DNA of 64,000 bases from Promethearchaeia archaeon. Lineage in GTDB: Archaea > Asgardarchaeota > Lokiarchaeia > Sigyniarchaeales > SOKP01. Shown here piece by piece: positions 1 to 64,000 of the stretch. The DNA lies in contig JAHQWL010000098.1 of the NCBI GenBank assembly GCA_029856155.1, positions 15,921 to 79,920 on the forward strand. The letters run 5' to 3'. How positions within the stretch are numbered: the stretch's first letter is position 1; every line of letters begins with the position of its first letter. The translations under genes were made by a program, and so were the position numbers. The notes under the pieces are model-generated. The model did no database searches. It saw only the letters and a list, made by a program, of their open reading frames with translations, and had not been told where the DNA came from.

Positions 1-2
1 TA

Positions 3-110
3 CCTTCAGCAATCAATTCAGATTATGCACGAGCTAGATATACAAATGGAATATTGGAAGTAAAATTGAAAAAAATTGATGAAAAACAAACTGATATCAA
101 GATTGATTAA
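3..110 (+). CDS. Hsp20/alpha-crystallin small heat shock protein, 3' end only (runs off window)
   Basis: Manual translation PSAINSDYARARYTNGILEVKLKK...DIKID*; A-x-Y-x-NGILEV plus C-terminal I-x-I motif. Confidence 0.85.
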   Translation, partial: PSAINSDYARARYTNGILEVKLKKIDEKQTDIKID

Positions 111-258
111 ATTTGCCTTTTATAATATAATCTTTCATTATCTAATTGAGTTCTATTTTTAAAAATTGTTTAAATCAATCTTAATAATTTTATACAAATC
201 TTTATTAATTTCCTTAACACATAAAATCTTAATCAATTTTAAATTGGTTGGAAAAAAA

Positions 259-1272
259 ATGTCTGAAAAAACAGAATTTTTATCAAAAAGAGCTTTATTG
301 GTTATTGGAATTACATTTTTAGCGATATTAATTGTTGGTTTAATTTTATTGGCTACCGGACTAAACTTAGCCTTTTATGCAGAGAGTTCTACTGTAAGAG
401 CTATATTTAAAGCAATAACTTATCTTGGTGAACCTGTTGTATTTATAATAGTCATAGCAATATTGTATATGGCTTACAATAAGAAATTTGCTAAAAATTT
501 AGCTGTTGTTTTATTATTCTCTCATTACCTTAATCAATTGTGCAAATCAATATTTCAGGATCCTCGACCATCAACAAATGTTGGTGATGAGTATGGTTTT
601 GATGATCCATCATATGGATTTCCTTCCGGACATACGCAAAACTCAACTGTTCTTTGGGGATATTCAGCTAAAGAATTTAAGGATAAATATAAATATAATA
701 ATGTTCCAATTATTCCAATCATTCTTTCAGTTATAATATTCCTTGTTGCAATTTCAAGAATAATCATCGGAGTACACGATCTTCAAGATATAATTGGAGG
801 ATCCTTAATTGGTATTGGAGTCTTGTTATTATTAATATACACAGAACCATTTTTCTCAGAGCAATTCAGCAAGTTAAATTTTATTGCAAAGATAGTTTTA
901 ACAGCCGCTGTCGCTATTATATTATTTATTATTGGAACTATATTATTTCCCAATGCTGGCGTGGGATTAGTTGTACCGCCTGTCCTTTATGTTGATGATG
1001 GTGCTTATGCTCAAATAGGAGGCGCACTATTAGGTTTTGGTATAGGATATCTATTGGAGCAAAAATATGTTAAATATGATCCCTCACAACTAACAAACAA
1101 AAAGAAAGTAATAAATATTGTAATAACTATAGTTGTTTTGCTAGTCGTATTCGTACCATTTGAATATGTTTTAACAATTAATAGTGTTTATTATCGATTT
1201 GCCAGATATGCATTTGCTACATTTATATTAGGGTATGTAGTTCCTTTAATTTGCACAAAAATCAATAAATAA
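259..1272 (+). CDS. PAP2-family membrane phosphatase
   Basis: K-x6-RP, PSGH and SR-x5-H-x3-D motifs; many TM segments; ATG 259 preferred over TTG 166. Confidence 0.85.
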   Translation: MSEKTEFLSKRALLVIGITFLAILIVGLILLATGLNLAFYAESSTVRAIFKAITYLGEPVVFIIVIAILYMAYNKKFAKNLAVVLLFSHYLNQLCKSIFQDPRPSTNVGDEYGFDDPSYGFPSGHTQNSTVLWGYSAKEFKDKYKYNNVPIIPIILSVIIFLVAISRIIIGVHDLQDIIGGSLIGIGVLLLLIYTEPFFSEQFSKLNFIAKIVLTAAVAIILFIIGTILFPNAGVGLVVPPVLYVDDGAYAQIGGALLGFGIGYLLEQKYVKYDPSQLTNKKKVINIVITIVVLLVVFVPFEYVLTINSVYYRFARYAFATFILGYVVPLICTKINK

Positions 1273-1325
1273 TTTTAATTCTTTTTTTTTCATTTTATTT
1301 AAAATTGAATAAAAAAAATCAAAAT

Positions 1326-1484
1326 TTACACAGCTATTTTTACCCCTCTCCGGGCTACTTCTTTTAGAAGAAGGCGATTTACAAATTGTTTGTCGCTTTT
1401 GCTAACCTCATTGTGAGGAGTTATTATCTCGTTAATATAAATATCATCCCGTTGAGGATGAGGCATTACTTGTTCGAGGTGCAT
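1326..1484 (-). CDS. possible 52-aa small protein in a hairpin-rich, GC-elevated intergenic segment
   Basis: Manual translation MHLEQVMPHPQRDDIYINEIITPHNEVSKSDKQFVNRLLLKEVARRGVKIAV*; no family recognised. Confidence 0.35.
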   Translation of the reverse strand: MHLEQVMPHPQRDDIYINEIITPHNEVSKSDKQFVNRLLLKEVARRGVKIAV

Positions 1485-1561
1485 CTTAATTAAGTGAAAA
1501 AAAAGTGATTTATAAAATTTCCTATTTATTATCTGAATAAAAAGAAAAATAATCCATATAT

Positions 1562-2539
1562 TTAAATTCCATTAAGTTTAAATTTATAAATCGCAATTTC
1601 CATATTTTGTACAAATTCTCGACTTATTTCATGACCTTTAGTAAAAATTTTATCAAATTTAAATCCTGCTCTATTCTTATGTCCTCCACCTTTATACGTT
1701 CTCGCTAATTCCCGGCAATTAACATAATCACTATGTATAATTATTTCGTTATATCGAAAGTCAATCCCGATATAACATTTTATCTCTGTAAAGTGATCCT
1801 TTAATACAGATACTATTTTTCCCCCACCAAGTGTGGCAAAAGAAATTAAAATTTTGCCAAAATCTTTAATTTCTATTATTTTTACATGATTTAAGGCAAA
1901 TTCGGTTTGTTTATTTTCCCATTGTTTTACTTTCACTAATTCTTCATCAAACCAAGGGTCTTCAAACTTTCCAACAGACATTAAATCAACAATTTTTTTC
2001 TTAACATCATCTAATTCATATCCTCTGTTGTAAGCAATAATTGATTGAAGATTGGATGCAACTTCATACTTTTTTGTTTGGAAATCTATATCTCTAGAAA
2101 ATTTAGCAATCTTATTAGCAACAAAATCATCTGGTAAATAATGATCTTTAATAATTTCGGCGGTACATCTCTTTGGATCATTGAGATAAAGTTTAATTAA
2201 TTTTTGAAGTTCTTCTTCATTGTTTTTATCTATTATGTGATGATCAAACCAAAGTATTTCACAATAGTTGTCTTCCGCCTTACTAAATAGAGAGAATAAT
2301 TCTCTGAAATCATCGTTAAAACCAATATCAGAAATAATAAATTGTCCTTGTTGCAAAGGAACGTTATTAATTATTTGTTTTACAATAGTTATGAAATTTG
2401 TATAATGAGCATAATATAATTTCATTTCTTGAGCTTTTTCTTTATTAGAATGAGTGAAACATCTTTTAATAATTGCTTGTGAACCTAATCCATCAAGATC
2501 TAATTCATGAGTAATAGAAACAATCATTTTTTCTAACAT
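1562..2539 (-). CDS. DHH/DHHA1-family phosphoesterase
   Basis: THxxDLDG, DHH and GGGHxxRAG motifs. Confidence 0.85.
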   Translation of the reverse strand: MLEKMIVSITHELDLDGLGSQAIIKRCFTHSNKEKAQEMKLYYAHYTNFITIVKQIINNVPLQQGQFIISDIGFNDDFRELFSLFSKAEDNYCEILWFDHHIIDKNNEEELQKLIKLYLNDPKRCTAEIIKDHYLPDDFVANKIAKFSRDIDFQTKKYEVASNLQSIIAYNRGYELDDVKKKIVDLMSVGKFEDPWFDEELVKVKQWENKQTEFALNHVKIIEIKDFGKILISFATLGGGKIVSVLKDHFTEIKCYIGIDFRYNEIIIHSDYVNCRELARTYKGGGHKNRAGFKFDKIFTKGHEISREFVQNMEIAIYKFKLNGI

Positions 2540-2584
2540 GTTTAAAATAGTAATTTATAATATATTTTTAGAACAAAATATTTT

Positions 2585-3037
2585 TTAAAATAAGTCTAAT
2601 AATGATTTAACTTTTTCTCTTCCTTCGATATTCCCAATACACTCTAGAATTCTTTTGGATAATTCCTTTTTCTTTTTAAAATAAATTTTCATTATATCTT
2701 CTAAAGATTTATGAGGATATCTTTCTACTAACGCGAGATCTCTTCTTGAACACCCACTTTGGCGCATACAACAATAAGAAAGTGAACCAAAACATACAAT
2801 TTCAGAATCCCAGTTATTTTCTTTCGAGAATTCGTCCTTAATTCGGATAAATTCGTCAGTTCCAAGACCTATCTCATTTAATTTTTCATCTCTTCTGCAC
2901 TTTAACCCAAATGTAAGAGAATAACCCGGTTTACAACAAAATGTTAAAGCACGATAGTCCCCTCCCATACATATTGGTACAGGGGCATTATTTTCCCATC
3001 CTGGAAGGTTCCTAATTTTATCTTCTTCTAACTTCAA
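2585..3037 (-). CDS. methanogenesis marker 9 domain-like Cys-rich protein
   Basis: W-x2-NAPVPICMGGDYRALTFCCKP and CFGSLSYCC; start moved to TTG ~3037 because the ORF-track N-terminus overlaps a tRNA gene. Confidence 0.7.
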   Translation of the reverse strand: MKLEEDKIRNLPGWENNAPVPICMGGDYRALTFCCKPGYSLTFGLKCRRDEKLNEIGLGTDEFIRIKDEFSKENNWDSEIVCFGSLSYCCMRQSGCSRRDLALVERYPHKSLEDIMKIYFKKKKELSKRILECIGNIEGREKVKSLLDLF

Positions 3038-3104
3038 ATTATTCTCAAATAGCCTAATTTTTAATAATCCTATATAAATATAATAAGAGGGCTCGGTACG
3101 GGAA

Positions 3105-3134
3105 TTATTCCGAAAAGAATATGTTTCTTTCCGT
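3105..3134 (-). other. tRNA intron in T-loop (58/59), BHB-type, 30 nt
   Basis: GTTC/GAAT central helix, bulges AAA and AAT, 9-bp stem CGGAAAGAA/TTCTTTTCG, 5-nt loop. Confidence 0.9.
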
Positions 3135-3146
3135 TTGAACCCGTCT

Positions 3147-3176
3147 GTCCCCGGTTGTAAGGATATTTTCAAACCT
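3147..3176 (-). other. tRNA intron in variable region (~45/46), BHB-type, 30 nt
   Basis: CCCT/GGGG central helix, bulges AGA and ACA, GGTT/AACC intron stem. Confidence 0.8.
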
Positions 3177-3279
3177 CTAGGGATTCACAGTCCCCAATAC
3201 TAACCACTATACGAACCGAGCCATAGTTTTTTTTTAATTATAAATCTAAATGTTTACTTATAAAAAAATTTAATTATCC

Positions 3280-3852
3280 CTATTGTTTTTTACTTACTAT
3301 AGAAATTATATAGTTTAGACATTGATTAATTGCATCATCCAGTTTTCCAGAATTATCAATAATTAAATCTGCTTCTGGAAATAATTGATAACCTTTTGCT
3401 CGTTCTATTCTTTCTTCTAATAATTCTGATCTTTCCCTTCCTCGAACTTTTAAACGTTTTATGGTTGTTTCAAGAGGTACATATATGAAAACTATTTTAA
3501 GATTCTTATAAATTTCTCGTGTTTTTTTCAAAATTGACCGACTTACATTAATAATAACGGGGTGTCCATCTTTAAGAAAATCCTCAATTTTTATAGGAAT
3601 TCCATAGGATAAACCATAAATTTGCCATTTAAATGCAAACATTCCTTTTTTATCCATTTTTTTGAAATCTTCTGGAGATATCGAAAAATTTTTTTCAGTT
3701 TCGGAAGGTGGTCGAGTAATGAATCTTTTTGGTGCATAAATCTGTTTCAAATAAGGCGGATAAGCTTTAATAACACCTGAAATTATTGAATCCTTACCAG
3801 AACCAGAGTTTCCTACAATTAAAAATAATGTACCTAGGAAATTTTTTATCAT
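3280..3852 (-). CDS. phnN: ribose 1,5-bisphosphate phosphokinase (PhnN-like, guanylate kinase fold)
   Basis: GNSGSGKDS P-loop, R-x-ITRP, FAFKW-x-IYGLSYGIP, NVSR, RGRE. Confidence 0.8.
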   Translation of the reverse strand: MIKNFLGTLFLIVGNSGSGKDSIISGVIKAYPPYLKQIYAPKRFITRPPSETEKNFSISPEDFKKMDKKGMFAFKWQIYGLSYGIPIKIEDFLKDGHPVIINVSRSILKKTREIYKNLKIVFIYVPLETTIKRLKVRGRERSELLEERIERAKGYQLFPEADLIIDNSGKLDDAINQCLNYIISIVSKKQ

Positions 3853-3995
3853 TTACTTATTGGAAATAATAAAATAATAAAATTAAATCCATCTAAAAAA
3901 CAATTAAAATATAAAGATCATAAAGACTTATAAGATTGATTTATGTTAACAATCTTGAAAAAAATATAATAAGTTTAAAATAAAAAAATAAATAT

Positions 3996-4430
3996 TTGCC
4001 TTTAGAAATGGCCAAAAAAAGTAATAAATCAGAATCAAAGATTTCAGATATTCCCGAAAGTTATCAGAGATACGTAGACGAGATTCATATTATCTCCAGG
4101 AAAAAAAAGGGGGGTTGGGTTACAAATAAAGAAATTGCAGAAAGCCTTCATGTAGAACCGGCTTCCGTGTCGGGAATGTTAGAAAAATTAAAAAATAAGG
4201 GTTTAATCAAATGGGAACCAAGAAAGGCTATTAGATTAACTGAAGAGGGTAAAAAAATTGCTTCACAATTAGATGAAATTCATTCTCTCCTTTATCAATT
4301 TTTTGAAGAAGTTCTAAAAATAGAAAATCAAGATGTTATTGAAAATCTATCTTGTGAAATAGAACATCATATTACTCGAGGTGTTAAAGAATCATTAGAA
4401 CAATTTCTTTCAAAATACTTAGATGATTAA
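3996..4430 (+). CDS. DtxR/MntR-family metal-dependent transcriptional regulator
   Basis: EIAESLHVEPASVSGML HTH, LTEEG, CEIEHH. Confidence 0.85.
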   Translation: MPLEMAKKSNKSESKISDIPESYQRYVDEIHIISRKKKGGWVTNKEIAESLHVEPASVSGMLEKLKNKGLIKWEPRKAIRLTEEGKKIASQLDEIHSLLYQFFEEVLKIENQDVIENLSCEIEHHITRGVKESLEQFLSKYLDD

Positions 4431-4495
4431 TTTTAATTATAATCCTTAATTCAATGATGCAAGTACCTTAAAATATTTCCTCAAATGCATTTAAA

Positions 4496-5254
4496 ATGTC
4501 TGATAATTTAAAAGAAAAAGTAAGATTAGTAGATATAATATTTGAAAACTTTTCTAACTTTATTGAATTGAAAGATTTTAGATCTTTTTTACTATTTACT
4601 CTAACTAGTCAAGTTCCAACTAATATATTAGCTCAAATCGGGTTAGGAGGTAATAAAGAAGTTATAAACTTACCTTATAATCCTCTATTTAATATTTATT
4701 ATCAGAAAATTAATTTGATATCAGCAGGGTCTTTAATAATTTACGTAAAGAACGAGCCTATAACTGATAAATTTACATTAGAAAAAGATCATCAAATAAT
4801 AAAAAATTTTCTAACTGCTAATGAAATGAATCTAGCATTTCGAGGTAAAGAAAAATTTCTCCTCCCGAAGATTAGTGATTGCTCAGCTTATAATAACAAC
4901 GGAAAATCTAATTTAACAATTAAAGTTGACGATCTATTCCATTCATTAGAAAGTTTCTTAGCAGTAGCGGAACCAAATTTGCTCTTTGTTGTAGATGCTA
5001 CTAATGAATCAGAATCTGATATATTATTTACGTTTAACATGGTGCCAGAGATATCCGGTCATATCGATCAAAGGGTTCTGAAAATCGATGTTTTTTTTGA
5101 TAAGGACCATAAAACAAGAGATAAAACCTATTTAAAAAGAGAAGAAGATTATACAATAAAATTTTTAAATGATATCAAAGAAATAAGTCATGCAGATACA
5201 TATAAGTCAGCTTTTTCATTAATACTGCATGTAAAATCATTTTCAAAACCATAG
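4496..5254 (+). CDS. hypothetical protein
   Basis: 252-aa ORF; no motif recognised. Confidence 0.6.
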   Translation: MSDNLKEKVRLVDIIFENFSNFIELKDFRSFLLFTLTSQVPTNILAQIGLGGNKEVINLPYNPLFNIYYQKINLISAGSLIIYVKNEPITDKFTLEKDHQIIKNFLTANEMNLAFRGKEKFLLPKISDCSAYNNNGKSNLTIKVDDLFHSLESFLAVAEPNLLFVVDATNESESDILFTFNMVPEISGHIDQRVLKIDVFFDKDHKTRDKTYLKREEDYTIKFLNDIKEISHADTYKSAFSLILHVKSFSKP

Positions 5255-5502
5255 TATGACTCAATTCTTTTTATTTCTTTCATCTTGATTTAGAATGTTA
5301 GATATAAAAAATATATATTAGTGTATTAATACTATTATTGCATTTATTAGATAGTTGATAGAATTATATTCGTTAACAATTAAGCGATTAATACAATTAA
5401 AGGATTAATATAATCAATTTATATATCATCCGACAAAATATATTAAATATAATATTCAGTATTCAGTTTAATTTTAAATATCATGTAAAAAGGGTTGATA
5501 AA

Positions 5503-5706
5503 ATGAAGATTATTACAATAAATTTACCAGAAAAGTATTTGCAAGCAATTCAAATTTTAAATGACATGGGGGTTTATCCTTCCCGGAGTGAGGCGATAAG
5601 AATTGCTTTGAATGAATTTTTAGCGAAAGAATTAAAAATGTACAACGATCTCGATGATCATAGCTTTAAAATGCTTATAAGAAGCAAAACTAATAAAAAA
5701 AATTAA
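5503..5706 (+). CDS. ribbon-helix-helix (CopG-like) regulator
   Basis: MKIITINLPE...YPSRSEAIRIAL; GGGTTGA RBS-like element upstream. Confidence 0.85.
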   Translation: MKIITINLPEKYLQAIQILNDMGVYPSRSEAIRIALNEFLAKELKMYNDLDDHSFKMLIRSKTNKKN

Positions 5707-5861
5707 TCTTATCTCTTTTTTTCATTTTAGAATTTAAATCTCTAGGTTTTAATGTATTATCTTTAATTCACTTGATTTCCCAAAATGAATTAATTAAAAA
5801 ATTAAATAGAAAAAAGACATAATAAAATTGATCTATTAATATCTAAAATTGTTAACGAATC

Positions 5862-7130
5862 ATGAAATATTTAAAATCTACGCAAATACTGACTTTATTA
5901 ACTCTTTTCTCAAGTGCCTTGTTTAGCATAATAAGCCCCATGGCAGAAGAGATTTCTTTTACTTTGAATTTTAATGAAAATCAAGTACCATTCATAAATT
6001 CAATGTTTTTAATAGTTGGTGCTGTTAGTTCTCTTATATGGGCAATTTTAGGAGACAAAACTTCAAGGAAAGTATTACTTGTTATTTCAACCCTCGAATG
6101 GTCAGTTCTCACGCTACTTACAATTTTCTCTACTAATTTTCTTTCTTTATTAACATTTCAATTAATTACAGCAATAGGATTTGGGGCAGCATTACCGCTA
6201 ATCTTCTCCTTAACAATAGATTTAGTTGATCCAAAAAACCGCGGAAAAAAATTTGGGACTTTATCAGCTGTTTATGTTTTAGGTAATGGATTAGGACAAA
6301 TCCTTTCGGGATTCTTAATAGATTACTACACATGGCAAATGCCACTTTTAATTATTTCTATAAGTGGGTTTGTTTGTACGGGATTGTTATTTTTAGTTAA
6401 AGAGCCTTTAAGAGGAAGCACAGATGACCTCTATAAATCAATTGAAGAGGGTGCTCTTGGAATAGGATATAAAATTAAGATAAAAGACCTTAAGCAAATT
6501 TGGAAAATCAAATCAACTTTATGGATATTATTATTGAATTTTACCATGTTTATCTCTATAGGTGCCATATCATCATTTTTTATTTCAATGTTGAAAAATG
6601 ATTTTGATCTGACTTCAACTATAGCAACTTTAGTATTAATTTTAGTATTTGGTTCTCAAGTTCCCGCAGGGCCTCTCTTTGGTAAATGGGGAGATAAAAA
6701 ATATGAGACTGAAAAGAAAGGAAGGATGAAAGTTGTGCTAATATGTCTTTTATCTGGCTCAATTTTATATATTATAGCTTATTCACTATTTTTTATTTCG
6801 ACAGAATTACCTTTTATTATTATGTTTATTATCCTTACAATAGGAGGTGCCTTTTTATTCGGGGGTATTGACCCGTTAACGCAAGCTACTCTCGGAATCA
6901 ACCCTCCACAGATTAGATCAACAATTTATTCTATCAATTATTTGACCTACACTTTTGGACGTAGTATAAGTTTACTACTTCTTGGCCAATTCTTCATTAT
7001 CTTTAATAACTTTTATAGTCCAGGTTATTTGATTTTATCGATAATGGCTCTATTATGCTCGTTAACTCTTATCCCTATTTTAAAAACACTACCAAGAGAT
7101 ATTGAGAATATAAAATCGAATATAATTTAA
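5862..7130 (+). CDS. MFS transporter
   Basis: ~12 TM segments; LGDKTSRK motif A. Confidence 0.85.
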   Translation: MKYLKSTQILTLLTLFSSALFSIISPMAEEISFTLNFNENQVPFINSMFLIVGAVSSLIWAILGDKTSRKVLLVISTLEWSVLTLLTIFSTNFLSLLTFQLITAIGFGAALPLIFSLTIDLVDPKNRGKKFGTLSAVYVLGNGLGQILSGFLIDYYTWQMPLLIISISGFVCTGLLFLVKEPLRGSTDDLYKSIEEGALGIGYKIKIKDLKQIWKIKSTLWILLLNFTMFISIGAISSFFISMLKNDFDLTSTIATLVLILVFGSQVPAGPLFGKWGDKKYETEKKGRMKVVLICLLSGSILYIIAYSLFFISTELPFIIMFIILTIGGAFLFGGIDPLTQATLGINPPQIRSTIYSINYLTYTFGRSISLLLLGQFFIIFNNFYSPGYLILSIMALLCSLTLIPILKTLPRDIENIKSNII

Positions 7131-7158
7131 TTTACTTTTTTTTATATAAAGAATTATC

Positions 7159-7866
7159 ATGGAAATAAAGACTGACTTGTGTATAGGGTGTGGGCAATGT
7201 ATAATTATTTGTCCAGTTCAAGCTATAAGACTAATAGATAATAAAGCGATAATAGATCAGGATCTATGTGTTGAATGTGCAGTGTGCTATCGAGATGCGG
7301 GATGTCCTGTTAACGCAATTAGGTTGAAGCGATTGAAGTGGCCAAGAATAATTAGGAGTCCATTAAGTAATGTAATGGCTACCCATAAAATTACAGGGAT
7401 CCCCGGAAGGGGTACTGAAGAGATGAAGACTAATGATGTAACAAACCGTTTTAACACTAATGAAATCGGAGTTTCTATTGAATTAGGTAGACCCGGGGTG
7501 GGGGCTCACCTTAGAGATATTGAACTTTTCACTACAAAACTTTCTAGAATTGGTGTTGAATATGAAGAACAGAGTCCAGTAACAGCAATTATAATTGATA
7601 AAGAAGGTCATATCAAAGATGACATTAAAGATGAATTTGTTCTCTCAGCATTTATTGAATTAAAAATACCTAGAGAGAAAATTAGTCAGGTTTTACAAAT
7701 AATAAGAGATGTAGAAGAAGAAATTGATACAGTATTTACTGTTGGCATAATTTCAAGGGTAAAAGAAAATAACTTTGACCCTATCGTAAAGATATTATCA
7801 CAACAAGGATTTGAAATTAAACCTAATGCAAAAGTCAACATTGGATTAGGTAAAATATTGAAATAA
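7159..7866 (+). CDS. 2x[4Fe-4S] ferredoxin-domain protein with uncharacterised C-terminal domain
   Basis: CIGCGQC-x3-CP and CVECAVC-x5-CP; GRGTEEMKTNDVT; ELGRPG. Confidence 0.8.
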   Translation: MEIKTDLCIGCGQCIIICPVQAIRLIDNKAIIDQDLCVECAVCYRDAGCPVNAIRLKRLKWPRIIRSPLSNVMATHKITGIPGRGTEEMKTNDVTNRFNTNEIGVSIELGRPGVGAHLRDIELFTTKLSRIGVEYEEQSPVTAIIIDKEGHIKDDIKDEFVLSAFIELKIPREKISQVLQIIRDVEEEIDTVFTVGIISRVKENNFDPIVKILSQQGFEIKPNAKVNIGLGKILK

Positions 7867-7882
7867 GAAGGTAAGGGGAATA

Positions 7883-8476
7883 ATGACACATTCATTACAT
7901 AGAAAAGGCAAAAAAGCAGATTTACAAAAAGATTATGTTATTTTAGCTATGCTAGCTAAAGGAATCAATGATAAATTTCCTGATTCGCGCCATAGGTTAA
8001 TACAAATTGGTGAAATTCTAAATGAATATAATCCTATAAATATACTTCCTAAAGAACTTTGGAAGGTTTCTCCTGTTATCACAGCAACTTATACTGATAT
8101 AAAAACTGTGAAAAAACTAATAAAAACTCTTAAAAAAGAAGATTTAGGGATCTCTATCGTTGTGAGTGGATTACTTGAAGAAATTCAAAAGATGGCATCC
8201 AAAATTGATCTAAAATTGCATACCGTCCATTATTCTTTAGGTATCTTTGGGAAAAAAGAGTTACTGCCTTCAGATAAAATTTTAGAAATTACAACAATGT
8301 GCGGGCATCATTGTATCTCACCGCAATCTGTTTTGTATTATGTGAAATTGATTAGAGATAAAAAAATCTCGGTAGAAAAAGCAGCAGAAAAATTAAAAAA
8401 GCCTTGTGTTTGTGGAATTTTCAATCTCTCTAGAGCTGTGCAAATCCTTAATATAATAGCTAAAGATTCTTCTTAA
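7883..8476 (+). CDS. hypothetical Cys/His protein, likely partner of the upstream ferredoxin protein
   Basis: MTHSLHR, TMCGH and PCVCGIFN motifs; 16-nt spacing. Confidence 0.7.
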   Translation: MTHSLHRKGKKADLQKDYVILAMLAKGINDKFPDSRHRLIQIGEILNEYNPINILPKELWKVSPVITATYTDIKTVKKLIKTLKKEDLGISIVVSGLLEEIQKMASKIDLKLHTVHYSLGIFGKKELLPSDKILEITTMCGHHCISPQSVLYYVKLIRDKKISVEKAAEKLKKPCVCGIFNLSRAVQILNIIAKDSS

Positions 8477-8597
8477 TTTTTAAAATAAGTAATTCATATC
8501 TCAAGATATAAATAGTCAATTAATTTATTTTCAATTAGAAAAAAAGGAATTCAAGTATTATATTCATACAACGAAAATAGATATAAAGGTAAAATTA

Positions 8598-9236
8598 ATG
8601 AAAATAGCAATTATAGGAACAGGAAGATTAGGGAGTACTTTAGGGAAAATTTGGGCAGAAAAAGGACACATGATTATGTTTGGCTCTCAAGATCCCCAGA
8701 AAGCAATAAAGTTAGCTAATTCAATCGGATTCAATGCAACTGGAGGAACATATGAAGAAGCTTCAAAATTTAGTGAAATAATCATTCTAGCAGTTCCATG
8801 GTCAGGCGCAAAAGAATCAATCAAAAAAGCTGGAGATTTAAAAGATAAGATTATTGTAGATTCTACTACTACTGCTGCACCCCATTTAGGAGGACCTTTA
8901 ATAGTACCTACTCCATCTGCTGCAGAAAAAGTTGCAAAATGGGCAGTAGGCGCTAAAGTAATAAAAGCAGTTCATACTATTGGAGTAGATAGTTTAACTA
9001 AATTACAATTTGGTTCCCAACAAGCAAGTTTATTTGTTTGTGGTGATTATTTGGACGCAAAATCAAAATTGAAGCAATTAGGACTCGATCTCGGTTTTGA
9101 AGTTATTGATGTTGGACCACTTACAAATGCTAGACTTATCGAACCTTTAGCAATGCTTTGGATTGAATTAGCTTATAATCAAGGAATGGGGACAGATATT
9201 ACCTTTAAATTATTAAGACGTAGGAAGGCAAAATAA
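8598..9236 (+). CDS. F420-dependent NADP oxidoreductase family protein
   Basis: IAIIGTGRLG, ILAVPW, VCGD, DVGPL-x2-AR-x2-EP. Confidence 0.8.
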   Translation: MKIAIIGTGRLGSTLGKIWAEKGHMIMFGSQDPQKAIKLANSIGFNATGGTYEEASKFSEIIILAVPWSGAKESIKKAGDLKDKIIVDSTTTAAPHLGGPLIVPTPSAAEKVAKWAVGAKVIKAVHTIGVDSLTKLQFGSQQASLFVCGDYLDAKSKLKQLGLDLGFEVIDVGPLTNARLIEPLAMLWIELAYNQGMGTDITFKLLRRRKAK

Positions 9237-9395
9237 CTAATTTACTAATTTAATTTTTCTCTTTTCTATGTCATTTTTTTTTGCGGTAGATTTCAGTTAA
9301 GTTATAACTTTAACCTATAAAATAAAATTAATTTAAAAATTATAAATAATCATAGGTAGATTATATTTTAATAAATATTGATTTATGAATGAGAT

Positions 9396-10445
9396 ATGCG
9401 AGTTGCTAGATATTATAGTAATAATGATGTAAGGACTGACGATATACTAAAACCAATAATCGGTCCAGGAGAATTCATGGTTAAAGTAAAAAGATCGGGA
9501 ATCTGTGGATCTGATATACTAGAATATTATAGAAAAGCAAAAATGAAAAAGTTGGGAGTAAGCTCTTTGATTTTAGGCCATGAGATTGCTGGAGACATAG
9601 TAGAGAAAAGTGAGTCTATAAAACACCTTAGTGTAGGAGATCGTGTTTTTGTATCGCACCATGTGCCTTGTTTTGATTGTCATTATTGTACACAAGGACA
9701 CCATACAGCATGTAGTTTACTTCATAACACAAATTTTGATCCTGGTGGTTTCGCTGAATACGTCAGGGTACCTAAAATCAATATAGAAAAAAGAGGCGTA
9801 TATGTATTAGATAATAATGTCTCATATGAGGAAGCCGTTTTTATTGAGCCATTAGGATGTGTTTGTCGAGCACAACGTTTATCAAATGTTAAAAAAGGGA
9901 TGACTGTTTTGATTTTAGGATGTGGGGCATCGGGGTTATTACATGTAAAATTAGCAAAACTTAGAGGTGCTAAAAAGGTTATTGCAACTGATATTAATGA
10001 ATTCCGGTTACAAAAAGCACTGGAATTTGGAGCTGATGAAGTTTTTAACGCAGGTAGAGATCTACCAAATGAAATTAAAAAGATCAACAACTATATATTA
10101 GCTGATATCGTGATAGTTTGTACGGGAGCTTTATCAGCAGCAAACCAAGCATTGGAATGTGCTGCACCGGGAAGTAAAATCATATTTTTTGCGGTTCCAG
10201 AACCAGGGATAAACTTAGAAGTTCCGATAAACCGATACTGGAGAAATGAAATTACAATTCTGACTTCTTACGGTGCGGCTCCAGAAGACCTTGATGAAGC
10301 ATACAATTGGATACTCTCAAAGAGGATTAATGTTGTAGATTTAATTACTCATCGATTCCCCCTCAGCAAAGCTGGTGAGGCATTTAGAGTAGTATGCGAA
10401 GCTGGTGAATCAATTAAAGTAATTTTTGACATGGAACTAGATTAA
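9396..10445 (+). CDS. Zn-dependent alcohol/polyol dehydrogenase (MDR)
   Basis: GICGSD, GHE, C-x2-C-x2-C-x7-C, GCGASG. Confidence 0.9.
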   Translation: MRVARYYSNNDVRTDDILKPIIGPGEFMVKVKRSGICGSDILEYYRKAKMKKLGVSSLILGHEIAGDIVEKSESIKHLSVGDRVFVSHHVPCFDCHYCTQGHHTACSLLHNTNFDPGGFAEYVRVPKINIEKRGVYVLDNNVSYEEAVFIEPLGCVCRAQRLSNVKKGMTVLILGCGASGLLHVKLAKLRGAKKVIATDINEFRLQKALEFGADEVFNAGRDLPNEIKKINNYILADIVIVCTGALSAANQALECAAPGSKIIFFAVPEPGINLEVPINRYWRNEITILTSYGAAPEDLDEAYNWILSKRINVVDLITHRFPLSKAGEAFRVVCEAGESIKVIFDMELD

Positions 10446-10461
10446 TATCTTGAAAATTCGA

Positions 10462-11424
10462 TTATTTAAATTGATTGCTTCTCTGGATATGCTTTCGAAT
10501 TATCCAAGATTCCCATAAACTATATATCTCAAATAAAAAATCTTTTAATTTTTTTTTTGGGAAAAATATATCCATTTTAAGTAATTGACTAACAACCTCA
10601 TCTTCTGATAACTTAGAAGAGTTTGATATTTTTAACGCATTATCAACTTTTTTTTGATTCTCATTAATCTTAGTTCTCATATATTCAAAAGGGGTTGTAT
10701 CTGGATTTTTTACTATATAAGAGTGGCTTGAAGTTAAAAATTTCGCGTAATTTAAAAAAATTGACTCTGCTTGATTAATATCTTCAATATATTGCGAAAT
10801 TGAGGCTTCTTTAAATCCATACCAAGGACCAAAACCATCAATCTCAGGTTTTGGTTTATCAAATCCAAGGCAACTAATATGAAACACCTTTTCTTTAGGT
10901 ATTAAGAATCCAACGTGGGATCTCGAATGCCCGGGAAATGAGATTGTCTCTACTACTAAGTTCTCAAATTTTAGTGTTTCACCAGATTTGAAAGAATTTA
11001 TATAGTTACAGTTATGAAACCCATTTATTTTTCCAAATTTTTCAATAGTAGAATACTCTAAAGTTTCGTTAAAACCAAAACCTCTATAAAAATTACGAAG
11101 ATCAAGCAAATAATTCGCTTCCGGGGTTGGAGCATGGATATTAACTCCAAGTTGCTCCCAAGCATATACATGAGAAGTATGGTCAATGTGTGCATGGGTA
11201 CACACATAGTTTGAGACGGGACCATATATATCATTCAAATTTTTAATATATTTAGGTTCGATATTTAAATCAAGTGCTATCGTTTTTTTATTTCTAGCTT
11301 CTTTAGGTAAAATTAGAAGCCCATCACAACAAGAAAATAAAAAGGGGACTTTTTTTTGATGGATTAGTAAAATGTCTTCTGTTACTTCCCAGATTTCAAG
11401 ATTATCTATTATTGGAAGAGACAT
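10462..11424 (-). CDS. metallo-beta-lactamase fold protein
   Basis: THAHIDH, PGHS. Confidence 0.8.
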   Translation of the reverse strand: MSLPIIDNLEIWEVTEDILLIHQKKVPFLFSCCDGLLILPKEARNKKTIALDLNIEPKYIKNLNDIYGPVSNYVCTHAHIDHTSHVYAWEQLGVNIHAPTPEANYLLDLRNFYRGFGFNETLEYSTIEKFGKINGFHNCNYINSFKSGETLKFENLVVETISFPGHSRSHVGFLIPKEKVFHISCLGFDKPKPEIDGFGPWYGFKEASISQYIEDINQAESIFLNYAKFLTSSHSYIVKNPDTTPFEYMRTKINENQKKVDNALKISNSSKLSEDEVVSQLLKMDIFFPKKKLKDFLFEIYSLWESWIIRKHIQRSNQFK

Positions 11425-11540
11425 GGATGTATTATTTCTTGATATTTATCCAAATTGTAATATAAAATAAATAAAACTTTAATAAGTTGACTTTCATAAA
11501 ATTTAAGTCAATTTAAAAGAATAATGAACATATTATCATA

Positions 11541-12677
11541 CTATTTGAAAGCATATAAAATGTAGTATGGAGTAAGATATAATCCTTTCTTGGAAAAAAG
11601 GTTAATAAAATAATTTGTTAATTTTGAGATAGGATTATATATCGACGCAATATTTAGATTTATCTTAGGAATAAATTTCTTGGTTGAAAGATTATATCTA
11701 CTTTCATAAACTCCCGCTATTACTTGGCCATCAAAATTGTGTCGGGTAAAAAACTCTAACAATTCATATGGGTTCATTAACCCTTCGGCCCAGTTTCCTG
11801 TAAAGGGATCACAAGTATTTGAAGGAAACCTTTTCTCTCTTTCTGAAGGAACTTTTTTCAAATCTAAATATTTTAAAACACAATCTTTAATATCCTTCTC
11901 AATCAGTCCCCTTGTTAACCTCGTTAAGAGTTTTAACTCTTCAAAATTTAGTCTATTTTCTGATATTTTAAGAATGAGTTCCTTTCTTATTTTTGCATAG
12001 GCATCTAAGGTATATCCTTCTTTATGTCCAAATTCCTTCTTTCTATCAATAAACTCACAATTATGATGGTGAGTTTTTATTCTTTTTTTTATAATAGGAT
12101 TATATGGATTAGCTCCTGATGCTAATACAAGACTTAAATTTTTTTGAGGTAAGTTTATTAGCCCCTGAAAAAATGATTCAATATTATAAATATGTTCAAT
12201 AACATCATAAGATCCTACAACATTGCATTATATAGATTTATCTTTAAGGTAACTTATAATGTCTTGTATTTCACCTAAGAGATACTCGTCTGCAATATTT
12301 CCTATTGATTTAGCAATCTCTTTAGCATCATAACACGAAATTTTGTAGACATCATTATATAAAACTGTACCAATTCCGATCTCTTTCGCTAATAATGAAA
12401 ATATGCCAGAACCGCCACCATATTCAATAAACACAAAATCTTCTAAAGAGTTCTTATAATTTCTTAAGCAAAGAGTTAGTAAAAAACAATATCGTTGCAA
12501 AGTTCCTTTTAAATTAGAGATTGATTTCCCAAAATAATTAGCCATATAATCTGAAATATTTAAGGATTTTATTTCTAAATAATATAATTTATAAAATAAG
12601 TTTTTAGCTGCTAATTCAATCTCATCTAAGAGTTTTCGATTTTTAGGTATATATTTAGATTTTAATAAAAATTCCAT
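11541..12677 (-). pseudogene. class I SAM-dependent methyltransferase with one internal TAA (12228-12230)
   Basis: EYGGGSG motif I; the same frame continues past the stop (CNVVGSYDVIEHIY...) into ORF 11541-11861. Confidence 0.75.
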
Positions 12678-12710
12678 GATTATTATAAAAAAAAATATTT
12701 AATGATAGAA

Positions 12711-13505
12711 TTAGAGTCCTTTTGGACCTTGTTTGTATATTTCATAAGCTTCATCTACAGAAGCATTATTATGAACTATCTCACGAACAGCTTTAATCAT
12801 TCCAATAGGAGAATCGCTTTGGAATATATTTCTTCCCATGTCTACGCCGACAGCTCCTTTGTCAATTGCATTCTTTGACATCTGTAAGGCATCAATTTCT
12901 TCAATTTTTTTTCCTCCCGCGATTACCACAGGTGCGGGACAGATACTTGTTACTTCCTCAAAGTTTTCACAATAATAGGTTTTTACAAAAGTAGCACCCA
13001 TTTCTGCGGCCATTCTACTTGCCATCCCTAGATATCGTGCATCTCTTACCATTTCTCTGCCTACAGCAGTCACTGCTAATGTAGGAATGCCATATTCTTG
13101 ACCCCAATTTACTAATTTTGAAAGATTCATTAAGGTTTGCTTCTCATTTTCTCCGCCTACAAAAATTGAGCAAGTAATGGCAGATACATTTAATCTTATC
13201 GCATCATCAATAGCAACATTTATTTCTTCATTAGAGAGTTCCTTTAACATTGAAGCTCCCGCTGATACTCTTAAGACAATAGGTACATCAATTTCAGAAG
13301 GTACACAATTTCTAAGCATTCCTCTTGTTAGCATAAGAGCATCAGCATATTCAAATAATGGTTTCATATCTGTGAAACATTTTAGTTGACCGGGAACGTT
13401 TCCAAAGTATCCATGATCAATTGCTAACATAACGCAATGCCCACTCTTTGGTTTAATAATTCTGTTAAAGCGGTTCTGAAACCCCCAGTCTCCCACTACA
13501 ACCAT
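12711..13505 (-). CDS. lsrF: LsrF-like thiolase/class I aldolase
   Basis: DWG-x2-NR, MLAIDHGYF, FVKTYY, VVIAGG, GVDMGRNIFQ. Confidence 0.8.
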   Translation of the reverse strand: MVVVGDWGFQNRFNRIIKPKSGHCVMLAIDHGYFGNVPGQLKCFTDMKPLFEYADALMLTRGMLRNCVPSEIDVPIVLRVSAGASMLKELSNEEINVAIDDAIRLNVSAITCSIFVGGENEKQTLMNLSKLVNWGQEYGIPTLAVTAVGREMVRDARYLGMASRMAAEMGATFVKTYYCENFEEVTSICPAPVVIAGGKKIEEIDALQMSKNAIDKGAVGVDMGRNIFQSDSPIGMIKAVREIVHNNASVDEAYEIYKQGPKGL

Positions 13506-13623
13506 TTTTAATTCCCTTTTTAATAGTTTTAATATAATTTAAGATTATTTTTTTAAATAAATTAATGATCTCTATTTTACTTTTTCTAAAAAACACAAAT
13601 AAGTAAAGTATATACAAAAATAA

Positions 13624-14472
13624 TTAAATCACGCTTAAGAATTCTCCAACTCTGTTCTTAATTTTTGAAACGATCTTTTTTGAGATGTTCCGTCTAATAA
13701 ACTCTTTAATCAAGTTTAAGTGATAAGTACTAGTTTTTTTAATACTTAGAGCTTTAGAGATTTTAACTGCTAGATCGTCTTCATAAATTTGATCAACTTC
13801 TTCTAGAATTGAAACAGTATAGTGCACTTCCTTTATCAGGTTAGATATATCTTGTTGTAGGAGTTTTAATTGTTCTTCTTCATCAATTATTTCTAAAGCT
13901 CTCTTAATAATTTGTTCCTCGAATTTTAATTTGATTGACCACGGAGTCTGAAAAATATGTTGAGATGTATCCAATATTAAAGCATCTTTATCCTTAACTT
14001 TAATTTTATTAATATCGGGGTCTTCAATTATATAGATAGTTTTGCTTCCCCTATAGGTCTCTGGTAATAGATTATCTCCAACTGAATTTAATAAAGCTTC
14101 ATCATATTGGAAATTTTCATCTTTTATAACATAAGAGGGATAATTAAATATTTTTCCATGTATAAGACTGAAAATTCCATAAATTCCAAAAATTTGTATT
14201 AAGTTCTTAAGATTTACCCTTCCAGCAGTTTCCCTATCAACTATAGGTGAAACCGTATCCATCAGAATGTCGATTTTCTCATACCCTCTTATAATCCCTT
14301 TTGTATCTACAAAGACGATAAATTGGTGTTCAGGACATACAGCATTGATTGGGATTTGAATTTTAATTGACCCAAATTTTTTTTGAGAGAATATTGCCTC
14401 AGGAACGTTTACATTTTTCACTTTCCCACATGTTGGGCATACGACTTCGAGAACCTTAAATGTTTCAGCCAT
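13624..14472 (-). CDS. hypothetical protein with N-terminal Zn-ribbon
   Basis: CPTC...CPEH-x-F. Confidence 0.7.
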   Translation of the reverse strand: MAETFKVLEVVCPTCGKVKNVNVPEAIFSQKKFGSIKIQIPINAVCPEHQFIVFVDTKGIIRGYEKIDILMDTVSPIVDRETAGRVNLKNLIQIFGIYGIFSLIHGKIFNYPSYVIKDENFQYDEALLNSVGDNLLPETYRGSKTIYIIEDPDINKIKVKDKDALILDTSQHIFQTPWSIKLKFEEQIIKRALEIIDEEEQLKLLQQDISNLIKEVHYTVSILEEVDQIYEDDLAVKISKALSIKKTSTYHLNLIKEFIRRNISKKIVSKIKNRVGEFLSVI

Positions 14473-14591
14473 ATTGCAATCTTATAAATTATTATTTTAA
14501 CTATAAATAAATAGATAAACTCTACAAAAAAATTTAATGAAATTCCCACAATTCTAAAATCTAGGTTTAAAATTAAAATCTTGTAAATTTA

Positions 14592-15302
14592 CTAATTAAG
14601 GAGCTTGAGAAATTCCTTTTTCCAAATCTGATAATCCATTACATAGTTGAAGCCGCAAACAGTATCAAATTCTCTTTTTTCAATTATTTTTTTTAACCTT
14701 TTTGCTCCTTCCTTGGTTGATTGTAAGGAACCATAAGGATTTAATATAAAAATCTGATCTAATGGGATTAAATAATCACAGATAAAAATTATATCTTCAA
14801 AAATATAAAAAGTGAATCCTCGCGTATGTCCATTGATATGAAATGCTTCTATTCCAGATAAATTAAAATCTTGAGTAAATTTTTTATCAAAAGGATGTAA
14901 CTTAGAAAGTAAATGTTCAGAATCATGTTTATGAATCCATATAAAAGCAGTATAATATCCTCTATAAAGGTTTGATGCGCCAAGAAAATGTTGGTGTGTG
15001 AATAATATTTTATCCATTGGTTCTAAATCTTTAGAGAAGGTAGAAGGACAATCAATCCAGATTCTCTTATTATCTATTTCAATACTATAAGTAGAATGAT
15101 CAAGTCCTAAAGGCGGATATGAATTTAAGCGGAAAACTTTATCGTTAACTCTTGAACTCAGAATTTTATGCATTTGGGAACACTCTTCTGCAGTTATGAA
15201 ATTTTCATTAGAGGAACCACAGAAAGGACAAAATTGAAAAAAGTGCCCTATCATATTATAACCACATCTTTTACATACATATTGTCTTTGGAGGTCTGTC
15301 AT
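14592..15302 (-). CDS. rubredoxin-like Zn-ribbon fused to MBL-fold domain
   Basis: YVCKRCGY...CPFCG; FTHQHF; GHTRG. Confidence 0.75.
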   Translation of the reverse strand: MTDLQRQYVCKRCGYNMIGHFFQFCPFCGSSNENFITAEECSQMHKILSSRVNDKVFRLNSYPPLGLDHSTYSIEIDNKRIWIDCPSTFSKDLEPMDKILFTHQHFLGASNLYRGYYTAFIWIHKHDSEHLLSKLHPFDKKFTQDFNLSGIEAFHINGHTRGFTFYIFEDIIFICDYLIPLDQIFILNPYGSLQSTKEGAKRLKKIIEKREFDTVCGFNYVMDYQIWKKEFLKLLN

Positions 15303-15407
15303 TTATCTTGATTTGTCTGAGATTATCTAAATATTAATAAAACTTCATTTGGATTATTTCTTATTGCATATATTAAAATTTTTTTTATATATTAAATTGG
15401 TAAAATT

Positions 15408-16694
15408 ATGAATATTAACGTTTCTGAAGAAGATTCGAAATACATGTATGACTTTGTACAACAGGTTATTGACAAAATAGGACCAAGAATGTCATGTAGT
15501 TCACAAGAAGCAGAAGCTGCAGAATTTATCAAGAATGAGCTTGAAAACTCCTGTGATGAGGTCTCAGTGGAGAGATTTGTATGTCATCCAAAAGCATTTT
15601 TAGGTTGGATTAAGCTGGACATGTTTATGATCGTAATTTCGATTCTCCTTTATTTTATGAGCCAAATATTTACAGAACAATTTTGGTTATTGCTTATAGC
15701 ATTGATATCTTTTCTTTTTGTATTATTACCGTTTTTAATTATGTGGGAAGAATTCTTCAATTACAGAGAGTTTATTGACCCATTGTTTCGTAAAAAATCC
15801 TCACAAAATGTTATTGGCAAATTTAAATCAGAAGGTGAGCTAAAGAGAATTATTATTTTTTCAAGCCATATGGATACCGCTGTTGAATTTAAATTGATGA
15901 AACTTTTGGGATGGAAATTTATACCTATAGCATTTGGAGTAATATTTCTCATGCTAATGTGGTTGGTCCTTTCATTTTTAAATTTAGCCTTTATATTGAT
16001 TGGATTCGTTAGCTTGAAAGCAATTTTTCTGAACATTATGATTTGGGCTCTTATTATTGGAAGTCCTTTTATTATACTCCTCTACTTTTTCGTACCATTG
16101 GGAGATAAGGGGAATGTGGTACCAGGTGCGACAGATAATTTAAGTAGCTGTTCAGTTATTCAAGGATTGGGACGATATCTAAAAAGAAATAAAGAAATTA
16201 TCCCATCTAAAACGGAGATAAGATTGATTAGCTTTGGGTGCGAAGAAGTTGGTTTGAGAGGAGCATATCGCTATGTAGAAGCTCATCATAATGAACTAAA
16301 AAAGTATAACGCTCTTGTCGTAAATATGGATGGACTTGAAAAGCCGGATCATATATTTATAATAGAATTCGAACCTACTACTAGAACTTGGCACTCTGAG
16401 GAGGTAATTCAAAAATTATCAAGAGCAGCAGAAATTGTAAATATTGAAGCAAAACGAATAGGTTCGGGAAAATTAGAAAAAGTATTGGGACGCTTGACTG
16501 GGGGCTCTGATGCTGCGGCGTTCTCAAAAGCAGGTATTAAAGCCGGATTTATAAATGCGGCTGATTGGAAAAACCGTTCTAGTTACTACCACCAATCTGG
16601 AGATACTATTGACAAAATTGAAAAGGGAACTTTAGAAAGTATATTAAAAATATGTATAGCTTTTTTAACAAATGAATCAAAATCTCAAGATTAA
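15408..16694 (+). CDS. M28-family peptidase with inserted TM helices (copy 1)
   Basis: SHMD, GATDN, GCEE-x-GL-x-G, NMD, SD, YH. Confidence 0.85.
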   Translation: MNINVSEEDSKYMYDFVQQVIDKIGPRMSCSSQEAEAAEFIKNELENSCDEVSVERFVCHPKAFLGWIKLDMFMIVISILLYFMSQIFTEQFWLLLIALISFLFVLLPFLIMWEEFFNYREFIDPLFRKKSSQNVIGKFKSEGELKRIIIFSSHMDTAVEFKLMKLLGWKFIPIAFGVIFLMLMWLVLSFLNLAFILIGFVSLKAIFLNIMIWALIIGSPFIILLYFFVPLGDKGNVVPGATDNLSSCSVIQGLGRYLKRNKEIIPSKTEIRLISFGCEEVGLRGAYRYVEAHHNELKKYNALVVNMDGLEKPDHIFIIEFEPTTRTWHSEEVIQKLSRAAEIVNIEAKRIGSGKLEKVLGRLTGGSDAAAFSKAGIKAGFINAADWKNRSSYYHQSGDTIDKIEKGTLESILKICIAFLTNESKSQD

Positions 16695-16769
16695 GTTTTT
16701 ATAATTTCATTTTATTTACATTTTAATCTACGATCAAATTATAATTAAAAGAAAAAGAAGGGATTTTTT

Positions 16770-18074
16770 TTGCAAATTGAAATCTCAAAAGAAGATTCGG
16801 AATATATGTATGATATCATCAAAAAAATAATTGATGAATGTGGTCCGCGAATGCCTTGTAGTCCACAAGAAGCGAAAGGTGCAGAACTTATAAAAAGTGA
16901 ACTTGAAAAAACTTGTGATGAGGTAACTATTGAACCTTTTACCTGTCATCCCAGAGCTGCTTTAGGTTGGATAAAAATAGACCTAATATTAGCTTTGCTA
17001 TCATTCAGCTTATTTCTATTAATCAAATTATTTCTAGATTCATATTGGATATATTTTTTATCAATCTTATCAACTTTATTAATATCTTTAGCATTGTTAA
17101 TCGCTTGGGAGGAATTTTTTAGTTATAAAGAGTTTATAGATCCAATATTTAAGAAAAAGGGGTCTCAAAATGTTATAGGTAAGATAAAACCTAAAGATGA
17201 AATTAAAAATATCATAATTTTTTCTGGACATCATGATAGTGCTTTACAATTTAATCTTCTAAGATATTTAAAGTATGGCTATGAGGTAATTATATTTTTG
17301 GGTCTTGGAATTCTGTTTTTTTGGTTTTTCGCATCTCTATTTTTTATAATTCTTTCCATATTCACATTTTTATTAGATCTTACTTTGATATATCAATCTT
17401 TCTTTAATTTAGTAATTTGGTTATTAATAATTGGAGCTGTACCGCTCACAGGTTTATTTTTCTTTGTAACTCCCGGCAAAAGAGCAAATAAGGTTCCTGG
17501 TGCAGTTGATAACTTAAGTGCAGTTGCAATTATATTAGGTGTCGGAAGATATCTGAAAAGCCATAAAGAAATAATACCTAAAAACACTGAAATAAGAATA
17601 ATATCATTTGGAAGTGAGGAAGCTTTTTTAAGGGGGGCTTTCCGCTATGTGGAAGCTCACTTAGAAGAATTACAAAAATTTGATGCAGAATGTGTCAATT
17701 TGGATGCAATTCAAAGTACCAATTATCTTACATTTTCAGATAAAGAACCAACAACTAGAACTATTCATAGCGAAGAAGTTGTTCAAAAACTAATCAATTC
17801 GGCTAAGTTAGTTGGAGTTAAAGCAAATATTGCTAGTTTAGGAGGAGGAGGTTTTCTTGAAAAAATAGCGGGCTTAATGGGTGGAGGTACTGATGCTGCT
17901 GCTTTTTCAAAATCAAAAATAAAAGCTAGTACTATTACAGGTTTGAGTTTAATAAAGATGGTCCATTTTTACCATCAAGAAACAGACACCCCAGATAAAA
18001 TTGAAAAAGGAGTGTTAGAAAGTGCATTAAAAATATGCATAGGATATTTAGTAAATGAATCTAAAAATTATTAA
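16770..18074 (+). CDS. M28-family peptidase with inserted TM helices (copy 2, tandem paralog)
   Basis: GHHD, GAVDN, GSEE, TD, YH; colinear with copy 1. Confidence 0.85.
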   Translation: MQIEISKEDSEYMYDIIKKIIDECGPRMPCSPQEAKGAELIKSELEKTCDEVTIEPFTCHPRAALGWIKIDLILALLSFSLFLLIKLFLDSYWIYFLSILSTLLISLALLIAWEEFFSYKEFIDPIFKKKGSQNVIGKIKPKDEIKNIIIFSGHHDSALQFNLLRYLKYGYEVIIFLGLGILFFWFFASLFFIILSIFTFLLDLTLIYQSFFNLVIWLLIIGAVPLTGLFFFVTPGKRANKVPGAVDNLSAVAIILGVGRYLKSHKEIIPKNTEIRIISFGSEEAFLRGAFRYVEAHLEELQKFDAECVNLDAIQSTNYLTFSDKEPTTRTIHSEEVVQKLINSAKLVGVKANIASLGGGGFLEKIAGLMGGGTDAAAFSKSKIKASTITGLSLIKMVHFYHQETDTPDKIEKGVLESALKICIGYLVNESKNY

Positions 18075-18185
18075 GATGCAAAGTTTTTGCTTTTGTATAT
18101 ATTAGCAACTATAAAAAGAATTAGGAGAAGGAGCTTAATTTTCTACCTTTTCCCTTTTTATAAATAATTCAATTATAACACTCTA

Positions 18186-20831
18186 TCAAAAATCATCAAT
18201 TATACTCGGTGCATCAGTTTTCACGACAAATTTAACCAAAAGTGTGATGAGGATTGCAGGAATTAAGCCTAAAAAGCAAATTAAAAATACACCTGTTAAA
18301 AAAATATCAGAAATGTAAGTATTAAGAAAAATTAGTCCTACAGAATCTATTAAATAATGTAAAATTATGCTGGGTAGAAGACTTTTCGATTTGATATACA
18401 TATATCCAAAAGCAAATCCTAATAATGTTGCATAAGTTACTTGATAAGATACGGAAATTAGAGCAGTAAGAGGATCAATTCCAATAAGAGTATAAGTAAT
18501 GAGATTAAAAGTATGACCAAATCCAAATATTACACTGCTAATTATAAGAGATGTTCTTACATGATATTTTTTTAATAGCATAGGAATTACTACTCCACGA
18601 TAAACTGTTTCTTCCCAAATTCCAGGAATAAGCATATATATAAATAAAAACCATCCTAGTCCTGCTAATCCAATTATATAAGGATTAGGGTTTCCAAATA
18701 ATATTGATGGGTCAAAAACATAATTTCCAAGAGTAGTAGCTCCTAAAAGTACCACCACACCAAATATTACAAATGAGCCAACTCCTAGTAGTATATTTCT
18801 TAATAATGGTTTTGTTGCGCTTAAGCGAATTTTTTTAGTATAATCTTTAAAAGAATCACTCTTTTCAGGAAGTTTCATCCCTTTCGGGATTACATAAAAC
18901 CCTAAAAGAGTTAAAAATCCAAATATGAAAAAGAAATCGACGAATAATAATGTTGTATAATCATTAATAGTTATAATACTCTTGAATGGAATTAAAACTA
19001 AAAATTTAGCAAACGTAGATAACCACAGGAAAACAACATATAAAACTGTTAGGACTATAGCTCCTATAACTGGCATATTTCTCAAAGAACCTCCAGTTTT
19101 ATATTCAGCCGTTTTTTCTAATTTTGGAAACATCCTGTTGAGAATGAACACCATTAGTGCTAATCCAAAAAGACCAACTCCCCCCAGAACTAATAATCCA
19201 ATAGTAATACCAAAACCATATATTAAAAAAAATCCAGTTATCAGAAATGCTATAAAAAGTCCAACATCGGATAATAGCATTGCGATCCATTTTAATATCT
19301 TATTCTCTTTATTTAATTCTTCAATTACGTATTTATATTTCATTTGTCCGAAGAATTTGATTTTTAGTAGAAACATAAATAACAGCAAAGTCCACGCAAT
19401 CGGCAATGTAATTAGAAGTAGAATTATAACAATAACAGATTGTAGTATTAAGGTAAGGACTATTGAAGTTATAGCAAGTGATATACTATGAATTGATAGC
19501 ATTAACAAAATTTTTGCTTTTGCTTGATCTCGTGGAAGAATTGGTAATGAAGCTAATGTTGAGCTACCTGATTCTTCAATATTCAAGAATCCTACTATAA
19601 GCATTATTGGTATAAAAAGATATATTAGAAGTATAATTGACCATATGATCAATATTGCTTCAACTGTAATAGTTATCTCATTAAATAATCCGGTCATAGT
19701 TAGAATCATTATTAATGGATAAAAAATAGGGAAGAATATAAACATAAAAGATTGGATATCTCGAGTAGAAGACACAAGATCTTTACGAATATAAGCCTTA
19801 ATTGGTGAAGTAGGATTTAATTCGAATTGAATCTCCCTTTTTTCTATTTTCTCGGTTTTGATTTCTGATGAAATTGCGCTATGTAATGCTCGTTGCGCAA
19901 CTTTAAAGAGTGCCCATGTTAATACAATACTATACGCAAACCCTGTTAGAGTAGTAAGAATTAAAATAGGATGTACTTGAAATTGAAGAGTATTTAATGA
20001 TACTAAAAATCCAGGGGCAAAAAAGAAGGGAATGAGGCTTAAAATAATTATCAAAATGAAAGAAGGGTCGTTACTGGTGAAAATTTTAAAAAAGCTTTCA
20101 ACAGCACTTATTCCCCAAGTGAATATAAAACTAGCACCAAACATGATAACAAAATACCCTAGCATCGTCACTATTCTAATTATATTCGCATTCTTTGATT
20201 TTGCTTTTGACTCTGAAAAAAGAAAACTCATTTTCTCTCCAAGTAACACCAAAATACTAAAGCTGAAAATCATGTTCACAATTGAAGTTCCAAGACAAAT
20301 TAAAAACATTATAAAGTCTTGGGTTATGATAAGCATAATTGTTGGAAATGCTAAGATTAAAATTATTAATGGAATATCTAAACTGCGAAATAAAGTCATC
20401 ACACCTAACTTTTTCAAATTCTTTTTAGAAAAAGGTAGCGTCTGCAACCACTTGAAAGCATTACCTGACATAAAAGATCCAGTTGAAATCATTCCAAACA
20501 TAAGTGTATACATGAGAGTCATCCCAAAAAAAATCGTAAAGAGAAGCGAAGATACAAAAAGAATTGTATTTATAGTATAGAGAGCTAAATTACCCCTAAT
20601 TTGGAAATATGTAACTAATGGTAATAAAGGTAAAAGTAAAAAAAGAATTGAAAAAACAATTTTCAGTGACAAAGCCTGGGTTTTAATATAATTTTTATTC
20701 TTTTTTAGTTTTTCAACAAATTTTGCTTGATGTGCTCCAGCACTAGCCATCTGACTCTCCAAGAAAATCTCATAAATAGGGTATTTCGCTAAAGAATAGA
20801 AAGATTTTTGTTTTTTTTCTTCCATCTTCAT
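18186..20831 (-). CDS. ABC permease-like membrane protein fused to a CPBP/Abi (CAAX type II) intramembrane protease
   Basis: Many TM segments; C-terminal EETVYRG, FGFGH, H-x3-D; directly follows an ABC ATPase. Confidence 0.8.
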   Translation of the reverse strand: MKMEEKKQKSFYSLAKYPIYEIFLESQMASAGAHQAKFVEKLKKNKNYIKTQALSLKIVFSILFLLLPLLPLVTYFQIRGNLALYTINTILFVSSLLFTIFFGMTLMYTLMFGMISTGSFMSGNAFKWLQTLPFSKKNLKKLGVMTLFRSLDIPLIILILAFPTIMLIITQDFIMFLICLGTSIVNMIFSFSILVLLGEKMSFLFSESKAKSKNANIIRIVTMLGYFVIMFGASFIFTWGISAVESFFKIFTSNDPSFILIIILSLIPFFFAPGFLVSLNTLQFQVHPILILTTLTGFAYSIVLTWALFKVAQRALHSAISSEIKTEKIEKREIQFELNPTSPIKAYIRKDLVSSTRDIQSFMFIFFPIFYPLIMILTMTGLFNEITITVEAILIIWSIILLIYLFIPIMLIVGFLNIEESGSSTLASLPILPRDQAKAKILLMLSIHSISLAITSIVLTLILQSVIVIILLLITLPIAWTLLLFMFLLKIKFFGQMKYKYVIEELNKENKILKWIAMLLSDVGLFIAFLITGFFLIYGFGITIGLLVLGGVGLFGLALMVFILNRMFPKLEKTAEYKTGGSLRNMPVIGAIVLTVLYVVFLWLSTFAKFLVLIPFKSIITINDYTTLLFVDFFFIFGFLTLLGFYVIPKGMKLPEKSDSFKDYTKKIRLSATKPLLRNILLGVGSFVIFGVVVLLGATTLGNYVFDPSILFGNPNPYIIGLAGLGWFLFIYMLIPGIWEETVYRGVVIPMLLKKYHVRTSLIISSVIFGFGHTFNLITYTLIGIDPLTALISVSYQVTYATLLGFAFGYMYIKSKSLLPSIILHYLIDSVGLIFLNTYISDIFLTGVFLICFLGLIPAILITLLVKFVVKTDAPSIIDDF

Positions 20832-20839
20832 CAGTACCG

Positions 20840-21640
20840 TTAATTTTTCATTTTAAAAGATGCTCTTAATTTTTTTATAATCTCATTAACTGAAGTGTCT
20901 TGTTCAGTTAATCGTAAGAATACATCCTCTAAACTTGCCCCTAATTTGTTAGCTTGCTGACGGAGTTGTTCCAAGGTTCCAATTCCCACTATTTTTCCTT
21001 TATGTATGATACCTATTCGGTCACATAAATCTTGAGCAATCTCCATTATATGTGTTGAAAAAAGAACTGAACCACCACTCTCTGTATGGAGATCTAATAT
21101 AGATTTAAAAACCCTTACAGATTTCGCATCAAGACCCGCAATTGGTTCGTCCAAAATAAGTAAATCGGGTTCATGGAGTATTGCGGCAATTATTTGTAGT
21201 TTTTGTTTATTACCGTGGGATAATGTAGCAATCAATTGTTCATAATAGTCAATTGCTTCCAGGCTCTCCATGTATTCTCTTGCAAGTTCTGTAGTCTTTG
21301 ATTCATCCAATCTACGGACAGATGCTATAAAATTAAATAAATCTTTTGGCGTTAATGATTTAAAAATTAATGGTTCCTCACTAACATACCCTATACGACG
21401 TTTAATTTCAACTTCATCACGTTCTGGGTTCATTCCAAAAACACTCATTTCACCTTCATTCGGTTCAAGGAGTCCTAATAGAAGCTTTATCGTAGTGGTT
21501 TTTCCTGCTCCGTTAGGACCTAAAAGGCCAAAAACCTCACCCTTTTGAACATTAAAAGAAATACCATCAACCGCTTTAACTTCTCCAAAATATTTCTTTA
21601 AATCTTTAACAACAATTATTTCATGATTAGACATTTTCAT
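20840..21640 (-). CDS. ABC transporter ATP-binding protein
   Basis: GPNGAGKTT, LSHGNKQK, ILDEP, STH. Confidence 0.92.
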   Translation of the reverse strand: MKMSNHEIIVVKDLKKYFGEVKAVDGISFNVQKGEVFGLLGPNGAGKTTTIKLLLGLLEPNEGEMSVFGMNPERDEVEIKRRIGYVSEEPLIFKSLTPKDLFNFIASVRRLDESKTTELAREYMESLEAIDYYEQLIATLSHGNKQKLQIIAAILHEPDLLILDEPIAGLDAKSVRVFKSILDLHTESGGSVLFSTHIMEIAQDLCDRIGIIHKGKIVGIGTLEQLRQQANKLGASLEDVFLRLTEQDTSVNEIIKKLRASFKMKN

Positions 21641-22028
21641 TCATTTAAATTGATTCTTTAAAATAAATTTTTTTAAAAAAGACTATATATTTCCTTATAT
21701 ATTTACATATAATATTATATTTAAATATTGATAATAAGCATATAATTAGTGCTTTCGATGAAATGAACTTATTTTTATAATATATATAGATATATATATC
21801 AATATCACATTTAATGTAATATTATCGCTTAAAATAATTTTTTACATCTGTTTTATTACGTGGAGGATTTCCTATTAAGATAAATTTTAATGTCCTTCAC
21901 TTAAACGAATTGGCCAAAATACTATTGAAATTTTCGAAATTTTTCTATTTTCTTTTAATTTTTCTATTATTAATAGCTAAACACTCAATTAACGCCATTG
22001 CCAATAAACATTAAAATAATTTCTATGA

Positions 22029-23573
22029 TTAACGGAAGATCGGTGGTAGAAGCTGTAGATAGTCCTTATCCATTATTGCACTGGCACAAATAAACCCAGA
22101 ATGGGTAGCAGCTTCAATTCCTCCTTCATTAGTGCGTGTCCCATAAGTATCTCCGGCAAAATATAGTCCCTTGATAGTTGGACATTTTATATCCACCCAC
22201 TCGTCCTCTGGGTGCCTCCACAATATACAAGTATCTCCAACGGTGAATAACATAAATTCCAGAGCCTCTCTCCAGCCTGAGAATGCAGTATCCAAAAATT
22301 TCAACATTCTATCTATCACAATATTCACTTTTTTCTTATCATGTGCCTCACTATCTAAAATACTGCTAGCCATTCCCGCCAGATACTTCCCTTCAGGAGC
22401 GGTTGTAGGTGCAATATTAGACATACTTACTATATCAAGAGGAACATTACCTCTGAACAATCCTTCCTTCTCTGGGATCAACATGGAAGTATGGTAAAAA
22501 GTCCTAGGGTCAACCTCGAGTTCACAAAAAGTATTCAACGGTTTAGATAAACCTATTTGCGCAGCAACCATGGCGGTATGAATTACTTTTTTAGTTAATT
22601 TGACAAAATCTGTAGGTAATAAATCCTCAGGTAAGAGTTTTAGCAATACTCGTGGCGGAGTAGTACAAACAATCAATGGAGCCTTTATTTCTACTATTTT
22701 ACCATCAATCTTAGCTATAACGCCGATAGCTCTTCCATTTTGGACGATAATTTCATTGACTTGAGCATTAGTAACAATATCACCTTGAGCATCTCTGACG
22801 ACACTTGCAAAACCCTCAACAATAAAACGATGCCCTGGTGCCCCCGCAAACGCCCAAGAACCGTCTGTTATATGTACTCCCATTTTTTGAACCTGTAAAA
22901 ATACCTTTAAATTCTCTCCAGCGGAGTTCAGAGCTGGATCGTTGATGATCGTCTGGAAGGTCCCCATAGCATAATGGAATTCTTGTGCGAGTTCATTTTT
23001 AGTTATACCGTTTATGTAATCTTTCAATGTTACGTGGTCCAATTTCTCAGCTTCAGCTATTGAGTGAACTTGGAGCTTTCTTTTATGGATATTCACCATC
23101 TCAGCGTAATCTTCATCGCTCATCCAACCATACTTGGATCTTCTGTCTATTATATGAGGTTTCCAATCATGATCATACCATACGAAACCTACATTAGGAT
23201 AGAAAATCGAAGCTTTGTTAAATAGGGCTAAGGCGTGGCTAACCCGTCCTCGATTAGTATACCAAGCACCCCTACCCCCCGATTCAAACACATAACCATT
23301 AAGCATCTTGTTCTTTATGAGTGTGTGGAGATCAGGTTCTGTCCTATCGACAACCCAAGAGTGAGCGGATTGCATTAAGGTTTTACGAAATTTATCTGCA
23401 TCCTTAATACTTTCCCCTCGGAAAGATGTAGCACGTCCCCCTATCTGTGAAGATCCCTCAAGGATGAGAACCTTCTTGTGTTCCATATTGGATAAAATTG
23501 CACCAACAACTGATCCGGCTATACCACATCCTATGATTATGACATCATAATCATTCGAAATTTTTTTAGACAT
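22029..23573 (-). CDS. FAD-dependent oxidoreductase (phytoene desaturase-like superfamily)
   Basis: DVIIIGCGIAG, E-x4-IGGR, GLYFAGD; start set at MSKKIS after AGAGG. Confidence 0.8.
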   Translation of the reverse strand: MSKKISNDYDVIIIGCGIAGSVVGAILSNMEHKKVLILEGSSQIGGRATSFRGESIKDADKFRKTLMQSAHSWVVDRTEPDLHTLIKNKMLNGYVFESGGRGAWYTNRGRVSHALALFNKASIFYPNVGFVWYDHDWKPHIIDRRSKYGWMSDEDYAEMVNIHKRKLQVHSIAEAEKLDHVTLKDYINGITKNELAQEFHYAMGTFQTIINDPALNSAGENLKVFLQVQKMGVHITDGSWAFAGAPGHRFIVEGFASVVRDAQGDIVTNAQVNEIIVQNGRAIGVIAKIDGKIVEIKAPLIVCTTPPRVLLKLLPEDLLPTDFVKLTKKVIHTAMVAAQIGLSKPLNTFCELEVDPRTFYHTSMLIPEKEGLFRGNVPLDIVSMSNIAPTTAPEGKYLAGMASSILDSEAHDKKKVNIVIDRMLKFLDTAFSGWREALEFMLFTVGDTCILWRHPEDEWVDIKCPTIKGLYFAGDTYGTRTNEGGIEAATHSGFICASAIMDKDYLQLLPPIFR

Positions 23574-23703
23574 TTTATCTCCTCTTTTTTTATAATTATT
23601 ATTACTTACTGCCAAATAAATACTTATCTTTGCATAGTACATTCGAACTCCAAGAATTTGAGCATTATTTTAAGAAATTAACAAACTATATTAATGAGTT
23701 TTT

Positions 23704-24657
23704 TTAATTTCTTTTCTGATTAACAATAATTATAATTGAGATTATTATAAGAATTGTACCGAGTAAATGTGCCAATGTGAAGTTTTCTCCAAGAAGAATT
23801 GTTGCAAATATAGCTGAAGATATTGGAGTTGGTGCAAAAATTGTAGTTGCTTTTGATATGTCTAAATATGATAGTGTTTTATACCAACATATTAATCCTG
23901 CCCCGTAAACAGCCCCCATCAAAAAAAAGAATGATAAATTATCCGGATCAAAAAAAATTTTAAAATCTGGAGTAAAAATAATTAGATATGTTAAAATTAG
24001 AATTACACCAGAAATAATATTTCTTATAAAAACCATTTGTATTGGTGTTGCTTCTTCCCTATTAAATAAAGGTTTTGTTAATGTATGACCAAAAATCCAC
24101 ATGAACGAAATTAAAAGGATAATTCCTACTCCAATTAAAATTTCATGATTGATTTCGACTAAAGTAAAGAATTGAGTAATACCAATCGCTAATCCAAGAA
24201 ACAATAAAACGGAAAATATAATCTGTAGTTTTGTAATTTTTTCTTTTAAGATAATATAACCTAAAATTAAAGAAAAAAAGACTGTGGTTTTCTGCGTTAA
24301 GGATCCATTTATTGCTCCTGCTAAATCATATCCAACAAAAAACAATACTTGATTTACAGCAAAGAGCAAACCAATACCCATTAATAAAAAAAAATTCTTT
24401 TTCCAACCTTTAAAAAGATGGGCACTAATAGCCTTTTTCCCTAGATTATTTACATTTTCGTGCTTTGAATGCGTTACTTTTATTTCAATTAACATAATGG
24501 GAAAGAAAATTAGAGTTTCGACCAAACAAGTCATTGCTCCTGAGAGATATGCATCAACAGCAGCTGGTCTTAAAAGAGCTACTATCGGTTGTAATCCTAC
24601 AAAAATGATTCCTACAAAACCAGTTATTAATCCTTTTTTAATATTCTTATCCGTCAA
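23704..24657 (-). CDS. DMT/EamA-family transporter
   Basis: ~10 TM; ILKEKIT and ILLGENFT repeat ends. Confidence 0.85.
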   Translation of the reverse strand: MTDKNIKKGLITGFVGIIFVGLQPIVALLRPAAVDAYLSGAMTCLVETLIFFPIMLIEIKVTHSKHENVNNLGKKAISAHLFKGWKKNFFLLMGIGLLFAVNQVLFFVGYDLAGAINGSLTQKTTVFFSLILGYIILKEKITKLQIIFSVLLFLGLAIGITQFFTLVEINHEILIGVGIILLISFMWIFGHTLTKPLFNREEATPIQMVFIRNIISGVILILTYLIIFTPDFKIFFDPDNLSFFFLMGAVYGAGLICWYKTLSYLDISKATTIFAPTPISSAIFATILLGENFTLAHLLGTILIIISIIIIVNQKRN

Positions 24658-24894
24658 AATATTGATTTAACCAATTAATAATTTATTTATTGCAAGTTTA
24701 ACATACAATTAGTATTTTTTCTTATGTTTATTTCGAAATCGTTTTAATTTTCTTAAAATGGGATAATTTAAATGTAAAAATCAGGCTTTAGATGTTTTTT
24801 ATTATTCAATATAGTTCTAATTTTATTAAGTAAAATTTAATTGATTAGGAAAATTAAAAAAAAGAACTTTTTAAATAAGTGGATGTGAATAATC

Positions 24895-25710
24895 ATTACT
24901 AGTAATTTTGCGATACAAACCAAAAACCTTACGAAAAAATTCGGTAATATCGTAGCTGTAAATAATCTGAATTTAAAAATTCCTTATGGCAAAACATATG
25001 GTCTTTTAGGTCCTAATGGAGCTGGTAAGACTACTACAGTTAGAATGTTAAACGCTATAATTTCCCCTACCGAAGGAACTGCGCAAGTTGTAGGATATGA
25101 TATTATAACTCAAAGCAAACAAGTTAAGATAAACTGTGGTTTTTTACCAGAATCACCAGGACTATATCAAAAGTTAACAGCGAAAGAATTCCTGGAATTT
25201 GTAGGTGAGTTATATTATCTCCCAAAAGAAATTATCTCTACCCGTATTGAAGATTTATTGGGTATCTTTGATTTGGAAGGGCGTGAGAATGATCTTTTAG
25301 AAGGATACTCAAGAGGTATGAAGCAAAAAGTATGTCTATGTGCCGCGTTAATACAAGATCCCAAAATAATTTTTTTAGATGAACCAACTTCTAATCTAGA
25401 TCCAGCAGCAGCTAGAATGGTAAAAGATTTAATCTCCGATCTCGCTAAGAAAGCTGATAAAACTATATTCATTTGCACTCATCTCCTTGATGCCGCAGAA
25501 GAATTATGTGATTTAATTGGAATTATTGACAAAGGGGAATTAAAAGTTGAGGGAAGCCCAAAAGAAATTATTGACTCCGTAGGTGCAAAAGATTTAGAAG
25601 ATGCCTATTTGAAAATAATGGGTGTTTCTAAAATTGAAGATTTATTAGCTTGGAGAGAAGAAGTACCGGCTAATATCGAGAAAGATAAGAAAAAGAAAAA
25701 GAAAAAATAA
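24895..25710 (+). CDS. ABC transporter ATP-binding protein, probably with a non-canonical start
   Basis: Walker A GPNGAGKTT lies upstream of the first ATG (25045); in-frame TGA at 24886 is followed only by ATA/ATC/ATT; YSRGMKQK, FLDEP. Confidence 0.85.
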   Translation: MTSNFAIQTKNLTKKFGNIVAVNNLNLKIPYGKTYGLLGPNGAGKTTTVRMLNAIISPTEGTAQVVGYDIITQSKQVKINCGFLPESPGLYQKLTAKEFLEFVGELYYLPKEIISTRIEDLLGIFDLEGRENDLLEGYSRGMKQKVCLCAALIQDPKIIFLDEPTSNLDPAAARMVKDLISDLAKKADKTIFICTHLLDAAEELCDLIGIIDKGELKVEGSPKEIIDSVGAKDLEDAYLKIMGVSKIEDLLAWREEVPANIEKDKKKKKKK

Positions 25711-25723
25711 TAACTGGATAAGA

Positions 25724-27319
25724 ATGGCTCTTTGGAAAATAATTGCTAAAAACGAAATAAAGCTCAGAACTAATAAATTTCGAAATCATCGGGTATTTTT
25801 TTTCATTATATTGTACTCATTTTTCATATTTTGGGCTTTCTTCTTAGCTCCAATGCTTTTTGACTTATTTATGCCTACATTGGCAGAAATTATTCCAGAT
25901 ATTAATTTAGCAGTCGCGTTAATTATTGAATATGTATTGATGGCTTTTTTTTTATCTGTTTTCATATATCCTTTAAACAGTATTTATAGGAAAATTGAAA
26001 TTGGGTTCAAGGAAATAATACTAGCATCACCAGCAACACCAGGTGATATTTTCTTAGGTGAAATCATAGGAAAATTACCAATTTATTTAGGGGGTGTTTT
26101 GCTTTTTACTCCAATAATAACAGGAATGCTCAACCCTATTATTAATTTGAGTCTAATTCAAAATATAATTATCTATGTTTGTGTTTTTGGATTAGTTTTA
26201 TTTGCAACTTTATTAGGCTCCATTATTGCCGCATGGTTAGAGCATAAAATAGCTAAAAGTGATCGAGCAAAAGATTTGGGAAAAATACTGTTATTTCTCC
26301 TCTCTATTGCAATGGTTGCGATAGTGTATACTCTACAATTTTTATTTGAATATCTTATATCAAATCCTGAATTAAGGAATTGGGTAATGTTCTATCCTTC
26401 TTTATGGTTTTCTAATATTATTTTATATTTTATTGACCCAAGCTTGATAAGTAGATATATTTTAAACATATGGTTTAGTGTAGCACTAGTCATAATTATT
26501 CCACTGATAATTTTCTTAGTTGCTTATAAAAAAGCAGAAACTTTTTTTAGTGTGGAAGGAGGTATAGAAAAAATATCCACTGTGATAGAGCGAGAAAATG
26601 TTTTTTACAAATTAACTAGGAAATTATCGGGGCATAAATGGGAAGGATTAATTATAACTCAACTAAAGGAGTTTTTAAGAAGACGAGAAAGTATAATGAA
26701 GTTTGTATACTTAATAGGAATAGTGGGTGTTTTAGGAGTACTTTTCTCAACCTTAGGTTTGGATTATTTAATTGGTCAATCAATATTAATTGCTATGATT
26801 ATCATTATAGGTGGAATAATGTACGGGCTAATGTTTGGAAGTTATATATTTGTTGGAAGTAAAGACTTAATTTGGGTATATAAAAGATCTCCTCGTAATA
26901 TACATGCTTTGGTGTTTTCTTATCTTTTAGCAATGTTAATCTTTAATATATTAATAGCATTAGGTCTTACAATTTACTTTGCTTTCCTTCTCAAATTTGA
27001 TCTTTTTAATTTTATATTTTTCTTTAGTTTCTATTTAATTAATAGTGAAGTAGTTATTTCTCAAGCAGTTGGAATCCAATGCTTAAGCCCTGCTTTTGAG
27101 GAAAAAGGTAGTTCGATGACAGCAAATAATCTTTTTTTAATGGTTCTTCAATTGATACCTTACCAATTCGTACTCATGTTTATTATACTTGCTTTTGATG
27201 TGCCCACTTCTCCAATTTTAGCCAGATTCCACTATCTTATGCCTTTATTATTGATTTCTATTGCAAGTGCAATTCCCCTTTTAATTTTCGGATTAAGAAA
27301 GTTAAGTAAAATAGAGTAA
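25724..27319 (+). CDS. ABC exporter permease-like membrane protein
   Basis: ~13 TM segments, directly downstream of the ATPase. Confidence 0.7.
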   Translation: MALWKIIAKNEIKLRTNKFRNHRVFFFIILYSFFIFWAFFLAPMLFDLFMPTLAEIIPDINLAVALIIEYVLMAFFLSVFIYPLNSIYRKIEIGFKEIILASPATPGDIFLGEIIGKLPIYLGGVLLFTPIITGMLNPIINLSLIQNIIIYVCVFGLVLFATLLGSIIAAWLEHKIAKSDRAKDLGKILLFLLSIAMVAIVYTLQFLFEYLISNPELRNWVMFYPSLWFSNIILYFIDPSLISRYILNIWFSVALVIIIPLIIFLVAYKKAETFFSVEGGIEKISTVIERENVFYKLTRKLSGHKWEGLIITQLKEFLRRRESIMKFVYLIGIVGVLGVLFSTLGLDYLIGQSILIAMIIIIGGIMYGLMFGSYIFVGSKDLIWVYKRSPRNIHALVFSYLLAMLIFNILIALGLTIYFAFLLKFDLFNFIFFFSFYLINSEVVISQAVGIQCLSPAFEEKGSSMTANNLFLMVLQLIPYQFVLMFIILAFDVPTSPILARFHYLMPLLLISIASAIPLLIFGLRKLSKIE

Positions 27320-27330
27320 AAAAAATTTTT

Positions 27331-28755
27331 TTATAAATTTTTAAGTGCAATTTTTTCTAATTCCCTATTTAAATGTTCATCAATAGGAACTATGGAGGCT
27401 TTATCTAATAATTTAGAAGCTTGGTCTTTAGCCCTTCTTCTAACAGATTTAGAACCGTTCTGTTTCCAAGCATCACGCGTCATTCTATCTATTATTGGGC
27501 TTGGAAAGTATAATTCTTTTTTAAAATATTTCAGGGTTGATGGATGGGATAAAAGTTCTTCTTTATCTGCATAATCTTTTAGAATTTCTGAAGCAAAGGG
27601 AGATCCATGATCTTCAATACCTTGAATTAATCTTTTTACCATTCCTACTATTTCATTATCAATAATTAATTTCTCAATACTTTGGGTTGATTCAAAATCA
27701 AGCATTCCAGGACCAGAGATCATGTTAATCCCTGCTAATCCTGCTAATAGAGCTCCCATGCCAGCTTCAAAACCTGCTTGACCATCGGGTACTTTCGAAT
27801 CACTTAAGCCCATATAAGCGTGTGTGGGTAATTTTAAGTATTTACCCATTTCAACATCTCCAAGATTTATCATCATCGTTTCTATTGCACCCATTGGCGT
27901 TGTTGCTGTCTTAACATCTAAGACAGCGGGAGAGCCCCCCCAAATTAACGGAGCCTCTCGTTTGGTTAACTGAACTATTACAACCCCTGCAAGACATTCC
28001 GCACAGTGTTGAGTAATCGATCCGATCAAGGTGATTGGGGCACTAGCTCCAGCTAATGGCATTGAAACGAATTCAGAGGGGATCATACTTTTCGCTGCAT
28101 CAATTAATGATTGTGTAGTTAGATCTGACCATTTAAGAGGGGGACTTGGACATGCATCAAATATTGCTAGTGGTTTTCTCGCTAAATCGTCTTCCGATGA
28201 TCTACACGCCAGTAGAATTTCTCGCATGATCGAGAAACTTTCTTTTCGGAATGTTCCAGTAATGACAGGTTTATAACAATTAGATAACGCGAGATATAAT
28301 CTGTGCCAATCTTGAGCTTCTTTTGGTACATCGTTATAAATTAATGCTGTACTTTGAGCATCGATATATTTCAATTGCTCAACTACTTTTGAAAATCTAA
28401 TGAAATCTTTTGATATAGCTTCTCTAATATCCCCGGTTTCCTCATCAAGTATGAAAATTGCAGCAGATCCGGGATCAAAATTAACATTATCTTCCTTCAA
28501 GGTAATATGTTCATTACCCTCTCGATCATAAAGAGTAATTTCACTGGGTACAGTTTCTAAACATGTATTAATTAAATCTGGTGGGAGAAAATATCGTGAA
28601 CCCTCATGATTTATACCATTTTGATTAAATAATTCAATTGCTTCCTGATTCTCTATAAATACTCCTTGGGTTTCGAGAATCATTTTAGCTTCTTCCAAAA
28701 TCATTTGTTTATGTTCTTCATCTAATATTTTTATCTTTGGTCTTAAAATTGGCAT
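27331..28755 (-). CDS. MttB-superfamily methyltransferase, non-pyrrolysine
   Basis: P-x-AGASAP-x-TL-x-G, MG-L-SDSKVPD-x-QAG-x-E (Leu at the Pyl-equivalent site), GPGML. Confidence 0.88.
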   Translation of the reverse strand: MPILRPKIKILDEEHKQMILEEAKMILETQGVFIENQEAIELFNQNGINHEGSRYFLPPDLINTCLETVPSEITLYDREGNEHITLKEDNVNFDPGSAAIFILDEETGDIREAISKDFIRFSKVVEQLKYIDAQSTALIYNDVPKEAQDWHRLYLALSNCYKPVITGTFRKESFSIMREILLACRSSEDDLARKPLAIFDACPSPPLKWSDLTTQSLIDAAKSMIPSEFVSMPLAGASAPITLIGSITQHCAECLAGVVIVQLTKREAPLIWGGSPAVLDVKTATTPMGAIETMMINLGDVEMGKYLKLPTHAYMGLSDSKVPDGQAGFEAGMGALLAGLAGINMISGPGMLDFESTQSIEKLIIDNEIVGMVKRLIQGIEDHGSPFASEILKDYADKEELLSHPSTLKYFKKELYFPSPIIDRMTRDAWKQNGSKSVRRRAKDQASKLLDKASIVPIDEHLNRELEKIALKNL

Positions 28756-28783
28756 TTATTTTTACTCCTGATCTTATTTGTTA

Positions 28784-29662
28784 TTAGAGTGAATTAATAA
28801 TTTTGCGGATTTCCTTAATTGTTTTTGGAGATGTACCACAACAACCCCCTACAATTTTAGCTCCAAATTCGATCATTTCACGAATGTCATTAGCAAAATC
28901 TTCTACGGGTTGTTCATAATAAGTTTTACCACTTTTAACAACGGGCTGACCCGCATTAGGTTTTATAGATAGAGGTTTATTAGTAAAATTTTTAGCTGTC
29001 TTTAGTAATTCAAGCATATCCTTAGATCCCAACGTACAATTTGCTCCAATTACATCAACGTTTTCATTATTCAATGCTTCTATACATTTTTCTAATGAAT
29101 CTCCCATAATAGTAAAAAAACCCCTTTTAGTCATTTTATAAGTGATTGATGCAATTAACGGTTTTTCAGAAACATCTCGTACTGCTTTTATTGCTGCTAA
29201 CATTTCTTCAAGATCTGAAATTGTCTCAATATGCCAAAGATCAACCCCTTTTTCTAACAATTTTGCTTGGATCGAAAAACTAGAGTACCATTGATCCCTA
29301 GAGGCATTTCCTACTGGTGGTCTAAATTCGCCCGTTGGGCCAATATCTCCTACAATTAAGCCTCCAAGAGGACGAACTATTTTGATATTTTCTAAAGCAT
29401 TATCGATAATCTCTTCAATTCGATTTTCAAGATTGTGATGAGATAAGTTCAAAGGAGTTGAACCAAAAGTATTGGTCTGACACATATCTGAACCTGCATT
29501 ATAATATGATTGATGGATTTCAGAGATTACATCTGGCTGTTCAATATTTAAAATATCTGGAATTTTTCCGGATTCTAATCCTCTTTTGATAAGTTCACTC
29601 CCAAATCCACCATCAAAAAGCACGATCTTAGAATCATCCTTTAACCAATCATGGAATGTCAT
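28784..29662 (-). CDS. homocysteine S-methyltransferase domain (stand-alone MetH N-terminal domain)
   Basis: DGGFGSEL, TNTFG, GANC, PNAG-x-P, GGCCGT. Confidence 0.9.
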   Translation of the reverse strand: MTFHDWLKDDSKIVLFDGGFGSELIKRGLESGKIPDILNIEQPDVISEIHQSYYNAGSDMCQTNTFGSTPLNLSHHNLENRIEEIIDNALENIKIVRPLGGLIVGDIGPTGEFRPPVGNASRDQWYSSFSIQAKLLEKGVDLWHIETISDLEEMLAAIKAVRDVSEKPLIASITYKMTKRGFFTIMGDSLEKCIEALNNENVDVIGANCTLGSKDMLELLKTAKNFTNKPLSIKPNAGQPVVKSGKTYYEQPVEDFANDIREMIEFGAKIVGGCCGTSPKTIKEIRKIINSL

Positions 29663-29691
29663 TTTATCATCCTCTATGAATAAAATAATTT

Positions 29692-30339
29692 TTATTTATC
29701 TAAAAGAGATTTAACTAATCTGACAGCATCAATAGCATTTTCAGCAAAACCATCAGCACTGCATTCTTCTACCCAAGAATTTGTTACAGCAGCGCCACCT
29801 AGAATTACTTTGAATTTGTTAGCTAGATTTTTTTCTCTTAAGAGTTCAATAACTTTTTTCTGACCAGTCATAGTGGTTGTTAATAGAGCAGAAACTCCAA
29901 TGATATCTGCTTTTTTTTCAATAGCTTCTTCTATAATTTTTTCAACAGGAACATCAGCTCCTAAATCGAAAACCTCATACCCGTAAGCTCTTAACATTGT
30001 CGCTACTATTGTTTTTCCAATTGAATGAATATCACCCTCGATGGTAGCTATTACAACAACCCCAAGGGATATTTTTTCAGATGCGTCATGAAGATAAGGA
30101 ATTATCAACTCCAAACAATTTTGCATTATTTGAGCACCTCGCATTAATTCCGGTAAGAAGAATTCACCTTCTTCCCATAACTCTCCAACTTTCCGAATTC
30201 CCGCTGCAAATCCCTTTTCAATGACTTCAAGCAATTTCATTTTTTCCCTAACGGCTTTATTTGCATATTCAATAGCTTTTTCTTCATCTAAATTTACTAT
30301 AGCATCTGATATATCATTATAAAAATTCTCTTTTGACAC
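29692..30339 (-). CDS. corrinoid methyl-accepting protein (MttC/MtbC-like)
   Basis: GDIHSIGK, SALLTTTM, GGA. Confidence 0.92.
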   Translation of the reverse strand: MSKENFYNDISDAIVNLDEEKAIEYANKAVREKMKLLEVIEKGFAAGIRKVGELWEEGEFFLPELMRGAQIMQNCLELIIPYLHDASEKISLGVVVIATIEGDIHSIGKTIVATMLRAYGYEVFDLGADVPVEKIIEEAIEKKADIIGVSALLTTTMTGQKKVIELLREKNLANKFKVILGGAAVTNSWVEECSADGFAENAIDAVRLVKSLLDK

Positions 30340-30489
30340 TTAAATCTCTCCAAAAAATTTGTTAAATCACAATTAAAATATTATTTATTTACATTTAATA
30401 AATTAGAAAAACCTTATTGTTGAATAGAAAAAAATATTTGCTAACTTTCTTTTTAAAATTTAGTTTATAATTAATAAAATTCAAGTGAT

Positions 30490-31857
30490 TTGATGTCAAT
30501 GAAGTTTTCAAAAGAACCCATTAGAGGTATGGATGATTACTATCCTTCAGATTTACGTGAAGTTAATTGGATAATTGAAACTATAAGGGATATAACAGAA
30601 AGATATGGTTATGAAGAATATTTAACTCCACAAATAGAACCCGTTGAAATTTTTGCTGCAAAATCTTCTGATGAATTAGTTAATGAACAATCATTCATTG
30701 TTGAAAAAAAAGAAGGGGAAAGACTTATTTTAATCCCAGAACTTACTCCTTCTTTAGCTCGGATGGTTGCTAAAAAAAGTCAAGAATTAAAAAAACCTAT
30801 TCGGTGGTTTTCTGTTCCAACATGCTTTAGATATGAAAGACCCCAAAGAGGTCGACGTCGCGCTTTTTTTCAACCTAATGTAGATATATTAGGTGAGGAA
30901 AGTCTTTATGCTGATCTCGAAATATTTAACATAATTATAGATATATTCACTGAATTTGGAGCTACAGCAGAACAATTTCAAATTTATTATAATAGTCGAA
31001 GATTCATGGATTCAGTTAGTACTTTTATACTTGAAATAGATATAAACAAAATACCTTTAGTTTATAAGGCTTTAGATAAATCTGATAAGATGGATGAAGA
31101 AGAATTTGAAAAATACTTAATTGATACATTTCAGGATGAACTAATCATCCAAGGTATTTTTAAATTAAAAGATGCGAAAAGTGTTGATGAATTATTAAGA
31201 AAATTTGATAATATTCCTGAAGAATTTTATCAATCTGAAGGGTATCTCGAGATAACTAATTTCAACCGACTATTAAAGGAAGTTAATCTTTCTAATTATT
31301 GTACGTTTTCTTCTGGGACCGTGAGAGGCCTTGATTATTATACTGGAATTATTTATGAGGTTTTTGATACTGGAAAAGAAAATATAAGAAGTATTTTCGG
31401 AGGAGGCCGATATGATGATTTATTATCAATCTTTTCAGAAGAAAAAATAACTGGAACTGGATTTGGCATGGGAGTTTACACACTTTCTTTATTCTTGAAA
31501 ACCTATAGTTTAGTTCCAAATGATATCAAAGAAAAAGATTATAGTGATACAATCTATATAGCATCTATAAATGAAGATATGTCAACTTATGCTTTTGAGC
31601 TTGCTAGAATCATCCGAGATGAAGATTTTCCGTGCATAATAGATTATAGATTTAAAAATCTAAAAAATCAGCTGAAAAGAGCTAATGACTTGGGAGTTAT
31701 TATTGTATTAATCATTGGACCTGAAGAATTGACAGAAAGAACAATTACTATTAGGAACATGGTCTCTGAAGAACAAAAAACCGTTGATTTAGATGAATTG
31801 ATAAATGAAATTTACGATATCATAGATCAATTTGGCAATAACCAATTTGACCAATAA
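30490..31857 (+). CDS. hisS: histidine--tRNA ligase
   Basis: PELT, FRYERPQRGR, RGLDYYTG, GGGRYD, C-terminal anticodon-binding domain. Confidence 0.95.
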   Translation: MMSMKFSKEPIRGMDDYYPSDLREVNWIIETIRDITERYGYEEYLTPQIEPVEIFAAKSSDELVNEQSFIVEKKEGERLILIPELTPSLARMVAKKSQELKKPIRWFSVPTCFRYERPQRGRRRAFFQPNVDILGEESLYADLEIFNIIIDIFTEFGATAEQFQIYYNSRRFMDSVSTFILEIDINKIPLVYKALDKSDKMDEEEFEKYLIDTFQDELIIQGIFKLKDAKSVDELLRKFDNIPEEFYQSEGYLEITNFNRLLKEVNLSNYCTFSSGTVRGLDYYTGIIYEVFDTGKENIRSIFGGGRYDDLLSIFSEEKITGTGFGMGVYTLSLFLKTYSLVPNDIKEKDYSDTIYIASINEDMSTYAFELARIIRDEDFPCIIDYRFKNLKNQLKRANDLGVIIVLIIGPEELTERTITIRNMVSEEQKTVDLDELINEIYDIIDQFGNNQFDQ

Positions 31858-31938
31858 AAATTTTATTTTATAGGCTATTTAGATTATCCGACCAAAAAAA
31901 TTTCAAATTTAATTAACAATAAGGTTTTTAATTAAAAT

Positions 31939-32415
31939 ATGAGAAAAATTAATATTCCTAATTATGGAATAATTACAATAAAGAACCTATTATTTGATAT
32001 AAACGGGACATTGCAATTTCAAGGGAAGATCTCACCAGATTTAATAATAAAATTTGAAGACTTAAAAAAAATATACAAGATTTATTTAATTTCAGCAGAT
32101 ACTAGAGGAAACTTAAACGAGATTGCTGAAACATTAGATGTAGACTATATCAAAATTAAACCGCAAGGAATTACGGAGGCTGAAGCGAAAAATAATGAAT
32201 TAATAAGGTTAGGAAAAAATGTTACGGTTGCAGTAGGCAATGGCAACAATGACGCTTTAATGCTTAAAAATTCGGTTATAGGAATAATTATAATAGGTAA
32301 TGAAGGAGCATCAATCAAAAGTATTATGAATAGTGACGTAGCTCTCCCAAGTCCATTAAGTGCGTTAAATTTTCTATTAGATGAAAAAATTATGATAGCG
32401 ACCCTTAGATCATGA
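31939..32415 (+). CDS. HAD-superfamily soluble P-type-ATPase-like phosphatase
   Basis: DINGTL, SADTRG, GNGNND. Confidence 0.8.
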   Translation: MRKINIPNYGIITIKNLLFDINGTLQFQGKISPDLIIKFEDLKKIYKIYLISADTRGNLNEIAETLDVDYIKIKPQGITEAEAKNNELIRLGKNVTVAVGNGNNDALMLKNSVIGIIIIGNEGASIKSIMNSDVALPSPLSALNFLLDEKIMIATLRS

Positions 32416-32590
32416 TTTCATTCATAATAGTAATATCTAATGTGTTTATCTCAGTTTAAATACTTTTTTTATCACTATAAGTGTCATTTTCAATTTCTTT
32501 TAAAACAATTTCTTTCCTTAATTGATGGAATATTTGTTTCAAAAATGGGCTCTAAAGAAAATTATATGAAATTAAAAAGGATCAAGGAAG

Positions 32591-32923
32591 AATGAATCTG
32601 CAATCAATACAGATTTTAAATTTATTACCAAAAGTGCAGGTGAAGGAAGTAAAGTTGTTTTTGATTATATATATCAATCATTTCTTGAAGACCAGAATTC
32701 TTATTATGGAGAACGAGAAATTTATCAAAGGGTCAAAAAAAATGGTGAAAGCTGGACATTTGGAATAGCTAGGGGAGATATAGACAATTTTCTTCAACAA
32801 CGAGGACTAGAATTAATTGAACAAATGGATTCCCATAGGTTAGAAGAGAAGTATTTTCAGGACAAAAACAGCAATATTGTGGGTAAAGTAAATGGAACAC
32901 ATTATAGTTTATGCAAAAATTAA
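32591..32923 (+). pseudogene. 3' remnant of an LCM/YktD-type SAM methyltransferase
   Basis: Start-less frame ...GSKVVFDYIY...YYG...GESWTFGI...FLQQRG; 5' part missing. Confidence 0.5.
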
Positions 32924-33143
32924 AGATTAAACTTTTGTGAATTATATCGATATCTGAATGCTTATCCGATATGGTTTTAAAAATCTTATTGATAATGTGC
33001 ACAAATTCTAAAAAACATAAGTATATTAAAATAGGTTTTACAAATTATTAATTATTAAAATGCAATGAATGCTATCTATTATTTTAATTAATGGAAAAAT
33101 ATGAAATAAAAAATAGATTAAAAAATAAAGAATTGAAGAAATT

Positions 33144-33545
33144 ATGGTTTCTGAACAAATATGGAAAAAAATATGGTTATTTTTAGGGATTGTTTTTATA
33201 GTAATATCAAGCTTTATGATATTTTTTGCTCCATTACTTGCTTTAATAACAGGAACAAAACCGTTCTCTGATCGTGCTCGAGCGATGATAAATTTTTTCT
33301 GGATTTGGATGTTTATATATAATGGATTAGGGTTCTTACTCCTTTATAAGGATACTGAAAAATATAAAATTTTATTAATTTTGGCGATTCCAGCAGGAAT
33401 TACATTTACAACTCTTCAGACTATTTATATTATAATTGGATATTTTGAATTTGTTTTATCTGAAATAATTTGGGCAGTGAGTTCCTTAATATGGTCAATA
33501 ATATCTATTTTATATTTTTTCGATAAAAAAAAAAAAGACACTTGA
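33144..33545 (+). CDS. small membrane protein (4 TM)
   Basis: Four hydrophobic segments. Confidence 0.65.
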   Translation: MVSEQIWKKIWLFLGIVFIVISSFMIFFAPLLALITGTKPFSDRARAMINFFWIWMFIYNGLGFLLLYKDTEKYKILLILAIPAGITFTTLQTIYIIIGYFEFVLSEIIWAVSSLIWSIISILYFFDKKKKDT

Positions 33546-34285
33546 TGGTGCTAATTGTCATTAAAAACAAACGCAAATTTGTACAGATTGGATTTACAAA
33601 TTGTTATTTATTAAAATGTAATGGAGGGTATCTCCTTATCGATGTCGGATATCCTGAAGATTATGAAAAATTCGTTCAAAAATTAAAAAAGAAATTCAAT
33701 ATTGATATATCAGAAATAAAATATCTGCTTCTCACACATCATCATGATGACCATGCCGGATTTGCTACCGAGCTTTTAAAAAATACAAAAGCTAAATTAA
33801 TAGTTCATGAAAAGACTCTCAAAAGACTAAAAATGGGAGCCTCCGAAGAAGAATCAAGACCTATTAACAGAAGAATTAAAGCAATTTTAGGAATTTTTAG
33901 CCGTTTTCATGAATTCAAATTTCCCCCTGTTATTCCAACTGATAAAGATATTATTATAAGAGGCTCTGAAGATAATACTGATATTTTAAAAAATCTTGGT
34001 ATTGAGGGAATAATTATTCCCACCCCCGGACATACAAAAGACGGAATTTCAGTCATTTTATCTGATGGTTCTGTTTTTCCTGGGGATAATACCATGAATG
34101 CGTGGTATTTCAACATTTTCGGAATAAAAAAACGCCCAATTTACGTTCAAGATTTTATATTAATTCTTAATAGTTGGGAAAAATACATCGAGCTTGGTGG
34201 AAAAAAAGTGTATCCTGCCCATGGTAAAGCTTTTGATATCAAAAAATTACAGAAAAACCTTAAAACATTTAGTAAAAATTACTAA
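33542..34285 (+). CDS. MBL-fold hydrolase
   Basis: THHHDDH, TPGHT, PGD, PAHG. Confidence 0.85.
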   Translation: MMVLIVIKNKRKFVQIGFTNCYLLKCNGGYLLIDVGYPEDYEKFVQKLKKKFNIDISEIKYLLLTHHHDDHAGFATELLKNTKAKLIVHEKTLKRLKMGASEEESRPINRRIKAILGIFSRFHEFKFPPVIPTDKDIIIRGSEDNTDILKNLGIEGIIIPTPGHTKDGISVILSDGSVFPGDNTMNAWYFNIFGIKKRPIYVQDFILILNSWEKYIELGGKKVYPAHGKAFDIKKLQKNLKTFSKNY

Positions 34286-34327
34286 AAATAGTTGTTTCTG
34301 TATAAATTAATAAGTCAAAACATAAGA

Positions 34328-34465
34328 TTGAGTAAATTAGATAATATATTACATATTATTGCAAGTCACCATAATTTAAAAGAATGGGGTTCTCCAATAC
34401 AACCAAATTCAATTGAAGCTTGGATAATACACTATGCTGAGAATATCTCTGCAAAAATTGGATAG
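34328..34465 (+). pseudogene. C-terminal remnant of a YhaM-like HD-domain nuclease
   Basis: LHIIASHHNLKEWGSPIQP...EAWIIHYAENISAK resembles H-x-I-x-SHH...GSP..P...EA..IH..D...AK. Confidence 0.6.
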
Positions 34466-34643
34466 ATTTTTAGAGGTATAAAAAGGAATTAATTTTTAAT
34501 TCAAAAAGGATCTTATGATTCAATAAAAACTAATTGTACAATCATTTAAATTTGATAAAATAAGAAATAAGAAAAATTATATACTTGAATAATACTTTAA
34601 GTATATAAGAAATAAAATAAATTTAAACAAAATAAAAATTATT

Positions 34644-34985
34644 ATGAAAACGAGAAATTTGCAAAAATGGGAGAAGTTTGAAAGCGAGATATGCAAATTT
34701 TTGGGTATGGATCATATTGACGGGTCTTGAAAGCCCGATTGTAAAAATCCAAATGATCCAACTGAAATAGCGGAAGCAAAAAGTTATAGTAGAAATTTCA
34801 ATGCTTATGACTTAAAGAGAGAATTAAAAAACGCAAAAAATCATGGTGGAAAGAAGATACGGATTATAGTAAAACATGAATGCACTGAAAATACCAAAAA
34901 ATTAGCTGAGCAATTACCAGAAGTAATTCTTAGGTGTAATTGCAATGACCTTTTTAAAATAAGAAGACAAACACTTCATAATTAA
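34644..34985 (+). pseudogene. small PD-(D/E)xK nuclease-like ORF (113 codons) with in-frame TGA at 34728
   Basis: WEKFESEICKFL...HIDGS*KPD...AEAK; frame is otherwise open. Confidence 0.6.
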
Positions 34986-35096
34986 AGAGAAGAGGGATTG
35001 TAACTTGATTTTATCATTTATTTTTAAAACTTGTCTCATTTATTATTGCAAAGTTCTCATTTATTATTGAAAGTTACACATTAATCTTTACTAATC

Positions 35097-36017
35097 ATGA
35101 ATTTTATCGAAGATTTAATTCAATTAATAAAAGAAAAAAAAAGTGTTGTTAGTATGGGACTTGATCCCAGATTGGATAATGAGGGTGAAATTCCCCAATA
35201 CTTAATTGAAGAAATAAAGGATCCAAATAAGATCATAATTGAATTTAATAAAATTTTGATTGAAAATACTTATGATTTAATACCTGTCATTAAACCCCAA
35301 ATAGCGTTCTATGAAAGATATGAAGCCTTAGACGCTCTAAAAGAAACTATAAAATTTGCACATAATAATGATTTATTAGTAATTTTAGATGCGAAGCGAA
35401 ATGATATTGGAAGTACATCTGAAGCGTATGCTTACTCCTTATTTAAAAATCTCAATGCCGATGCCTGTACTATTAATGCATATTTGGGTTTTGATGGAGT
35501 TAAACCTTTTTTAGAATATAAAGAAAAAGGTGTCTTCATCCTTGTAAAAACATCAAACCCCAGCAGTGCAGAATTTCAAGATTTATTTAGTATAAGATTA
35601 GATGAGATTCCTAATGATATTATGGAGTATAAAGTAGAGAATAGGATTTTAAAGAGGAATTATCTTCAGCTTGCTGAGCTTATACATGATTGGAGTAAGA
35701 ATTTAATACAATTTTCTAATTTCACTAATTTAGGTGTTGTTGTTGGGGCAACTTATCCTCGGGAATTAAAAAAAGTGCGAGAAATTGTAAAAAATTCTTT
35801 CATATTAATACCTGGCTACGGTGCTCAAGGTGCTCAAGCGAAGGACATTAAAAATGGTTTTTATAAGAGTGGATTAGGCGGAATTGTAAACTCTTCAAGA
35901 AGCATAATTTATGCATATCATAAAAATAAAAATTATTCTCAAGAGAACTTTGGAAAAGCCGCTAGAGATGAGATAATTGAAATGAGTAAGAAAATCAACA
36001 GAGAAATAATGAATTAA
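35097..36017 (+). CDS. pyrF: orotidine-5'-phosphate decarboxylase
   Basis: GLDP, KPQIAFYE, DAKRNDIGST, VVGAT, PGYGAQG, NSSR. Confidence 0.95.
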   Translation: MNFIEDLIQLIKEKKSVVSMGLDPRLDNEGEIPQYLIEEIKDPNKIIIEFNKILIENTYDLIPVIKPQIAFYERYEALDALKETIKFAHNNDLLVILDAKRNDIGSTSEAYAYSLFKNLNADACTINAYLGFDGVKPFLEYKEKGVFILVKTSNPSSAEFQDLFSIRLDEIPNDIMEYKVENRILKRNYLQLAELIHDWSKNLIQFSNFTNLGVVVGATYPRELKKVREIVKNSFILIPGYGAQGAQAKDIKNGFYKSGLGGIVNSSRSIIYAYHKNKNYSQENFGKAARDEIIEMSKKINREIMN

Positions 36018-36021
36018 TTCG

Positions 36022-36426
36022 TTAAAAACTTCCCCCTGAAGAAGAAAGAAAGGATATAGCTGTTATAAGTGGCACCACAACAAAAAACACCACAACAACA
36101 GATCTTTTAATACCAATTCTGTGAATTAAATTTATAATATTTACGTCTATAAAGAAAGAAAAGAAAACCACTAATATTATTATTCCCGGATCATCCCCAA
36201 GTTTCCCAATCATCCCATATAATATTAAAGGAGAACAAATGAAAATAATGACTCCCAATTGAATAACCCAGCTAGCCGCAACCCATTTCAGATTTTTTTT
36301 TACCTCAGCTTTAGTAATAGCTAAACCAATTTTTAAAAATAACATATCAAAAAGTATCAACATTAGAGCACTAATAATTATGCCCATTTGTCCTCCACTA
36401 AATTGAAAAATCATTAAACTCACCAA
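36022..36426 (-). CDS. small membrane protein
   Basis: 4 hydrophobic segments. Confidence 0.6.
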   Translation of the reverse strand: MVSLMIFQFSGGQMGIIISALMLILFDMLFLKIGLAITKAEVKKNLKWVAASWVIQLGVIIFICSPLILYGMIGKLGDDPGIIILVVFFSFFIDVNIINLIHRIGIKRSVVVVFFVVVPLITAISFLSSSGGSF

Positions 36427-36598
36427 TTAAACATAGTAATTTTGATTTTAAAATATCACTTTATTTATAATAATTTTTAACTATAAGAAACATTTTATTA
36501 AAACAATTTAAATTTATTTAATTAGTTTAGATTTACATTGATATTGTATTAACTGATTTGGAGGAATTATAAAAAAGATAATAAATAGGTAATATGCA

Positions 36599-38578
36599 AT
36601 GGTAGAAACTAAAGATGAAACGGTTCAATATGACGAAGAAACACCAAGGATTGCTGTGTTTATATGCCAATGAGGTATAAATATTGCTGAAATTATAGAT
36701 ACTAAAGCATTAGTAGAATTTTCAAAAATTCTTCCCGGGGTTGTCGAATCTTTAGATTATATTAGTCTTTGTACTGAACCTGGTGCTGAGTTCATTAAAG
36801 AAAAAATGATTGAAAGTAAAGCAAATAGATTAGTTATAGTATCTTGTACTCCTAAAACTCACGAACCCGTTTTTAAAAGTGTGTTAGAATCAATGGGAAT
36901 AGATCCATCTTACCTTGAATTCGCCAATATACGAGAACATTCTAGTTTTGTACATAAAAAGGATAAACCAGGTGCCCAAAGGGTTGCGGAAGATATAATC
37001 CGATCTGCTGTAGCAAGAGCTTCTGTTTTAGAGAAAATTTTGATTAAAGAAGTTGATATAACAAAAACTGCTCTAATTATTGGTGGAGGAGTAGCAGGAT
37101 TATCAGCAGGCATTGATCTCGCTGAAGAAGGATTTGAGGTACATTTAGTAGAAACAAACCCTACAATAGGTGGTAAAATGGCTAAATTGGATCGTACTTT
37201 TCCTACAGATGATTGTAGTATATGAATATTGGGACCAGTAATGTTACAAGCAGCAAGAACACCTGGGCTCAATATGTACACGTATAGCGAATTAGAAGAA
37301 GTTTCTGGTTTTGTTGGGAATTTTATTGTAAAAATAAGAAAAAAAGCACGGTATATAACAAATGATTGTAATGGATGTGGCGCATGTTATGAAGTGTGCC
37401 CCGCATATGGATATAATGAGTTCAACGAGGGAATGGATTCAAGAAAAGCTATATATGGAGCATTTACTCAGGCAGTTCCTTCTTTAGCTCAGATTGATAT
37501 GGACCGATGTATCAAATGTGAATTATGTAAAGGTGTTTGTGAGCTAGATGCAATTGATTTCGATCAAAAAGATATAATTATTGAAGTAAAAGTGGGTACA
37601 ATTGTTGTTGCAACTGGTTGGGATGAATTTGAACCACCAACTGGATATTTAGGTTACAATAAATATCCCAACGTAATTACTCAATTAAAACTTGAAAGAA
37701 TGTTAGCTCCAAATGGACCCACAATAGGACATATAGTAAGACCTTCGGATGGAAAAGAACCAAAGAGAATATTATTCATTCAATGTGTTGGGTCAAGAGA
37801 TTTAAACATGAATACATATTGTAGTTCTGGTGTATGTTGTATGATTTCTATAAAGAACAGTAAATTAATTAAACAACATTATCCAGAGGCAGATATTTCG
37901 GTTGCTTATATGGATATGCGAGCTGCTGGAAAAGATTATGAAGAATACTTCACACTTTCAAGAAAAGAAGGTATTAAATATATAAGAACAAATATCAGTA
38001 GAATAAAGGAAGATCCAGATACACATAATTTAAAAATAATTATGCAAAATACCTTAGGATCAGGTGGATTAAGAGAATTTGAATTTGATTTAGTAATACT
38101 CTCTGCTGCGATGGTTCCTCCTACTGGTATTAAAAAAATCGAAAAGTTACTTAAATTAGAAACTAGTCAAGATGGGTTCTTTAAAGAATTTCATGCTAGA
38201 TTAAATCCTATTGATTCAAAAATTCCCGGAATAGTTCTTGCAGGAGTTAGTCAAGGTCCAAAATCTATAGTTGAATCTATAGCACATGGTAGAGCAGCTG
38301 CATCTTCAGTTGCTAGACTTATGGGTAAAGATAAATATCGGATTTTACTGATTCGTGGATCTGTTGATAAAGAACGATGTGCAAAATGTGGATTATGCGA
38401 GTTAAATTGCCCATACAATGCTATAACTCTAACGGAGGAGGGAGCTGAAGTGAATGAGATCTTATGTAGGGGTTGTGGGAGTTGTTTAGCTAACTGTCCT
38501 TCAGAAGCTATAACCCTTAGATATTATAGAGAACCACAATATGAAAAACAAATAGATGCAATATTAGAAGAAATATAA
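36599..38578 (+). CDS. hdrA: heterodisulfide reductase subunit A, selenoprotein (UGA at codons 25 and 209), ~659 aa
   Basis: RIAVFICQ-TGA-GINI (36671) and FPTDDCSI-TGA-ILGP (37223), both at conserved Cys sites; IGGGVAG FAD motif, ferredoxin motifs, QCVGSRD. Confidence 0.93.
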
Positions 38579-38591
38579 AGGGGTGAATTGA

Positions 38592-39062
38592 ATGACTCAA
38601 GCATCAAATAATGATATAAAAATTTTAGCATTCCTTTGTTGGAAATGAGGGTATGGTGCTGGAGATATGGCTGGAACGATTCGAGCACAATATCCCGCTA
38701 CATTACGACCGATTAGGATCAATTGCTCAGGAAGAGTAACACCATCTTTGATGATGCGTGCAATAGGTAAAGGTGCTGACGGGGTTGTTATTGGAGCTTG
38801 ATACAAGGGAGAATGTGATTATGAAACTGGAAATAAAGTTGCTGAAAGGAATGTCATTTATACACAAGAAATTTTGAAAACAATTGGACTCTCCCCAGAA
38901 CGAATTCAAATGTTTCATTGTAGTGCCGCTGAGGGTACGCGATTTCAAAATGAGGTAACTCGTATTTCAGAAACAATCAAAAATCTAGGCAGCAATCCTT
39001 TAAAAGATTCTAATTCTTCTAAGAAAGAGGAGAAGGAATCAAAAAAGAAAAAAACCGAATAG
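38592..39062 (+). CDS. mvhD: MvhD/VhuD hydrogenase Fe-S subunit, selenoprotein (UGA at codons 19 and 70), 156 aa
   Basis: ILAFLCWK-TGA-GYGAGD (38646), IRINCSGRV, GADGVVIGA-TGA-YKGEC (38799), GLSPERI; GGGTGA RBS upstream. Confidence 0.93.
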
Positions 39063-39119
39063 AATGACCCCTTCAAGTAAATTTTAGTTGAATTGGGACT
39101 AACCTTGTGAAGGTTTCGG
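39055..39119 (+). promoter_or_regulatory. candidate eukaryote-type SECIS element
   Basis: ATGA (39064) - 11 nt - AAA (39079) ... GA (39097); TTCAA/TTGAA stem; CCGAA/TTCGG closing helix; starts right after the vhuD stop. Confidence 0.7.
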
Positions 39120-39227
39120 AATTCAATATTTTTAAATTTATATATAAATTTTATATCTTTCTTTTAAGTTTTTATTTTAAAAACTATTTTCTAATTTACT
39201 AATCATTTTTATTAAAGTGAGTTTAAG

Positions 39228-40526
39228 ATGGGAAAAGATCCTGAAAAGCAACTAAAGAAAGCGGACAAACTTTATAAAGCAATGCAATACAAAAGAGCAG
39301 CAAAATTATTTAATACTGTTGGAAATAATTTCTTAGACTTAGGAGATTATAAAACTGCTAAAGAGTGTTTTTTTAACGCCGCTAAAAGTGCTATTAATGA
39401 AGATAAATATCTACGTGGTTTAGAATTTCTAAGGAATGCGGCAAATGCAGCTCTTCTTAATAAAAATTTCTCTGAAGCTTATCAATTCTATACTAATGCA
39501 CTTAACTATGTTCCTAGTTTACACGGTACTTCAGATCGCGATTATCAATTCATATTATTTTCAAGTTTATCTTATTTATGTTTGTTTTTAGAAGGAAAAC
39601 AAGAGGAAGGTCTAAATTTAGTGAAAAAGACAAAAACCTTTGTAAATGATATTTATTTTAAAGAAAATTATTTAATCAAGTTAATTAAGGATTTAACAGT
39701 TGCTACAAAAGATATTAAAGAAAATTATTTAAAAAAAATTGAAAATGATTTTGAGAATTTTAAATTTCATGAAGGTGAAAGTTATCTAGCAAAACTTGCA
39801 TTAGTATTAGCAAAAACTATTGTCACTTTAAAATCTAAATCGACATTTGATAAGAATGTATACACAACTAATGATATTATAAATTTAACTATAAATGTTG
39901 ATACAAAACCTCTTTTAGATATTTCAAATAGTCCTTTTTATAACTATAAAGTAAAGGAATTAAAAATAACTAAAATTGGGATAAAACAGTCAGATAATTT
40001 CACAACTTATAAAAAACCTGAATTCCCAATTACTATAATAGCAGGTCAGAATTATCAAATAGATCTGTTATTTAAACCTCATTTTCAAATGGAAAAACCT
40101 TTTATTGGTCCTATTGTGTTAACTTCTGAATTAGATAGTAATTTAAAATTCTATTATGAAATTCCTGAAACATTTTATCCAAATCTGATATCTCCTCCTC
40201 CCACATTGGATATATCAATAAAAAATTTGAGACCTCCTCTCATTGGTCAATCTTTTCCCTTAGAGATATTTGTAGAAAATAAAAGTGAGGGAGATGCCTT
40301 AGATCTTAATATAGAAATAGAATTTCCAGAAAATCTTAAAGTAATGAGAGGTACATTGAAAAAACAAATATATTCATTAAGATCAAATGAAAATATGAAA
40401 TGGGAAATTAATCTCAAACCACTTGAAGCTGGAGATTATTCTATTAAAATAAAAACAACATTTAAAGATCCAGATCAAAATCAAATTGGAGAAATAAAAG
40501 ATTTCCCGCTTTTGATAAAATTATAA
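39228..40526 (+). CDS. TPR/SNAP-like helical repeat protein with C-terminal Ig-like domains
   Basis: N-terminal A-x3-Y/F helical repeats; C-terminal beta pattern IFVENKSEGDA...WEINLKPLEAGDYSI. Confidence 0.6.
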   Translation: MGKDPEKQLKKADKLYKAMQYKRAAKLFNTVGNNFLDLGDYKTAKECFFNAAKSAINEDKYLRGLEFLRNAANAALLNKNFSEAYQFYTNALNYVPSLHGTSDRDYQFILFSSLSYLCLFLEGKQEEGLNLVKKTKTFVNDIYFKENYLIKLIKDLTVATKDIKENYLKKIENDFENFKFHEGESYLAKLALVLAKTIVTLKSKSTFDKNVYTTNDIINLTINVDTKPLLDISNSPFYNYKVKELKITKIGIKQSDNFTTYKKPEFPITIIAGQNYQIDLLFKPHFQMEKPFIGPIVLTSELDSNLKFYYEIPETFYPNLISPPPTLDISIKNLRPPLIGQSFPLEIFVENKSEGDALDLNIEIEFPENLKVMRGTLKKQIYSLRSNENMKWEINLKPLEAGDYSIKIKTTFKDPDQNQIGEIKDFPLLIKL

Positions 40527-40578
40527 ATTCAATTTGTTTTATATATCTCTATCTTAAAATAATAAGTGAGAAAATGAA

Positions 40579-42147
40579 ATGAAATTAAAAATTAAAGAAA
40601 TTAATTTTGAAACTGGCAATACAAAAGACATTGTCTTAAATATTAAGGATGCTCGAGAATTAGGACAAAAAGCGGGAGAACGCGTTATTGTAAAAAATAT
40701 TGTATCAAAATCTATTGAAGAAAAATACTGGGTAGCAATAATTCAAATAGATTTCTTAGGTACCATTGTTGAACCTGGAGAGATTGGAGTATTTCTTAAT
40801 CTTTTAAGAGAAAAGAAAGATTTAAAAAATGAAATGATTGTATCTGTAAAACCAGCAGATCCACCAAACTCATTTAGATTCATACAAAAAAAAATAAAAG
40901 GACAAAAACTTTCCAGCGAAGAAATTAATAATATTATCTCTGATGCGGTTTCTGGATCTCTCTCACGGATAGATTTAGCAGCATTCATAACAGGAGTAGC
41001 TATTAATAGCATGGATAACGAAGAAATGACTGCTTTAACTCTAGCGGAAACTAGGAGTGGAGAGATCTTTTATTTCGGAATGGATGTCTACGATAAACAT
41101 AGCACAAAAACCTATATTTCATAGGTTTTGTTAAAAGGCGGCGTCCCAGGGAATAAAGTATCTCTAATTATCGTTCCGATTGTTGCTGCTGCTGGATTAA
41201 CTATTCCAAAATCTTCAACAAGAGCCATAACATCCCCATCAGGTACAGCAGATTCAATGGAAGTCTTAGCTCCCATTGCTTTCAATCCAGAAGAGTTAAA
41301 AAGTATTGTATCTGAAGAAAATGCATGTATAATTTGGGGTGGAGCTCTTGAAACAGCTCCAGCAGATAACATTTTAATAGAAATTGAACGTCCTTTACAT
41401 ATGGATCCCATAGGTCTTATGATACCTTCTATTCTAACAAAAAAGCTTTCATTAGGAGTTAAAAAGCTTGTTCTTGATATACCGGTGGGCGAAGGTACAA
41501 AATTTCCTACAATCGATAAAGGAAAACAGTTTGCTTATTTATTTAAAGAAATTGCTGCAAATGTTGGAATTGAAGCAGAATGCGCCCTCACATTAGCTCA
41601 TCAACCTATAGGTCACGCTGTAGGTCCTGCTTTAGAAGCTAAAGAAGCGCTTACATTATTACGTGAATATTCTGCGGGACCTAACTCTTTAATAGAGAAG
41701 TCTACTGATTTAGCGGGGATTCTACTTGAAATGGGCGGAAATGCTCTAAAAGGTATGGGACAAAGTTTAGCGAAAGAAATTTTACGTTCTGGTAAAGCTT
41801 ATGAAAAAATGAAAAAAATTATCGAAGCACAGGGGGGAAATCCAGAAATAAAACCCGAAGATATTGAGTTAGGACCACATATTAAAGAATTTTTTGCTTC
41901 TAAAGATGGATATATAGTTGATGTAAATAATTCAATAATAAATCGAATAGCAAAAACTGCAGGATGCCCTAACTCGAAGACTTCAGGTGTAGAAATTATA
42001 AAAAAACAAGGTGCAAAAATAAAAGAGGGAGAATTAGTATTTAGAGTTTATTCACATAATCAATCTAAATTAAGAAAGGCGGAAAAAATTTATAATACAA
42101 CAGGAGGTCCAATTCGTCTTGGAGGAATGTTGATTGAGAGAGTATAA
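40579..42147 (+). CDS. deoA: AMP phosphorylase (thymidine phosphorylase family), split by a predicted 30-nt intron; ~512 aa spliced
   Basis: ORFs 40579-41124 and 41128-42147 share a frame; after splicing DKHSTGGVPGNK; KSSTRAITSPSGTAD, SILTKK, DIPVGEG, GPALEA. Confidence 0.9.
41106..41135 (+). other. candidate BHB/BHL-type intron in an mRNA
   Basis: TAGC/GTTA central helix, bulges ACA and AAA, stem AAAACCTAT/ATAGGTTTT with in-frame TAG; removal gives AGC-ACA-GGC. Confidence 0.8.
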
Positions 42148-42176
42148 ACTAAAATTATATCTTTAAGAATAAGTAT

Positions 42177-43667
42177 ATGCCTTTAACTCCAAAAGCAATT
42201 TATGATGATTTAAAAAATGGTGATTTAGATAAATCCTTTGCGATAGAATTATTAATAACATTAATTGATAATTCAGAGAGCATTGAAACGCGAATAGAAA
42301 GTATCAGAGTTTTAAACAAGATACCATTAAATGATAATCAAACTTTTAAATTTCTAGAAAATTTAATGATTTCAGATTTAAATGAAAATGTTAGAAAAAT
42401 TACATGTGAAGTTCTTAAAAATCATTATTTAGAAAAAGTCCTAGTTCCAATATCATGGATGCTTGAACATGAAAAATCAATAAACTGTTTATTAACAGGA
42501 GTATCTATTCTCGCTGAAATTAATACAAATGATTCTAAATCAATTCTTATAGATAAATTGAATAGTATATACACTAAAGAATATAAATATAACTTAAAAG
42601 ATATATTTAAGATAAAAGATATTGAGAGTTATACAACGCAAGATCTTGCTGAGATCTTATTAAATTTTTATATTACCTCCTTTTTAAAAGCGAAATATGG
42701 TTTTATACATTATGAAATTGATGATATGGGGTTTATTTCAAAATTAGATTTATCTAATGTAGATTCCCAAGGTATATCTTTGCCGAATTTTCTTGATTCA
42801 ATTTTTTCTCTTAAATCACTGAAGTATTTTGACTTACGATTTAATCATTTAATTCAATTACCAGAAATTTCAAAAGGATCAGCTTCTGTAATTTCTATAG
42901 ATTTAGGTTATAATCATTTAATTAGTCTACCTGATTCTATTGAAAAGTTAAAGTCATTAAAAGTCTTAAATTTAAAATCTAATAGGTTAAGATCTCTTCC
43001 TGACACGTTAGGTAATCTATCATATCTTCAAATCCTAAATTTAAGAAACAATATGCTGAAAAAGATCCCTAGATCAATCTCATCTCTTAAATCATTAAAG
43101 AATTTAGATTTACATGGAAATAAATTAAGTTCCTTTGAAATAAAATTAAATTATTCTATAGAGGAACTTGAATTTGGATGGAATAATTTTTTAAAATTTC
43201 CTACTAATATTAAATATCTTACTTCTTTAAGAAAATTAGGTATGAGTGGAAACAAAATAAAGAAAATACCAAGATGGATTTCTTTATTACATTCATTAGA
43301 AATATTAGATTTATATGATAATGATATATCAAGCTTACCCGATTCGATGGGTGACTTAAAAACATTAAAAATATTAACTCTACGAAATAATCATCTTTCT
43401 ACTCTACCTAAATCGTTTATTTATTTAAAAAAACTGAAGACACTTAATTTAAGCTGGAATAATTTCAATTTTTTACCTGATTGGATTGGAGAACTTTCTT
43501 CATTAGAAGAATTAAATTTATGGGGAAATAAACTTGAAACACTCCCTAAATCAATCAGTTCATTATCAAATCTAAAAATATTAGATTTAACTTTCAATAG
43601 ATTTGAACAAAGTCCAAGATTTTTGAAAGAATTAGAAAGAAAAAATAGACTTATTGTAAAAATTTAA
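42177..43667 (+). CDS. HEAT-like N-terminus plus leucine-rich repeat protein
   Basis: Multiple L-x-L-x2-N-x-L-x2-LP repeats. Confidence 0.9.
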   Translation: MPLTPKAIYDDLKNGDLDKSFAIELLITLIDNSESIETRIESIRVLNKIPLNDNQTFKFLENLMISDLNENVRKITCEVLKNHYLEKVLVPISWMLEHEKSINCLLTGVSILAEINTNDSKSILIDKLNSIYTKEYKYNLKDIFKIKDIESYTTQDLAEILLNFYITSFLKAKYGFIHYEIDDMGFISKLDLSNVDSQGISLPNFLDSIFSLKSLKYFDLRFNHLIQLPEISKGSASVISIDLGYNHLISLPDSIEKLKSLKVLNLKSNRLRSLPDTLGNLSYLQILNLRNNMLKKIPRSISSLKSLKNLDLHGNKLSSFEIKLNYSIEELEFGWNNFLKFPTNIKYLTSLRKLGMSGNKIKKIPRWISLLHSLEILDLYDNDISSLPDSMGDLKTLKILTLRNNHLSTLPKSFIYLKKLKTLNLSWNNFNFLPDWIGELSSLEELNLWGNKLETLPKSISSLSNLKILDLTFNRFEQSPRFLKELERKNRLIVKI

Positions 43668-43693
43668 TTGATAATGAAAAGGAATGAAATAAA

Positions 43694-43939
43694 ATGGGAA
43701 AAAAATCTATTATCGATATAGAAATTAATGAAGATAGATGTACTGGATGTCTAATCTGTGAATTATGGTGTTCTTATACTAATTATAAGATTTTTAATCC
43801 TTCACGAGCAAATTTAAAAATTCAAGATAGATATGGTTTAAGTCCTAAAATTATTTTCTTAGACACTTGTAAGAAATGTGGTCAATGTGCTCAACATTGT
43901 CTTTATGGTGCGCTAAATATTCTGGAGGGATCAAACTGA
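43694..43939 (+). CDS. 4Fe-4S ferredoxin (AOR partner)
   Basis: CTGCLICELWC and CKKCGQCAQHC; TGATG overlap with the AOR start. Confidence 0.85.
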   Translation: MGKKSIIDIEINEDRCTGCLICELWCSYTNYKIFNPSRANLKIQDRYGLSPKIIFLDTCKKCGQCAQHCLYGALNILEGSN

Positions 43940-45840
43940 TGGAATGGAAAGGATATACTGGTAAAATAATTAATGTTGATTTAACAAATAACAAAATTTC
44001 TGTTTCTACAGAGTCTGAAAAAGATATAAAACAATTCATTGGTGGTTTCGGGATGAATTGTAAACTTGGCGCAGATTTAACTAAACCTAAGATTAATCCC
44101 CTATCAATTGAAAATCCAATTATAATAGGTACAGGACCCATGGTTGGAACAATTACCCCAGGAGCATCGCGAACCGTTGGCTTTACTAAATTTCCCGCTA
44201 CTGGAGCAATGGCTAACTCGTGCGGCAGTATGAGCTTTGGATTTAATCTTAAACAAGCAGGTTTTGATCATATAATAATCACTGGAAAGGCTGAAAATCC
44301 TTCTTATTTATTAATTATTAATGATGATATTGATCTTTGTAATGCGAAAAATTTATGGAATAAGGATATAGTAGAAACAACCAATGCTTTATGGAAAAAT
44401 TATAGCTCTTGTGGAGTTATAGCAATAGGGCAAGCCGGGGAAAATTTAGTAAAATCTTCACTAACTTTAATAGACAAAACTTCGACATTTGGACGAGGTG
44501 GTTTTGGTGCAGTAATGGGATCGAAAAATCTTAAAGCAATAGTCACTCAAGGAACAAAAGGTATTGCAATTGCATATCCAAAAGAATTTAACAAACTATA
44601 CAACAAACTAATTGAACGAATTCGCAGTTATCCTCAGAGAAAGTCATGGATTGATTTAGGAATGCTAAGAAGCTTGCCTGTTGGAATGCTATTAAATGCG
44701 CGGGGTAATAAGAAAAAAGCACGACAATGCGGTGAGCGAGAATATCTTAAAAAGATGAAAAAACGCCGAATTGCATGTCCTTCATGCCCCATGGCTGATA
44801 AGGATATCCTTGAAATTAAAGAGGGAGAATTTAAAGGATTAATAAATTATACTTCATCCGTAATTAATCCGCTTCTTACATTCATACTGGAGGGACTGGA
44901 AAATTCTGCTCAATGTATTAAAATGTTTGACATTATAAACAGATATGGATTAGATTCACTCACTATTACATCACTATTTGAATTTTTAGATAGATTATAT
45001 AAAGAAGGAATTCTCACTAAAAAAAATACAAATTTTAATTGGAATAATGATTTCAAAACAATTATTAAACTAATTGAGATGATTGCTTTTAGACGGGGAT
45101 TCGGAAACCTTTTAGCGGATGGGTGGAAGGAAATAGCTACAAGTTTCGAGAATGTTAAAGACAAAATGCTTACAATAAAAAATCTCGATGTAATTTTCGA
45201 ACCTCGATTATTGCGCTTGGGAACTATGGAATTTGAACAAGTAGTAAATCCCAAGGGTGCCCATGTTGCCTCAGGTGGCTCGCCAACCTATGTTGGAGCT
45301 GCTGGCTCCTTAAATAAATTTAAAACCCATTTTAAAAGAATGGGAGTCCCAGACATGGCTATAAAAAGAATTTTTTCACCTCCATTGAAAGTAATGGGAG
45401 TAAATGTGGGGCGGCTTACTCGATATTCTGAAGACTGGTATAGCGTTTTAAGTTCTTTAGGGCTCTGTGCAAGAGCACAAATGAATCGCTTTTGGGGTCT
45501 TGAATCTGCTACTGCTTTTTATAACGCCGTTACCGGTATTGAACTGCGTTCCGAGGACTTGAGAGAAGCGGGTGAACGGTCTTGGAACCTCCTTAAATTG
45601 TTAAATGTCAAAGAAGGATTTTCCAGAAAAGAAGATAAATTTCCAGATGAATGGTTCAAATCATTAAATTATGGAGATATACAGCTTAAATTTCAAGATT
45701 TTTTTGGTGAAACTATAATAACTCAAGAAATTGCAGCACATCTACTTAATGATTATTATGATGAAAGAGAATGGGATATTATTACTGGAAACCCAACAAA
45801 AGAGAAAATTATGGAATTAGGTTTAGAGGAATATTTATAA
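43939..45840 (+). CDS. aldehyde:ferredoxin oxidoreductase family (W/Mo) protein
   Basis: GYTGKIINVDLT, IGQAGEN, GRGGFGAVMGSKNLKAI, YGLD; ATG at 43939. Confidence 0.9.
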   Translation: MEWKGYTGKIINVDLTNNKISVSTESEKDIKQFIGGFGMNCKLGADLTKPKINPLSIENPIIIGTGPMVGTITPGASRTVGFTKFPATGAMANSCGSMSFGFNLKQAGFDHIIITGKAENPSYLLIINDDIDLCNAKNLWNKDIVETTNALWKNYSSCGVIAIGQAGENLVKSSLTLIDKTSTFGRGGFGAVMGSKNLKAIVTQGTKGIAIAYPKEFNKLYNKLIERIRSYPQRKSWIDLGMLRSLPVGMLLNARGNKKKARQCGEREYLKKMKKRRIACPSCPMADKDILEIKEGEFKGLINYTSSVINPLLTFILEGLENSAQCIKMFDIINRYGLDSLTITSLFEFLDRLYKEGILTKKNTNFNWNNDFKTIIKLIEMIAFRRGFGNLLADGWKEIATSFENVKDKMLTIKNLDVIFEPRLLRLGTMEFEQVVNPKGAHVASGGSPTYVGAAGSLNKFKTHFKRMGVPDMAIKRIFSPPLKVMGVNVGRLTRYSEDWYSVLSSLGLCARAQMNRFWGLESATAFYNAVTGIELRSEDLREAGERSWNLLKLLNVKEGFSRKEDKFPDEWFKSLNYGDIQLKFQDFFGETIITQEIAAHLLNDYYDEREWDIITGNPTKEKIMELGLEEYL

Positions 45841-46094
45841 AGTATTATAGAATTTTTATAGAAATATCAATGTATGACTCATCTTTAGTTTTTGAAAGAT
45901 AAATATTTTCAATGCTACATAATACCTTTTTATTAAGATTGGTAAAGTATATTCCTTCAGTAATACCACAGGCAATATAAAAGAAATAAATGAAATCCTT
46001 ATTATCTTTGAGATATTCAGAATTACTTAACCTAAAAATAGTTTTATTTTGGGATAGTTCCTGAATTGATATATTAAATCTACCTCAGCTTAAG

Positions 46095-46192
46095 GGGCAT
46101 GTTAAAATTTTTAAAGATATAGGTCATTTTATTGAAGAAACTAAACCAAAAGAAATTGCTAACGAAATTATTAATGTTGCTGGATTAGTTTA
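46095..46192 (+). pseudogene. decayed alpha/beta-hydrolase C-terminal fragment (approximate bounds)
   Basis: VKIFKDIGHFIEETKPKEIANEI resembles the catalytic-His segment; upstream frame has stops. Confidence 0.45.
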
Positions 46193-46254
46193 AATTTTTA
46201 ATTAAATTTACACATTTATAATAAGATTATTATCGAATTATTTGTTAAATTTAC

Positions 46255-47757
46255 ATGAAACTATCTCCTACTCTAATTTATAAAGAATTTAAAGATGGAA
46301 AGTTAGAAAGACAATCTGCTTTAAATCAATTATTTACCTTAATTAATAATTCAGATGATCCTGATATAAGAGTGGAAAGTATTGAAATTTTAGTAAAAAT
46401 TGGTTCAAAGAATGAAGAAATTTTTAAATTGTTTGAAAATCTTTTAATATCCGATTCACAAGAAAAAGTTAGAATTACTGCAATAAATGCTATTAAAAAT
46501 AATTATATCGAAAAAGCATTTAACCCTATGAAATGGGCTTTTCAACATGAAACATCTATAATCTGTCTTATTACAATAATATCTACTTTAGGTGAAATAT
46601 GTAGCGAAAAAGCTAAATCATTCTTAATTGATAAGATTAAAAATATTGATATTTATGAGTTTAATGAAAGTGTTCAAAATCTATTTAAGACCAAAGAAAT
46701 CCATAACTTCAGAAATGAAGGACTTTCAGCTATATTAAACAATTATTTTGTTATTAAATATTTCAAAAAGGAATTTAAAGATATAGATTACATTGTAAAG
46801 GATGGCTTAGTCATATCAATAGATTTATCCGGGATTAGTACCCATGTATTTGGATGGAAAATTTTAAGGAGGTTACCTGAATTTATTGGAGTTCTTAAGT
46901 ATCTCACAAAGTTAGACTTAAAAATTAATAGATTAGCGAAATTACCTAAGACCCTTAGTGATCTTGATTATCTTAGATATTTGGATCTTAGTAATAATAA
47001 TCTCAAAAAATTACCAGAATCCATTTGCCTTTTAAATTCACTAGAATTCTTAAATCTAAAATATAATAAGATAGCAGAAATTCCTAAATCAATTAGTAAC
47101 CTAAAAAACTTAAAGACTCTAGATTTAAGACATAATAACCTAAAAATTCTTCCCAATGAAATTTATAATTTAAAATCGTTAGAATTTCTAGATCTACATG
47201 GAAATCAGTTAAAAATTTTACCAATGTCAATAGAAGGACTAAAATCTTTAAAAAGTTTAGAGTTGGGATTAAATAATATTAAAGAACTTCCGGAGGGGAT
47301 AACAAATCTTCGATCTCTAAAGAAGCTAGGCTTGGGGGGTAATAAAATATCAATCAATTTTTCTCTTTTGAGTAATTTAACGTCACTTACCGAATTAGAT
47401 CTATATGACAATAATCTTAGGCTACTTCCCAATGAAATTGGATTATTGACGACTTTAGATAAGTTAATTTTAAGAAATAATAAACTTACGGATCTACCAG
47501 AATCAATTAAAAATTTGAAATCTCTTCAAAAACTAGATTTAAGTTGGAATAATCTCATAGCCCTTCCTGAATGGATAGGATCCTTAATTTCCTTAAAAGA
47601 ATTAAATCTATGGGGAAATAATTTAAAATCTCTTCCATCTTCATTGGGTAACCTCGAATCGTTAAAAATTCTTAATTTGAACTTTAATAAATTTATTAGA
47701 AAAATCCCAGATTCCCTTAAAGTTTTACAAAATAAAGGATTAAAAATTTATAAATAA
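46255..47757 (+). CDS. HEAT-like N-terminus plus LRR protein (paralog)
   Basis: Same architecture as 42177; shared FENLLISD and LP-x-WIG-x-L-x-SL-x-ELNLWGN. Confidence 0.9.
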   Translation: MKLSPTLIYKEFKDGKLERQSALNQLFTLINNSDDPDIRVESIEILVKIGSKNEEIFKLFENLLISDSQEKVRITAINAIKNNYIEKAFNPMKWAFQHETSIICLITIISTLGEICSEKAKSFLIDKIKNIDIYEFNESVQNLFKTKEIHNFRNEGLSAILNNYFVIKYFKKEFKDIDYIVKDGLVISIDLSGISTHVFGWKILRRLPEFIGVLKYLTKLDLKINRLAKLPKTLSDLDYLRYLDLSNNNLKKLPESICLLNSLEFLNLKYNKIAEIPKSISNLKNLKTLDLRHNNLKILPNEIYNLKSLEFLDLHGNQLKILPMSIEGLKSLKSLELGLNNIKELPEGITNLRSLKKLGLGGNKISINFSLLSNLTSLTELDLYDNNLRLLPNEIGLLTTLDKLILRNNKLTDLPESIKNLKSLQKLDLSWNNLIALPEWIGSLISLKELNLWGNNLKSLPSSLGNLESLKILNLNFNKFIRKIPDSLKVLQNKGLKIYK

Positions 47758-47765
47758 TTAAACTC

Positions 47766-49523
47766 TTATTGAGTCTTATATAATTCTATAATCTCATTTA
47801 CAGTCGTTATATCTTCGGGTCCTTTTTCAGGACGTAATCTTAAAAATACAGGAAACCTCATAGAATAGCCTAACGCAGCAAATTTATCACTAATTGTTAT
47901 CTCATCTCCAGTAATTTCGATTACAACCTCTGGTTTTAACCAAATATCGGGTTTATCTTCACATATGACATTTTTTGGTTTATTAACAACTTTATATTTT
48001 TCCATATCTCTAGTTAAAGATTCAGATAATTCATCCGTCAATCCTGAAAAGAAACGAGTAAAAGCTATATAATTCTCGTTCACAGAGTCATAAACCGCAC
48101 CAATATATGTTCCATATACCCCAGTTCTTCGACCTTTACCATAAAAAGCACCAACTAACACTACATCAATAGTATCTTTCAGTTTCCCTCCTTCTAAACT
48201 TTTTAACTTAAGCCATTTATAACCACGATTTCCTGCTTGATAAATTGAATCATCTCTAATTGATTTTGCCATTATTCCTTCTGTTCCTTCTTCTCTTGCT
48301 TTGTTAAAGAATTTTAATAATTCTTCAGTAGAATTTATCATTATCGATTCAACTAATCGTAATTCATCTCTTTCTTCAACAATTTTCTCAAGTTTTTTCC
48401 TTCGTTCTGAAAGAGGCTTATCAATGTATGATTCATCACCAAATTTTAAGAGATCAAACACGAATAAACTTACTGGAACTTCTTTAGTAATATCCTCAAT
48501 ATCATATTTTCTCCTTCTTTGACTTAAGACTTGGAAAGGGAGCATTTTTTCATAAACCGAATCCATTGCAACAACCTCTCCTTCGAATATAACATTTTCA
48601 GTTTTTATACCTTCTCTAATAACTTGGCAAACATCAGGATACTGGTCCGATATATCTAAAAGACGTCGAGAAAAAAGTAATACATTATTACCAATCTTAT
48701 GAATTTGAAGTCTTTCTCCATCTAATTTGTATTCAGCTACGAAGGGAGAACCTAATCTATTAATGAATTCGGTATAGACTTCTCGTGAAGCTAACATACT
48801 AAAAATAGGTGTTCCATATTGTATATCAATTTTCTTTACTTCTTCTAAGTCTTTTTCTGCTAAAAGTTTAGCTATTTCACCTAGATCGGGATATAATGTA
48901 TAAGCTCTTTCAATTAACTCTTTATTTTCTTTTTTGCCCGTAAAAGCAAGAGTTAAACCCTCTATTATAGTCGGTGATTGAACGCCAACTCTTAATGTTG
49001 ATGTTATAACTCGCAATAAATATTTTGTTTCTAATGGAGAACATTTTCTTATTAATCCTCTTAATATCCCAAGTTTAGTATCGTGTGAACCGGCACCTTC
49101 AGATAATGCTATTTTTTTTAATTCAGAGTATAATTCAGAAATATTTAAAGAAATTTCTGAACTTCCATTTCGTTTATTAAAGTCAGCTAAGGATTTTTGC
49201 TTCTTTTTTTTTGATAAAATTAACTCCGCAGCTGCGCCGATATCTCCTTTTTTTACTAAAACCTCCTTAATTTTTTTAGTATCAACTCCAGAGTGTATAG
49301 ATAATGCTTCGATTATCATTTTTTCAGCTAGGCCCATTTTTGGGAACTGTTTAATGTTTGGGGCCAATTGACCTTGCAATAGATATATAATTTTGTCTAA
49401 ATCTTCAAAATCTTTACTTTCTTTAATTTCTTTAAAAAACTCTGATAATAAGTCAATCATTTCAAGTCTTTTAGAAGTATTTTCAAGTTCTGAAAATAAT
49501 TGAGATAAATTATTAAATTTCAT
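47766..49523 (-). CDS. lig: ATP-dependent DNA ligase (archaeal)
   Basis: EYKLDGER, EGEVV, EGIMAK, WLKLK, RFP. Confidence 0.95.
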   Translation of the reverse strand: MKFNNLSQLFSELENTSKRLEMIDLLSEFFKEIKESKDFEDLDKIIYLLQGQLAPNIKQFPKMGLAEKMIIEALSIHSGVDTKKIKEVLVKKGDIGAAAELILSKKKKQKSLADFNKRNGSSEISLNISELYSELKKIALSEGAGSHDTKLGILRGLIRKCSPLETKYLLRVITSTLRVGVQSPTIIEGLTLAFTGKKENKELIERAYTLYPDLGEIAKLLAEKDLEEVKKIDIQYGTPIFSMLASREVYTEFINRLGSPFVAEYKLDGERLQIHKIGNNVLLFSRRLLDISDQYPDVCQVIREGIKTENVIFEGEVVAMDSVYEKMLPFQVLSQRRRKYDIEDITKEVPVSLFVFDLLKFGDESYIDKPLSERRKKLEKIVEERDELRLVESIMINSTEELLKFFNKAREEGTEGIMAKSIRDDSIYQAGNRGYKWLKLKSLEGGKLKDTIDVVLVGAFYGKGRRTGVYGTYIGAVYDSVNENYIAFTRFFSGLTDELSESLTRDMEKYKVVNKPKNVICEDKPDIWLKPEVVIEITGDEITISDKFAALGYSMRFPVFLRLRPEKGPEDITTVNEIIELYKTQ

Positions 49524-49607
49524 AGTTAATCGTAAGAATTATTTTACATTAAGATAAACATCTCTACTAAAAATTAATAAATAATAAAAAAGAATAAAAT
49601 AAAAAAG

Positions 49608-50483
49608 TTATAATAGTTTTGAGAGTTCGATAAATTTCTTTTGAATTGCGGTTTTTATTTTTGCATCAGTCGATCCAAAGCTATTTGCTGTAAAATTCAA
49701 TTTTGAGCCTTCTTTAATTGAAAATTGGCATATTGGGCCATCCATTTGTTCAACAGCATAACTTCCATCTGTTTTTTTAGAAATCCATATATCATCGTAG
49801 TGATCTAAAATTGCAGAAAACACAAATGATACTTTAGCATCAGTTAAAAGACTTGTTGTTGAAACCATTATTGCTGGAGCTGGTTTTGATTCTGGTTTAA
49901 TTGAAGGCATTGATTCAGTCACTTCATATTCAGAAGCTATTTCTGGAGATTTTGCGGGTGTTATTGGCTGTACGGTTTTAACTGGTTGTACAGGTGTAAC
50001 CGGCTGTACAGGGGTAACTGGCTTTGATATTGAAGGTCCTGGTTTGGGTTTCGCTTCTACTGTTGGTTCTGGTTTAGTAACAACCGCAGGTTGTACTACA
50101 CCAGCTTGGAAGGTAACAATATAATTATCTAACTCTGTAAACTTTCTATCTAATATAGCTTGAAGTTCTTCATTCATTTTAGTATCTTCTGGAACTTTTC
50201 CTATTTTTCGCGCATCAATCTCTTTTATACTTTTAATATCCCGTCCTATTATACTTTTACCCACAGTATATCCATGTCCCTTTAGAGATTCAGCCTGTCT
50301 AAGAGCTGTTCTTCGAGCAACTAATCCTTGCTTAACACCATGCCACAGAAATACTGATTCGCTACTTTCATCTAAAACAATAACCGAAGTTTCTGGCATG
50401 AAGTGGTCTCTACCCCATTTTATCGGGACAATTTCCCCTCCTGGACGAGCATCAAACATAAGTCCAAAGCTATGACTACTCAT
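49608..50483 (-). CDS. gelsolin-like domain protein with Pro-rich linker
   Basis: VIVLDE-x4-VFLWHG-x7-RR-x-A-x3-A resembles the gelsolin repeat core; PVTPVQ repeats. Confidence 0.6.
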   Translation of the reverse strand: MSSHSFGLMFDARPGGEIVPIKWGRDHFMPETSVIVLDESSESVFLWHGVKQGLVARRTALRQAESLKGHGYTVGKSIIGRDIKSIKEIDARKIGKVPEDTKMNEELQAILDRKFTELDNYIVTFQAGVVQPAVVTKPEPTVEAKPKPGPSISKPVTPVQPVTPVQPVKTVQPITPAKSPEIASEYEVTESMPSIKPESKPAPAIMVSTTSLLTDAKVSFVFSAILDHYDDIWISKKTDGSYAVEQMDGPICQFSIKEGSKLNFTANSFGSTDAKIKTAIQKKFIELSKLL

Positions 50484-50800
50484 TGCATGACATCTCTACT
50501 TATTTCTAATAATCATGTTTTTTTTGCTATAAATAAAATAGTTTGCATAAATTTAAAAATTGAGTTTTCAAAAGTAGATTTTTAATTATATATAGTAAAT
50601 AGAATTTTGTAAATTCTTCATATTAGATTAGAAAAATTACTCAATAATAAAACTGATTTGGTGTTAACATTTCTATTAGATATTAAATCATTAAAAATCA
50701 ACCGAAAAAAGATTAAAAGATAAAGATTAAATTTTATTAATTAAATATGTAAAATATTAATTTCATGTGAAATTCATTAGAGTAATCATATCTTTAAAAT

Positions 50801-51904
50801 TTGCAAAAGGATGCAGAAATGGAATTGAATAAATTAATAAGAGAAAATCTTAGGAAATACTCCGCTTATGAACCGGTTGAACAGCCTGGAGATGATGGTT
50901 GGGTTAGATTAAATAGTAATGAAAACCCTTTTCCACCAATACAAGAAATACTAATTGATATTAAAAAAGCTGTAGATGAGAAAATTAGACTTTATCCAGA
51001 TCCTACTTCATTTGAACTAAGGAAAGAGATTTTAAATGTTTTATTACGAGATATGGATACGCTTACTAATCGAAATTCGGTTTTTATTGGAAATGGTTCA
51101 GATGAGATATTGGATGTTATTTTTAAAACTTTTATTGATTCTGGAGATGAAGTTGTTATATTTTATCCGTCATATGGACTATATAAAGTAATAGCAACAC
51201 TTTATAATGCTAAAATTAGTGAAATTCAACTAAATGATGATTTTTCTATACCAGATTCAGCTTATTCAGTAAAAGGAAAATTAATGATTATTAACTCACC
51301 AAATGATCCAAATGGAAAATCCTTTGGGAACGCCACAATCTTGAAATTGTGTGGTAGTTTTCCGGGTATTGTTGTTATTGATGAAGCTTATGCAGATTTC
51401 TCCAATCAAACATGTCTTCCATTATTAAAGAAAGTAAAGAATTTAATTGTATATCGATCATTTTCCAAGAGTTTTTCTCTTGCTTCTTTAAGGATGGGTT
51501 TTGCTTTAGCTGACTCTGAAATAATTAAAGAAATGAATAGGGTAAAATTACCGTATAATACTAATTATCTAGGTCAAATAGCTGCTCTATCATGTATTAA
51601 ACATAAAAATAAAATAATTGAACAAAACAAAAAAATCTTAGAAGAAAGAACAAGGTTAACTAAAGAATTAAATAAGTACTATGGAATCAGCGTTTTACCT
51701 TCTGATGCCAATTTTATATTTATAAGATTTGAGGATAAGTCTAAAACTTTAAAGTTTGTATGGGATTTAAAAGAAATGAAAATTCTAACTCGACATTTTA
51801 GCAAACCTAGCCTTTATAATTACATTAGAGTAACTATTGGAACTGAAGAAGATAATAATAAATTTTTACAATCATTTAAAACGATTGCAAATAAATACTT
51901 GTAA
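50801..51904 (+). CDS. hisC: histidinol-phosphate aminotransferase
   Basis: LNSNENP, YPD, GNGSDE, DEAY, RSFSK-x-F-x-LA-x-LR-x-G, ANF. Confidence 0.92.
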   Translation: MQKDAEMELNKLIRENLRKYSAYEPVEQPGDDGWVRLNSNENPFPPIQEILIDIKKAVDEKIRLYPDPTSFELRKEILNVLLRDMDTLTNRNSVFIGNGSDEILDVIFKTFIDSGDEVVIFYPSYGLYKVIATLYNAKISEIQLNDDFSIPDSAYSVKGKLMIINSPNDPNGKSFGNATILKLCGSFPGIVVIDEAYADFSNQTCLPLLKKVKNLIVYRSFSKSFSLASLRMGFALADSEIIKEMNRVKLPYNTNYLGQIAALSCIKHKNKIIEQNKKILEERTRLTKELNKYYGISVLPSDANFIFIRFEDKSKTLKFVWDLKEMKILTRHFSKPSLYNYIRVTIGTEEDNNKFLQSFKTIANKYL

Positions 51905-51941
51905 TCTCATTTTATTAATATTAATTTAATTATTAGGCGAG

Positions 51942-53135
51942 TTGGTAGAAATTTCTAATATATTTTTCTCTCCAGATAAAAGGAGAGGTGAAGTAGAATG
52001 TCCATACTGTAAATATAAAATCACAAAACCTTACCCAAATGACCAGCTTTGTCCTAAATGTAAAAAATTTTTAGCAATTTTATTTGATCTAACAACCGAT
52101 AATGAAAAAAAACCTCTTCCTAAACAATTTAAGACAAAATCTACTACATTATCTTCAAAATTAGGCACAAAAGTGAAAGTTAAAGAATCACCATTAGTCA
52201 TTTCTTTAGATAGTGATAAAATTAAATTAAAGAAAGGAGAATACATAAAATTAATAGGTATTACTTCAATAGAAAGAACTCAGCTCTATTGCAGTAATAA
52301 TAAATATAATTATTTATTAGAATTAACAAATAATTTAGATTTCATAGCTACAGGTATTTTGGGAGGTGAACTTGATAAAATGCTCTTGATTTCCGAAAAG
52401 AAGGATAAAGAAGAAAAATGCCAATTTTATGTAAGTAATAAAATTATATATCTTGTTTATGGAAGATTTCCTGATAAAAAAGGCAAATGGATCCTTGAGC
52501 AAATGTCAAATAACTTCTCAGAATTAGTACAAAATAAAGATGTAGACAAATTGGATAAATTTGAGAAATATCAAATTGAATTGGAATTTAAAAAACGAAC
52601 CAGGTTTATTTTACAGCAATATGTTAGTTTACAAGAAATATTTACTGATCAAGAAATCCCGTATGTAGAAGATACCATTAGAATTGATTACGTTGGACTA
52701 TCATCGATGTCAATAGGCGTAATATCAATTCTCTTGGGTGAAGAAAACTTAAATATTGAAAATATTGGTGAATTCGAAGAGCCAGAAGAACAAAAAGAAA
52801 TGAAAGAGTCAATGCTTACTGCTAGAATTGAAGCAATTGCAGCTAATACTCAGGGAAATACTGGAGCTACACCTCGGTGGATTGCGGTAAAATTAGGTTT
52901 TCAAAAATATCGATTTTTAACTTTTAAAAAATACGAAAATGATTATTTTCTTTCACTGCTCTCTGAAGGAAATCTAGGAAGAATTGAAAAAGTAGAAGAA
53001 TTAATCGATCCAAAAATCAGAGAAATCACACTTAATGAATTTTCCGGAAATTTAAAACCCTTTAACGTATTAAAAATTGATTTAGAGCAAAATTTTAGTA
53101 GAAGAAGAAAATTTCCTCCTTTTACATTTATTTAG
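51942..53135 (+). CDS. hypothetical protein with N-terminal Zn finger
   Basis: CPYC...CPKC; remainder unrecognised alpha/beta. Confidence 0.65.
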   Translation: MVEISNIFFSPDKRRGEVECPYCKYKITKPYPNDQLCPKCKKFLAILFDLTTDNEKKPLPKQFKTKSTTLSSKLGTKVKVKESPLVISLDSDKIKLKKGEYIKLIGITSIERTQLYCSNNKYNYLLELTNNLDFIATGILGGELDKMLLISEKKDKEEKCQFYVSNKIIYLVYGRFPDKKGKWILEQMSNNFSELVQNKDVDKLDKFEKYQIELEFKKRTRFILQQYVSLQEIFTDQEIPYVEDTIRIDYVGLSSMSIGVISILLGEENLNIENIGEFEEPEEQKEMKESMLTARIEAIAANTQGNTGATPRWIAVKLGFQKYRFLTFKKYENDYFLSLLSEGNLGRIEKVEELIDPKIREITLNEFSGNLKPFNVLKIDLEQNFSRRRKFPPFTFI

Positions 53136-53262
53136 AATCTTTGGATTATTAATCTTAAGAATATTTGATAAATATTTTCTTTAATAAGTGTAAATTTCCA
53201 AGAGATTTTTTTTTTGAATATATTTTTATTAATAAATATAATCGAAATTAATTGAATTATCA

Positions 53263-55755
53263 ATGGAACAATTAATGATTGAAATTATCAACGATAACGA
53301 TGAAATATTTGAAGTTTTCAATGGTATTGTTGGTTTCATATTTAATAAGAATGGAGTTAACAAAGGGTATTATAAGATCTATTTTAAAAAAAACGGATTG
53401 GAAGCGTGTATAATCAAGGATTGTTACTCTGTAATAAATTTTTATAACCAAGAAAAAGAAGATTTAACAGAATGCACATCTAAAAATTATTATTTTGAAT
53501 CTAACACAGAAAAAATAGTTAATTCCTTTGGAAATGGATTGAAAATTATTTTTAAATCATTAAATAATAACAATCAAGAAATTACCTTTGATATTCAATT
53601 TGTATTGTATGAGAATGTTGATTTTATCCTGATTAAATTAACAGATATCAAAAATAATAATCCCAATCAATTACCAGTTCATAGCATTTCACCTTTTTCA
53701 ATTAAAAAAGGTTCTCTATGGTTATCTGGATTAGAATCTCCAACAAATTTGCACAATATTACTTGGTTTAAAAATGGATGGCAAAGTTGGAGCTCCTGTG
53801 AACTATTTTTTGGGAACCAAAGAGATGTAGAAGGAGCTTCTACAGAAATTCTAAATATGATATATGATAATCAAGATTATATCATCAAAGGGAGATTTTA
53901 CAGTGAATATTGTACTGTTATTACTGATTTAGACTCAAAAAACTCATTAATTTTAGGTTTTGTTTCATTAAAAGATCAATTCTCAAGAATAATTATTGAT
54001 TACGATGATTATAATGTATTAAAATTACTAACAGCATTTGGATGTACAGATAACATTTTTTTTAATAATAGCACCATTGATTCCTCAGAAGAATTGTTTA
54101 TCAGTTTTAAAATGGAGAATAAAGGCTATCTAGGGTTAATTGATTATGCTAAAATCATCAATTTAAATATAAAAGAGTCCCGTATCACCCAAATTCCAAT
54201 AGGTTGGTGTAGTTGGTATTATTATTTCACAAATATAAAGCAAGAACAAATGATCAAAAATTTAGAATTTTTTAAAAACCATCGAGATATACCAATTGAT
54301 TTTTTTCAATTAGATGATGGATACTTCACTAATATTGGTGATTTTTCTAATATAAATGAAAAATTTCCTAATGGATTACCTTGGTTATTCAGATATATAA
54401 AGAAATTGGGTTTTCAAGGAGGAATTTGGACAGCACCCTTCATAGCAATAAAAAGATCTAACTTTTTCAGAAATCATCGAAATTGGTTTTTAACAAAATC
54501 AAATAAATTGTTACCAGTGCTTTTTAATTGGAGATCATTTGAATATAGTGTAGATCTATCAAATAAAGAAGTATTAGATTATCTTCATGATTATTTCACT
54601 GATCTTCTCTATGCATTAAACCCAAAAACTAATGAAGCGAAAGAAAAGCTTATAAATTTCTTCAAGATTGATTTTCTTCATGCTGGAACTCCTTACGGTG
54701 CATATTATAGCAATCCAACTTATACAAGAGCCCAAATGCTTTATAATGGTATAAAAATAATTAGAGATGCTATCAGTGATGATGCATTTCTATTAGGATG
54801 CGGTGCTCCATTAGGACCTTGTGTGGGGTTAGTTGATGCAATGCGCATAAGTTGTGATACAGCACCTCGTTGGGATGCGGGATATATTGAGAAATTTGAA
54901 AATGGAAGGGGTATAACTGAAATTTCACTAAAAGCAGCTTTATTAAATACTCTCTATAGATCCTTTATGCATAAGTATTTTTGGATAAATGACCCCGATT
55001 GTTTAATGATCAGACGAACTGATACAGAATTAAATATTAACGAAATAAGATTACAAATGACTATTTTCGGGTTATCAGGAGGGCAAATTTTAATATCAGA
55101 TGATATGTCTAAACTATCTGAGGAAGAAATTAATGATGCCAAACTCCTTCTACCTCCTTACAATCCAAAAGAGTATGACCCTGTATTGGTTGATGCCTTT
55201 ATATCAGTGTTGCCATCAATATATATGCTTGAAACAAAAGAAGTAATCGGTAAAAGATATCTAGTGGCATTAATAAATTGGAATAATAATTTTATTTCTA
55301 AAAAAGTAAGGATTTTAGATCTAGTCCCTAATTTATCTGATAATGATAAAAAATTCTACATATTTGATTTTTGGAATGAAAAATTTCTGGGCGAAATTAT
55401 GAGTATTGATGATTTTGAGGTAAGTGAAATTGAACCCCATTCTTGCCGATATTTGAACATAATTCCTATAAATGAAAAATTAGAACACTTGCCAGTTTTA
55501 ATTTCCTCAAATTTACATATAACTCAAGGATGCTGTGAAATAAAGAAATTTGAATATCACCAAGAAAATAATCAATTGGAAATTAATCTTGAATTAGCCG
55601 GAATAAGAGAGGGTTTTCTTTTATTGAAACTCCCACAAAATAGGAATATTATTAGATCGAATTCAAAATATTTTAATGTGGATCTAAAAAATAATCTTTG
55701 GAAAGTTATTTTACAATTTAAGAATAAGCTTTCATTATATATTGATTTAGACTAA
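53263..55755 (+). CDS. GH36-like alpha-galactosidase
   Basis: NGWQSWS, GWCSWY, QLDDGY, FKIDF, LGCGAP, MRISCD, NDPD. Confidence 0.88.
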   Translation: MEQLMIEIINDNDEIFEVFNGIVGFIFNKNGVNKGYYKIYFKKNGLEACIIKDCYSVINFYNQEKEDLTECTSKNYYFESNTEKIVNSFGNGLKIIFKSLNNNNQEITFDIQFVLYENVDFILIKLTDIKNNNPNQLPVHSISPFSIKKGSLWLSGLESPTNLHNITWFKNGWQSWSSCELFFGNQRDVEGASTEILNMIYDNQDYIIKGRFYSEYCTVITDLDSKNSLILGFVSLKDQFSRIIIDYDDYNVLKLLTAFGCTDNIFFNNSTIDSSEELFISFKMENKGYLGLIDYAKIINLNIKESRITQIPIGWCSWYYYFTNIKQEQMIKNLEFFKNHRDIPIDFFQLDDGYFTNIGDFSNINEKFPNGLPWLFRYIKKLGFQGGIWTAPFIAIKRSNFFRNHRNWFLTKSNKLLPVLFNWRSFEYSVDLSNKEVLDYLHDYFTDLLYALNPKTNEAKEKLINFFKIDFLHAGTPYGAYYSNPTYTRAQMLYNGIKIIRDAISDDAFLLGCGAPLGPCVGLVDAMRISCDTAPRWDAGYIEKFENGRGITEISLKAALLNTLYRSFMHKYFWINDPDCLMIRRTDTELNINEIRLQMTIFGLSGGQILISDDMSKLSEEEINDAKLLLPPYNPKEYDPVLVDAFISVLPSIYMLETKEVIGKRYLVALINWNNNFISKKVRILDLVPNLSDNDKKFYIFDFWNEKFLGEIMSIDDFEVSEIEPHSCRYLNIIPINEKLEHLPVLISSNLHITQGCCEIKKFEYHQENNQLEINLELAGIREGFLLLKLPQNRNIIRSNSKYFNVDLKNNLWKVILQFKNKLSLYIDLD

Positions 55756-55770
55756 CTTTAATGATGTCAA

Positions 55771-56733
55771 ATGGTTCTAACTCCAAAAAGAATATATGAG
55801 GAATTTGGAAACAGCAACATTAACAAATTTAGAGCCTATGATCTTTTAACTTCTTTTATCGAAAATAGCGAAGACGAAGAAATCAGAGTAGATTCTATTA
55901 AATATTTAGAAAAAATTGGGGTATTTCATGAGAAATTATTTAATTTTTTAGAAAACATATTAATTTCAGATTCAAATAGAGAAATTAGAATTATAGCAGC
56001 GGAATTTCTTAAAAATAAATTTCTTGAAAAGTCAATTAATCCCTTTAAGTGGGTTATTAAACACGAAACAGATTATGAATGTATAATTATAGCAATTAAA
56101 TCATTAAAAAAGATCAATTCTAGTGAAACCAAACTCCTTCTATTTAACCAATTAAAGAGTATAATAAAAACAAAATATATTAATAAACAGAAAAAGATTG
56201 AGAATAGAAAATTTAAAAAAATACTAAAGAAATTAGGAAAATCAAAAAAATATGACAATTTTACTCATAAAGAATTATCGGACATTCTTATCAATTATAT
56301 AATAATTAAAAATCTAATAAAGCAATATCCAAATGTATACTATGAATTGAATCCACAAAGTGGATTAATTGAAGAGTTGGATTTGTCAGATTTTTTAGAA
56401 TACGAGGTTAGAGGCGTTCTTTTTGGATGGAATAATAATATAACATCAATTTCGGAAATTTGGGGCTTAAAATATTTAAATAATATTAAAAAAATTGATC
56501 TATCTAATAATCAAATTGAAAATATTATGGATTTAGCGAATTTTAAGAATTTAACACATCTAATTTTAACAAATAATAAAATCAGTAAACTTGAAAATGT
56601 AGAAACTATTAAATCATTGCCAAATCTAGTATATTTAGATTTAAGATATAATGATATTATTAAGAAAATTAATCCGAAGGAATTTAATAAAAATATTAGA
56701 GTACTACTTAAAAATTATCTCATATTAAAATAA
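55771..56733 (+). CDS. HEAT-like N-terminus plus short LRR protein (paralog)
   Basis: LTPKRIY, FLENILISD, DLSNNQI repeats. Confidence 0.8.
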   Translation: MVLTPKRIYEEFGNSNINKFRAYDLLTSFIENSEDEEIRVDSIKYLEKIGVFHEKLFNFLENILISDSNREIRIIAAEFLKNKFLEKSINPFKWVIKHETDYECIIIAIKSLKKINSSETKLLLFNQLKSIIKTKYINKQKKIENRKFKKILKKLGKSKKYDNFTHKELSDILINYIIIKNLIKQYPNVYYELNPQSGLIEELDLSDFLEYEVRGVLFGWNNNITSISEIWGLKYLNNIKKIDLSNNQIENIMDLANFKNLTHLILTNNKISKLENVETIKSLPNLVYLDLRYNDIIKKINPKEFNKNIRVLLKNYLILK

Positions 56734-56744
56734 AAGAAAAAAAA

Positions 56745-58094
56745 TTATTCAATTAATTGTGTTTTTCCAGTTCCCCAAACACCAAGAGCTACTCCTAATT
56801 CTTTATGCTGTTTAGCAACGTCTCTTACATTCTTTCCTTCCATTACAGCATCTATCGCTTGTCTGAATGCTTTTGCTCCAGCAATTGGTCCATCAGGATG
56901 ACTATGGATACCACCACCACTACCAATGAGGATGTCGTTACCTGCCTCTTTCATACATTTCTCTACCATTCCTTGTGTAATTCCACCACTTGGCATCGGC
57001 AACGTTGGTTTAATGTGTTGTAATGGATATCTTAATGCTTTAAGATTCTGTTCATATCTCTCCTCTAAAATTTCAGCTTTACCATAGGGTGCGGGAATTA
57101 CTACGGTGTCTGCCCCACAAATTCTTGGTAATTTTGCAAAAGTTAACATACTTGTCATTCCCGTCCACTCTCCTCCAAAATAGGTACCACCAAAATCCAT
57201 ATGTCCTAGGATTGGCACTTTTATTGAAGGATCTTCAGCTATTTGTCTTAAAGCTTCATAACCAGTAGATAAATAATTAATCATTAAGGCATTAGCACCT
57301 AATTCGATCATTTTATCTGCGTATTCAAACATTTCAGGGAATTTAGTTGTAATATTAATTGTATATAATGTTTTTTCTCCTTTTTCAGAATCTGCTCTAT
57401 CTACTGCTTCCATTACTTTAACAATTCTATCTTCAAGAGTATTAAATGAGGGGTTCGAAATTAATTCATCATCTTTTACTACATCACATCCTCCAACTGC
57501 CGCTTTATATACTAAATCAGCTGCAACTTCACATGTGTGTCCTGTACAAGGCTTCACCATATTATTTAATAAAGGTCGTTTAGGGATATTCATTAATTTT
57601 CGAATACCATCAATACCAAACTTAGGACCTTTGAAATCTTCTAACCAAGCTTTAGGAAAAGCTAGATCTACTAACTTTAGACCGTGGGTTATGCTGATAT
57701 TTCCGATCACAGTTGTAAATAACATGGGAATGCCCATCCCTTTGATATTTACAATTGGAAACCCGATTTGAACGAAATATATTCTTTCTTTAGTATCCTT
57801 GGGTATGTAATATTCATACATAGGGAGTTCATAAACACCTAATACTCTTGCCACATGATATTTTCTAACTTCCTCTGTTTCAGCAGGAACTCTAACCCAT
57901 GTTCCAGTTGACTGCTCAATTGCAGCAAATCTTGATAAATAGTTGACATTTTGACCCTTAGGTCGTTTAATGATATAACTCGCAATAATGTATTTTTCTA
58001 AATCAATACCATCTAATCCTATAGCTTCGGGAACATCATAATACTGTTCACAGCTAGGAAAATTTTCTTCCATCTTTTTCTCACTAGAATTCAT
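56745..58094 (-). CDS. RuBisCO-like protein (probably form IV)
   Basis: EQSTGTW, GPKFG, KP, VKDDE, SGG, GGGIHSHP; GHMDF replaces the H-R-A motif of true RuBisCO. Confidence 0.85.
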   Translation of the reverse strand: MNSSEKKMEENFPSCEQYYDVPEAIGLDGIDLEKYIIASYIIKRPKGQNVNYLSRFAAIEQSTGTWVRVPAETEEVRKYHVARVLGVYELPMYEYYIPKDTKERIYFVQIGFPIVNIKGMGIPMLFTTVIGNISITHGLKLVDLAFPKAWLEDFKGPKFGIDGIRKLMNIPKRPLLNNMVKPCTGHTCEVAADLVYKAAVGGCDVVKDDELISNPSFNTLEDRIVKVMEAVDRADSEKGEKTLYTINITTKFPEMFEYADKMIELGANALMINYLSTGYEALRQIAEDPSIKVPILGHMDFGGTYFGGEWTGMTSMLTFAKLPRICGADTVVIPAPYGKAEILEERYEQNLKALRYPLQHIKPTLPMPSGGITQGMVEKCMKEAGNDILIGSGGGIHSHPDGPIAGAKAFRQAIDAVMEGKNVRDVAKQHKELGVALGVWGTGKTQLIE

Positions 58095-58171
58095 TAATTA
58101 TTCTAAGGGATATTAATGTTATTCAATACTAAAGTTTTATGATTGAAAAAAATAATAAAAAAAAAAATAAA

Positions 58172-59287
58172 TTAGATTTTAGCTTTTGCTTCAGCTTTAG
58201 CTGCTGCTTTAATACTTACATAGGAATTTTCCAAAACTGTCAAATATTCAATTAAAACTTGGCTTGCTTTTGATTTTTGATCATATACCTTCTTAATAAT
58301 GTTTAATAGGTACTTAGGGAAAGTCAAATTTAAATAAAAATCTGAGAGTAAAGCATAATATTCATTATTTCTCTCATCTTGGAAAACTTGGATCATTTGA
58401 GTATCCCAAAGTAACTTTAGGACATCATCAAGATCATCAACACCTTTCTTTCTTAATTTCTCAAGATCATTTTTAGTTACTATTGCGTTCCTTAATAACC
58501 GTAGTGTTTCATAAACTTGAGGATTAATAAGAATGTCTATGATTCTAAGATTATCTCCTTCTGTAGGTCGGTAGTTTTGAAAAAATTTCTTGACTTCTAT
58601 TCTATAATCTTCTGAAAGTTGAGAAGGTAAACCACGGCTAGATGGATCACCCAACATTTTTACTGGAGGAACTCTCAAAGCTATGACATCTTGTATTAAA
58701 AAAATAAGTTCTGATGGCATACCCTTTACTGAGGTTTCTTTTACAATTTCACGTTTGACTAGTTCTATTAATACACCTTCTAAATCTACGAAGCCTTGCT
58801 TATATTGATCTTTAAGCCATACCATCAATTCTGACTTGGAAACTACACCCTCATCTCTTAGACGATTGATGATTAGGCGTTTGATTTCGTCTTGGTAAGT
58901 TATAGCAAGGCGTTGTTCATTATTGAGAGTAGGATAAACGGATAGTCTTCTAAAAAGATTGGGGATCATTTCTACATAAGCATCGTCTCTAATATTTTGC
59001 AATATTATTCGAGAAATGTCAATTAAACCTCCCTCATAAGAATCTGGATCATCATCTAAACTTAATAGTAAAAGAATGTAAAAACCTTTATCAGGTCCAG
59101 TGTAATAAGAAGCAATGTTTAAAGATCCAATCATTAAACTGATCATTCCAGATTCACCGCTATATTCATGAGTACTATAAACTTGCATCAATGTTTTATC
59201 TGTTATATTGACTTCTTCGGGATATTTAGCTAAAATTTCAGTGCCTACTCTTTCATCCCATCTCATTACTACTAATCCTACTGGCAT
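58172..59287 (-). CDS. Asgard-type protein with putative N-terminal longin-like domain and winged-helix-like repeats
   Basis: GLVVMRWDERVGTEILAKYP resembles the longin/uDENN start; TAATG overlap with the upstream gene. Confidence 0.6.
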   Translation of the reverse strand: MPVGLVVMRWDERVGTEILAKYPEEVNITDKTLMQVYSTHEYSGESGMISLMIGSLNIASYYTGPDKGFYILLLLSLDDDPDSYEGGLIDISRIILQNIRDDAYVEMIPNLFRRLSVYPTLNNEQRLAITYQDEIKRLIINRLRDEGVVSKSELMVWLKDQYKQGFVDLEGVLIELVKREIVKETSVKGMPSELIFLIQDVIALRVPPVKMLGDPSSRGLPSQLSEDYRIEVKKFFQNYRPTEGDNLRIIDILINPQVYETLRLLRNAIVTKNDLEKLRKKGVDDLDDVLKLLWDTQMIQVFQDERNNEYYALLSDFYLNLTFPKYLLNIIKKVYDQKSKASQVLIEYLTVLENSYVSIKAAAKAEAKAKI

Positions 59288-62200
59288 TAGACATCACCTC
59301 CATTAGGGTCATCTGAATCTTCTTCTGATTCGTAGAGATTCTCTTCATTCTCTTCTTCTTGTTCATAAAGCTTCTCTTCTTTCTCTTCTTCTGGTTCGGA
59401 AAGCTTCTCTTCTTTCTTTTTAAGTAATTTCTTCGGCTTTTCTTCTTTCACTATGGATAACTTCTTTTTCTTAGCTTCTAACCCCATAACATCTCTTAAA
59501 GATAATCCAATATCTTCCCATTTATCTCCGAGCATCTTTACTATATATTCTTCTTTTGTTGGGTATAATAGTGATTCTGAAATCATTTTATTTCCTTTAA
59601 TGTCTTTTTTCATACTTTTCGCTTTTTTGACAAACGTAGGGATTCTGCGTTGTTGAATTAGTCTATATGAAACAAGACTACCTGTTATTGCCACAATTGC
59701 ACCTACAATCATAAGAAAATAAAAAGTAGGTACCCCAGGGAAAATTTCTGCTATTGAAACCACAACTGTAAAATCACGAGTTTCAGATGTAAAATTCGCT
59801 TTTTCAATAATCAGTGTAGCTATAAAGGTTTCAGGCATAAAAAACGGTTCGGCTATTGGAAATGTATTAACAGTATATGTACCATCATGATTATCAATAA
59901 TGAAATTATTACTGGTGGTATACACAATGCCTCTTATAGTGAGAGTTAAATATGCTCCAATAACTGGAACCGAACTATTATTAGGATCAGTGAGTGTTAT
60001 CTTAAATTGTACAGTTCCTCCGGAAGCTAAATGTATTATAGTGCCAACAGAAAACAGCGGGTAAAACTCTCTTTTATTAATAGTTAGAGAGATTATTGCG
60101 ACTCTAAAATCATAATTATCCTTATTTAACGTAACTACAATAGAATATTCTCCTGCTTGAAGGGTTTCTGTGTCCAGGTCTAAAATATATTGATGACCAG
60201 CAGTTTCATGTAATGTTCCAGTAATTGTACTACCTGGGATTGGATCTCCATTCTCATCAAGTTTATGTAGAATATAACTTTTTTCATTCGCATTCTCTAT
60301 AATCGTGGAAGTTAGGAAGTCAGTAAACTCAAAACTCCAGTTATAGGAATCTAGCACATACAATTTTTTACTTAGATATAATACATCTCCGTTTCCTTCT
60401 AATAGCGTTAATCGATTAATTATATTAATAATGAGACTAGGACTTGGGATTCCAACACTGAAGTTTTGTTTCACTGCTAATATATTGATTGTATAAGTAC
60501 CAATTTCGGTTACATTACCAGTATCAAAGGAAAATGAATAATATCCAGGACCTTTTGTAGTATCTGGGTTTATTTGCCCCGATCCAAAAGCCCAACTATA
60601 TGTAACCTCTGCATTCGTAATCGGAGCACTAGAAACCAACTCTCCAAAATAGCATGTTATATTTAATATTTCATTCCAATATTCTGTAAGTGTATATGAT
60701 GGAAATTCATCTCCTGTGGTGTAATTATGAATAGTCAAATCTGTTAACACCGTCTTTACTCTAAAGGGAATCGGAAGTGGGTCTGGGGGTGTATAAAGCG
60801 TCGGAGTAGTTTTACTAGCGTAAATCCTAATATGATATGATTCACCACCTATAAATGAAAATTCCGATGTACTGAAGTTATAGCTGTATTTACCTTTAGA
60901 ATAGTTATTTGTAATCAAGTTGATCGATGAACCTATTGCATTAAAAGATTCATCAAGGAATTGGAGGTATATCGAAGTGGGATGTCCTAATTCTGGAACA
61001 GTAAGAAAAGGATTTTTTATTGTAAAAGTAAAGTTAATTGTAACATAGTCTCTCCAATAAATGTCAGTTGTAAAATTTGAAGGATTCTTGTATATTAAAG
61101 TTAAATTTGTTATGTAATCTGTAACGACATAAATAATAACAAGAGAAGTTTCTACCACCTGAGAAGTATAATTTTCTTTGTCAAGAGTCACTGTTATTGT
61201 ATAAGATCCATCTGGTAAAGTTGCTGTATCAAAATTTTTGAGATAATATACTTCTCTAATTGGATCATATCCAAGAGAATCACCACCGGATGCTTCCGAG
61301 CCATTGTAAGAATATATTTGCGTATCTAAATTAGTTATGGACGTACTTGTTAAATCATCACTGTAAAAATACGTAAGATTCAATGAGACTCCGATATTAA
61401 TTTCAAAAATATCAGTGCTATTACTAGATGTTGGACGATCTTCAATTGTTAAAGAAATAACAGCACTCCTTAATTCATAATTTAATTTATCAAGAGTTAT
61501 AAATACAAAATAGTCTCCAAGTTCCATTTTCTCTGTATCAAGGTCTAAAATATATCTATGATCACCAGTTTCAATTAATGAGCCAATTTTATTTTCCCCC
61601 GGTATTGGAGCTCCATCTTCAAGTTTCTGCCAATTATAACTCATTTCATCTGGATTTGAAATTCTAGTAGTGGTTAAAACGTCGGTGTAATTAAATTCAA
61701 AGACTTCCGTTTCAAGAGCATAAATATGTTCACTAAGAAAAATTACATTATTGGTACCATTTATTTCTGTTGACCTTAAAAGGATAGTAAGAGTAATTTC
61801 AAAATCATCGATTTTAGTATGATTTTCAAGCGAAGCCGTTATATCAATTTTGTATATTCCTACAATTGGAGCAAGTGAAGTACTAAGTTCAAATGTATAA
61901 TATCCAGGATTCATTGGATCTTGATCTATAGAACCAGATCCATAGTCCCAATCATAAGTGACTAATTCTGCTGTTAAAGAGTTACTGGTACTCGTATCAT
62001 AATATCTAACAGTCACATTGATAAGCTCATTATAATATTGTGAAATTGTATTCGTTGGAATTTCATCAAGTATTGAACTATAATTATGAAGACTCATACT
62101 CGTTGTTAATGGACTTATGAAAATTGAGAAACTCTGATCTGGTGGTTGGTAATAGTATAATTTCTTTCCTGAAATAATTACGAAATATGATTTTCCATAA

Positions 62201-63780
62201 TCACCCGCAGAAAAAATACTTGAATTTAATCGAATTGAAAATATTCCTGATCCTTGAAACTCCATTGAATCTTCAAACACGGTAGGATTACCAAATGCTG
62301 TACTTTTAACAGCGCATGTTATTGTCGTACCAATATTAGTATCATTATTCCAAACAACGCCTGCGTTATCGGAATATTCAAAATTAATAGAATAGGTCAT
62401 GTTTTGTCCCCAAGTTACCGACGTATCTGCAATTAGACTTCCGTTCTGAAACCTAGTTATATAATCTTGGTAGTTTAAATTTAACTCAAAAACCAGTGAA
62501 GATGCTTGATATAACGTATAATTATAATAGCTAGAAAGTGAAGCCTCATTAAACCACTGATCTGAATAGTTAACTCTGAATGTACGTTGTTCAGTTACAA
62601 TCCATAAGGTAAAATTGTAAGTAATTTCTCTTTTGTACCAAAAGCCTAAATTATTATTTATTAATCCATATGCATCACCATTATCATCAGTTTTCAGGCT
62701 TATTACATGTTCACCTGTTCCATTTATCTCAGCTCTAACTGTTATTCCTTCAACTGGTATAGTTGCAGTGTTATCTATAACTCGTACGCTCAATTTAGAC
62801 ATATTTGTTTTTACGTATTGAGTATAAGCATAACTTAAAGATACTTCCATTATACCATTACATTGGGTAGCATTTACTCCATCAATTTCTAATTTCAAAC
62901 CAAATACTTCATATGTTTCCTCTTCTCCAGGGTGATATATAAAAGTGTCGCTACTTGCTAGGCCTGTATAATCCCTTAATTCCTTAAATGTGTGGCCTGT
63001 ATCATCTATATAAAAAATTCTCACTTGGGATAAGTTATCCATATTTGATAAACTAACACTAGCATCAATTGCAGTAATATTACCAGGATTACCATAATTA
63101 GAACCTTCAAGATAAGTATCAACATTAACAGAATATGTTGGTGCTCCTGCCGGGTCAACATTGGTCATATTCACCCAATAAGTAGTTTTAACACTTTCCC
63201 GACTTATTATACTCGAGTTTAAAGGAGTGGGATTTTCTATGACATAATCTAGATTATCATAGTATATTGTATAATTATAGCTAGAGCGATTTAACCATCG
63301 AAATGTTGCTTTTCCTGCAGAATCTAGAGGGAGACTCTCTACTACCTCACTAGTGCCAGCACTGATATTTATATATCCATAATTTAATGGATCTCCATCC
63401 CAATCATCTACTTCAAAATCGATTGTCCAGAGATCAGAATACAAGATAGTAGTGAACATTAATCCTTTAAAATTCACTTCTCCATCGATCTCATCTCTAC
63501 TATCATATACTATTGCTTCACCAGAACTTATAGTATAATTAACTGTAATATTATAAAATCCAAATGGAACTCTTGTAAATGAAACAGTCCCATCTGATAA
63601 AGTATAGTCTGTATAAGTAGTACTATCTACCTCTAAAATATGTGTTGCGTTTTTCCATAGAGAAACTTCTGCTCCTGGAACTCTTCGACCATCAACATCT
63701 TTAACAATGATAGTAACCGCCGCAGCTCGTTCAGTAACGGGCAATAAGTCTGTTTCAATGGTATAATAATTTGCTAACCA
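59287..63780 (-). CDS. giant surface protein with repeated beta-rich (Ig-like) domains, C-terminal TM and charged tail; 5'-truncated
   Basis: Thr/Asn/Tyr-rich repeats, many NxS/T sequons, TM FYFLMIVGAIVAITGSLV; frame stays open to ~63780, where foreign sequence begins; no signal peptide. Confidence 0.8.
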   Translation of the reverse strand, partial: WLANYYTIETDLLPVTERAAAVTIIVKDVDGRRVPGAEVSLWKNATHILEVDSTTYTDYTLSDGTVSFTRVPFGFYNITVNYTISSGEAIVYDSRDEIDGEVNFKGLMFTTILYSDLWTIDFEVDDWDGDPLNYGYINISAGTSEVVESLPLDSAGKATFRWLNRSSYNYTIYYDNLDYVIENPTPLNSSIISRESVKTTYWVNMTNVDPAGAPTYSVNVDTYLEGSNYGNPGNITAIDASVSLSNMDNLSQVRIFYIDDTGHTFKELRDYTGLASSDTFIYHPGEEETYEVFGLKLEIDGVNATQCNGIMEVSLSYAYTQYVKTNMSKLSVRVIDNTATIPVEGITVRAEINGTGEHVISLKTDDNGDAYGLINNNLGFWYKREITYNFTLWIVTEQRTFRVNYSDQWFNEASLSSYYNYTLYQASSLVFELNLNYQDYITRFQNGSLIADTSVTWGQNMTYSINFEYSDNAGVVWNNDTNIGTTITCAVKSTAFGNPTVFEDSMEFQGSGIFSIRLNSSIFSAGDYGKSYFVIISGKKLYYYQPPDQSFSIFISPLTTSMSLHNYSSILDEIPTNTISQYYNELINVTVRYYDTSTSNSLTAELVTYDWDYGSGSIDQDPMNPGYYTFELSTSLAPIVGIYKIDITASLENHTKIDDFEITLTILLRSTEINGTNNVIFLSEHIYALETEVFEFNYTDVLTTTRISNPDEMSYNWQKLEDGAPIPGENKIGSLIETGDHRYILDLDTEKMELGDYFVFITLDKLNYELRSAVISLTIEDRPTSSNSTDIFEINIGVSLNLTYFYSDDLTSTSITNLDTQIYSYNGSEASGGDSLGYDPIREVYYLKNFDTATLPDGSYTITVTLDKENYTSQVVETSLVIIYVVTDYITNLTLIYKNPSNFTTDIYWRDYVTINFTFTIKNPFLTVPELGHPTSIYLQFLDESFNAIGSSINLITNNYSKGKYSYNFSTSEFSFIGGESYHIRIYASKTTPTLYTPPDPLPIPFRVKTVLTDLTIHNYTTGDEFPSYTLTEYWNEILNITCYFGELVSSAPITNAEVTYSWAFGSGQINPDTTKGPGYYSFSFDTGNVTEIGTYTINILAVKQNFSVGIPSPSLIINIINRLTLLEGNGDVLYLSKKLYVLDSYNWSFEFTDFLTSTIIENANEKSYILHKLDENGDPIPGSTITGTLHETAGHQYILDLDTETLQAGEYSIVVTLNKDNYDFRVAIISLTINKREFYPLFSVGTIIHLASGGTVQFKITLTDPNNSSVPVIGAYLTLTIRGIVYTTSNNFIIDNHDGTYTVNTFPIAEPFFMPETFIATLIIEKANFTSETRDFTVVVSIAEIFPGVPTFYFLMIVGAIVAITGSLVSYRLIQQRRIPTFVKKAKSMKKDIKGNKMISESLLYPTKEEYIVKMLGDKWEDIGLSLRDVMGLEAKKKKLSIVKEEKPKKLLKKKEEKLSEPEEEKEEKLYEQEEENEENLYESEEDSDDPNGGDV
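59320..59411. repeat. ~3 imperfect 33-bp tandem repeats encoding the acidic tail
   Basis: TTCTTCTGATTCGTAGAGATTCTCTTCATTCTC-like units. Confidence 0.7.
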
Positions 63781-64000
63781 CCCGATTTCATCAGGACTGA
63801 CTAGAAACTAGATCGTGCCGATTTCATCGGCACTGACTAGAAACTGGAAAAGGCAACAAAAGCACTCGCCACCGTCTTTCTGCGGCGTTTCCAGTTTCTG
63901 GTCTCTAGCCCGGTCAGCCCGACGCGTCGGGCTGACCGGGCTAGTTTCTAGGCTGAGCGTTCTCGTTTCCAAGATGAACCGCATTGTCAAAGAGCAGCTA
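63781..64000. repeat. GC-rich foreign segment with direct repeats and a perfect 40-bp palindrome
   Basis: 28-bp near-direct repeats at 63782-63809 and 63818-63845; palindrome 63905-63944; boxA-like TGCTCTTTGACAA on minus strand at 63984-63996. Confidence 0.75.

What the first reader, a model, noticed from the sequence alone, without database searches (positions are those of the whole stretch)
3090..41135. Three introns of exactly 30 nt share one architecture across tRNA and mRNA
Seen: both tRNA-His introns and the AMP phosphorylase insert are each 1 nt (A) + 23-nt hairpin + 4-nt helix strand + 2 nt. The T-loop intron and the mRNA insert both have a 9-bp A/U-rich stem and 5-nt loop despite different sequences. 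Inference: one splicing machinery and possibly a common intron-gain route (tRNA introns spreading into mRNA). A 30-nt length preserves frame, so similar introns without a stop would look like 10-aa insertions and be missed. The internal TAG makes enzyme production splicing-dependent, which could be a regulatory switch; unspliced RNA gives a 181-aa N-terminal fragment.
Basis: partly seen in the sequence, partly recalled or inferred. Interest (0 to 1): 0.85.

Follow-up and report, generated by a model that had tools for sequence, protein, structure and literature searches.

The report
30-base tRNA-type introns in Asgard genes
An Asgard archaeon's AMP phosphorylase gene is broken by a 30-base insert built like the introns in its tRNA genes. 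Its messenger RNA almost certainly has to be cut and rejoined by the tRNA-splicing enzymes, which papers I could search report for only one archaeal coding gene (cbf5).

Summary
tRNA-His(GUG) (window 3090-3222, minus strand) carries two 30-nt introns, at positions 45/46 and 58/59. AMP phosphorylase carries a 30-nt insert (41106-41135) inside its DKHST|GGVPGNK loop. All three are laid out as 1 nt + 23-nt hairpin + 4-nt helix strand + 2 nt, the bulge-helix-bulge (BHB) geometry.

- **Intronless relatives.** They give exactly the predicted junctions for all three.
- **Structure support.** The mRNA insert occurs in 18 distinct alleles of the genus against 33 distinct intronless ones. 98% of cells are paired, six pairs show compensatory changes, and the in-frame stops vary (TAG, TAA, TGA).
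- **30 nt is not a coincidence.** It is the commonest intron length here: about 18 of 25 tRNA introns are 28-34 nt.
- **More mRNA introns.** I found two further 30-nt introns in this genome, in an AIR-synthase-like gene and a Roadblock/LC7 gene.
- **Machinery.** The genome has two EndA paralogs, one catalytic and one lacking the catalytic His, plus RtcB.

Not supported:
- No sequence similarity links the mRNA introns to tRNA introns.
- Nothing shows a regulatory switch.
- A structure descriptor alone does not beat wrong-geometry controls.

New here: the AIR-synthase intron travels with a recombinant 5'-exon haplotype. No RNA data could be obtained. This scan has noted similar Asgard mRNA introns on other DNA.

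The parts
3090..3222 (-). tRNA-His(GUG) gene, from G-1 (3222) to discriminator C73 (3090), interrupted by two introns
   Evidence: ARAGORN gives a 73-nt tRNA-His only after both inserts are removed. Orthologs in 25 congeners.
3147..3176 (-). 30-nt BHB intron at tRNA position 45/46 (variable loop): A + 23 nt + GGGG + AC
   Evidence: BHB register H=4, h'=4, h=1. Orthologs L124/L125 lack exactly these 30 nt.
3105..3134 (-). 30-nt BHB intron at tRNA position 58/59 (T-loop): A + 9-bp stem with 5-nt loop + GAAU + AA
   Evidence: H=4, h'=9, h=2. Orthologs L129-L132 lack exactly these 30 nt. The stem shows compensatory changes among orthologs.
40579..41105 (+). AMP phosphorylase exon 1; ends after the 2nd base of the Thr codon (phase 2)
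   Evidence: TIGR03327 positions 1-165; PF02885.
41106..41135 (+). 30-nt BHB intron in the AMP phosphorylase mRNA, with an in-frame TAG at 41122-41124
   Evidence: Precise presence/absence in the genus. Covariation: 98.1% paired, 6 compensatory pairs, 0/500 shuffles.
41136..42147 (+). AMP phosphorylase exon 2, through the stop codon
   Evidence: TIGR03327 positions 167-500. Public annotation calls it a 339-aa protein on its own.
41100..41103 (+). Exon strand (UAGC) of the 4-bp central helix; pairs with 41130-41133 (GUUA)
   Evidence: All four pairs kept in 16/16 alleles. Pair 11-44 changes U-A to C-G through a synonymous His codon change.
41082..41088 (+). 5' strand (GGAUGUC) of a distal exon-exon helix; pairs with 41140-41146 (GGCGUCC)
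   Evidence: 7/7 pairs in 15 of 18 intron-bearing alleles but in only 5 of 33 intronless ones.

Best explanation
All three 30-nt inserts are archaeal bulge-helix-bulge introns. In the transcript, 4 exon bases pair with 4 intron bases to form the central helix. This helix is flanked by two 3-nt bulges and by an intron hairpin. The splicing endonuclease (a catalytic EndA subunit plus a non-catalytic paralog, the broad-specificity heterotetramer type) cuts after the second base of each bulge. RtcB then joins the exons. For tRNA-His this yields the mature cloverleaf. For AMP phosphorylase it restores the phosphate-loop motif DKHSTGGVPGNK and a protein of about 512 aa. Unspliced RNA ends at a stop after 181 aa. 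The shared 1+23+4+2 layout is the standard intron form of this genus, not a special link between these three. The mRNA introns are optional, polymorphic elements that are lost precisely and, at least in one gene, move between species together with neighbouring exon sequence by homologous recombination. Shown: the structure, the exact junctions, covariation, polymorphism and presence of the enzymes. Inferred: the excision itself.
For: - Junctions: intronless orthologs show the exact predicted joints for all three introns.
- Family match: TIGR03327 profile coordinates are contiguous across the break.
- Distribution: 18 distinct intron-bearing alleles against 33 distinct intronless ones, from 52 intronless occurrences.
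- Structure: 98.1% of cells paired against 31-50% with slid partners, and 6 pairs with compensatory change, one of them between an exon synonymous site and the intron.
- Stops: TAG, TAA or TGA, in different alleles.
- Second intron: the AIR-synthase-like gene (G000:C44:81452-81481) has a canonical motif with an 11-bp exon helix, 97.6% paired, and one 29-nt allele that would shift the frame if translated.
- Third intron: Roadblock/LC7 gene (G000:C72:106002-106031); Pfam positions 2-35 and 42-90 on the two sides; missing from the congeners whose match spans the site.
- tRNA census: about 18 of 25 introns are 28-34 nt.
- Enzymes: the EndA alpha subunit keeps the catalytic His and the KPR of the A. 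pernix CSL, a second paralog lacks the His, and RtcB is present. The CSL role is described in PMC3241643 and the Asgard (alpha-beta)2 type in PMC5829648.
Against:
- The outer exon helix of the AMP phosphorylase motif is not adjacent to the bulge, so the motif is relaxed.
- A structural descriptor plus ORF repair is no more frequent in the true geometry than in wrong geometries. The motif alone proves nothing in this AT-rich genome.
- Alleles are related, so the covariation counts overstate the number of independent events.
- No protein of 97% identity or more that spans the joint was found in public collections.
Confidence: 0.85

Rival explanations
1. The insert is an inactivating insertion: the AMP phosphorylase gene is a pseudogene, or works as two separate polypeptides of 181 aa and 339 aa, as public annotation has it.
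For: Databases hold many 338-341-aa 'hypothetical protein' or 'AMP phosphorylase' entries that start inside the insert. No RNA data are available.
Against: Both exons stay open and conserved in 18 distinct alleles at 80-96% nucleotide identity, with no further lesions. The break lies inside the DKHSTGG loop. The insert keeps its helices through compensatory changes, including changes with exon bases. An inert insertion has no reason to do that.
Confidence: 0.05
2. Translational recoding: the ribosome reads through the stop (for example TAG as pyrrolysine) or hops over the hairpin, with no RNA splicing.
For: The window has a PYLIS_3 Rfam hit. 30 nt is a multiple of three. A stable hairpin follows the take-off region.
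Against: The stop is TAG, TAA or TGA depending on the allele. The mttB-like ORF under the PYLIS hit has no in-frame TAG. The sister intron in the AIR-synthase gene is in phase 1 and is 29 nt in one genome. The geometry is that of the tRNA introns, with a central helix between exon and insert.
Confidence: 0.04
3. The three 30-nt introns are copies of one mobile intron family that jumped from tRNA genes into mRNAs.
For: Identical length and layout. The T-loop introns of tRNA-His and tRNA-Ser(GGA) at the same position are 21/30 identical, so copying between tRNAs does occur. The Roadblock intron was missing from the congeners whose match spans the site, which suggests a recent gain.
Against: The best match of any mRNA intron to any tRNA intron is within the shuffled range. 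The lowest P is 0.046 before correction for seven tests, and the others are 0.2-0.9. The three mRNA introns are unrelated to each other in sequence. The Asgard tRNA preprint also found no general arrival route (10.64898/2026.10.13.758758).
Confidence: 0.12

Closest known systems
BHB intron of the cbf5 pre-mRNA in Crenarchaeota (Watanabe 2002; Yokobori 2009, PMC2738675)
   Same: A small BHB intron inside a coding sequence, next to a catalytic residue. It is cut between the 2nd and 3rd bulge base by a heteromeric EndA, has relaxed motifs, and has been gained and lost among related species.
   Different: A different phylum (Asgard/Promethearchaeota) and different genes. There are several interrupted protein genes per genome. 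The size class is uniform at about 30 nt and shared with the tRNA introns. Here there is evidence that one intron moves with a recombinant exon segment. cbf5 splicing is confirmed by cDNA; this case is not.
Multiple non-canonical tRNA introns of Asgard archaea (preprint 10.64898/2026.10.13.758758) and of Thermoproteales
   Same: tRNA-His with introns at 45/46 and 58/59 and none at 37/38. The standard tools miss it. Introns were gained repeatedly and the positions differ between species.
   Different: The preprint treats tRNA genes only and reports median lengths of 22-23 nt. In this genus the mode is 30 nt, and the same form occurs in mRNAs.
Broad-specificity (alpha-beta)2 EndA with the Crenarchaea-specific loop (A. 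pernix, PDB 3P1Z/3AJV; PMC3241643, PMC5829648)
   Same: The best solved relative of the C13 paralog is the A. pernix alpha subunit (E 1e-34), and Lys44/Arg46 align as KPR. A second paralog lacks the catalytic His.
   Different: The second paralog is closest to the M. jannaschii homotetramer subunit rather than to a crenarchaeal beta subunit. Assembly and specificity are untested.
HAC1/XBP1 unconventional mRNA splicing in eukaryotes (IRE1 cut, RtcB or Trl1 ligation; from general knowledge)
   Same: A tiny intron (26 nt in XBP1) is cut out of an mRNA by a protein endonuclease at stem-loop sites, not by a spliceosome, and the ends are joined by a tRNA ligase. Protein output depends on splicing.
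   Different: A different nuclease and recognition motif. That system is a regulated stress switch. Nothing here shows regulation.

Membership tests
Archaeal BHB (EndA-dependent) intron | [quoted passage not shown] | tested here: met
   All three window introns have H=4 with 3-nt bulges (the sequence). The helix is kept in 16/16 AMP phosphorylase alleles.
Archaeal BHB (EndA-dependent) intron | Cutting after the 2nd bulge base on both sides yields the functional product | tested here: met
   Intronless orthologs have exactly the predicted joints for both tRNA introns and for the mRNA intron. ARAGORN accepts the spliced tRNA.
Archaeal BHB (EndA-dependent) intron | Flanking helices: intron side (h') and exon side (h) | tested here: inconclusive
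   h' is 9 bp (T-loop and mRNA introns) or 4+1 bp (45/46 intron). h is only 2, 1 and 0 bp adjacent to the bulge. The mRNA has a 7-bp distal exon helix instead. These are relaxed HBh'-type motifs, which need a broad-specificity EndA.
Archaeal BHB (EndA-dependent) intron | Broad-specificity endonuclease and RtcB ligase encoded in the genome | tested here: met
   Two PF01974 genes (C13 with the catalytic His and CSL KPR; C52 without the His) and one RtcB.
Archaeal BHB (EndA-dependent) intron | Excision and exon ligation seen in RNA | not testable with these tools
No junction-spanning near-identical protein was found in public sets.
One transposing intron family shared by tRNA and mRNA | Sequence similarity between the mRNA introns and tRNA introns above chance | tested here: not met
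   The best ungapped matches are 13-18 of 30, inside the shuffled distribution.
AMP phosphorylase (TIGR03327, DeoA of the archaeal AMP pathway) | Full-length match over the curated cut-off | tested here: inconclusive
   The exons score 106.6 + 448.1 bits against a cut-off of 535, with contiguous profile coordinates. The joined protein could not be scored as one sequence. Intronless orthologs at 90% identity are named AMP phosphorylase.

The most novel reading that the evidence does not exclude
BHB mini-introns of one fixed size class (about 30 nt) populate both tRNA and protein genes of this Asgard genus. They behave as semi-mobile elements that spread between species by homologous recombination, carrying the neighbouring exon sequence needed for their own splicing motif, and are lost precisely. 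This would be a simple protein-enzyme-based intron economy in mRNAs of the closest archaeal relatives of eukaryotes.
Probability: 0.4. Interest if true: 0.88.

Novelty: new variant of a known kind. Interest (0 to 1): 0.78.

Why it matters
- **Beyond cbf5.** In the papers I could search, endonuclease-type splicing inside an archaeal coding sequence is established only for cbf5 in Crenarchaeota. Here the same mechanism appears in several ordinary metabolic and regulatory genes of an Asgard archaeon. The intron form is identical to that of its tRNA introns.
- **Open evolutionary questions.** How often did mRNA interruption arise before the spliceosome? How are such introns gained? The AIR-synthase case gives a concrete answer for one gene: transfer of an intron-bearing allele segment by recombination.
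- **Annotation.** Gene callers report these genes as truncated or hypothetical proteins. About half of the AMP phosphorylase entries of this genus are 339-aa stubs. tRNA finders miss the tRNAs. Metabolic reconstructions and tRNA inventories of Asgard genomes are therefore biased.

Tried and rejected
- **Direct tRNA detection failed.** ARAGORN on the raw window found no tRNA. Rfam tRNA over the genome found only 24 hits over cut-off and missed tRNA-His.
- **Wrong first boundaries.** My first hand-set boundaries for the 45/46 intron were 2 nt off. I corrected them with the BHB register and intronless orthologs.
- **Descriptor test is negative.** I searched genome-wide for the BHB descriptor plus ORF repair and compared it with 12 wrong-geometry controls at two stringencies. 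There was no excess for the true geometry: 242 against about 240, and 3 against 1-3 at the strictest level. Only homology or comparison separates real introns from gene boundaries. Candidates C89:12242, C52:117468, C94:16223, C26:151070 and C72:71329 were rejected as noise or gene boundaries.
- **No link between mRNA and tRNA introns.** Sequence similarity does not exceed shuffled controls.
- **Pyrrolysine read-through rejected**.
- **Protein searches.** A search with lengths='longer' was mis-aimed and empty. The 'near' search gave no junction-spanning protein above 93% identity.
- **Exon 1 of the AIR-synthase gene** alone hits no Pfam or NCBIfam model. Its identity rests on exon 2 and on orthologs.
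- **Census limits.** The tRNA intron census (BHB removal followed by ARAGORN, at most two introns per gene) is noisy and incomplete, with about 33 loci. Individual entries were not curated.
Full report
**Source.** The window is G000:C98:15921-79920 of a 4.1-Mb, 30% GC, 104-contig assembly. The closest public records are MAGs labelled Promethearchaeota or Promethearchaeia, which are Asgard archaea.

**tRNA-His.**
- ARAGORN finds no tRNA in the window, and the Rfam tRNA model misses this gene.
- Removing two 30-nt segments from the minus strand at 3222..3089 gives a 73-nt tRNA-His(GTG) with G-1 opposite C73.
- A register scan gives proper BHB geometry for two introns:
  - 3176..3147: central helix CCCU/GGGG, bulges AG|A and AC|A, inner stem GGUU/AACC plus one more pair.
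  - 3134..3105: central helix GUUC/GAAU, bulges AA|A and AA|U, 9-bp inner stem, 5-nt loop.
- Orthologs settle the joints. Two genomes lack the first intron and read CCCTAG|AGACGGG. Four lack the second and read GGGTTCAA|TTCCCG.
- Across the genus, tRNA-His carries inserts at six different positions. Five of them are 30 nt and one is 26 nt.

**AMP phosphorylase.**
- ORFs 40579-41124 and 41128-42147 are in one frame. They match TIGR03327 positions 1-165 and 167-500.
- The 30 nt at 41106-41135 separate DKHS-T from GGVPGNK.
- Among 61 related genomes the downstream frame is either about 340 aa or about 512-519 aa. The DNA shows a precise 30-nt presence or absence at one site.
- Pooling all fetched loci gives 18 distinct intron-bearing alleles. 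Intronless copies were counted 52 times, making 33 distinct flank sequences.
- On a 16-sequence alignment, the 4-bp central helix and 9-bp inner stem are 98.1% paired, against 31-50% with slid partners. Six pairs change on both sides, a level reached by 0 of 500 shuffles. One of these pairs an exon synonymous site (His CAT to CAC) with an intron base.
- The in-frame stop is TAG, TAA or TGA in different alleles. This rules out pyrrolysine read-through. The mttB-like ORF under the window's PYLIS_3 hit also has no internal TAG.
- The adjacent outer exon helix is missing. This helix is 7/7 in 15 of 18 intron-bearing alleles and in only 5 of 33 intronless ones. The motif is therefore relaxed.
- On the gene tree the intron needs 6 state changes, at least 4 of them forced by strongly supported branches. 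Apart from the junction itself, the exons of intron-bearing and intronless alleles are equally similar.

**Is 30 nt special?**
- I built a rough census: GC-rich intergenic islands, removal of up to two BHB candidates, then ARAGORN.
- It recovered about 33 tRNA loci and about 25 introns.
- Six introns are exactly 30 nt, about 18 fall in 28-34 nt, and a few are 13-22 nt or 43 nt.
- So 30 nt is the mode of the genome's intron population, not a coincidence peculiar to these three.
- The T-loop introns of tRNA-His and tRNA-Ser(GGA) sit at the same position and are 21/30 identical, with differences in the stem.

**Other coding genes.** Requiring long open frames on both sides plus a strong motif gave two top hits, both 30 nt: the AMP phosphorylase intron and G000:C44:81452-81481.
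- **AIR-synthase-like gene (C44).**
  - Its intron is U + 9-bp stem with 5-nt loop + GCGU + AU, with an 11-bp exon-exon helix, so the motif is canonical.
  - Splicing restores GFHV-T-RAALRDLYVKGAKP. Exon 2 matches AIRS/AIRS_C and ThiL/HypE/SelD-type models.
  - Seven of 30 alleles carry the intron, and one of them is 29 nt.
  - 24 pairs are 97.6% paired.
- **Roadblock/LC7 gene (C72:106002-106031).**
  - Pfam positions 2-35 and 42-90 lie on the two sides of the 30-nt insert.
  - In most listed congeners the match is 30 nt shorter than the query range (G027, G015, G023 and others), and where the DNA was read across the site (G023, G033) it runs straight through. G005's match does not reach the site.
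- Earlier first-stage notes list further candidates in this genome (cdhA, uL11, dodecin, a ubiquitin-like gene). I did not test these.

**Control for the motif.** Counting ORF-repairing candidates under the true geometry and under 12 wrong geometries gave no excess for the true one at any stringency. In this AT-rich genome the descriptor alone has no discriminating power. Each case rests instead on homology, exact joints and covariation.

**How the introns spread.**
- The mRNA introns show no similarity to tRNA introns beyond shuffled controls, so a tRNA-to-mRNA route is unsupported.
- In the AIR-synthase gene, intron-bearing alleles are much more alike than they are to intronless ones from the start of the gene to about 45 nt past the intron (0.85-0.94 against 0.67-0.75 within about 150 nt of the junction). 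Further downstream they are no more alike.
- G000's 3' exon is closest to its near relatives G005 and G010, which are intronless. Its 5' exon is about 70% identical to theirs but 88-98% identical to the distant intron-bearing alleles.
- In G026 the shared tract is only about -150 to +45 around the intron.
- A 5'-exon tree unites all seven intron-bearing alleles plus one intronless allele (support 100/99; 2 state changes).
- The 3'-exon tree scatters them (6 changes, equal to the shuffled mean) and rejects that clade (AU p = 6e-46).
- This intron is therefore linked to an exon segment that has been exchanged between species by homologous recombination, and it was lost precisely once.
- Whether the intron drives the exchange or merely rides along is open.

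**Machinery.**
- There are two EndA-domain genes.
  - C13 (198 aa) is closest to the A. pernix catalytic alpha subunit (E 1e-34). It keeps the catalytic His and the KPR that aligns with Lys44/Arg46 of the Crenarchaea-specific loop.
  - C52 (202 aa) has no His at that position.
- RtcB is present.
- Published work assigns Asgard archaea the (alpha-beta)2 type with this loop, and shows that the loop confers cleavage of non-canonical and relaxed motifs.

**Literature and earlier notes.**
- Full-text searches found mRNA BHB splicing confirmed only for cbf5 (PMC2738675). They also found a 2026 preprint on Asgard tRNA introns that does not treat mRNAs.
- This scan has noted similar Asgard mRNA introns on other DNA, two with claimed RNA support that I did not check.

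**Limits.**
- There is no RNA evidence.
- The alleles are related, so counts are not independent.
- The tRNA census is incomplete.
- The regulatory-switch idea is untested, and the optional nature of the intron makes it unlikely.

Noticed in passing
window 27331-28755 (-), Rfam hit 27708-27807: A PYLIS_3 (mttB pyrrolysine insertion element) hit lies inside an uninterrupted 474-aa mttB-like ORF with no in-frame TAG. This is probably a non-Pyl MttB-family gene, with the hit reflecting coding similarity.
   Followed up: partly
window 63770-63960: A GC-rich stretch in an AT-rich genome. It has two direct copies of a roughly 30-nt unit (GATTTCATC.G.ACTGACTAGAAACT) and a long perfect palindrome (CTAGCCCGGTCAGCCCGACGCGTCGGGCTGACCGGGCTAG). 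No Rfam family matches. It could be the end of a mobile element or a structured RNA.
   Followed up: no
L116/L117 (G027, G005), L129-L134, L131, L141: tRNA-His orthologs: Within one genus, tRNA-His carries inserts at six positions in different combinations: two in the D-loop, two in the anticodon-loop region, plus 45/46 and 58/59. Five of the six are exactly 30 nt.
   Followed up: partly
G000:C44:142194-142328 (-), tRNA-Ser(GGA): Its 30-nt T-loop intron sits at the same position as that of tRNA-His and is 21/30 identical, ending in the same GGAAUAA. This suggests intron copying between tRNA genes.
   Followed up: partly
G000:C72:106002-106031: A 30-nt BHB intron in a Roadblock/LC7 gene. It is missing from the congeners whose match spans the site (G005's match does not reach it), which makes it a candidate very recent gain.
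   Followed up: partly
window 41128-42147 and public protein sets: Roughly half of the closest public AMP phosphorylase entries of this genus are 338-341-aa proteins that start at a TTG inside the intron. Many are named 'hypothetical protein'. This is systematic mis-annotation of intron-bearing alleles.
   Followed up: partly
window 42177-43667 (+): A 496-aa leucine-rich-repeat protein is encoded directly downstream of AMP phosphorylase.
   Followed up: no
G000:C34:4154-7107, C75:44-289 and other GC-rich intergenic islands: Only about 33 tRNA loci were recovered for a genome that is 97% complete. Many GC-rich intergenic islands remain unassigned and may hold tRNAs with three or more introns, or relaxed motifs.
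   Followed up: no

What the first reader, a model, noticed from the sequence alone, without database searches (positions are those of the whole stretch)
41082..41146. Candidate tRNA-endonuclease-type (BHB/BHL) intron inside the AMP phosphorylase mRNA
Seen: the gene reads D-K-H-S-T-[K-T-Y-I-S-*-V-L-L-K]-G-G-V-P-G-N-K, a 30-nt insert with an in-frame TAG. The region folds as a 4-bp helix TAGC(41100-03)/GTTA(41130-33), a 3-nt bulge ACA, a perfect 9-bp stem AAAACCTAT/ATAGGTTTT with 5-nt loop, and a 3' AAA. A further exon-exon pairing GGATGTC(41082-88)/GGCGTCC(41140-46) closes an internal loop, so the motif is relaxed (BHL-like) rather than strict BHB. Known: archaeal EndA cuts after the 2nd nt of each bulge, and DKHS(T/I)GG is the conserved phosphate-binding motif of the thymidine/AMP phosphorylase family. 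Applying that rule removes 41106-41135 and yields AGC-ACA-GGC (S-T-G), restoring the motif exactly. The archaeal mRNA intron I know as established is crenarchaeal cbf5. Inference: this is a spliced protein-coding gene in an Asgard archaeon, which pipelines would call a pseudogene or two genes.
Basis: partly seen in the sequence, partly recalled or inferred. Interest (0 to 1): 0.95.

Follow-up and report, generated by a model that had tools for sequence, protein, structure and literature searches.

The report
tRNA-type mini-intron in Asgard AMP phosphorylase
The only AMP phosphorylase gene of this Loki-type (Asgard) archaeon is interrupted, inside its phosphate-binding motif, by a 30-base hairpin shaped like a tRNA intron that is conserved with compensating mutations in 36 related species, so the enzyme can almost certainly be made only after the mRNA is cut and re-joined, a process published for only one other archaeal protein gene (cbf5).

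Summary
The 30 nt at 41106-41135 carry an in-frame TAG and split a single-copy AMP phosphorylase gene exactly between DKHST and GGVPGNK.

- **Recurrence:** the insert sits at the same codon in 36 of 154 genomes of the order. All 36 are in one Promethearchaeia (Lokiarchaeia) family.
- **Length:** inserts are 29, 30 or 31 nt, and only the hairpin loop differs. Five of them shift the frame.
- **Structure:** in 30 aligned inserts the exon-intron 4-bp helix pairs in every sequence (U-A 20, C-G 10). Eight of nine hairpin pairs show double-sided changes.
- **Selection:** both exons stay open, with dN/dS 0.07-0.09, like intron-free orthologues.
- **Junction:** cutting after bulge nucleotide 2 always restores Thr-Gly-Gly.
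- **Machinery:** the genome encodes a crenarchaeal-type (alpha-beta)2 EndA with the broad-specificity loop residues, plus RtcB.
- **Rivals:** split-gene, ribosome-hop and pseudogene readings fail in part of the species.
- **Motif:** it is relaxed (HBh'/BHL), because the 3' site has no adjacent outer helix.

Splicing was not observed; no RNA data for this locus were reachable. I verified the same architecture in Rpo10 and a Roadblock gene of this genome. This scan has flagged such mini-introns before on other Asgard DNA. In the papers I could search, only cbf5 is reported.

The parts
40579..41105 (+). Exon 1 of AMP phosphorylase (N-terminal domain up to ...DKHS + the first two bases of the Thr codon)
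   Evidence: ORF. TIGR03327 profile positions 1-165. Aligns to T. kodakarensis AMP phosphorylase 4GA5 residues 49-155. dN/dS is 0.093 among intron-bearing species.
41106..41135 (+). 30-nt BHB-type (relaxed HBh'/BHL) mini-intron. Because of the flanking A residues, 41107-41136 is an equivalent placement.
   Evidence: Read directly. Present at the same site in 36 genomes, at 29, 30 or 31 nt. Carries 1-4 in-frame stops in 30 of 30 aligned inserts.
41136..42147 (+). Exon 2 (third base of the Thr codon, then GGVPGNK... to the stop TAA at 42145-42147)
   Evidence: TIGR03327 profile positions 167-500. Aligns to 4GA5 residues 167-494. It is 336 codons in every complete intron-bearing orthologue. dN/dS is 0.074.
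41100..41103 (+). Central 4-bp helix H, 5' strand (exon: last base of the His codon + the Ser codon, TAGC)
   Evidence: Pairs with 41130-41133. Paired in 30 of 30 sequences. Column pair 25-58 is U-A in 20 and C-G in 10.
41130..41133 (+). Central helix H, 3' strand (intron 3' end, GTTA)
   Evidence: The rival pairing (41096-99 with 41129-32) is broken in 7-11 of 30 sequences.
41104..41106 (+). 5' bulge ACA. Predicted cut between 41105 and 41106.
   Evidence: A 3-nt bulge flanked by H and h' in all 30 aligned sequences. The cut position follows from the BHB rule and was not observed.
41107..41129 (+). Intron hairpin h': 9-bp stem (41107-15 with 41121-29) and 5-nt loop (41116-20)
   Evidence: 97% of cells are paired and 8 of 9 pairs show changes on both sides. 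Loop length varies between 4, 5 and 6 nt among species.
41134..41136 (+). 3' 'bulge' AAA, in fact the start of an unpaired stretch. Predicted cut between 41135 and 41136.
   Evidence: It lies immediately 3' of H, as in a BHB. No adjacent outer helix closes it. Its third base varies (A, T, G or C) and always completes an ACN Thr codon.
41122..41124 (+). In-frame TAG stop inside the intron
   Evidence: '1 TAG' inside the family match.
41128..41130 (+). TTG inside the intron, which gene callers use as the start of a 339-aa 'gene'
   Evidence: Public annotations of 338-339 aa. An in-frame start after the last stop is missing in 7 of 30 inserts.
41082..41088 (+). Possible distal exon-exon helix, 5' strand (pairs with 41140-41146). 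Not supported as functional.
   Evidence: Pairing is possible. Across 30 sequences the columns of this 7-bp core (7-13/65-71) are paired in 21 to 30 sequences each. The helix extended to columns 5-13/65-73 is 73% paired. There are no double-sided changes within the 7-bp core; one sequence has one at 8-70. Both strands are constrained by coding.
41140..41146 (+). Possible distal exon-exon helix, 3' strand
   Evidence: As above.

Best explanation
The 30 nt at 41106-41135 are an archaeal bulge-helix-bulge-type intron in a protein-coding mRNA.

1. The pre-mRNA folds so that the exon bases TAGC (His wobble base + Ser codon) pair with the intron's 3' end, GTTA. This is the 4-bp central helix.
2. The helix is followed on the 5' strand by a 3-nt bulge and the 9-bp intron hairpin. 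On the 3' strand it is followed by three unpaired bases.
3. The genome's (alpha-beta)2 splicing endonuclease EndA cuts two nucleotides 3' of the central helix on each strand, at 41105|41106 and 41135|41136.
4. RtcB joins the exons. The intron is released and possibly circularised.
5. The spliced message reads ...DKHS-T-GGVPGNK... and encodes a 512-aa AMP phosphorylase.

Shown here: the anatomy, its conservation and covariation, selection on both exons, the exact restoration of the motif, and the presence of the enzymes.

Inferred: the cleavage and ligation themselves, the enzymes responsible, and the exact cut positions. I regard the intron as most likely a tolerated, slowly lost element rather than a regulator.
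For: 1. **Colinearity and copy number.** The halves match TIGR03327 at positions 1-165 and 167-500. It is the only AMP phosphorylase locus in the genome. RuBisCO and an e2b2-like isomerase gene are present.
2. **Recurrence.** The same site is interrupted in 36 of 154 genomes of the order. That is G000 plus 35 of 134 other genomes of its family, in 10 of the family's 13 genera, and 0 of 19 in sister families. The reversed-pattern control gives 0.
3. **Length.** Inserts are 29 nt (2 genomes), 30 nt (31) or 31 nt (3), and the difference lies in the loop. So 5 species would be frameshifted without removal.
4. **Covariation in 30 sequences.** Helix H is 100% paired, with U-A in 20 and C-G in 10 at the pair formed by the exon's synonymous His wobble base and an intron base. 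The hairpin is 97% paired, with 8 of 9 pairs changed on both sides. Slid controls pair in 33-50% of cells, and no shuffle of 500 reaches the observed values. The alternative helix is broken in 7-11 sequences.
5. **Strand.** 44 G.U cells make the core fold better on the sense strand (382 of 390 cells) than on the antisense strand (339 of 390). That points to RNA.
6. **Intact genes.** All 30 genes keep both exons open, and exon 2 is 336 codons wherever the contig is complete. dN/dS is 0.093 and 0.074, against 0.072 and 0.058 in intron-free congeners, with dS above 1.
7. **Junction.** The canonical cuts give ACN-GGN in every insert, whatever the third bulge base.
8. **Machinery.**
   - One EndA paralogue aligns with the A. 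pernix catalytic subunit. It keeps Tyr/His/Lys and the loop residues K44/R46, which confer cleavage of relaxed bulge-helix-loop substrates (PMC3241643).
   - A second paralogue lacks the catalytic His, as a beta subunit would.
   - There is one RtcB.
   - Asgard EndA is reported as the broad-specificity (alpha-beta)2 type (PMC5829648).
9. **Same architecture elsewhere in this genome.**
   - Rpo10 is single-copy. Its insert is 30 nt here and 31 nt in 10 congeners, and a full exon-exon helix is present.
   - A Roadblock/LC7 gene is split colinearly at profile positions 35|42.
10. **Precise losses.** Intron-free alleles are exact deletions nested among intron-bearing ones on the gene tree.
Against: - The motif is relaxed. 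No helix adjoins the 3' cut site, and the distal helix proposed to close the loop shows almost no covariation. Cleavage at the 3' site therefore rests on analogy with HBh'/BHL substrates.
- The single-sequence minimum-energy fold uses another 4-bp helix and is not significantly stable (z = -1.62).
- In this genome and its genus, an in-frame TTG follows the stop (23 of 30 inserts). A two-polypeptide reading is therefore not excluded by this genome alone.
- Independent evolutionary events are few. The U-A/C-G switch needs about 4 changes on the quick tree and gives only 2 pairs on well-supported branches, too few for a sign test. The shuffle statistics overstate significance for related sequences.
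- My genome-wide ORF-restoration scan gave no excess over controls.
Confidence: 0.85

Rival explanations
1. Split gene. The insert simply separates two genes. A 181-aa N-terminal protein ends at the TAG, and a 339-aa C-terminal protein starts at the TTG (41128). The two associate to form the enzyme.
For: An in-frame TTG follows the last stop in 23 of 30 inserts, including this one. Gene callers annotate a 339-aa product.
Against: - 7 of 30 inserts, all from other genera, have no ATG, GTG or TTG between the last stop and GGN, yet their exons are equally conserved.
- The split would cut the contiguous DKHSTGG phosphate loop.
- It does not explain the perfectly conserved exon-intron 4-bp helix, the bulge geometry or the near-constant 29-31 nt length.
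- The TTG is a by-product of the stem and helix sequence (TTTTG).
Confidence: 0.04
2. Programmed translational bypassing. The ribosome hops over the 30 nt, as in phage T4 gene 60 or the 'byp' elements of yeast mitochondria.
For: The gap is short, carries stop codons and has a stable hairpin at its start. Hopping would tolerate 29 or 31 nt.
Against: - The take-off Thr codon never matches the codon before GGN (0 of 30).
- An AAA...AAA match exists in only 15 of 30 inserts and would add a Lys to the motif.
- Hopping does not need the exon-intron helix with its covariation.
- I know of no report of bypassing in Archaea (my own knowledge).
Confidence: 0.03
3. Dead or dying gene. A palindromic DNA insertion (MITE-like or replication slippage) inactivated the gene, and the hairpin is a DNA feature.
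For: The insert is a near-perfect palindrome with stops. It is absent from most congeners.
Against: - Both exons are intact in 30 of 30 genes. dN/dS is 0.07-0.09 at saturated dS, the same as in intron-free genes.
- It is the only copy in the genome.
- G.U pairs make the structure specific to the sense strand.
- The asymmetric bulge and exon pairing are conserved.
- The same kind of insert sits in the single-copy essential Rpo10 gene.
Confidence: 0.02
4. The RNA is processed at this hairpin by another nuclease or ligase pathway, or it is cleaved without re-ligation as a regulatory mRNA cut that lowers expression.
For: The 3' site is not a canonical bulge. In Haloferax, EndA cleaves a BHB in a 5' UTR with regulatory consequences (PMC7714728).
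Against: Selection on both exons as one colinear enzyme, together with the frame-shifting 29- and 31-nt versions, requires exact rejoining. The geometry (4-bp helix, cuts 2 nt 3' of it on each strand) is the EndA signature and gives exactly the right junction.
Confidence: 0.05

Closest known systems
BHB intron in the cbf5 (pseudouridine synthase) pre-mRNA of Crenarchaeota (Watanabe 2002; Yokobori 2009, PMC2738675)
   Same: - A short intron inside a protein-coding region, often with a relaxed cleavage motif.
- Patchy gain and loss among relatives.
- The hosts have the hetero-oligomeric EndA that recognises relaxed motifs outside a tRNA context.
   Different: - Another gene (AMP phosphorylase), and another phylum (Promethearchaeota/Asgard instead of Crenarchaeota).
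- The intron is a uniform 29-31-nt hairpin placed inside an active-site motif.
- Splicing has not yet been shown experimentally for this locus.
Non-canonical archaeal tRNA introns with relaxed HBh'/BHL motifs (Marck & Grosjean 2003; PMC3241643; PMC5829648)
   Same: - A 4-bp central helix, a 3-nt bulge and an inner helix, with the second cut site in a loop.
- Cuts lie two nucleotides 3' of the central helix.
- The substrates depend on EndA with the Crenarchaea-specific (L1) loop, which this genome's alpha subunit carries.
- This genome's own tRNA introns are of similar size, 9-45 nt.
   Different: - The host RNA is an mRNA, so no tRNA body helps recognition.
[quoted passage not shown] The synonymous His wobble base covaries with the intron.
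BHB element in the 5' UTR of HVO_1309 mRNA, Haloferax volcanii (PMC7714728)
   Same: EndA acts on an mRNA.
   Different: That element lies in the untranslated leader, not in the reading frame. The Haloferax enzyme is the narrow-specificity alpha'2 type.
Unconventional HAC1/XBP1 mRNA splicing in eukaryotes (IRE1 cut, RtcB/Trl1 ligation; my own knowledge, RtcB role also in PMC8718801)
   Same: A small intron is removed from a coding mRNA by a protein endonuclease at stem-loops, then joined by a tRNA-type ligase. Removal changes the protein made.
   Different: The endonuclease (IRE1) and the motif are different, and that system is stress-regulated. Nothing here indicates regulation.

Membership tests
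Archaeal BHB (EndA-dependent) intron | 4-bp central helix between the two cleavage sites | tested here: met
   41100-03 pairs with 41130-33. It is paired in 30 of 30 orthologous inserts, with U-A to C-G covariation (20 against 10). The rival helix is broken in 7-11 sequences.
Archaeal BHB (EndA-dependent) intron | 3-nt bulge at the 5' splice site, flanked by the central helix and an inner helix h' | tested here: met
   The bulge at 41104-06 lies between H and the 9-bp stem in all 30 sequences. The stem is 97% paired, and 8 of 9 pairs covary.
Archaeal BHB (EndA-dependent) intron | 3-nt bulge at the 3' splice site closed by an outer exon-exon helix h (strict hBHBh') | tested here: not met
   No pairing is adjacent to 41134-36. 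The only candidate is a distal helix 41082-88/41140-46, reached across an 11 x 6-nt internal loop and lacking covariation. The motif is therefore the relaxed HBh'/BHL form, not the strict one.
Archaeal BHB (EndA-dependent) intron | Cuts after bulge nucleotide 2 on both strands give a functional joined RNA | tested here: met
   The junction is ACN-GGN (Thr-Gly) in all 36 inserts, restoring DKHSTGGVPGNK. The joined frame of 512 codons equals the intron-free orthologues.
Archaeal BHB (EndA-dependent) intron | Host encodes a splicing endonuclease able to cut relaxed motifs, and an RNA ligase | tested here: met
   The alpha subunit has the catalytic Y/H/K and the equivalents of CSL K44/R46 (PMC3241643). 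The beta-like paralogue lacks the catalytic His. RtcB is present.
Archaeal BHB (EndA-dependent) intron | Intron is actually excised from the RNA and the exons are ligated | not testable with these tools
Indirect searches found no spliced product.
AMP phosphorylase (TIGR03327 equivalog; thymidine phosphorylase superfamily) | Full-length match above the curated cut-off, with a contiguous DKHSTGG phosphate-binding motif | tested here: met
   Read through, the locus scores 555.2 bits against a cut-off of 535, over profile positions 1-500. The exons are colinear with T. kodakarensis 4GA5. The motif is contiguous only after removal of the 30 nt.

The most novel reading that the evidence does not exclude
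This locus is one instance of a lineage-wide system. In a family of Lokiarchaeia-type Asgard archaea, many protein-coding genes carry conserved 29-31-nt hairpin mini-introns that the tRNA-splicing enzymes (EndA + RtcB) must remove from mRNA. They include single-copy essential genes such as Rpo10 and probably uL11. If so, routine enzyme-catalysed mRNA splicing, with intron gain and precise loss, exists in the closest prokaryotic relatives of eukaryotes and must be reconciled with coupled transcription and translation.
Probability: 0.6. Interest if true: 0.9.

Novelty: new member of a known kind. Interest (0 to 1): 0.78.

Why it matters
- **Rarity.** In the papers I could search, splicing of an archaeal coding sequence by the tRNA endonuclease is documented only for cbf5 in Crenarchaeota (2002, 2009). 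One further case lies in a 5' UTR, in Haloferax.
- **What this locus adds.** A metabolic enzyme of an Asgard archaeon carries such an intron in its active-site motif. The intron has been conserved across at least ten genera, and its exon codons co-evolve with intron bases. That makes it a clean, testable substrate for Asgard EndA.
- **Annotation.** The intron-bearing copies I looked at in public databases are filed as truncated 'hypothetical proteins'. Metabolic reconstructions of these Asgard MAGs may therefore miss or mis-score the gene.
- **Wider significance.** Rpo10 and other genes of the same genome carry similar inserts. Together they suggest that mRNA splicing by protein enzymes is routine in this lineage, which bears on intron origins and on how splicing coexists with coupled transcription and translation.

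Tried and rejected
- **RNA evidence.** No RNA holder was listed for the locus.
- **Spliced junction in metagenome/metatranscriptome contigs.** An exact-match scan found 0 hits. The control scan for the unspliced form found this species on only one 149-kb contig. The blank is therefore uninformative.
- **Protein database.** No full-length (about 512 aa) protein is more than 93% identical to this genome's exon 2, so this route shows no spliced product.
- **DNA runs.**
  - One contig from another sample of the probable source study bridges the whole site with the insert.
  - A contig from one other study contains the complete insert but ends 12 nt beyond it. A contig from a third study starts 3 nt before it.
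  - Parts without cover in run X6 mean nothing.
- **Genome-wide scans.**
  - The strict BHB scan plus ORF restoration gave 24 hits against 20 on the opposite strand.
  - In the hairpin scan, about 5% of hairpins 'restore' a frame whether or not helix H pairs.
  - ORF restoration is too noisy at 30% GC, so I cannot give a count of introns per genome.
- **Single-sequence thermodynamics.** Not discriminating. RNAalifold on 7 sequences preferred another helix, which the 30-sequence count rejected.
- **Sign test on independent pairs for the U-A/C-G switch.** Only 2-4 pairs were available, so it has no power.
- **Careful maximum-likelihood tree.** It did not finish, so the quick tree was used.
- **Readings rejected:** in-frame read-through or Pyl/Sec recoding. 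Inserts carry up to four stops of all three kinds (TAA, TAG, TGA), and five inserts are 29 or 31 nt.
Full report
**Observation.** The window carries a single AMP phosphorylase gene at 40579-42147 (+). It is broken by 30 extra bases.
- The upstream ORF ends ...DKHSTKTYIS* (TAG at 41122-24). The same frame resumes ...VLLKGGVPGNK.
- The halves match the equivalog TIGR03327 at profile positions 1-165 and 167-500. Read through, the locus matches positions 1-500 at 555 bits (cut-off 535) with one TAG inside, and it is the only copy in the 4.1-Mb genome.
- The exons are colinear with the solved Thermococcus kodakarensis enzyme. Exon 2 begins at its residue 167.
- On this one sequence the fold is not remarkable: z = -1.62, and the minimum-energy fold picks another 4-bp helix.

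**Organism and reality of the insert.** The relatives are MAGs labelled Promethearchaeota/Promethearchaeia, that is Lokiarchaeia-type Asgard archaea, and the DNA runs that hold the locus come from marine and salt-marsh sediments. The genome has 30% GC. DNA contigs from other samples and studies contain the insert unchanged, and no joined form was seen.

**Comparative evidence.**
- *Recurrence.* A degenerate pattern for DKHST + spacer + GGVPGNK finds an insert at exactly this codon in 36 of 154 genomes of the order. All are in the window's family (G000 plus 35 of 134 other genomes, in 10 of 13 genera), and none of 19 in sister families. A reversed-pattern control finds none.
- *Length.* Thirty-one inserts are 30 nt, two are 29 nt and three are 31 nt. 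The difference lies in the hairpin loop (4, 5 or 6 nt). The 29- and 31-nt versions shift the frame.
- *Open exons.* In all 30 inserts fetched, both exons are open. Exon 2 is 336 codons wherever the contig is complete.
- *Selection.* Pairwise dN/dS among intron-bearing genes is 0.093 (exon 1) and 0.074 (exon 2) at dS above 1. Intron-free congeners give 0.072 and 0.058.
- *Tree.* On a quick gene tree the intron occupies the basal lineages of the family and is scattered through the genus. Intron-free alleles, which are exact deletions, are nested among intron-bearing ones. Well-supported branches force at least 5 changes, and parsimony needs 11. This suggests an old intron with repeated precise losses. 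Sampling of intron-free rows was uneven, so the counts are only indicative.

**Structure.** These counts come from the 30-sequence alignment A3, in which column = window position - 41075.
- The exon-intron helix (columns 25-28 with 55-58) pairs in every sequence. The pair formed by the synonymous His wobble base and an intron base is U-A in 20 sequences and C-G in 10.
- The 9-bp hairpin is 97% paired, with double-sided changes at 8 of 9 pairs.
- Slid controls pair in only 33-50% of cells, and no shuffle of 500 reaches the observed values.
- The helix that RNAalifold preferred on 7 sequences is broken in 7-11 of the 30.
- Forty-four G.U cells make the core better paired on the sense strand (382 of 390) than on the antisense strand (339 of 390). 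The structure therefore belongs to the transcript.
- The distal exon-exon helix is possible in most sequences but shows almost no covariation, and both of its strands are constrained by coding. I do not count it as shown.
- The motif is therefore H + 5' bulge + h', with the 3' site in an open loop. This is the relaxed HBh'/BHL form.
- A caveat on independence: the U-A/C-G switch needs only about four changes on the tree.

**Junction.** In a BHB both bulges lie 3' of their strand of the central helix, and EndA cuts after the second bulge nucleotide. This is established knowledge, and it is consistent with tRNA position 37/38 and with the anticodon-intron pair. Applied here, the rule removes 41106-41135 and joins AC to N-GGN. 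All 36 inserts then read Thr-Gly-Gly, whatever the third bulge base (A, T, G or C). The joined frame has 512 codons, like the intron-free orthologues.

**Machinery.**
- The genome has two EndA-family genes and one RtcB.
- One EndA aligns end to end with the catalytic subunit of Aeropyrum pernix EndA. It keeps the Tyr/His/Lys triad and the K-P-R of the Crenarchaea-specific loop. K44 in that loop is what lets the enzyme cut bulge-helix-loop substrates (PMC3241643).
- The other paralogue has lost the catalytic His, as a beta subunit would.
- This fits the report that Asgard archaea carry the (alpha-beta)2 enzyme with the L1 loop (PMC5829648).

**Rivals.**
- *Read-through or recoding.* Every insert has 1-4 in-frame stops, and five inserts shift the frame. 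This reading is out.
- *Split gene.* It needs a start codon after the last stop. Seven of 30 inserts have none, and the TTG in the others is part of the stem/helix sequence.
- *Ribosome hop.* It needs matching take-off and landing codons. The Thr codon never matches (0 of 30), and the AAA...AAA option exists in only half and would add a residue.
- *Pseudogene.* It is contradicted by the selection data.

**Context in the genome.**
- Earlier notes of this scan listed other candidate mini-introns in this genome. I tested some of them myself.
- Rpo10, a single-copy gene, stops after CCKRMIVN*. It resumes after a 30-nt insert with a 9-bp stem (one mismatch), a 5-nt loop, a 4-position helix, two 3-nt bulges and an adjacent 7-bp exon-exon helix. 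The canonical cuts give ...RMIVSHVDLIDELL.
- The Rpo10 insert recurs in 11 species of the genus and is 31 nt, hence frame-shifting, in ten of them. Its stem shows compensatory changes.
- A Roadblock/LC7 gene found by my own scan is split by a 30-nt insert between profile positions 35 and 42.
- An AIR-synthase-family gene and the uL11 N-terminus look similar but were only partly examined.
- My attempts at a genome-wide statistic failed because ORF restoration is too noisy at 30% GC.

**Literature and novelty.**
- Six searches of the held library found BHB introns in mRNAs only for crenarchaeal cbf5 (PMC2738675) and a Haloferax 5' UTR (PMC7714728, which says cbf5 was the only other example). They found nothing on Asgard mRNAs.
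- Recent Asgard work concerns tRNA introns (PMC11291895; bioRxiv 10.64898/2026.10.13.758758).
- Subscription journals are not covered by the library.
- This scan has flagged the same kind of intron on other Asgard DNA, and some follow-up agents reported RNA contigs with exact excision. I did not check those reports and do not count them as support.
- I file this locus as a new member of a known kind, the EndA-type intron in an archaeal mRNA. The lineage-wide system is stated separately as the novel case.

**Limits.** Excision in RNA was not observed. No RNA run holding the locus was available, and indirect searches were blank or uninformative. My confidence that the 30 nt are removed from the mRNA at the predicted sites by EndA and RtcB is 0.85.

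Noticed in passing
G000:C14:57484-57555 (-), = L036:1453-1524: The single-copy Rpo10 (RpoN) gene is interrupted after CCKRMIV by a 30-nt stop-containing insert with a full hBHBh' geometry. Exon-exon helix CGCATGA/TCATGTG; 4-position central helix TTGT/GCGT (one U-U mismatch); bulges AAA and AAG; 9-bp stem with one mismatch; 5-nt loop. The canonical cuts give RMIVSHVDLIDELL. The insert recurs in 11 species of the genus and is 31 nt (frame-shifting) in ten of them.
   Followed up: yes
G000:C72:106002-106031 (+), = L035:165-194: A Roadblock/LC7-domain gene is split by a 30-nt insert (8-bp stem, 7-nt loop, helix ACGT/GCGT). Exon 1 matches Pfam profile positions 2-35 and exon 2 matches 42-90.
   Followed up: partly
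G000:C44:81452-81481 (+), = L034:500-529: A 30-nt BHB-shaped insert (9-bp stem, 5-nt loop, helix ACGT/GCGT) joins a 166-codon and a 303-codon open frame. The downstream part is an AIR-synthase-family protein (AIRS N-domain from profile position 43). The upstream part had no family hit.
   Followed up: partly
G000:C44, = L037:1357-1500: The N-terminus of ribosomal protein uL11 appears in three pieces: MSEKGKIVVKALVTGGS / ASGGPPI / GPSVGPTGINI... They are separated by two stop-containing AT-rich inserts of about 36-37 nt. The Pfam match starts only at profile position 17. I did not dissect the motifs.
   Followed up: partly
whole genome G000: ARAGORN finds only 28 tRNA genes, 14 of them with called introns of 9-529 nt, plus a tRNA-SeC. 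The set is incomplete for a 97%-complete genome, which suggests that many tRNA genes carry multiple or non-canonical introns.
   Followed up: no
window 56775-57617 (-): A RuBisCO large-subunit family gene (167 bits) lies about 15 kb downstream of the AMP phosphorylase gene. A better-scoring RuBisCO lies on contig C25, next to an e2b2-like isomerase gene, as expected for the AMP salvage pathway.
   Followed up: no
window 42177-43667 (+): A 496-aa leucine-rich-repeat protein lies directly downstream of the AMP phosphorylase gene. I judged this from the repeated LxxLxLxxN pattern and ran no family search.
   Followed up: no
window 41045-41147: Logan contigs of three DNA runs end at or near the hairpin: 41147 and 41124 in X2, 41045 and 41103 in X5, 41110 in X6. 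This looks like assembly-graph breaks at the palindrome, and could fragment such genes in MAGs.
   Followed up: no
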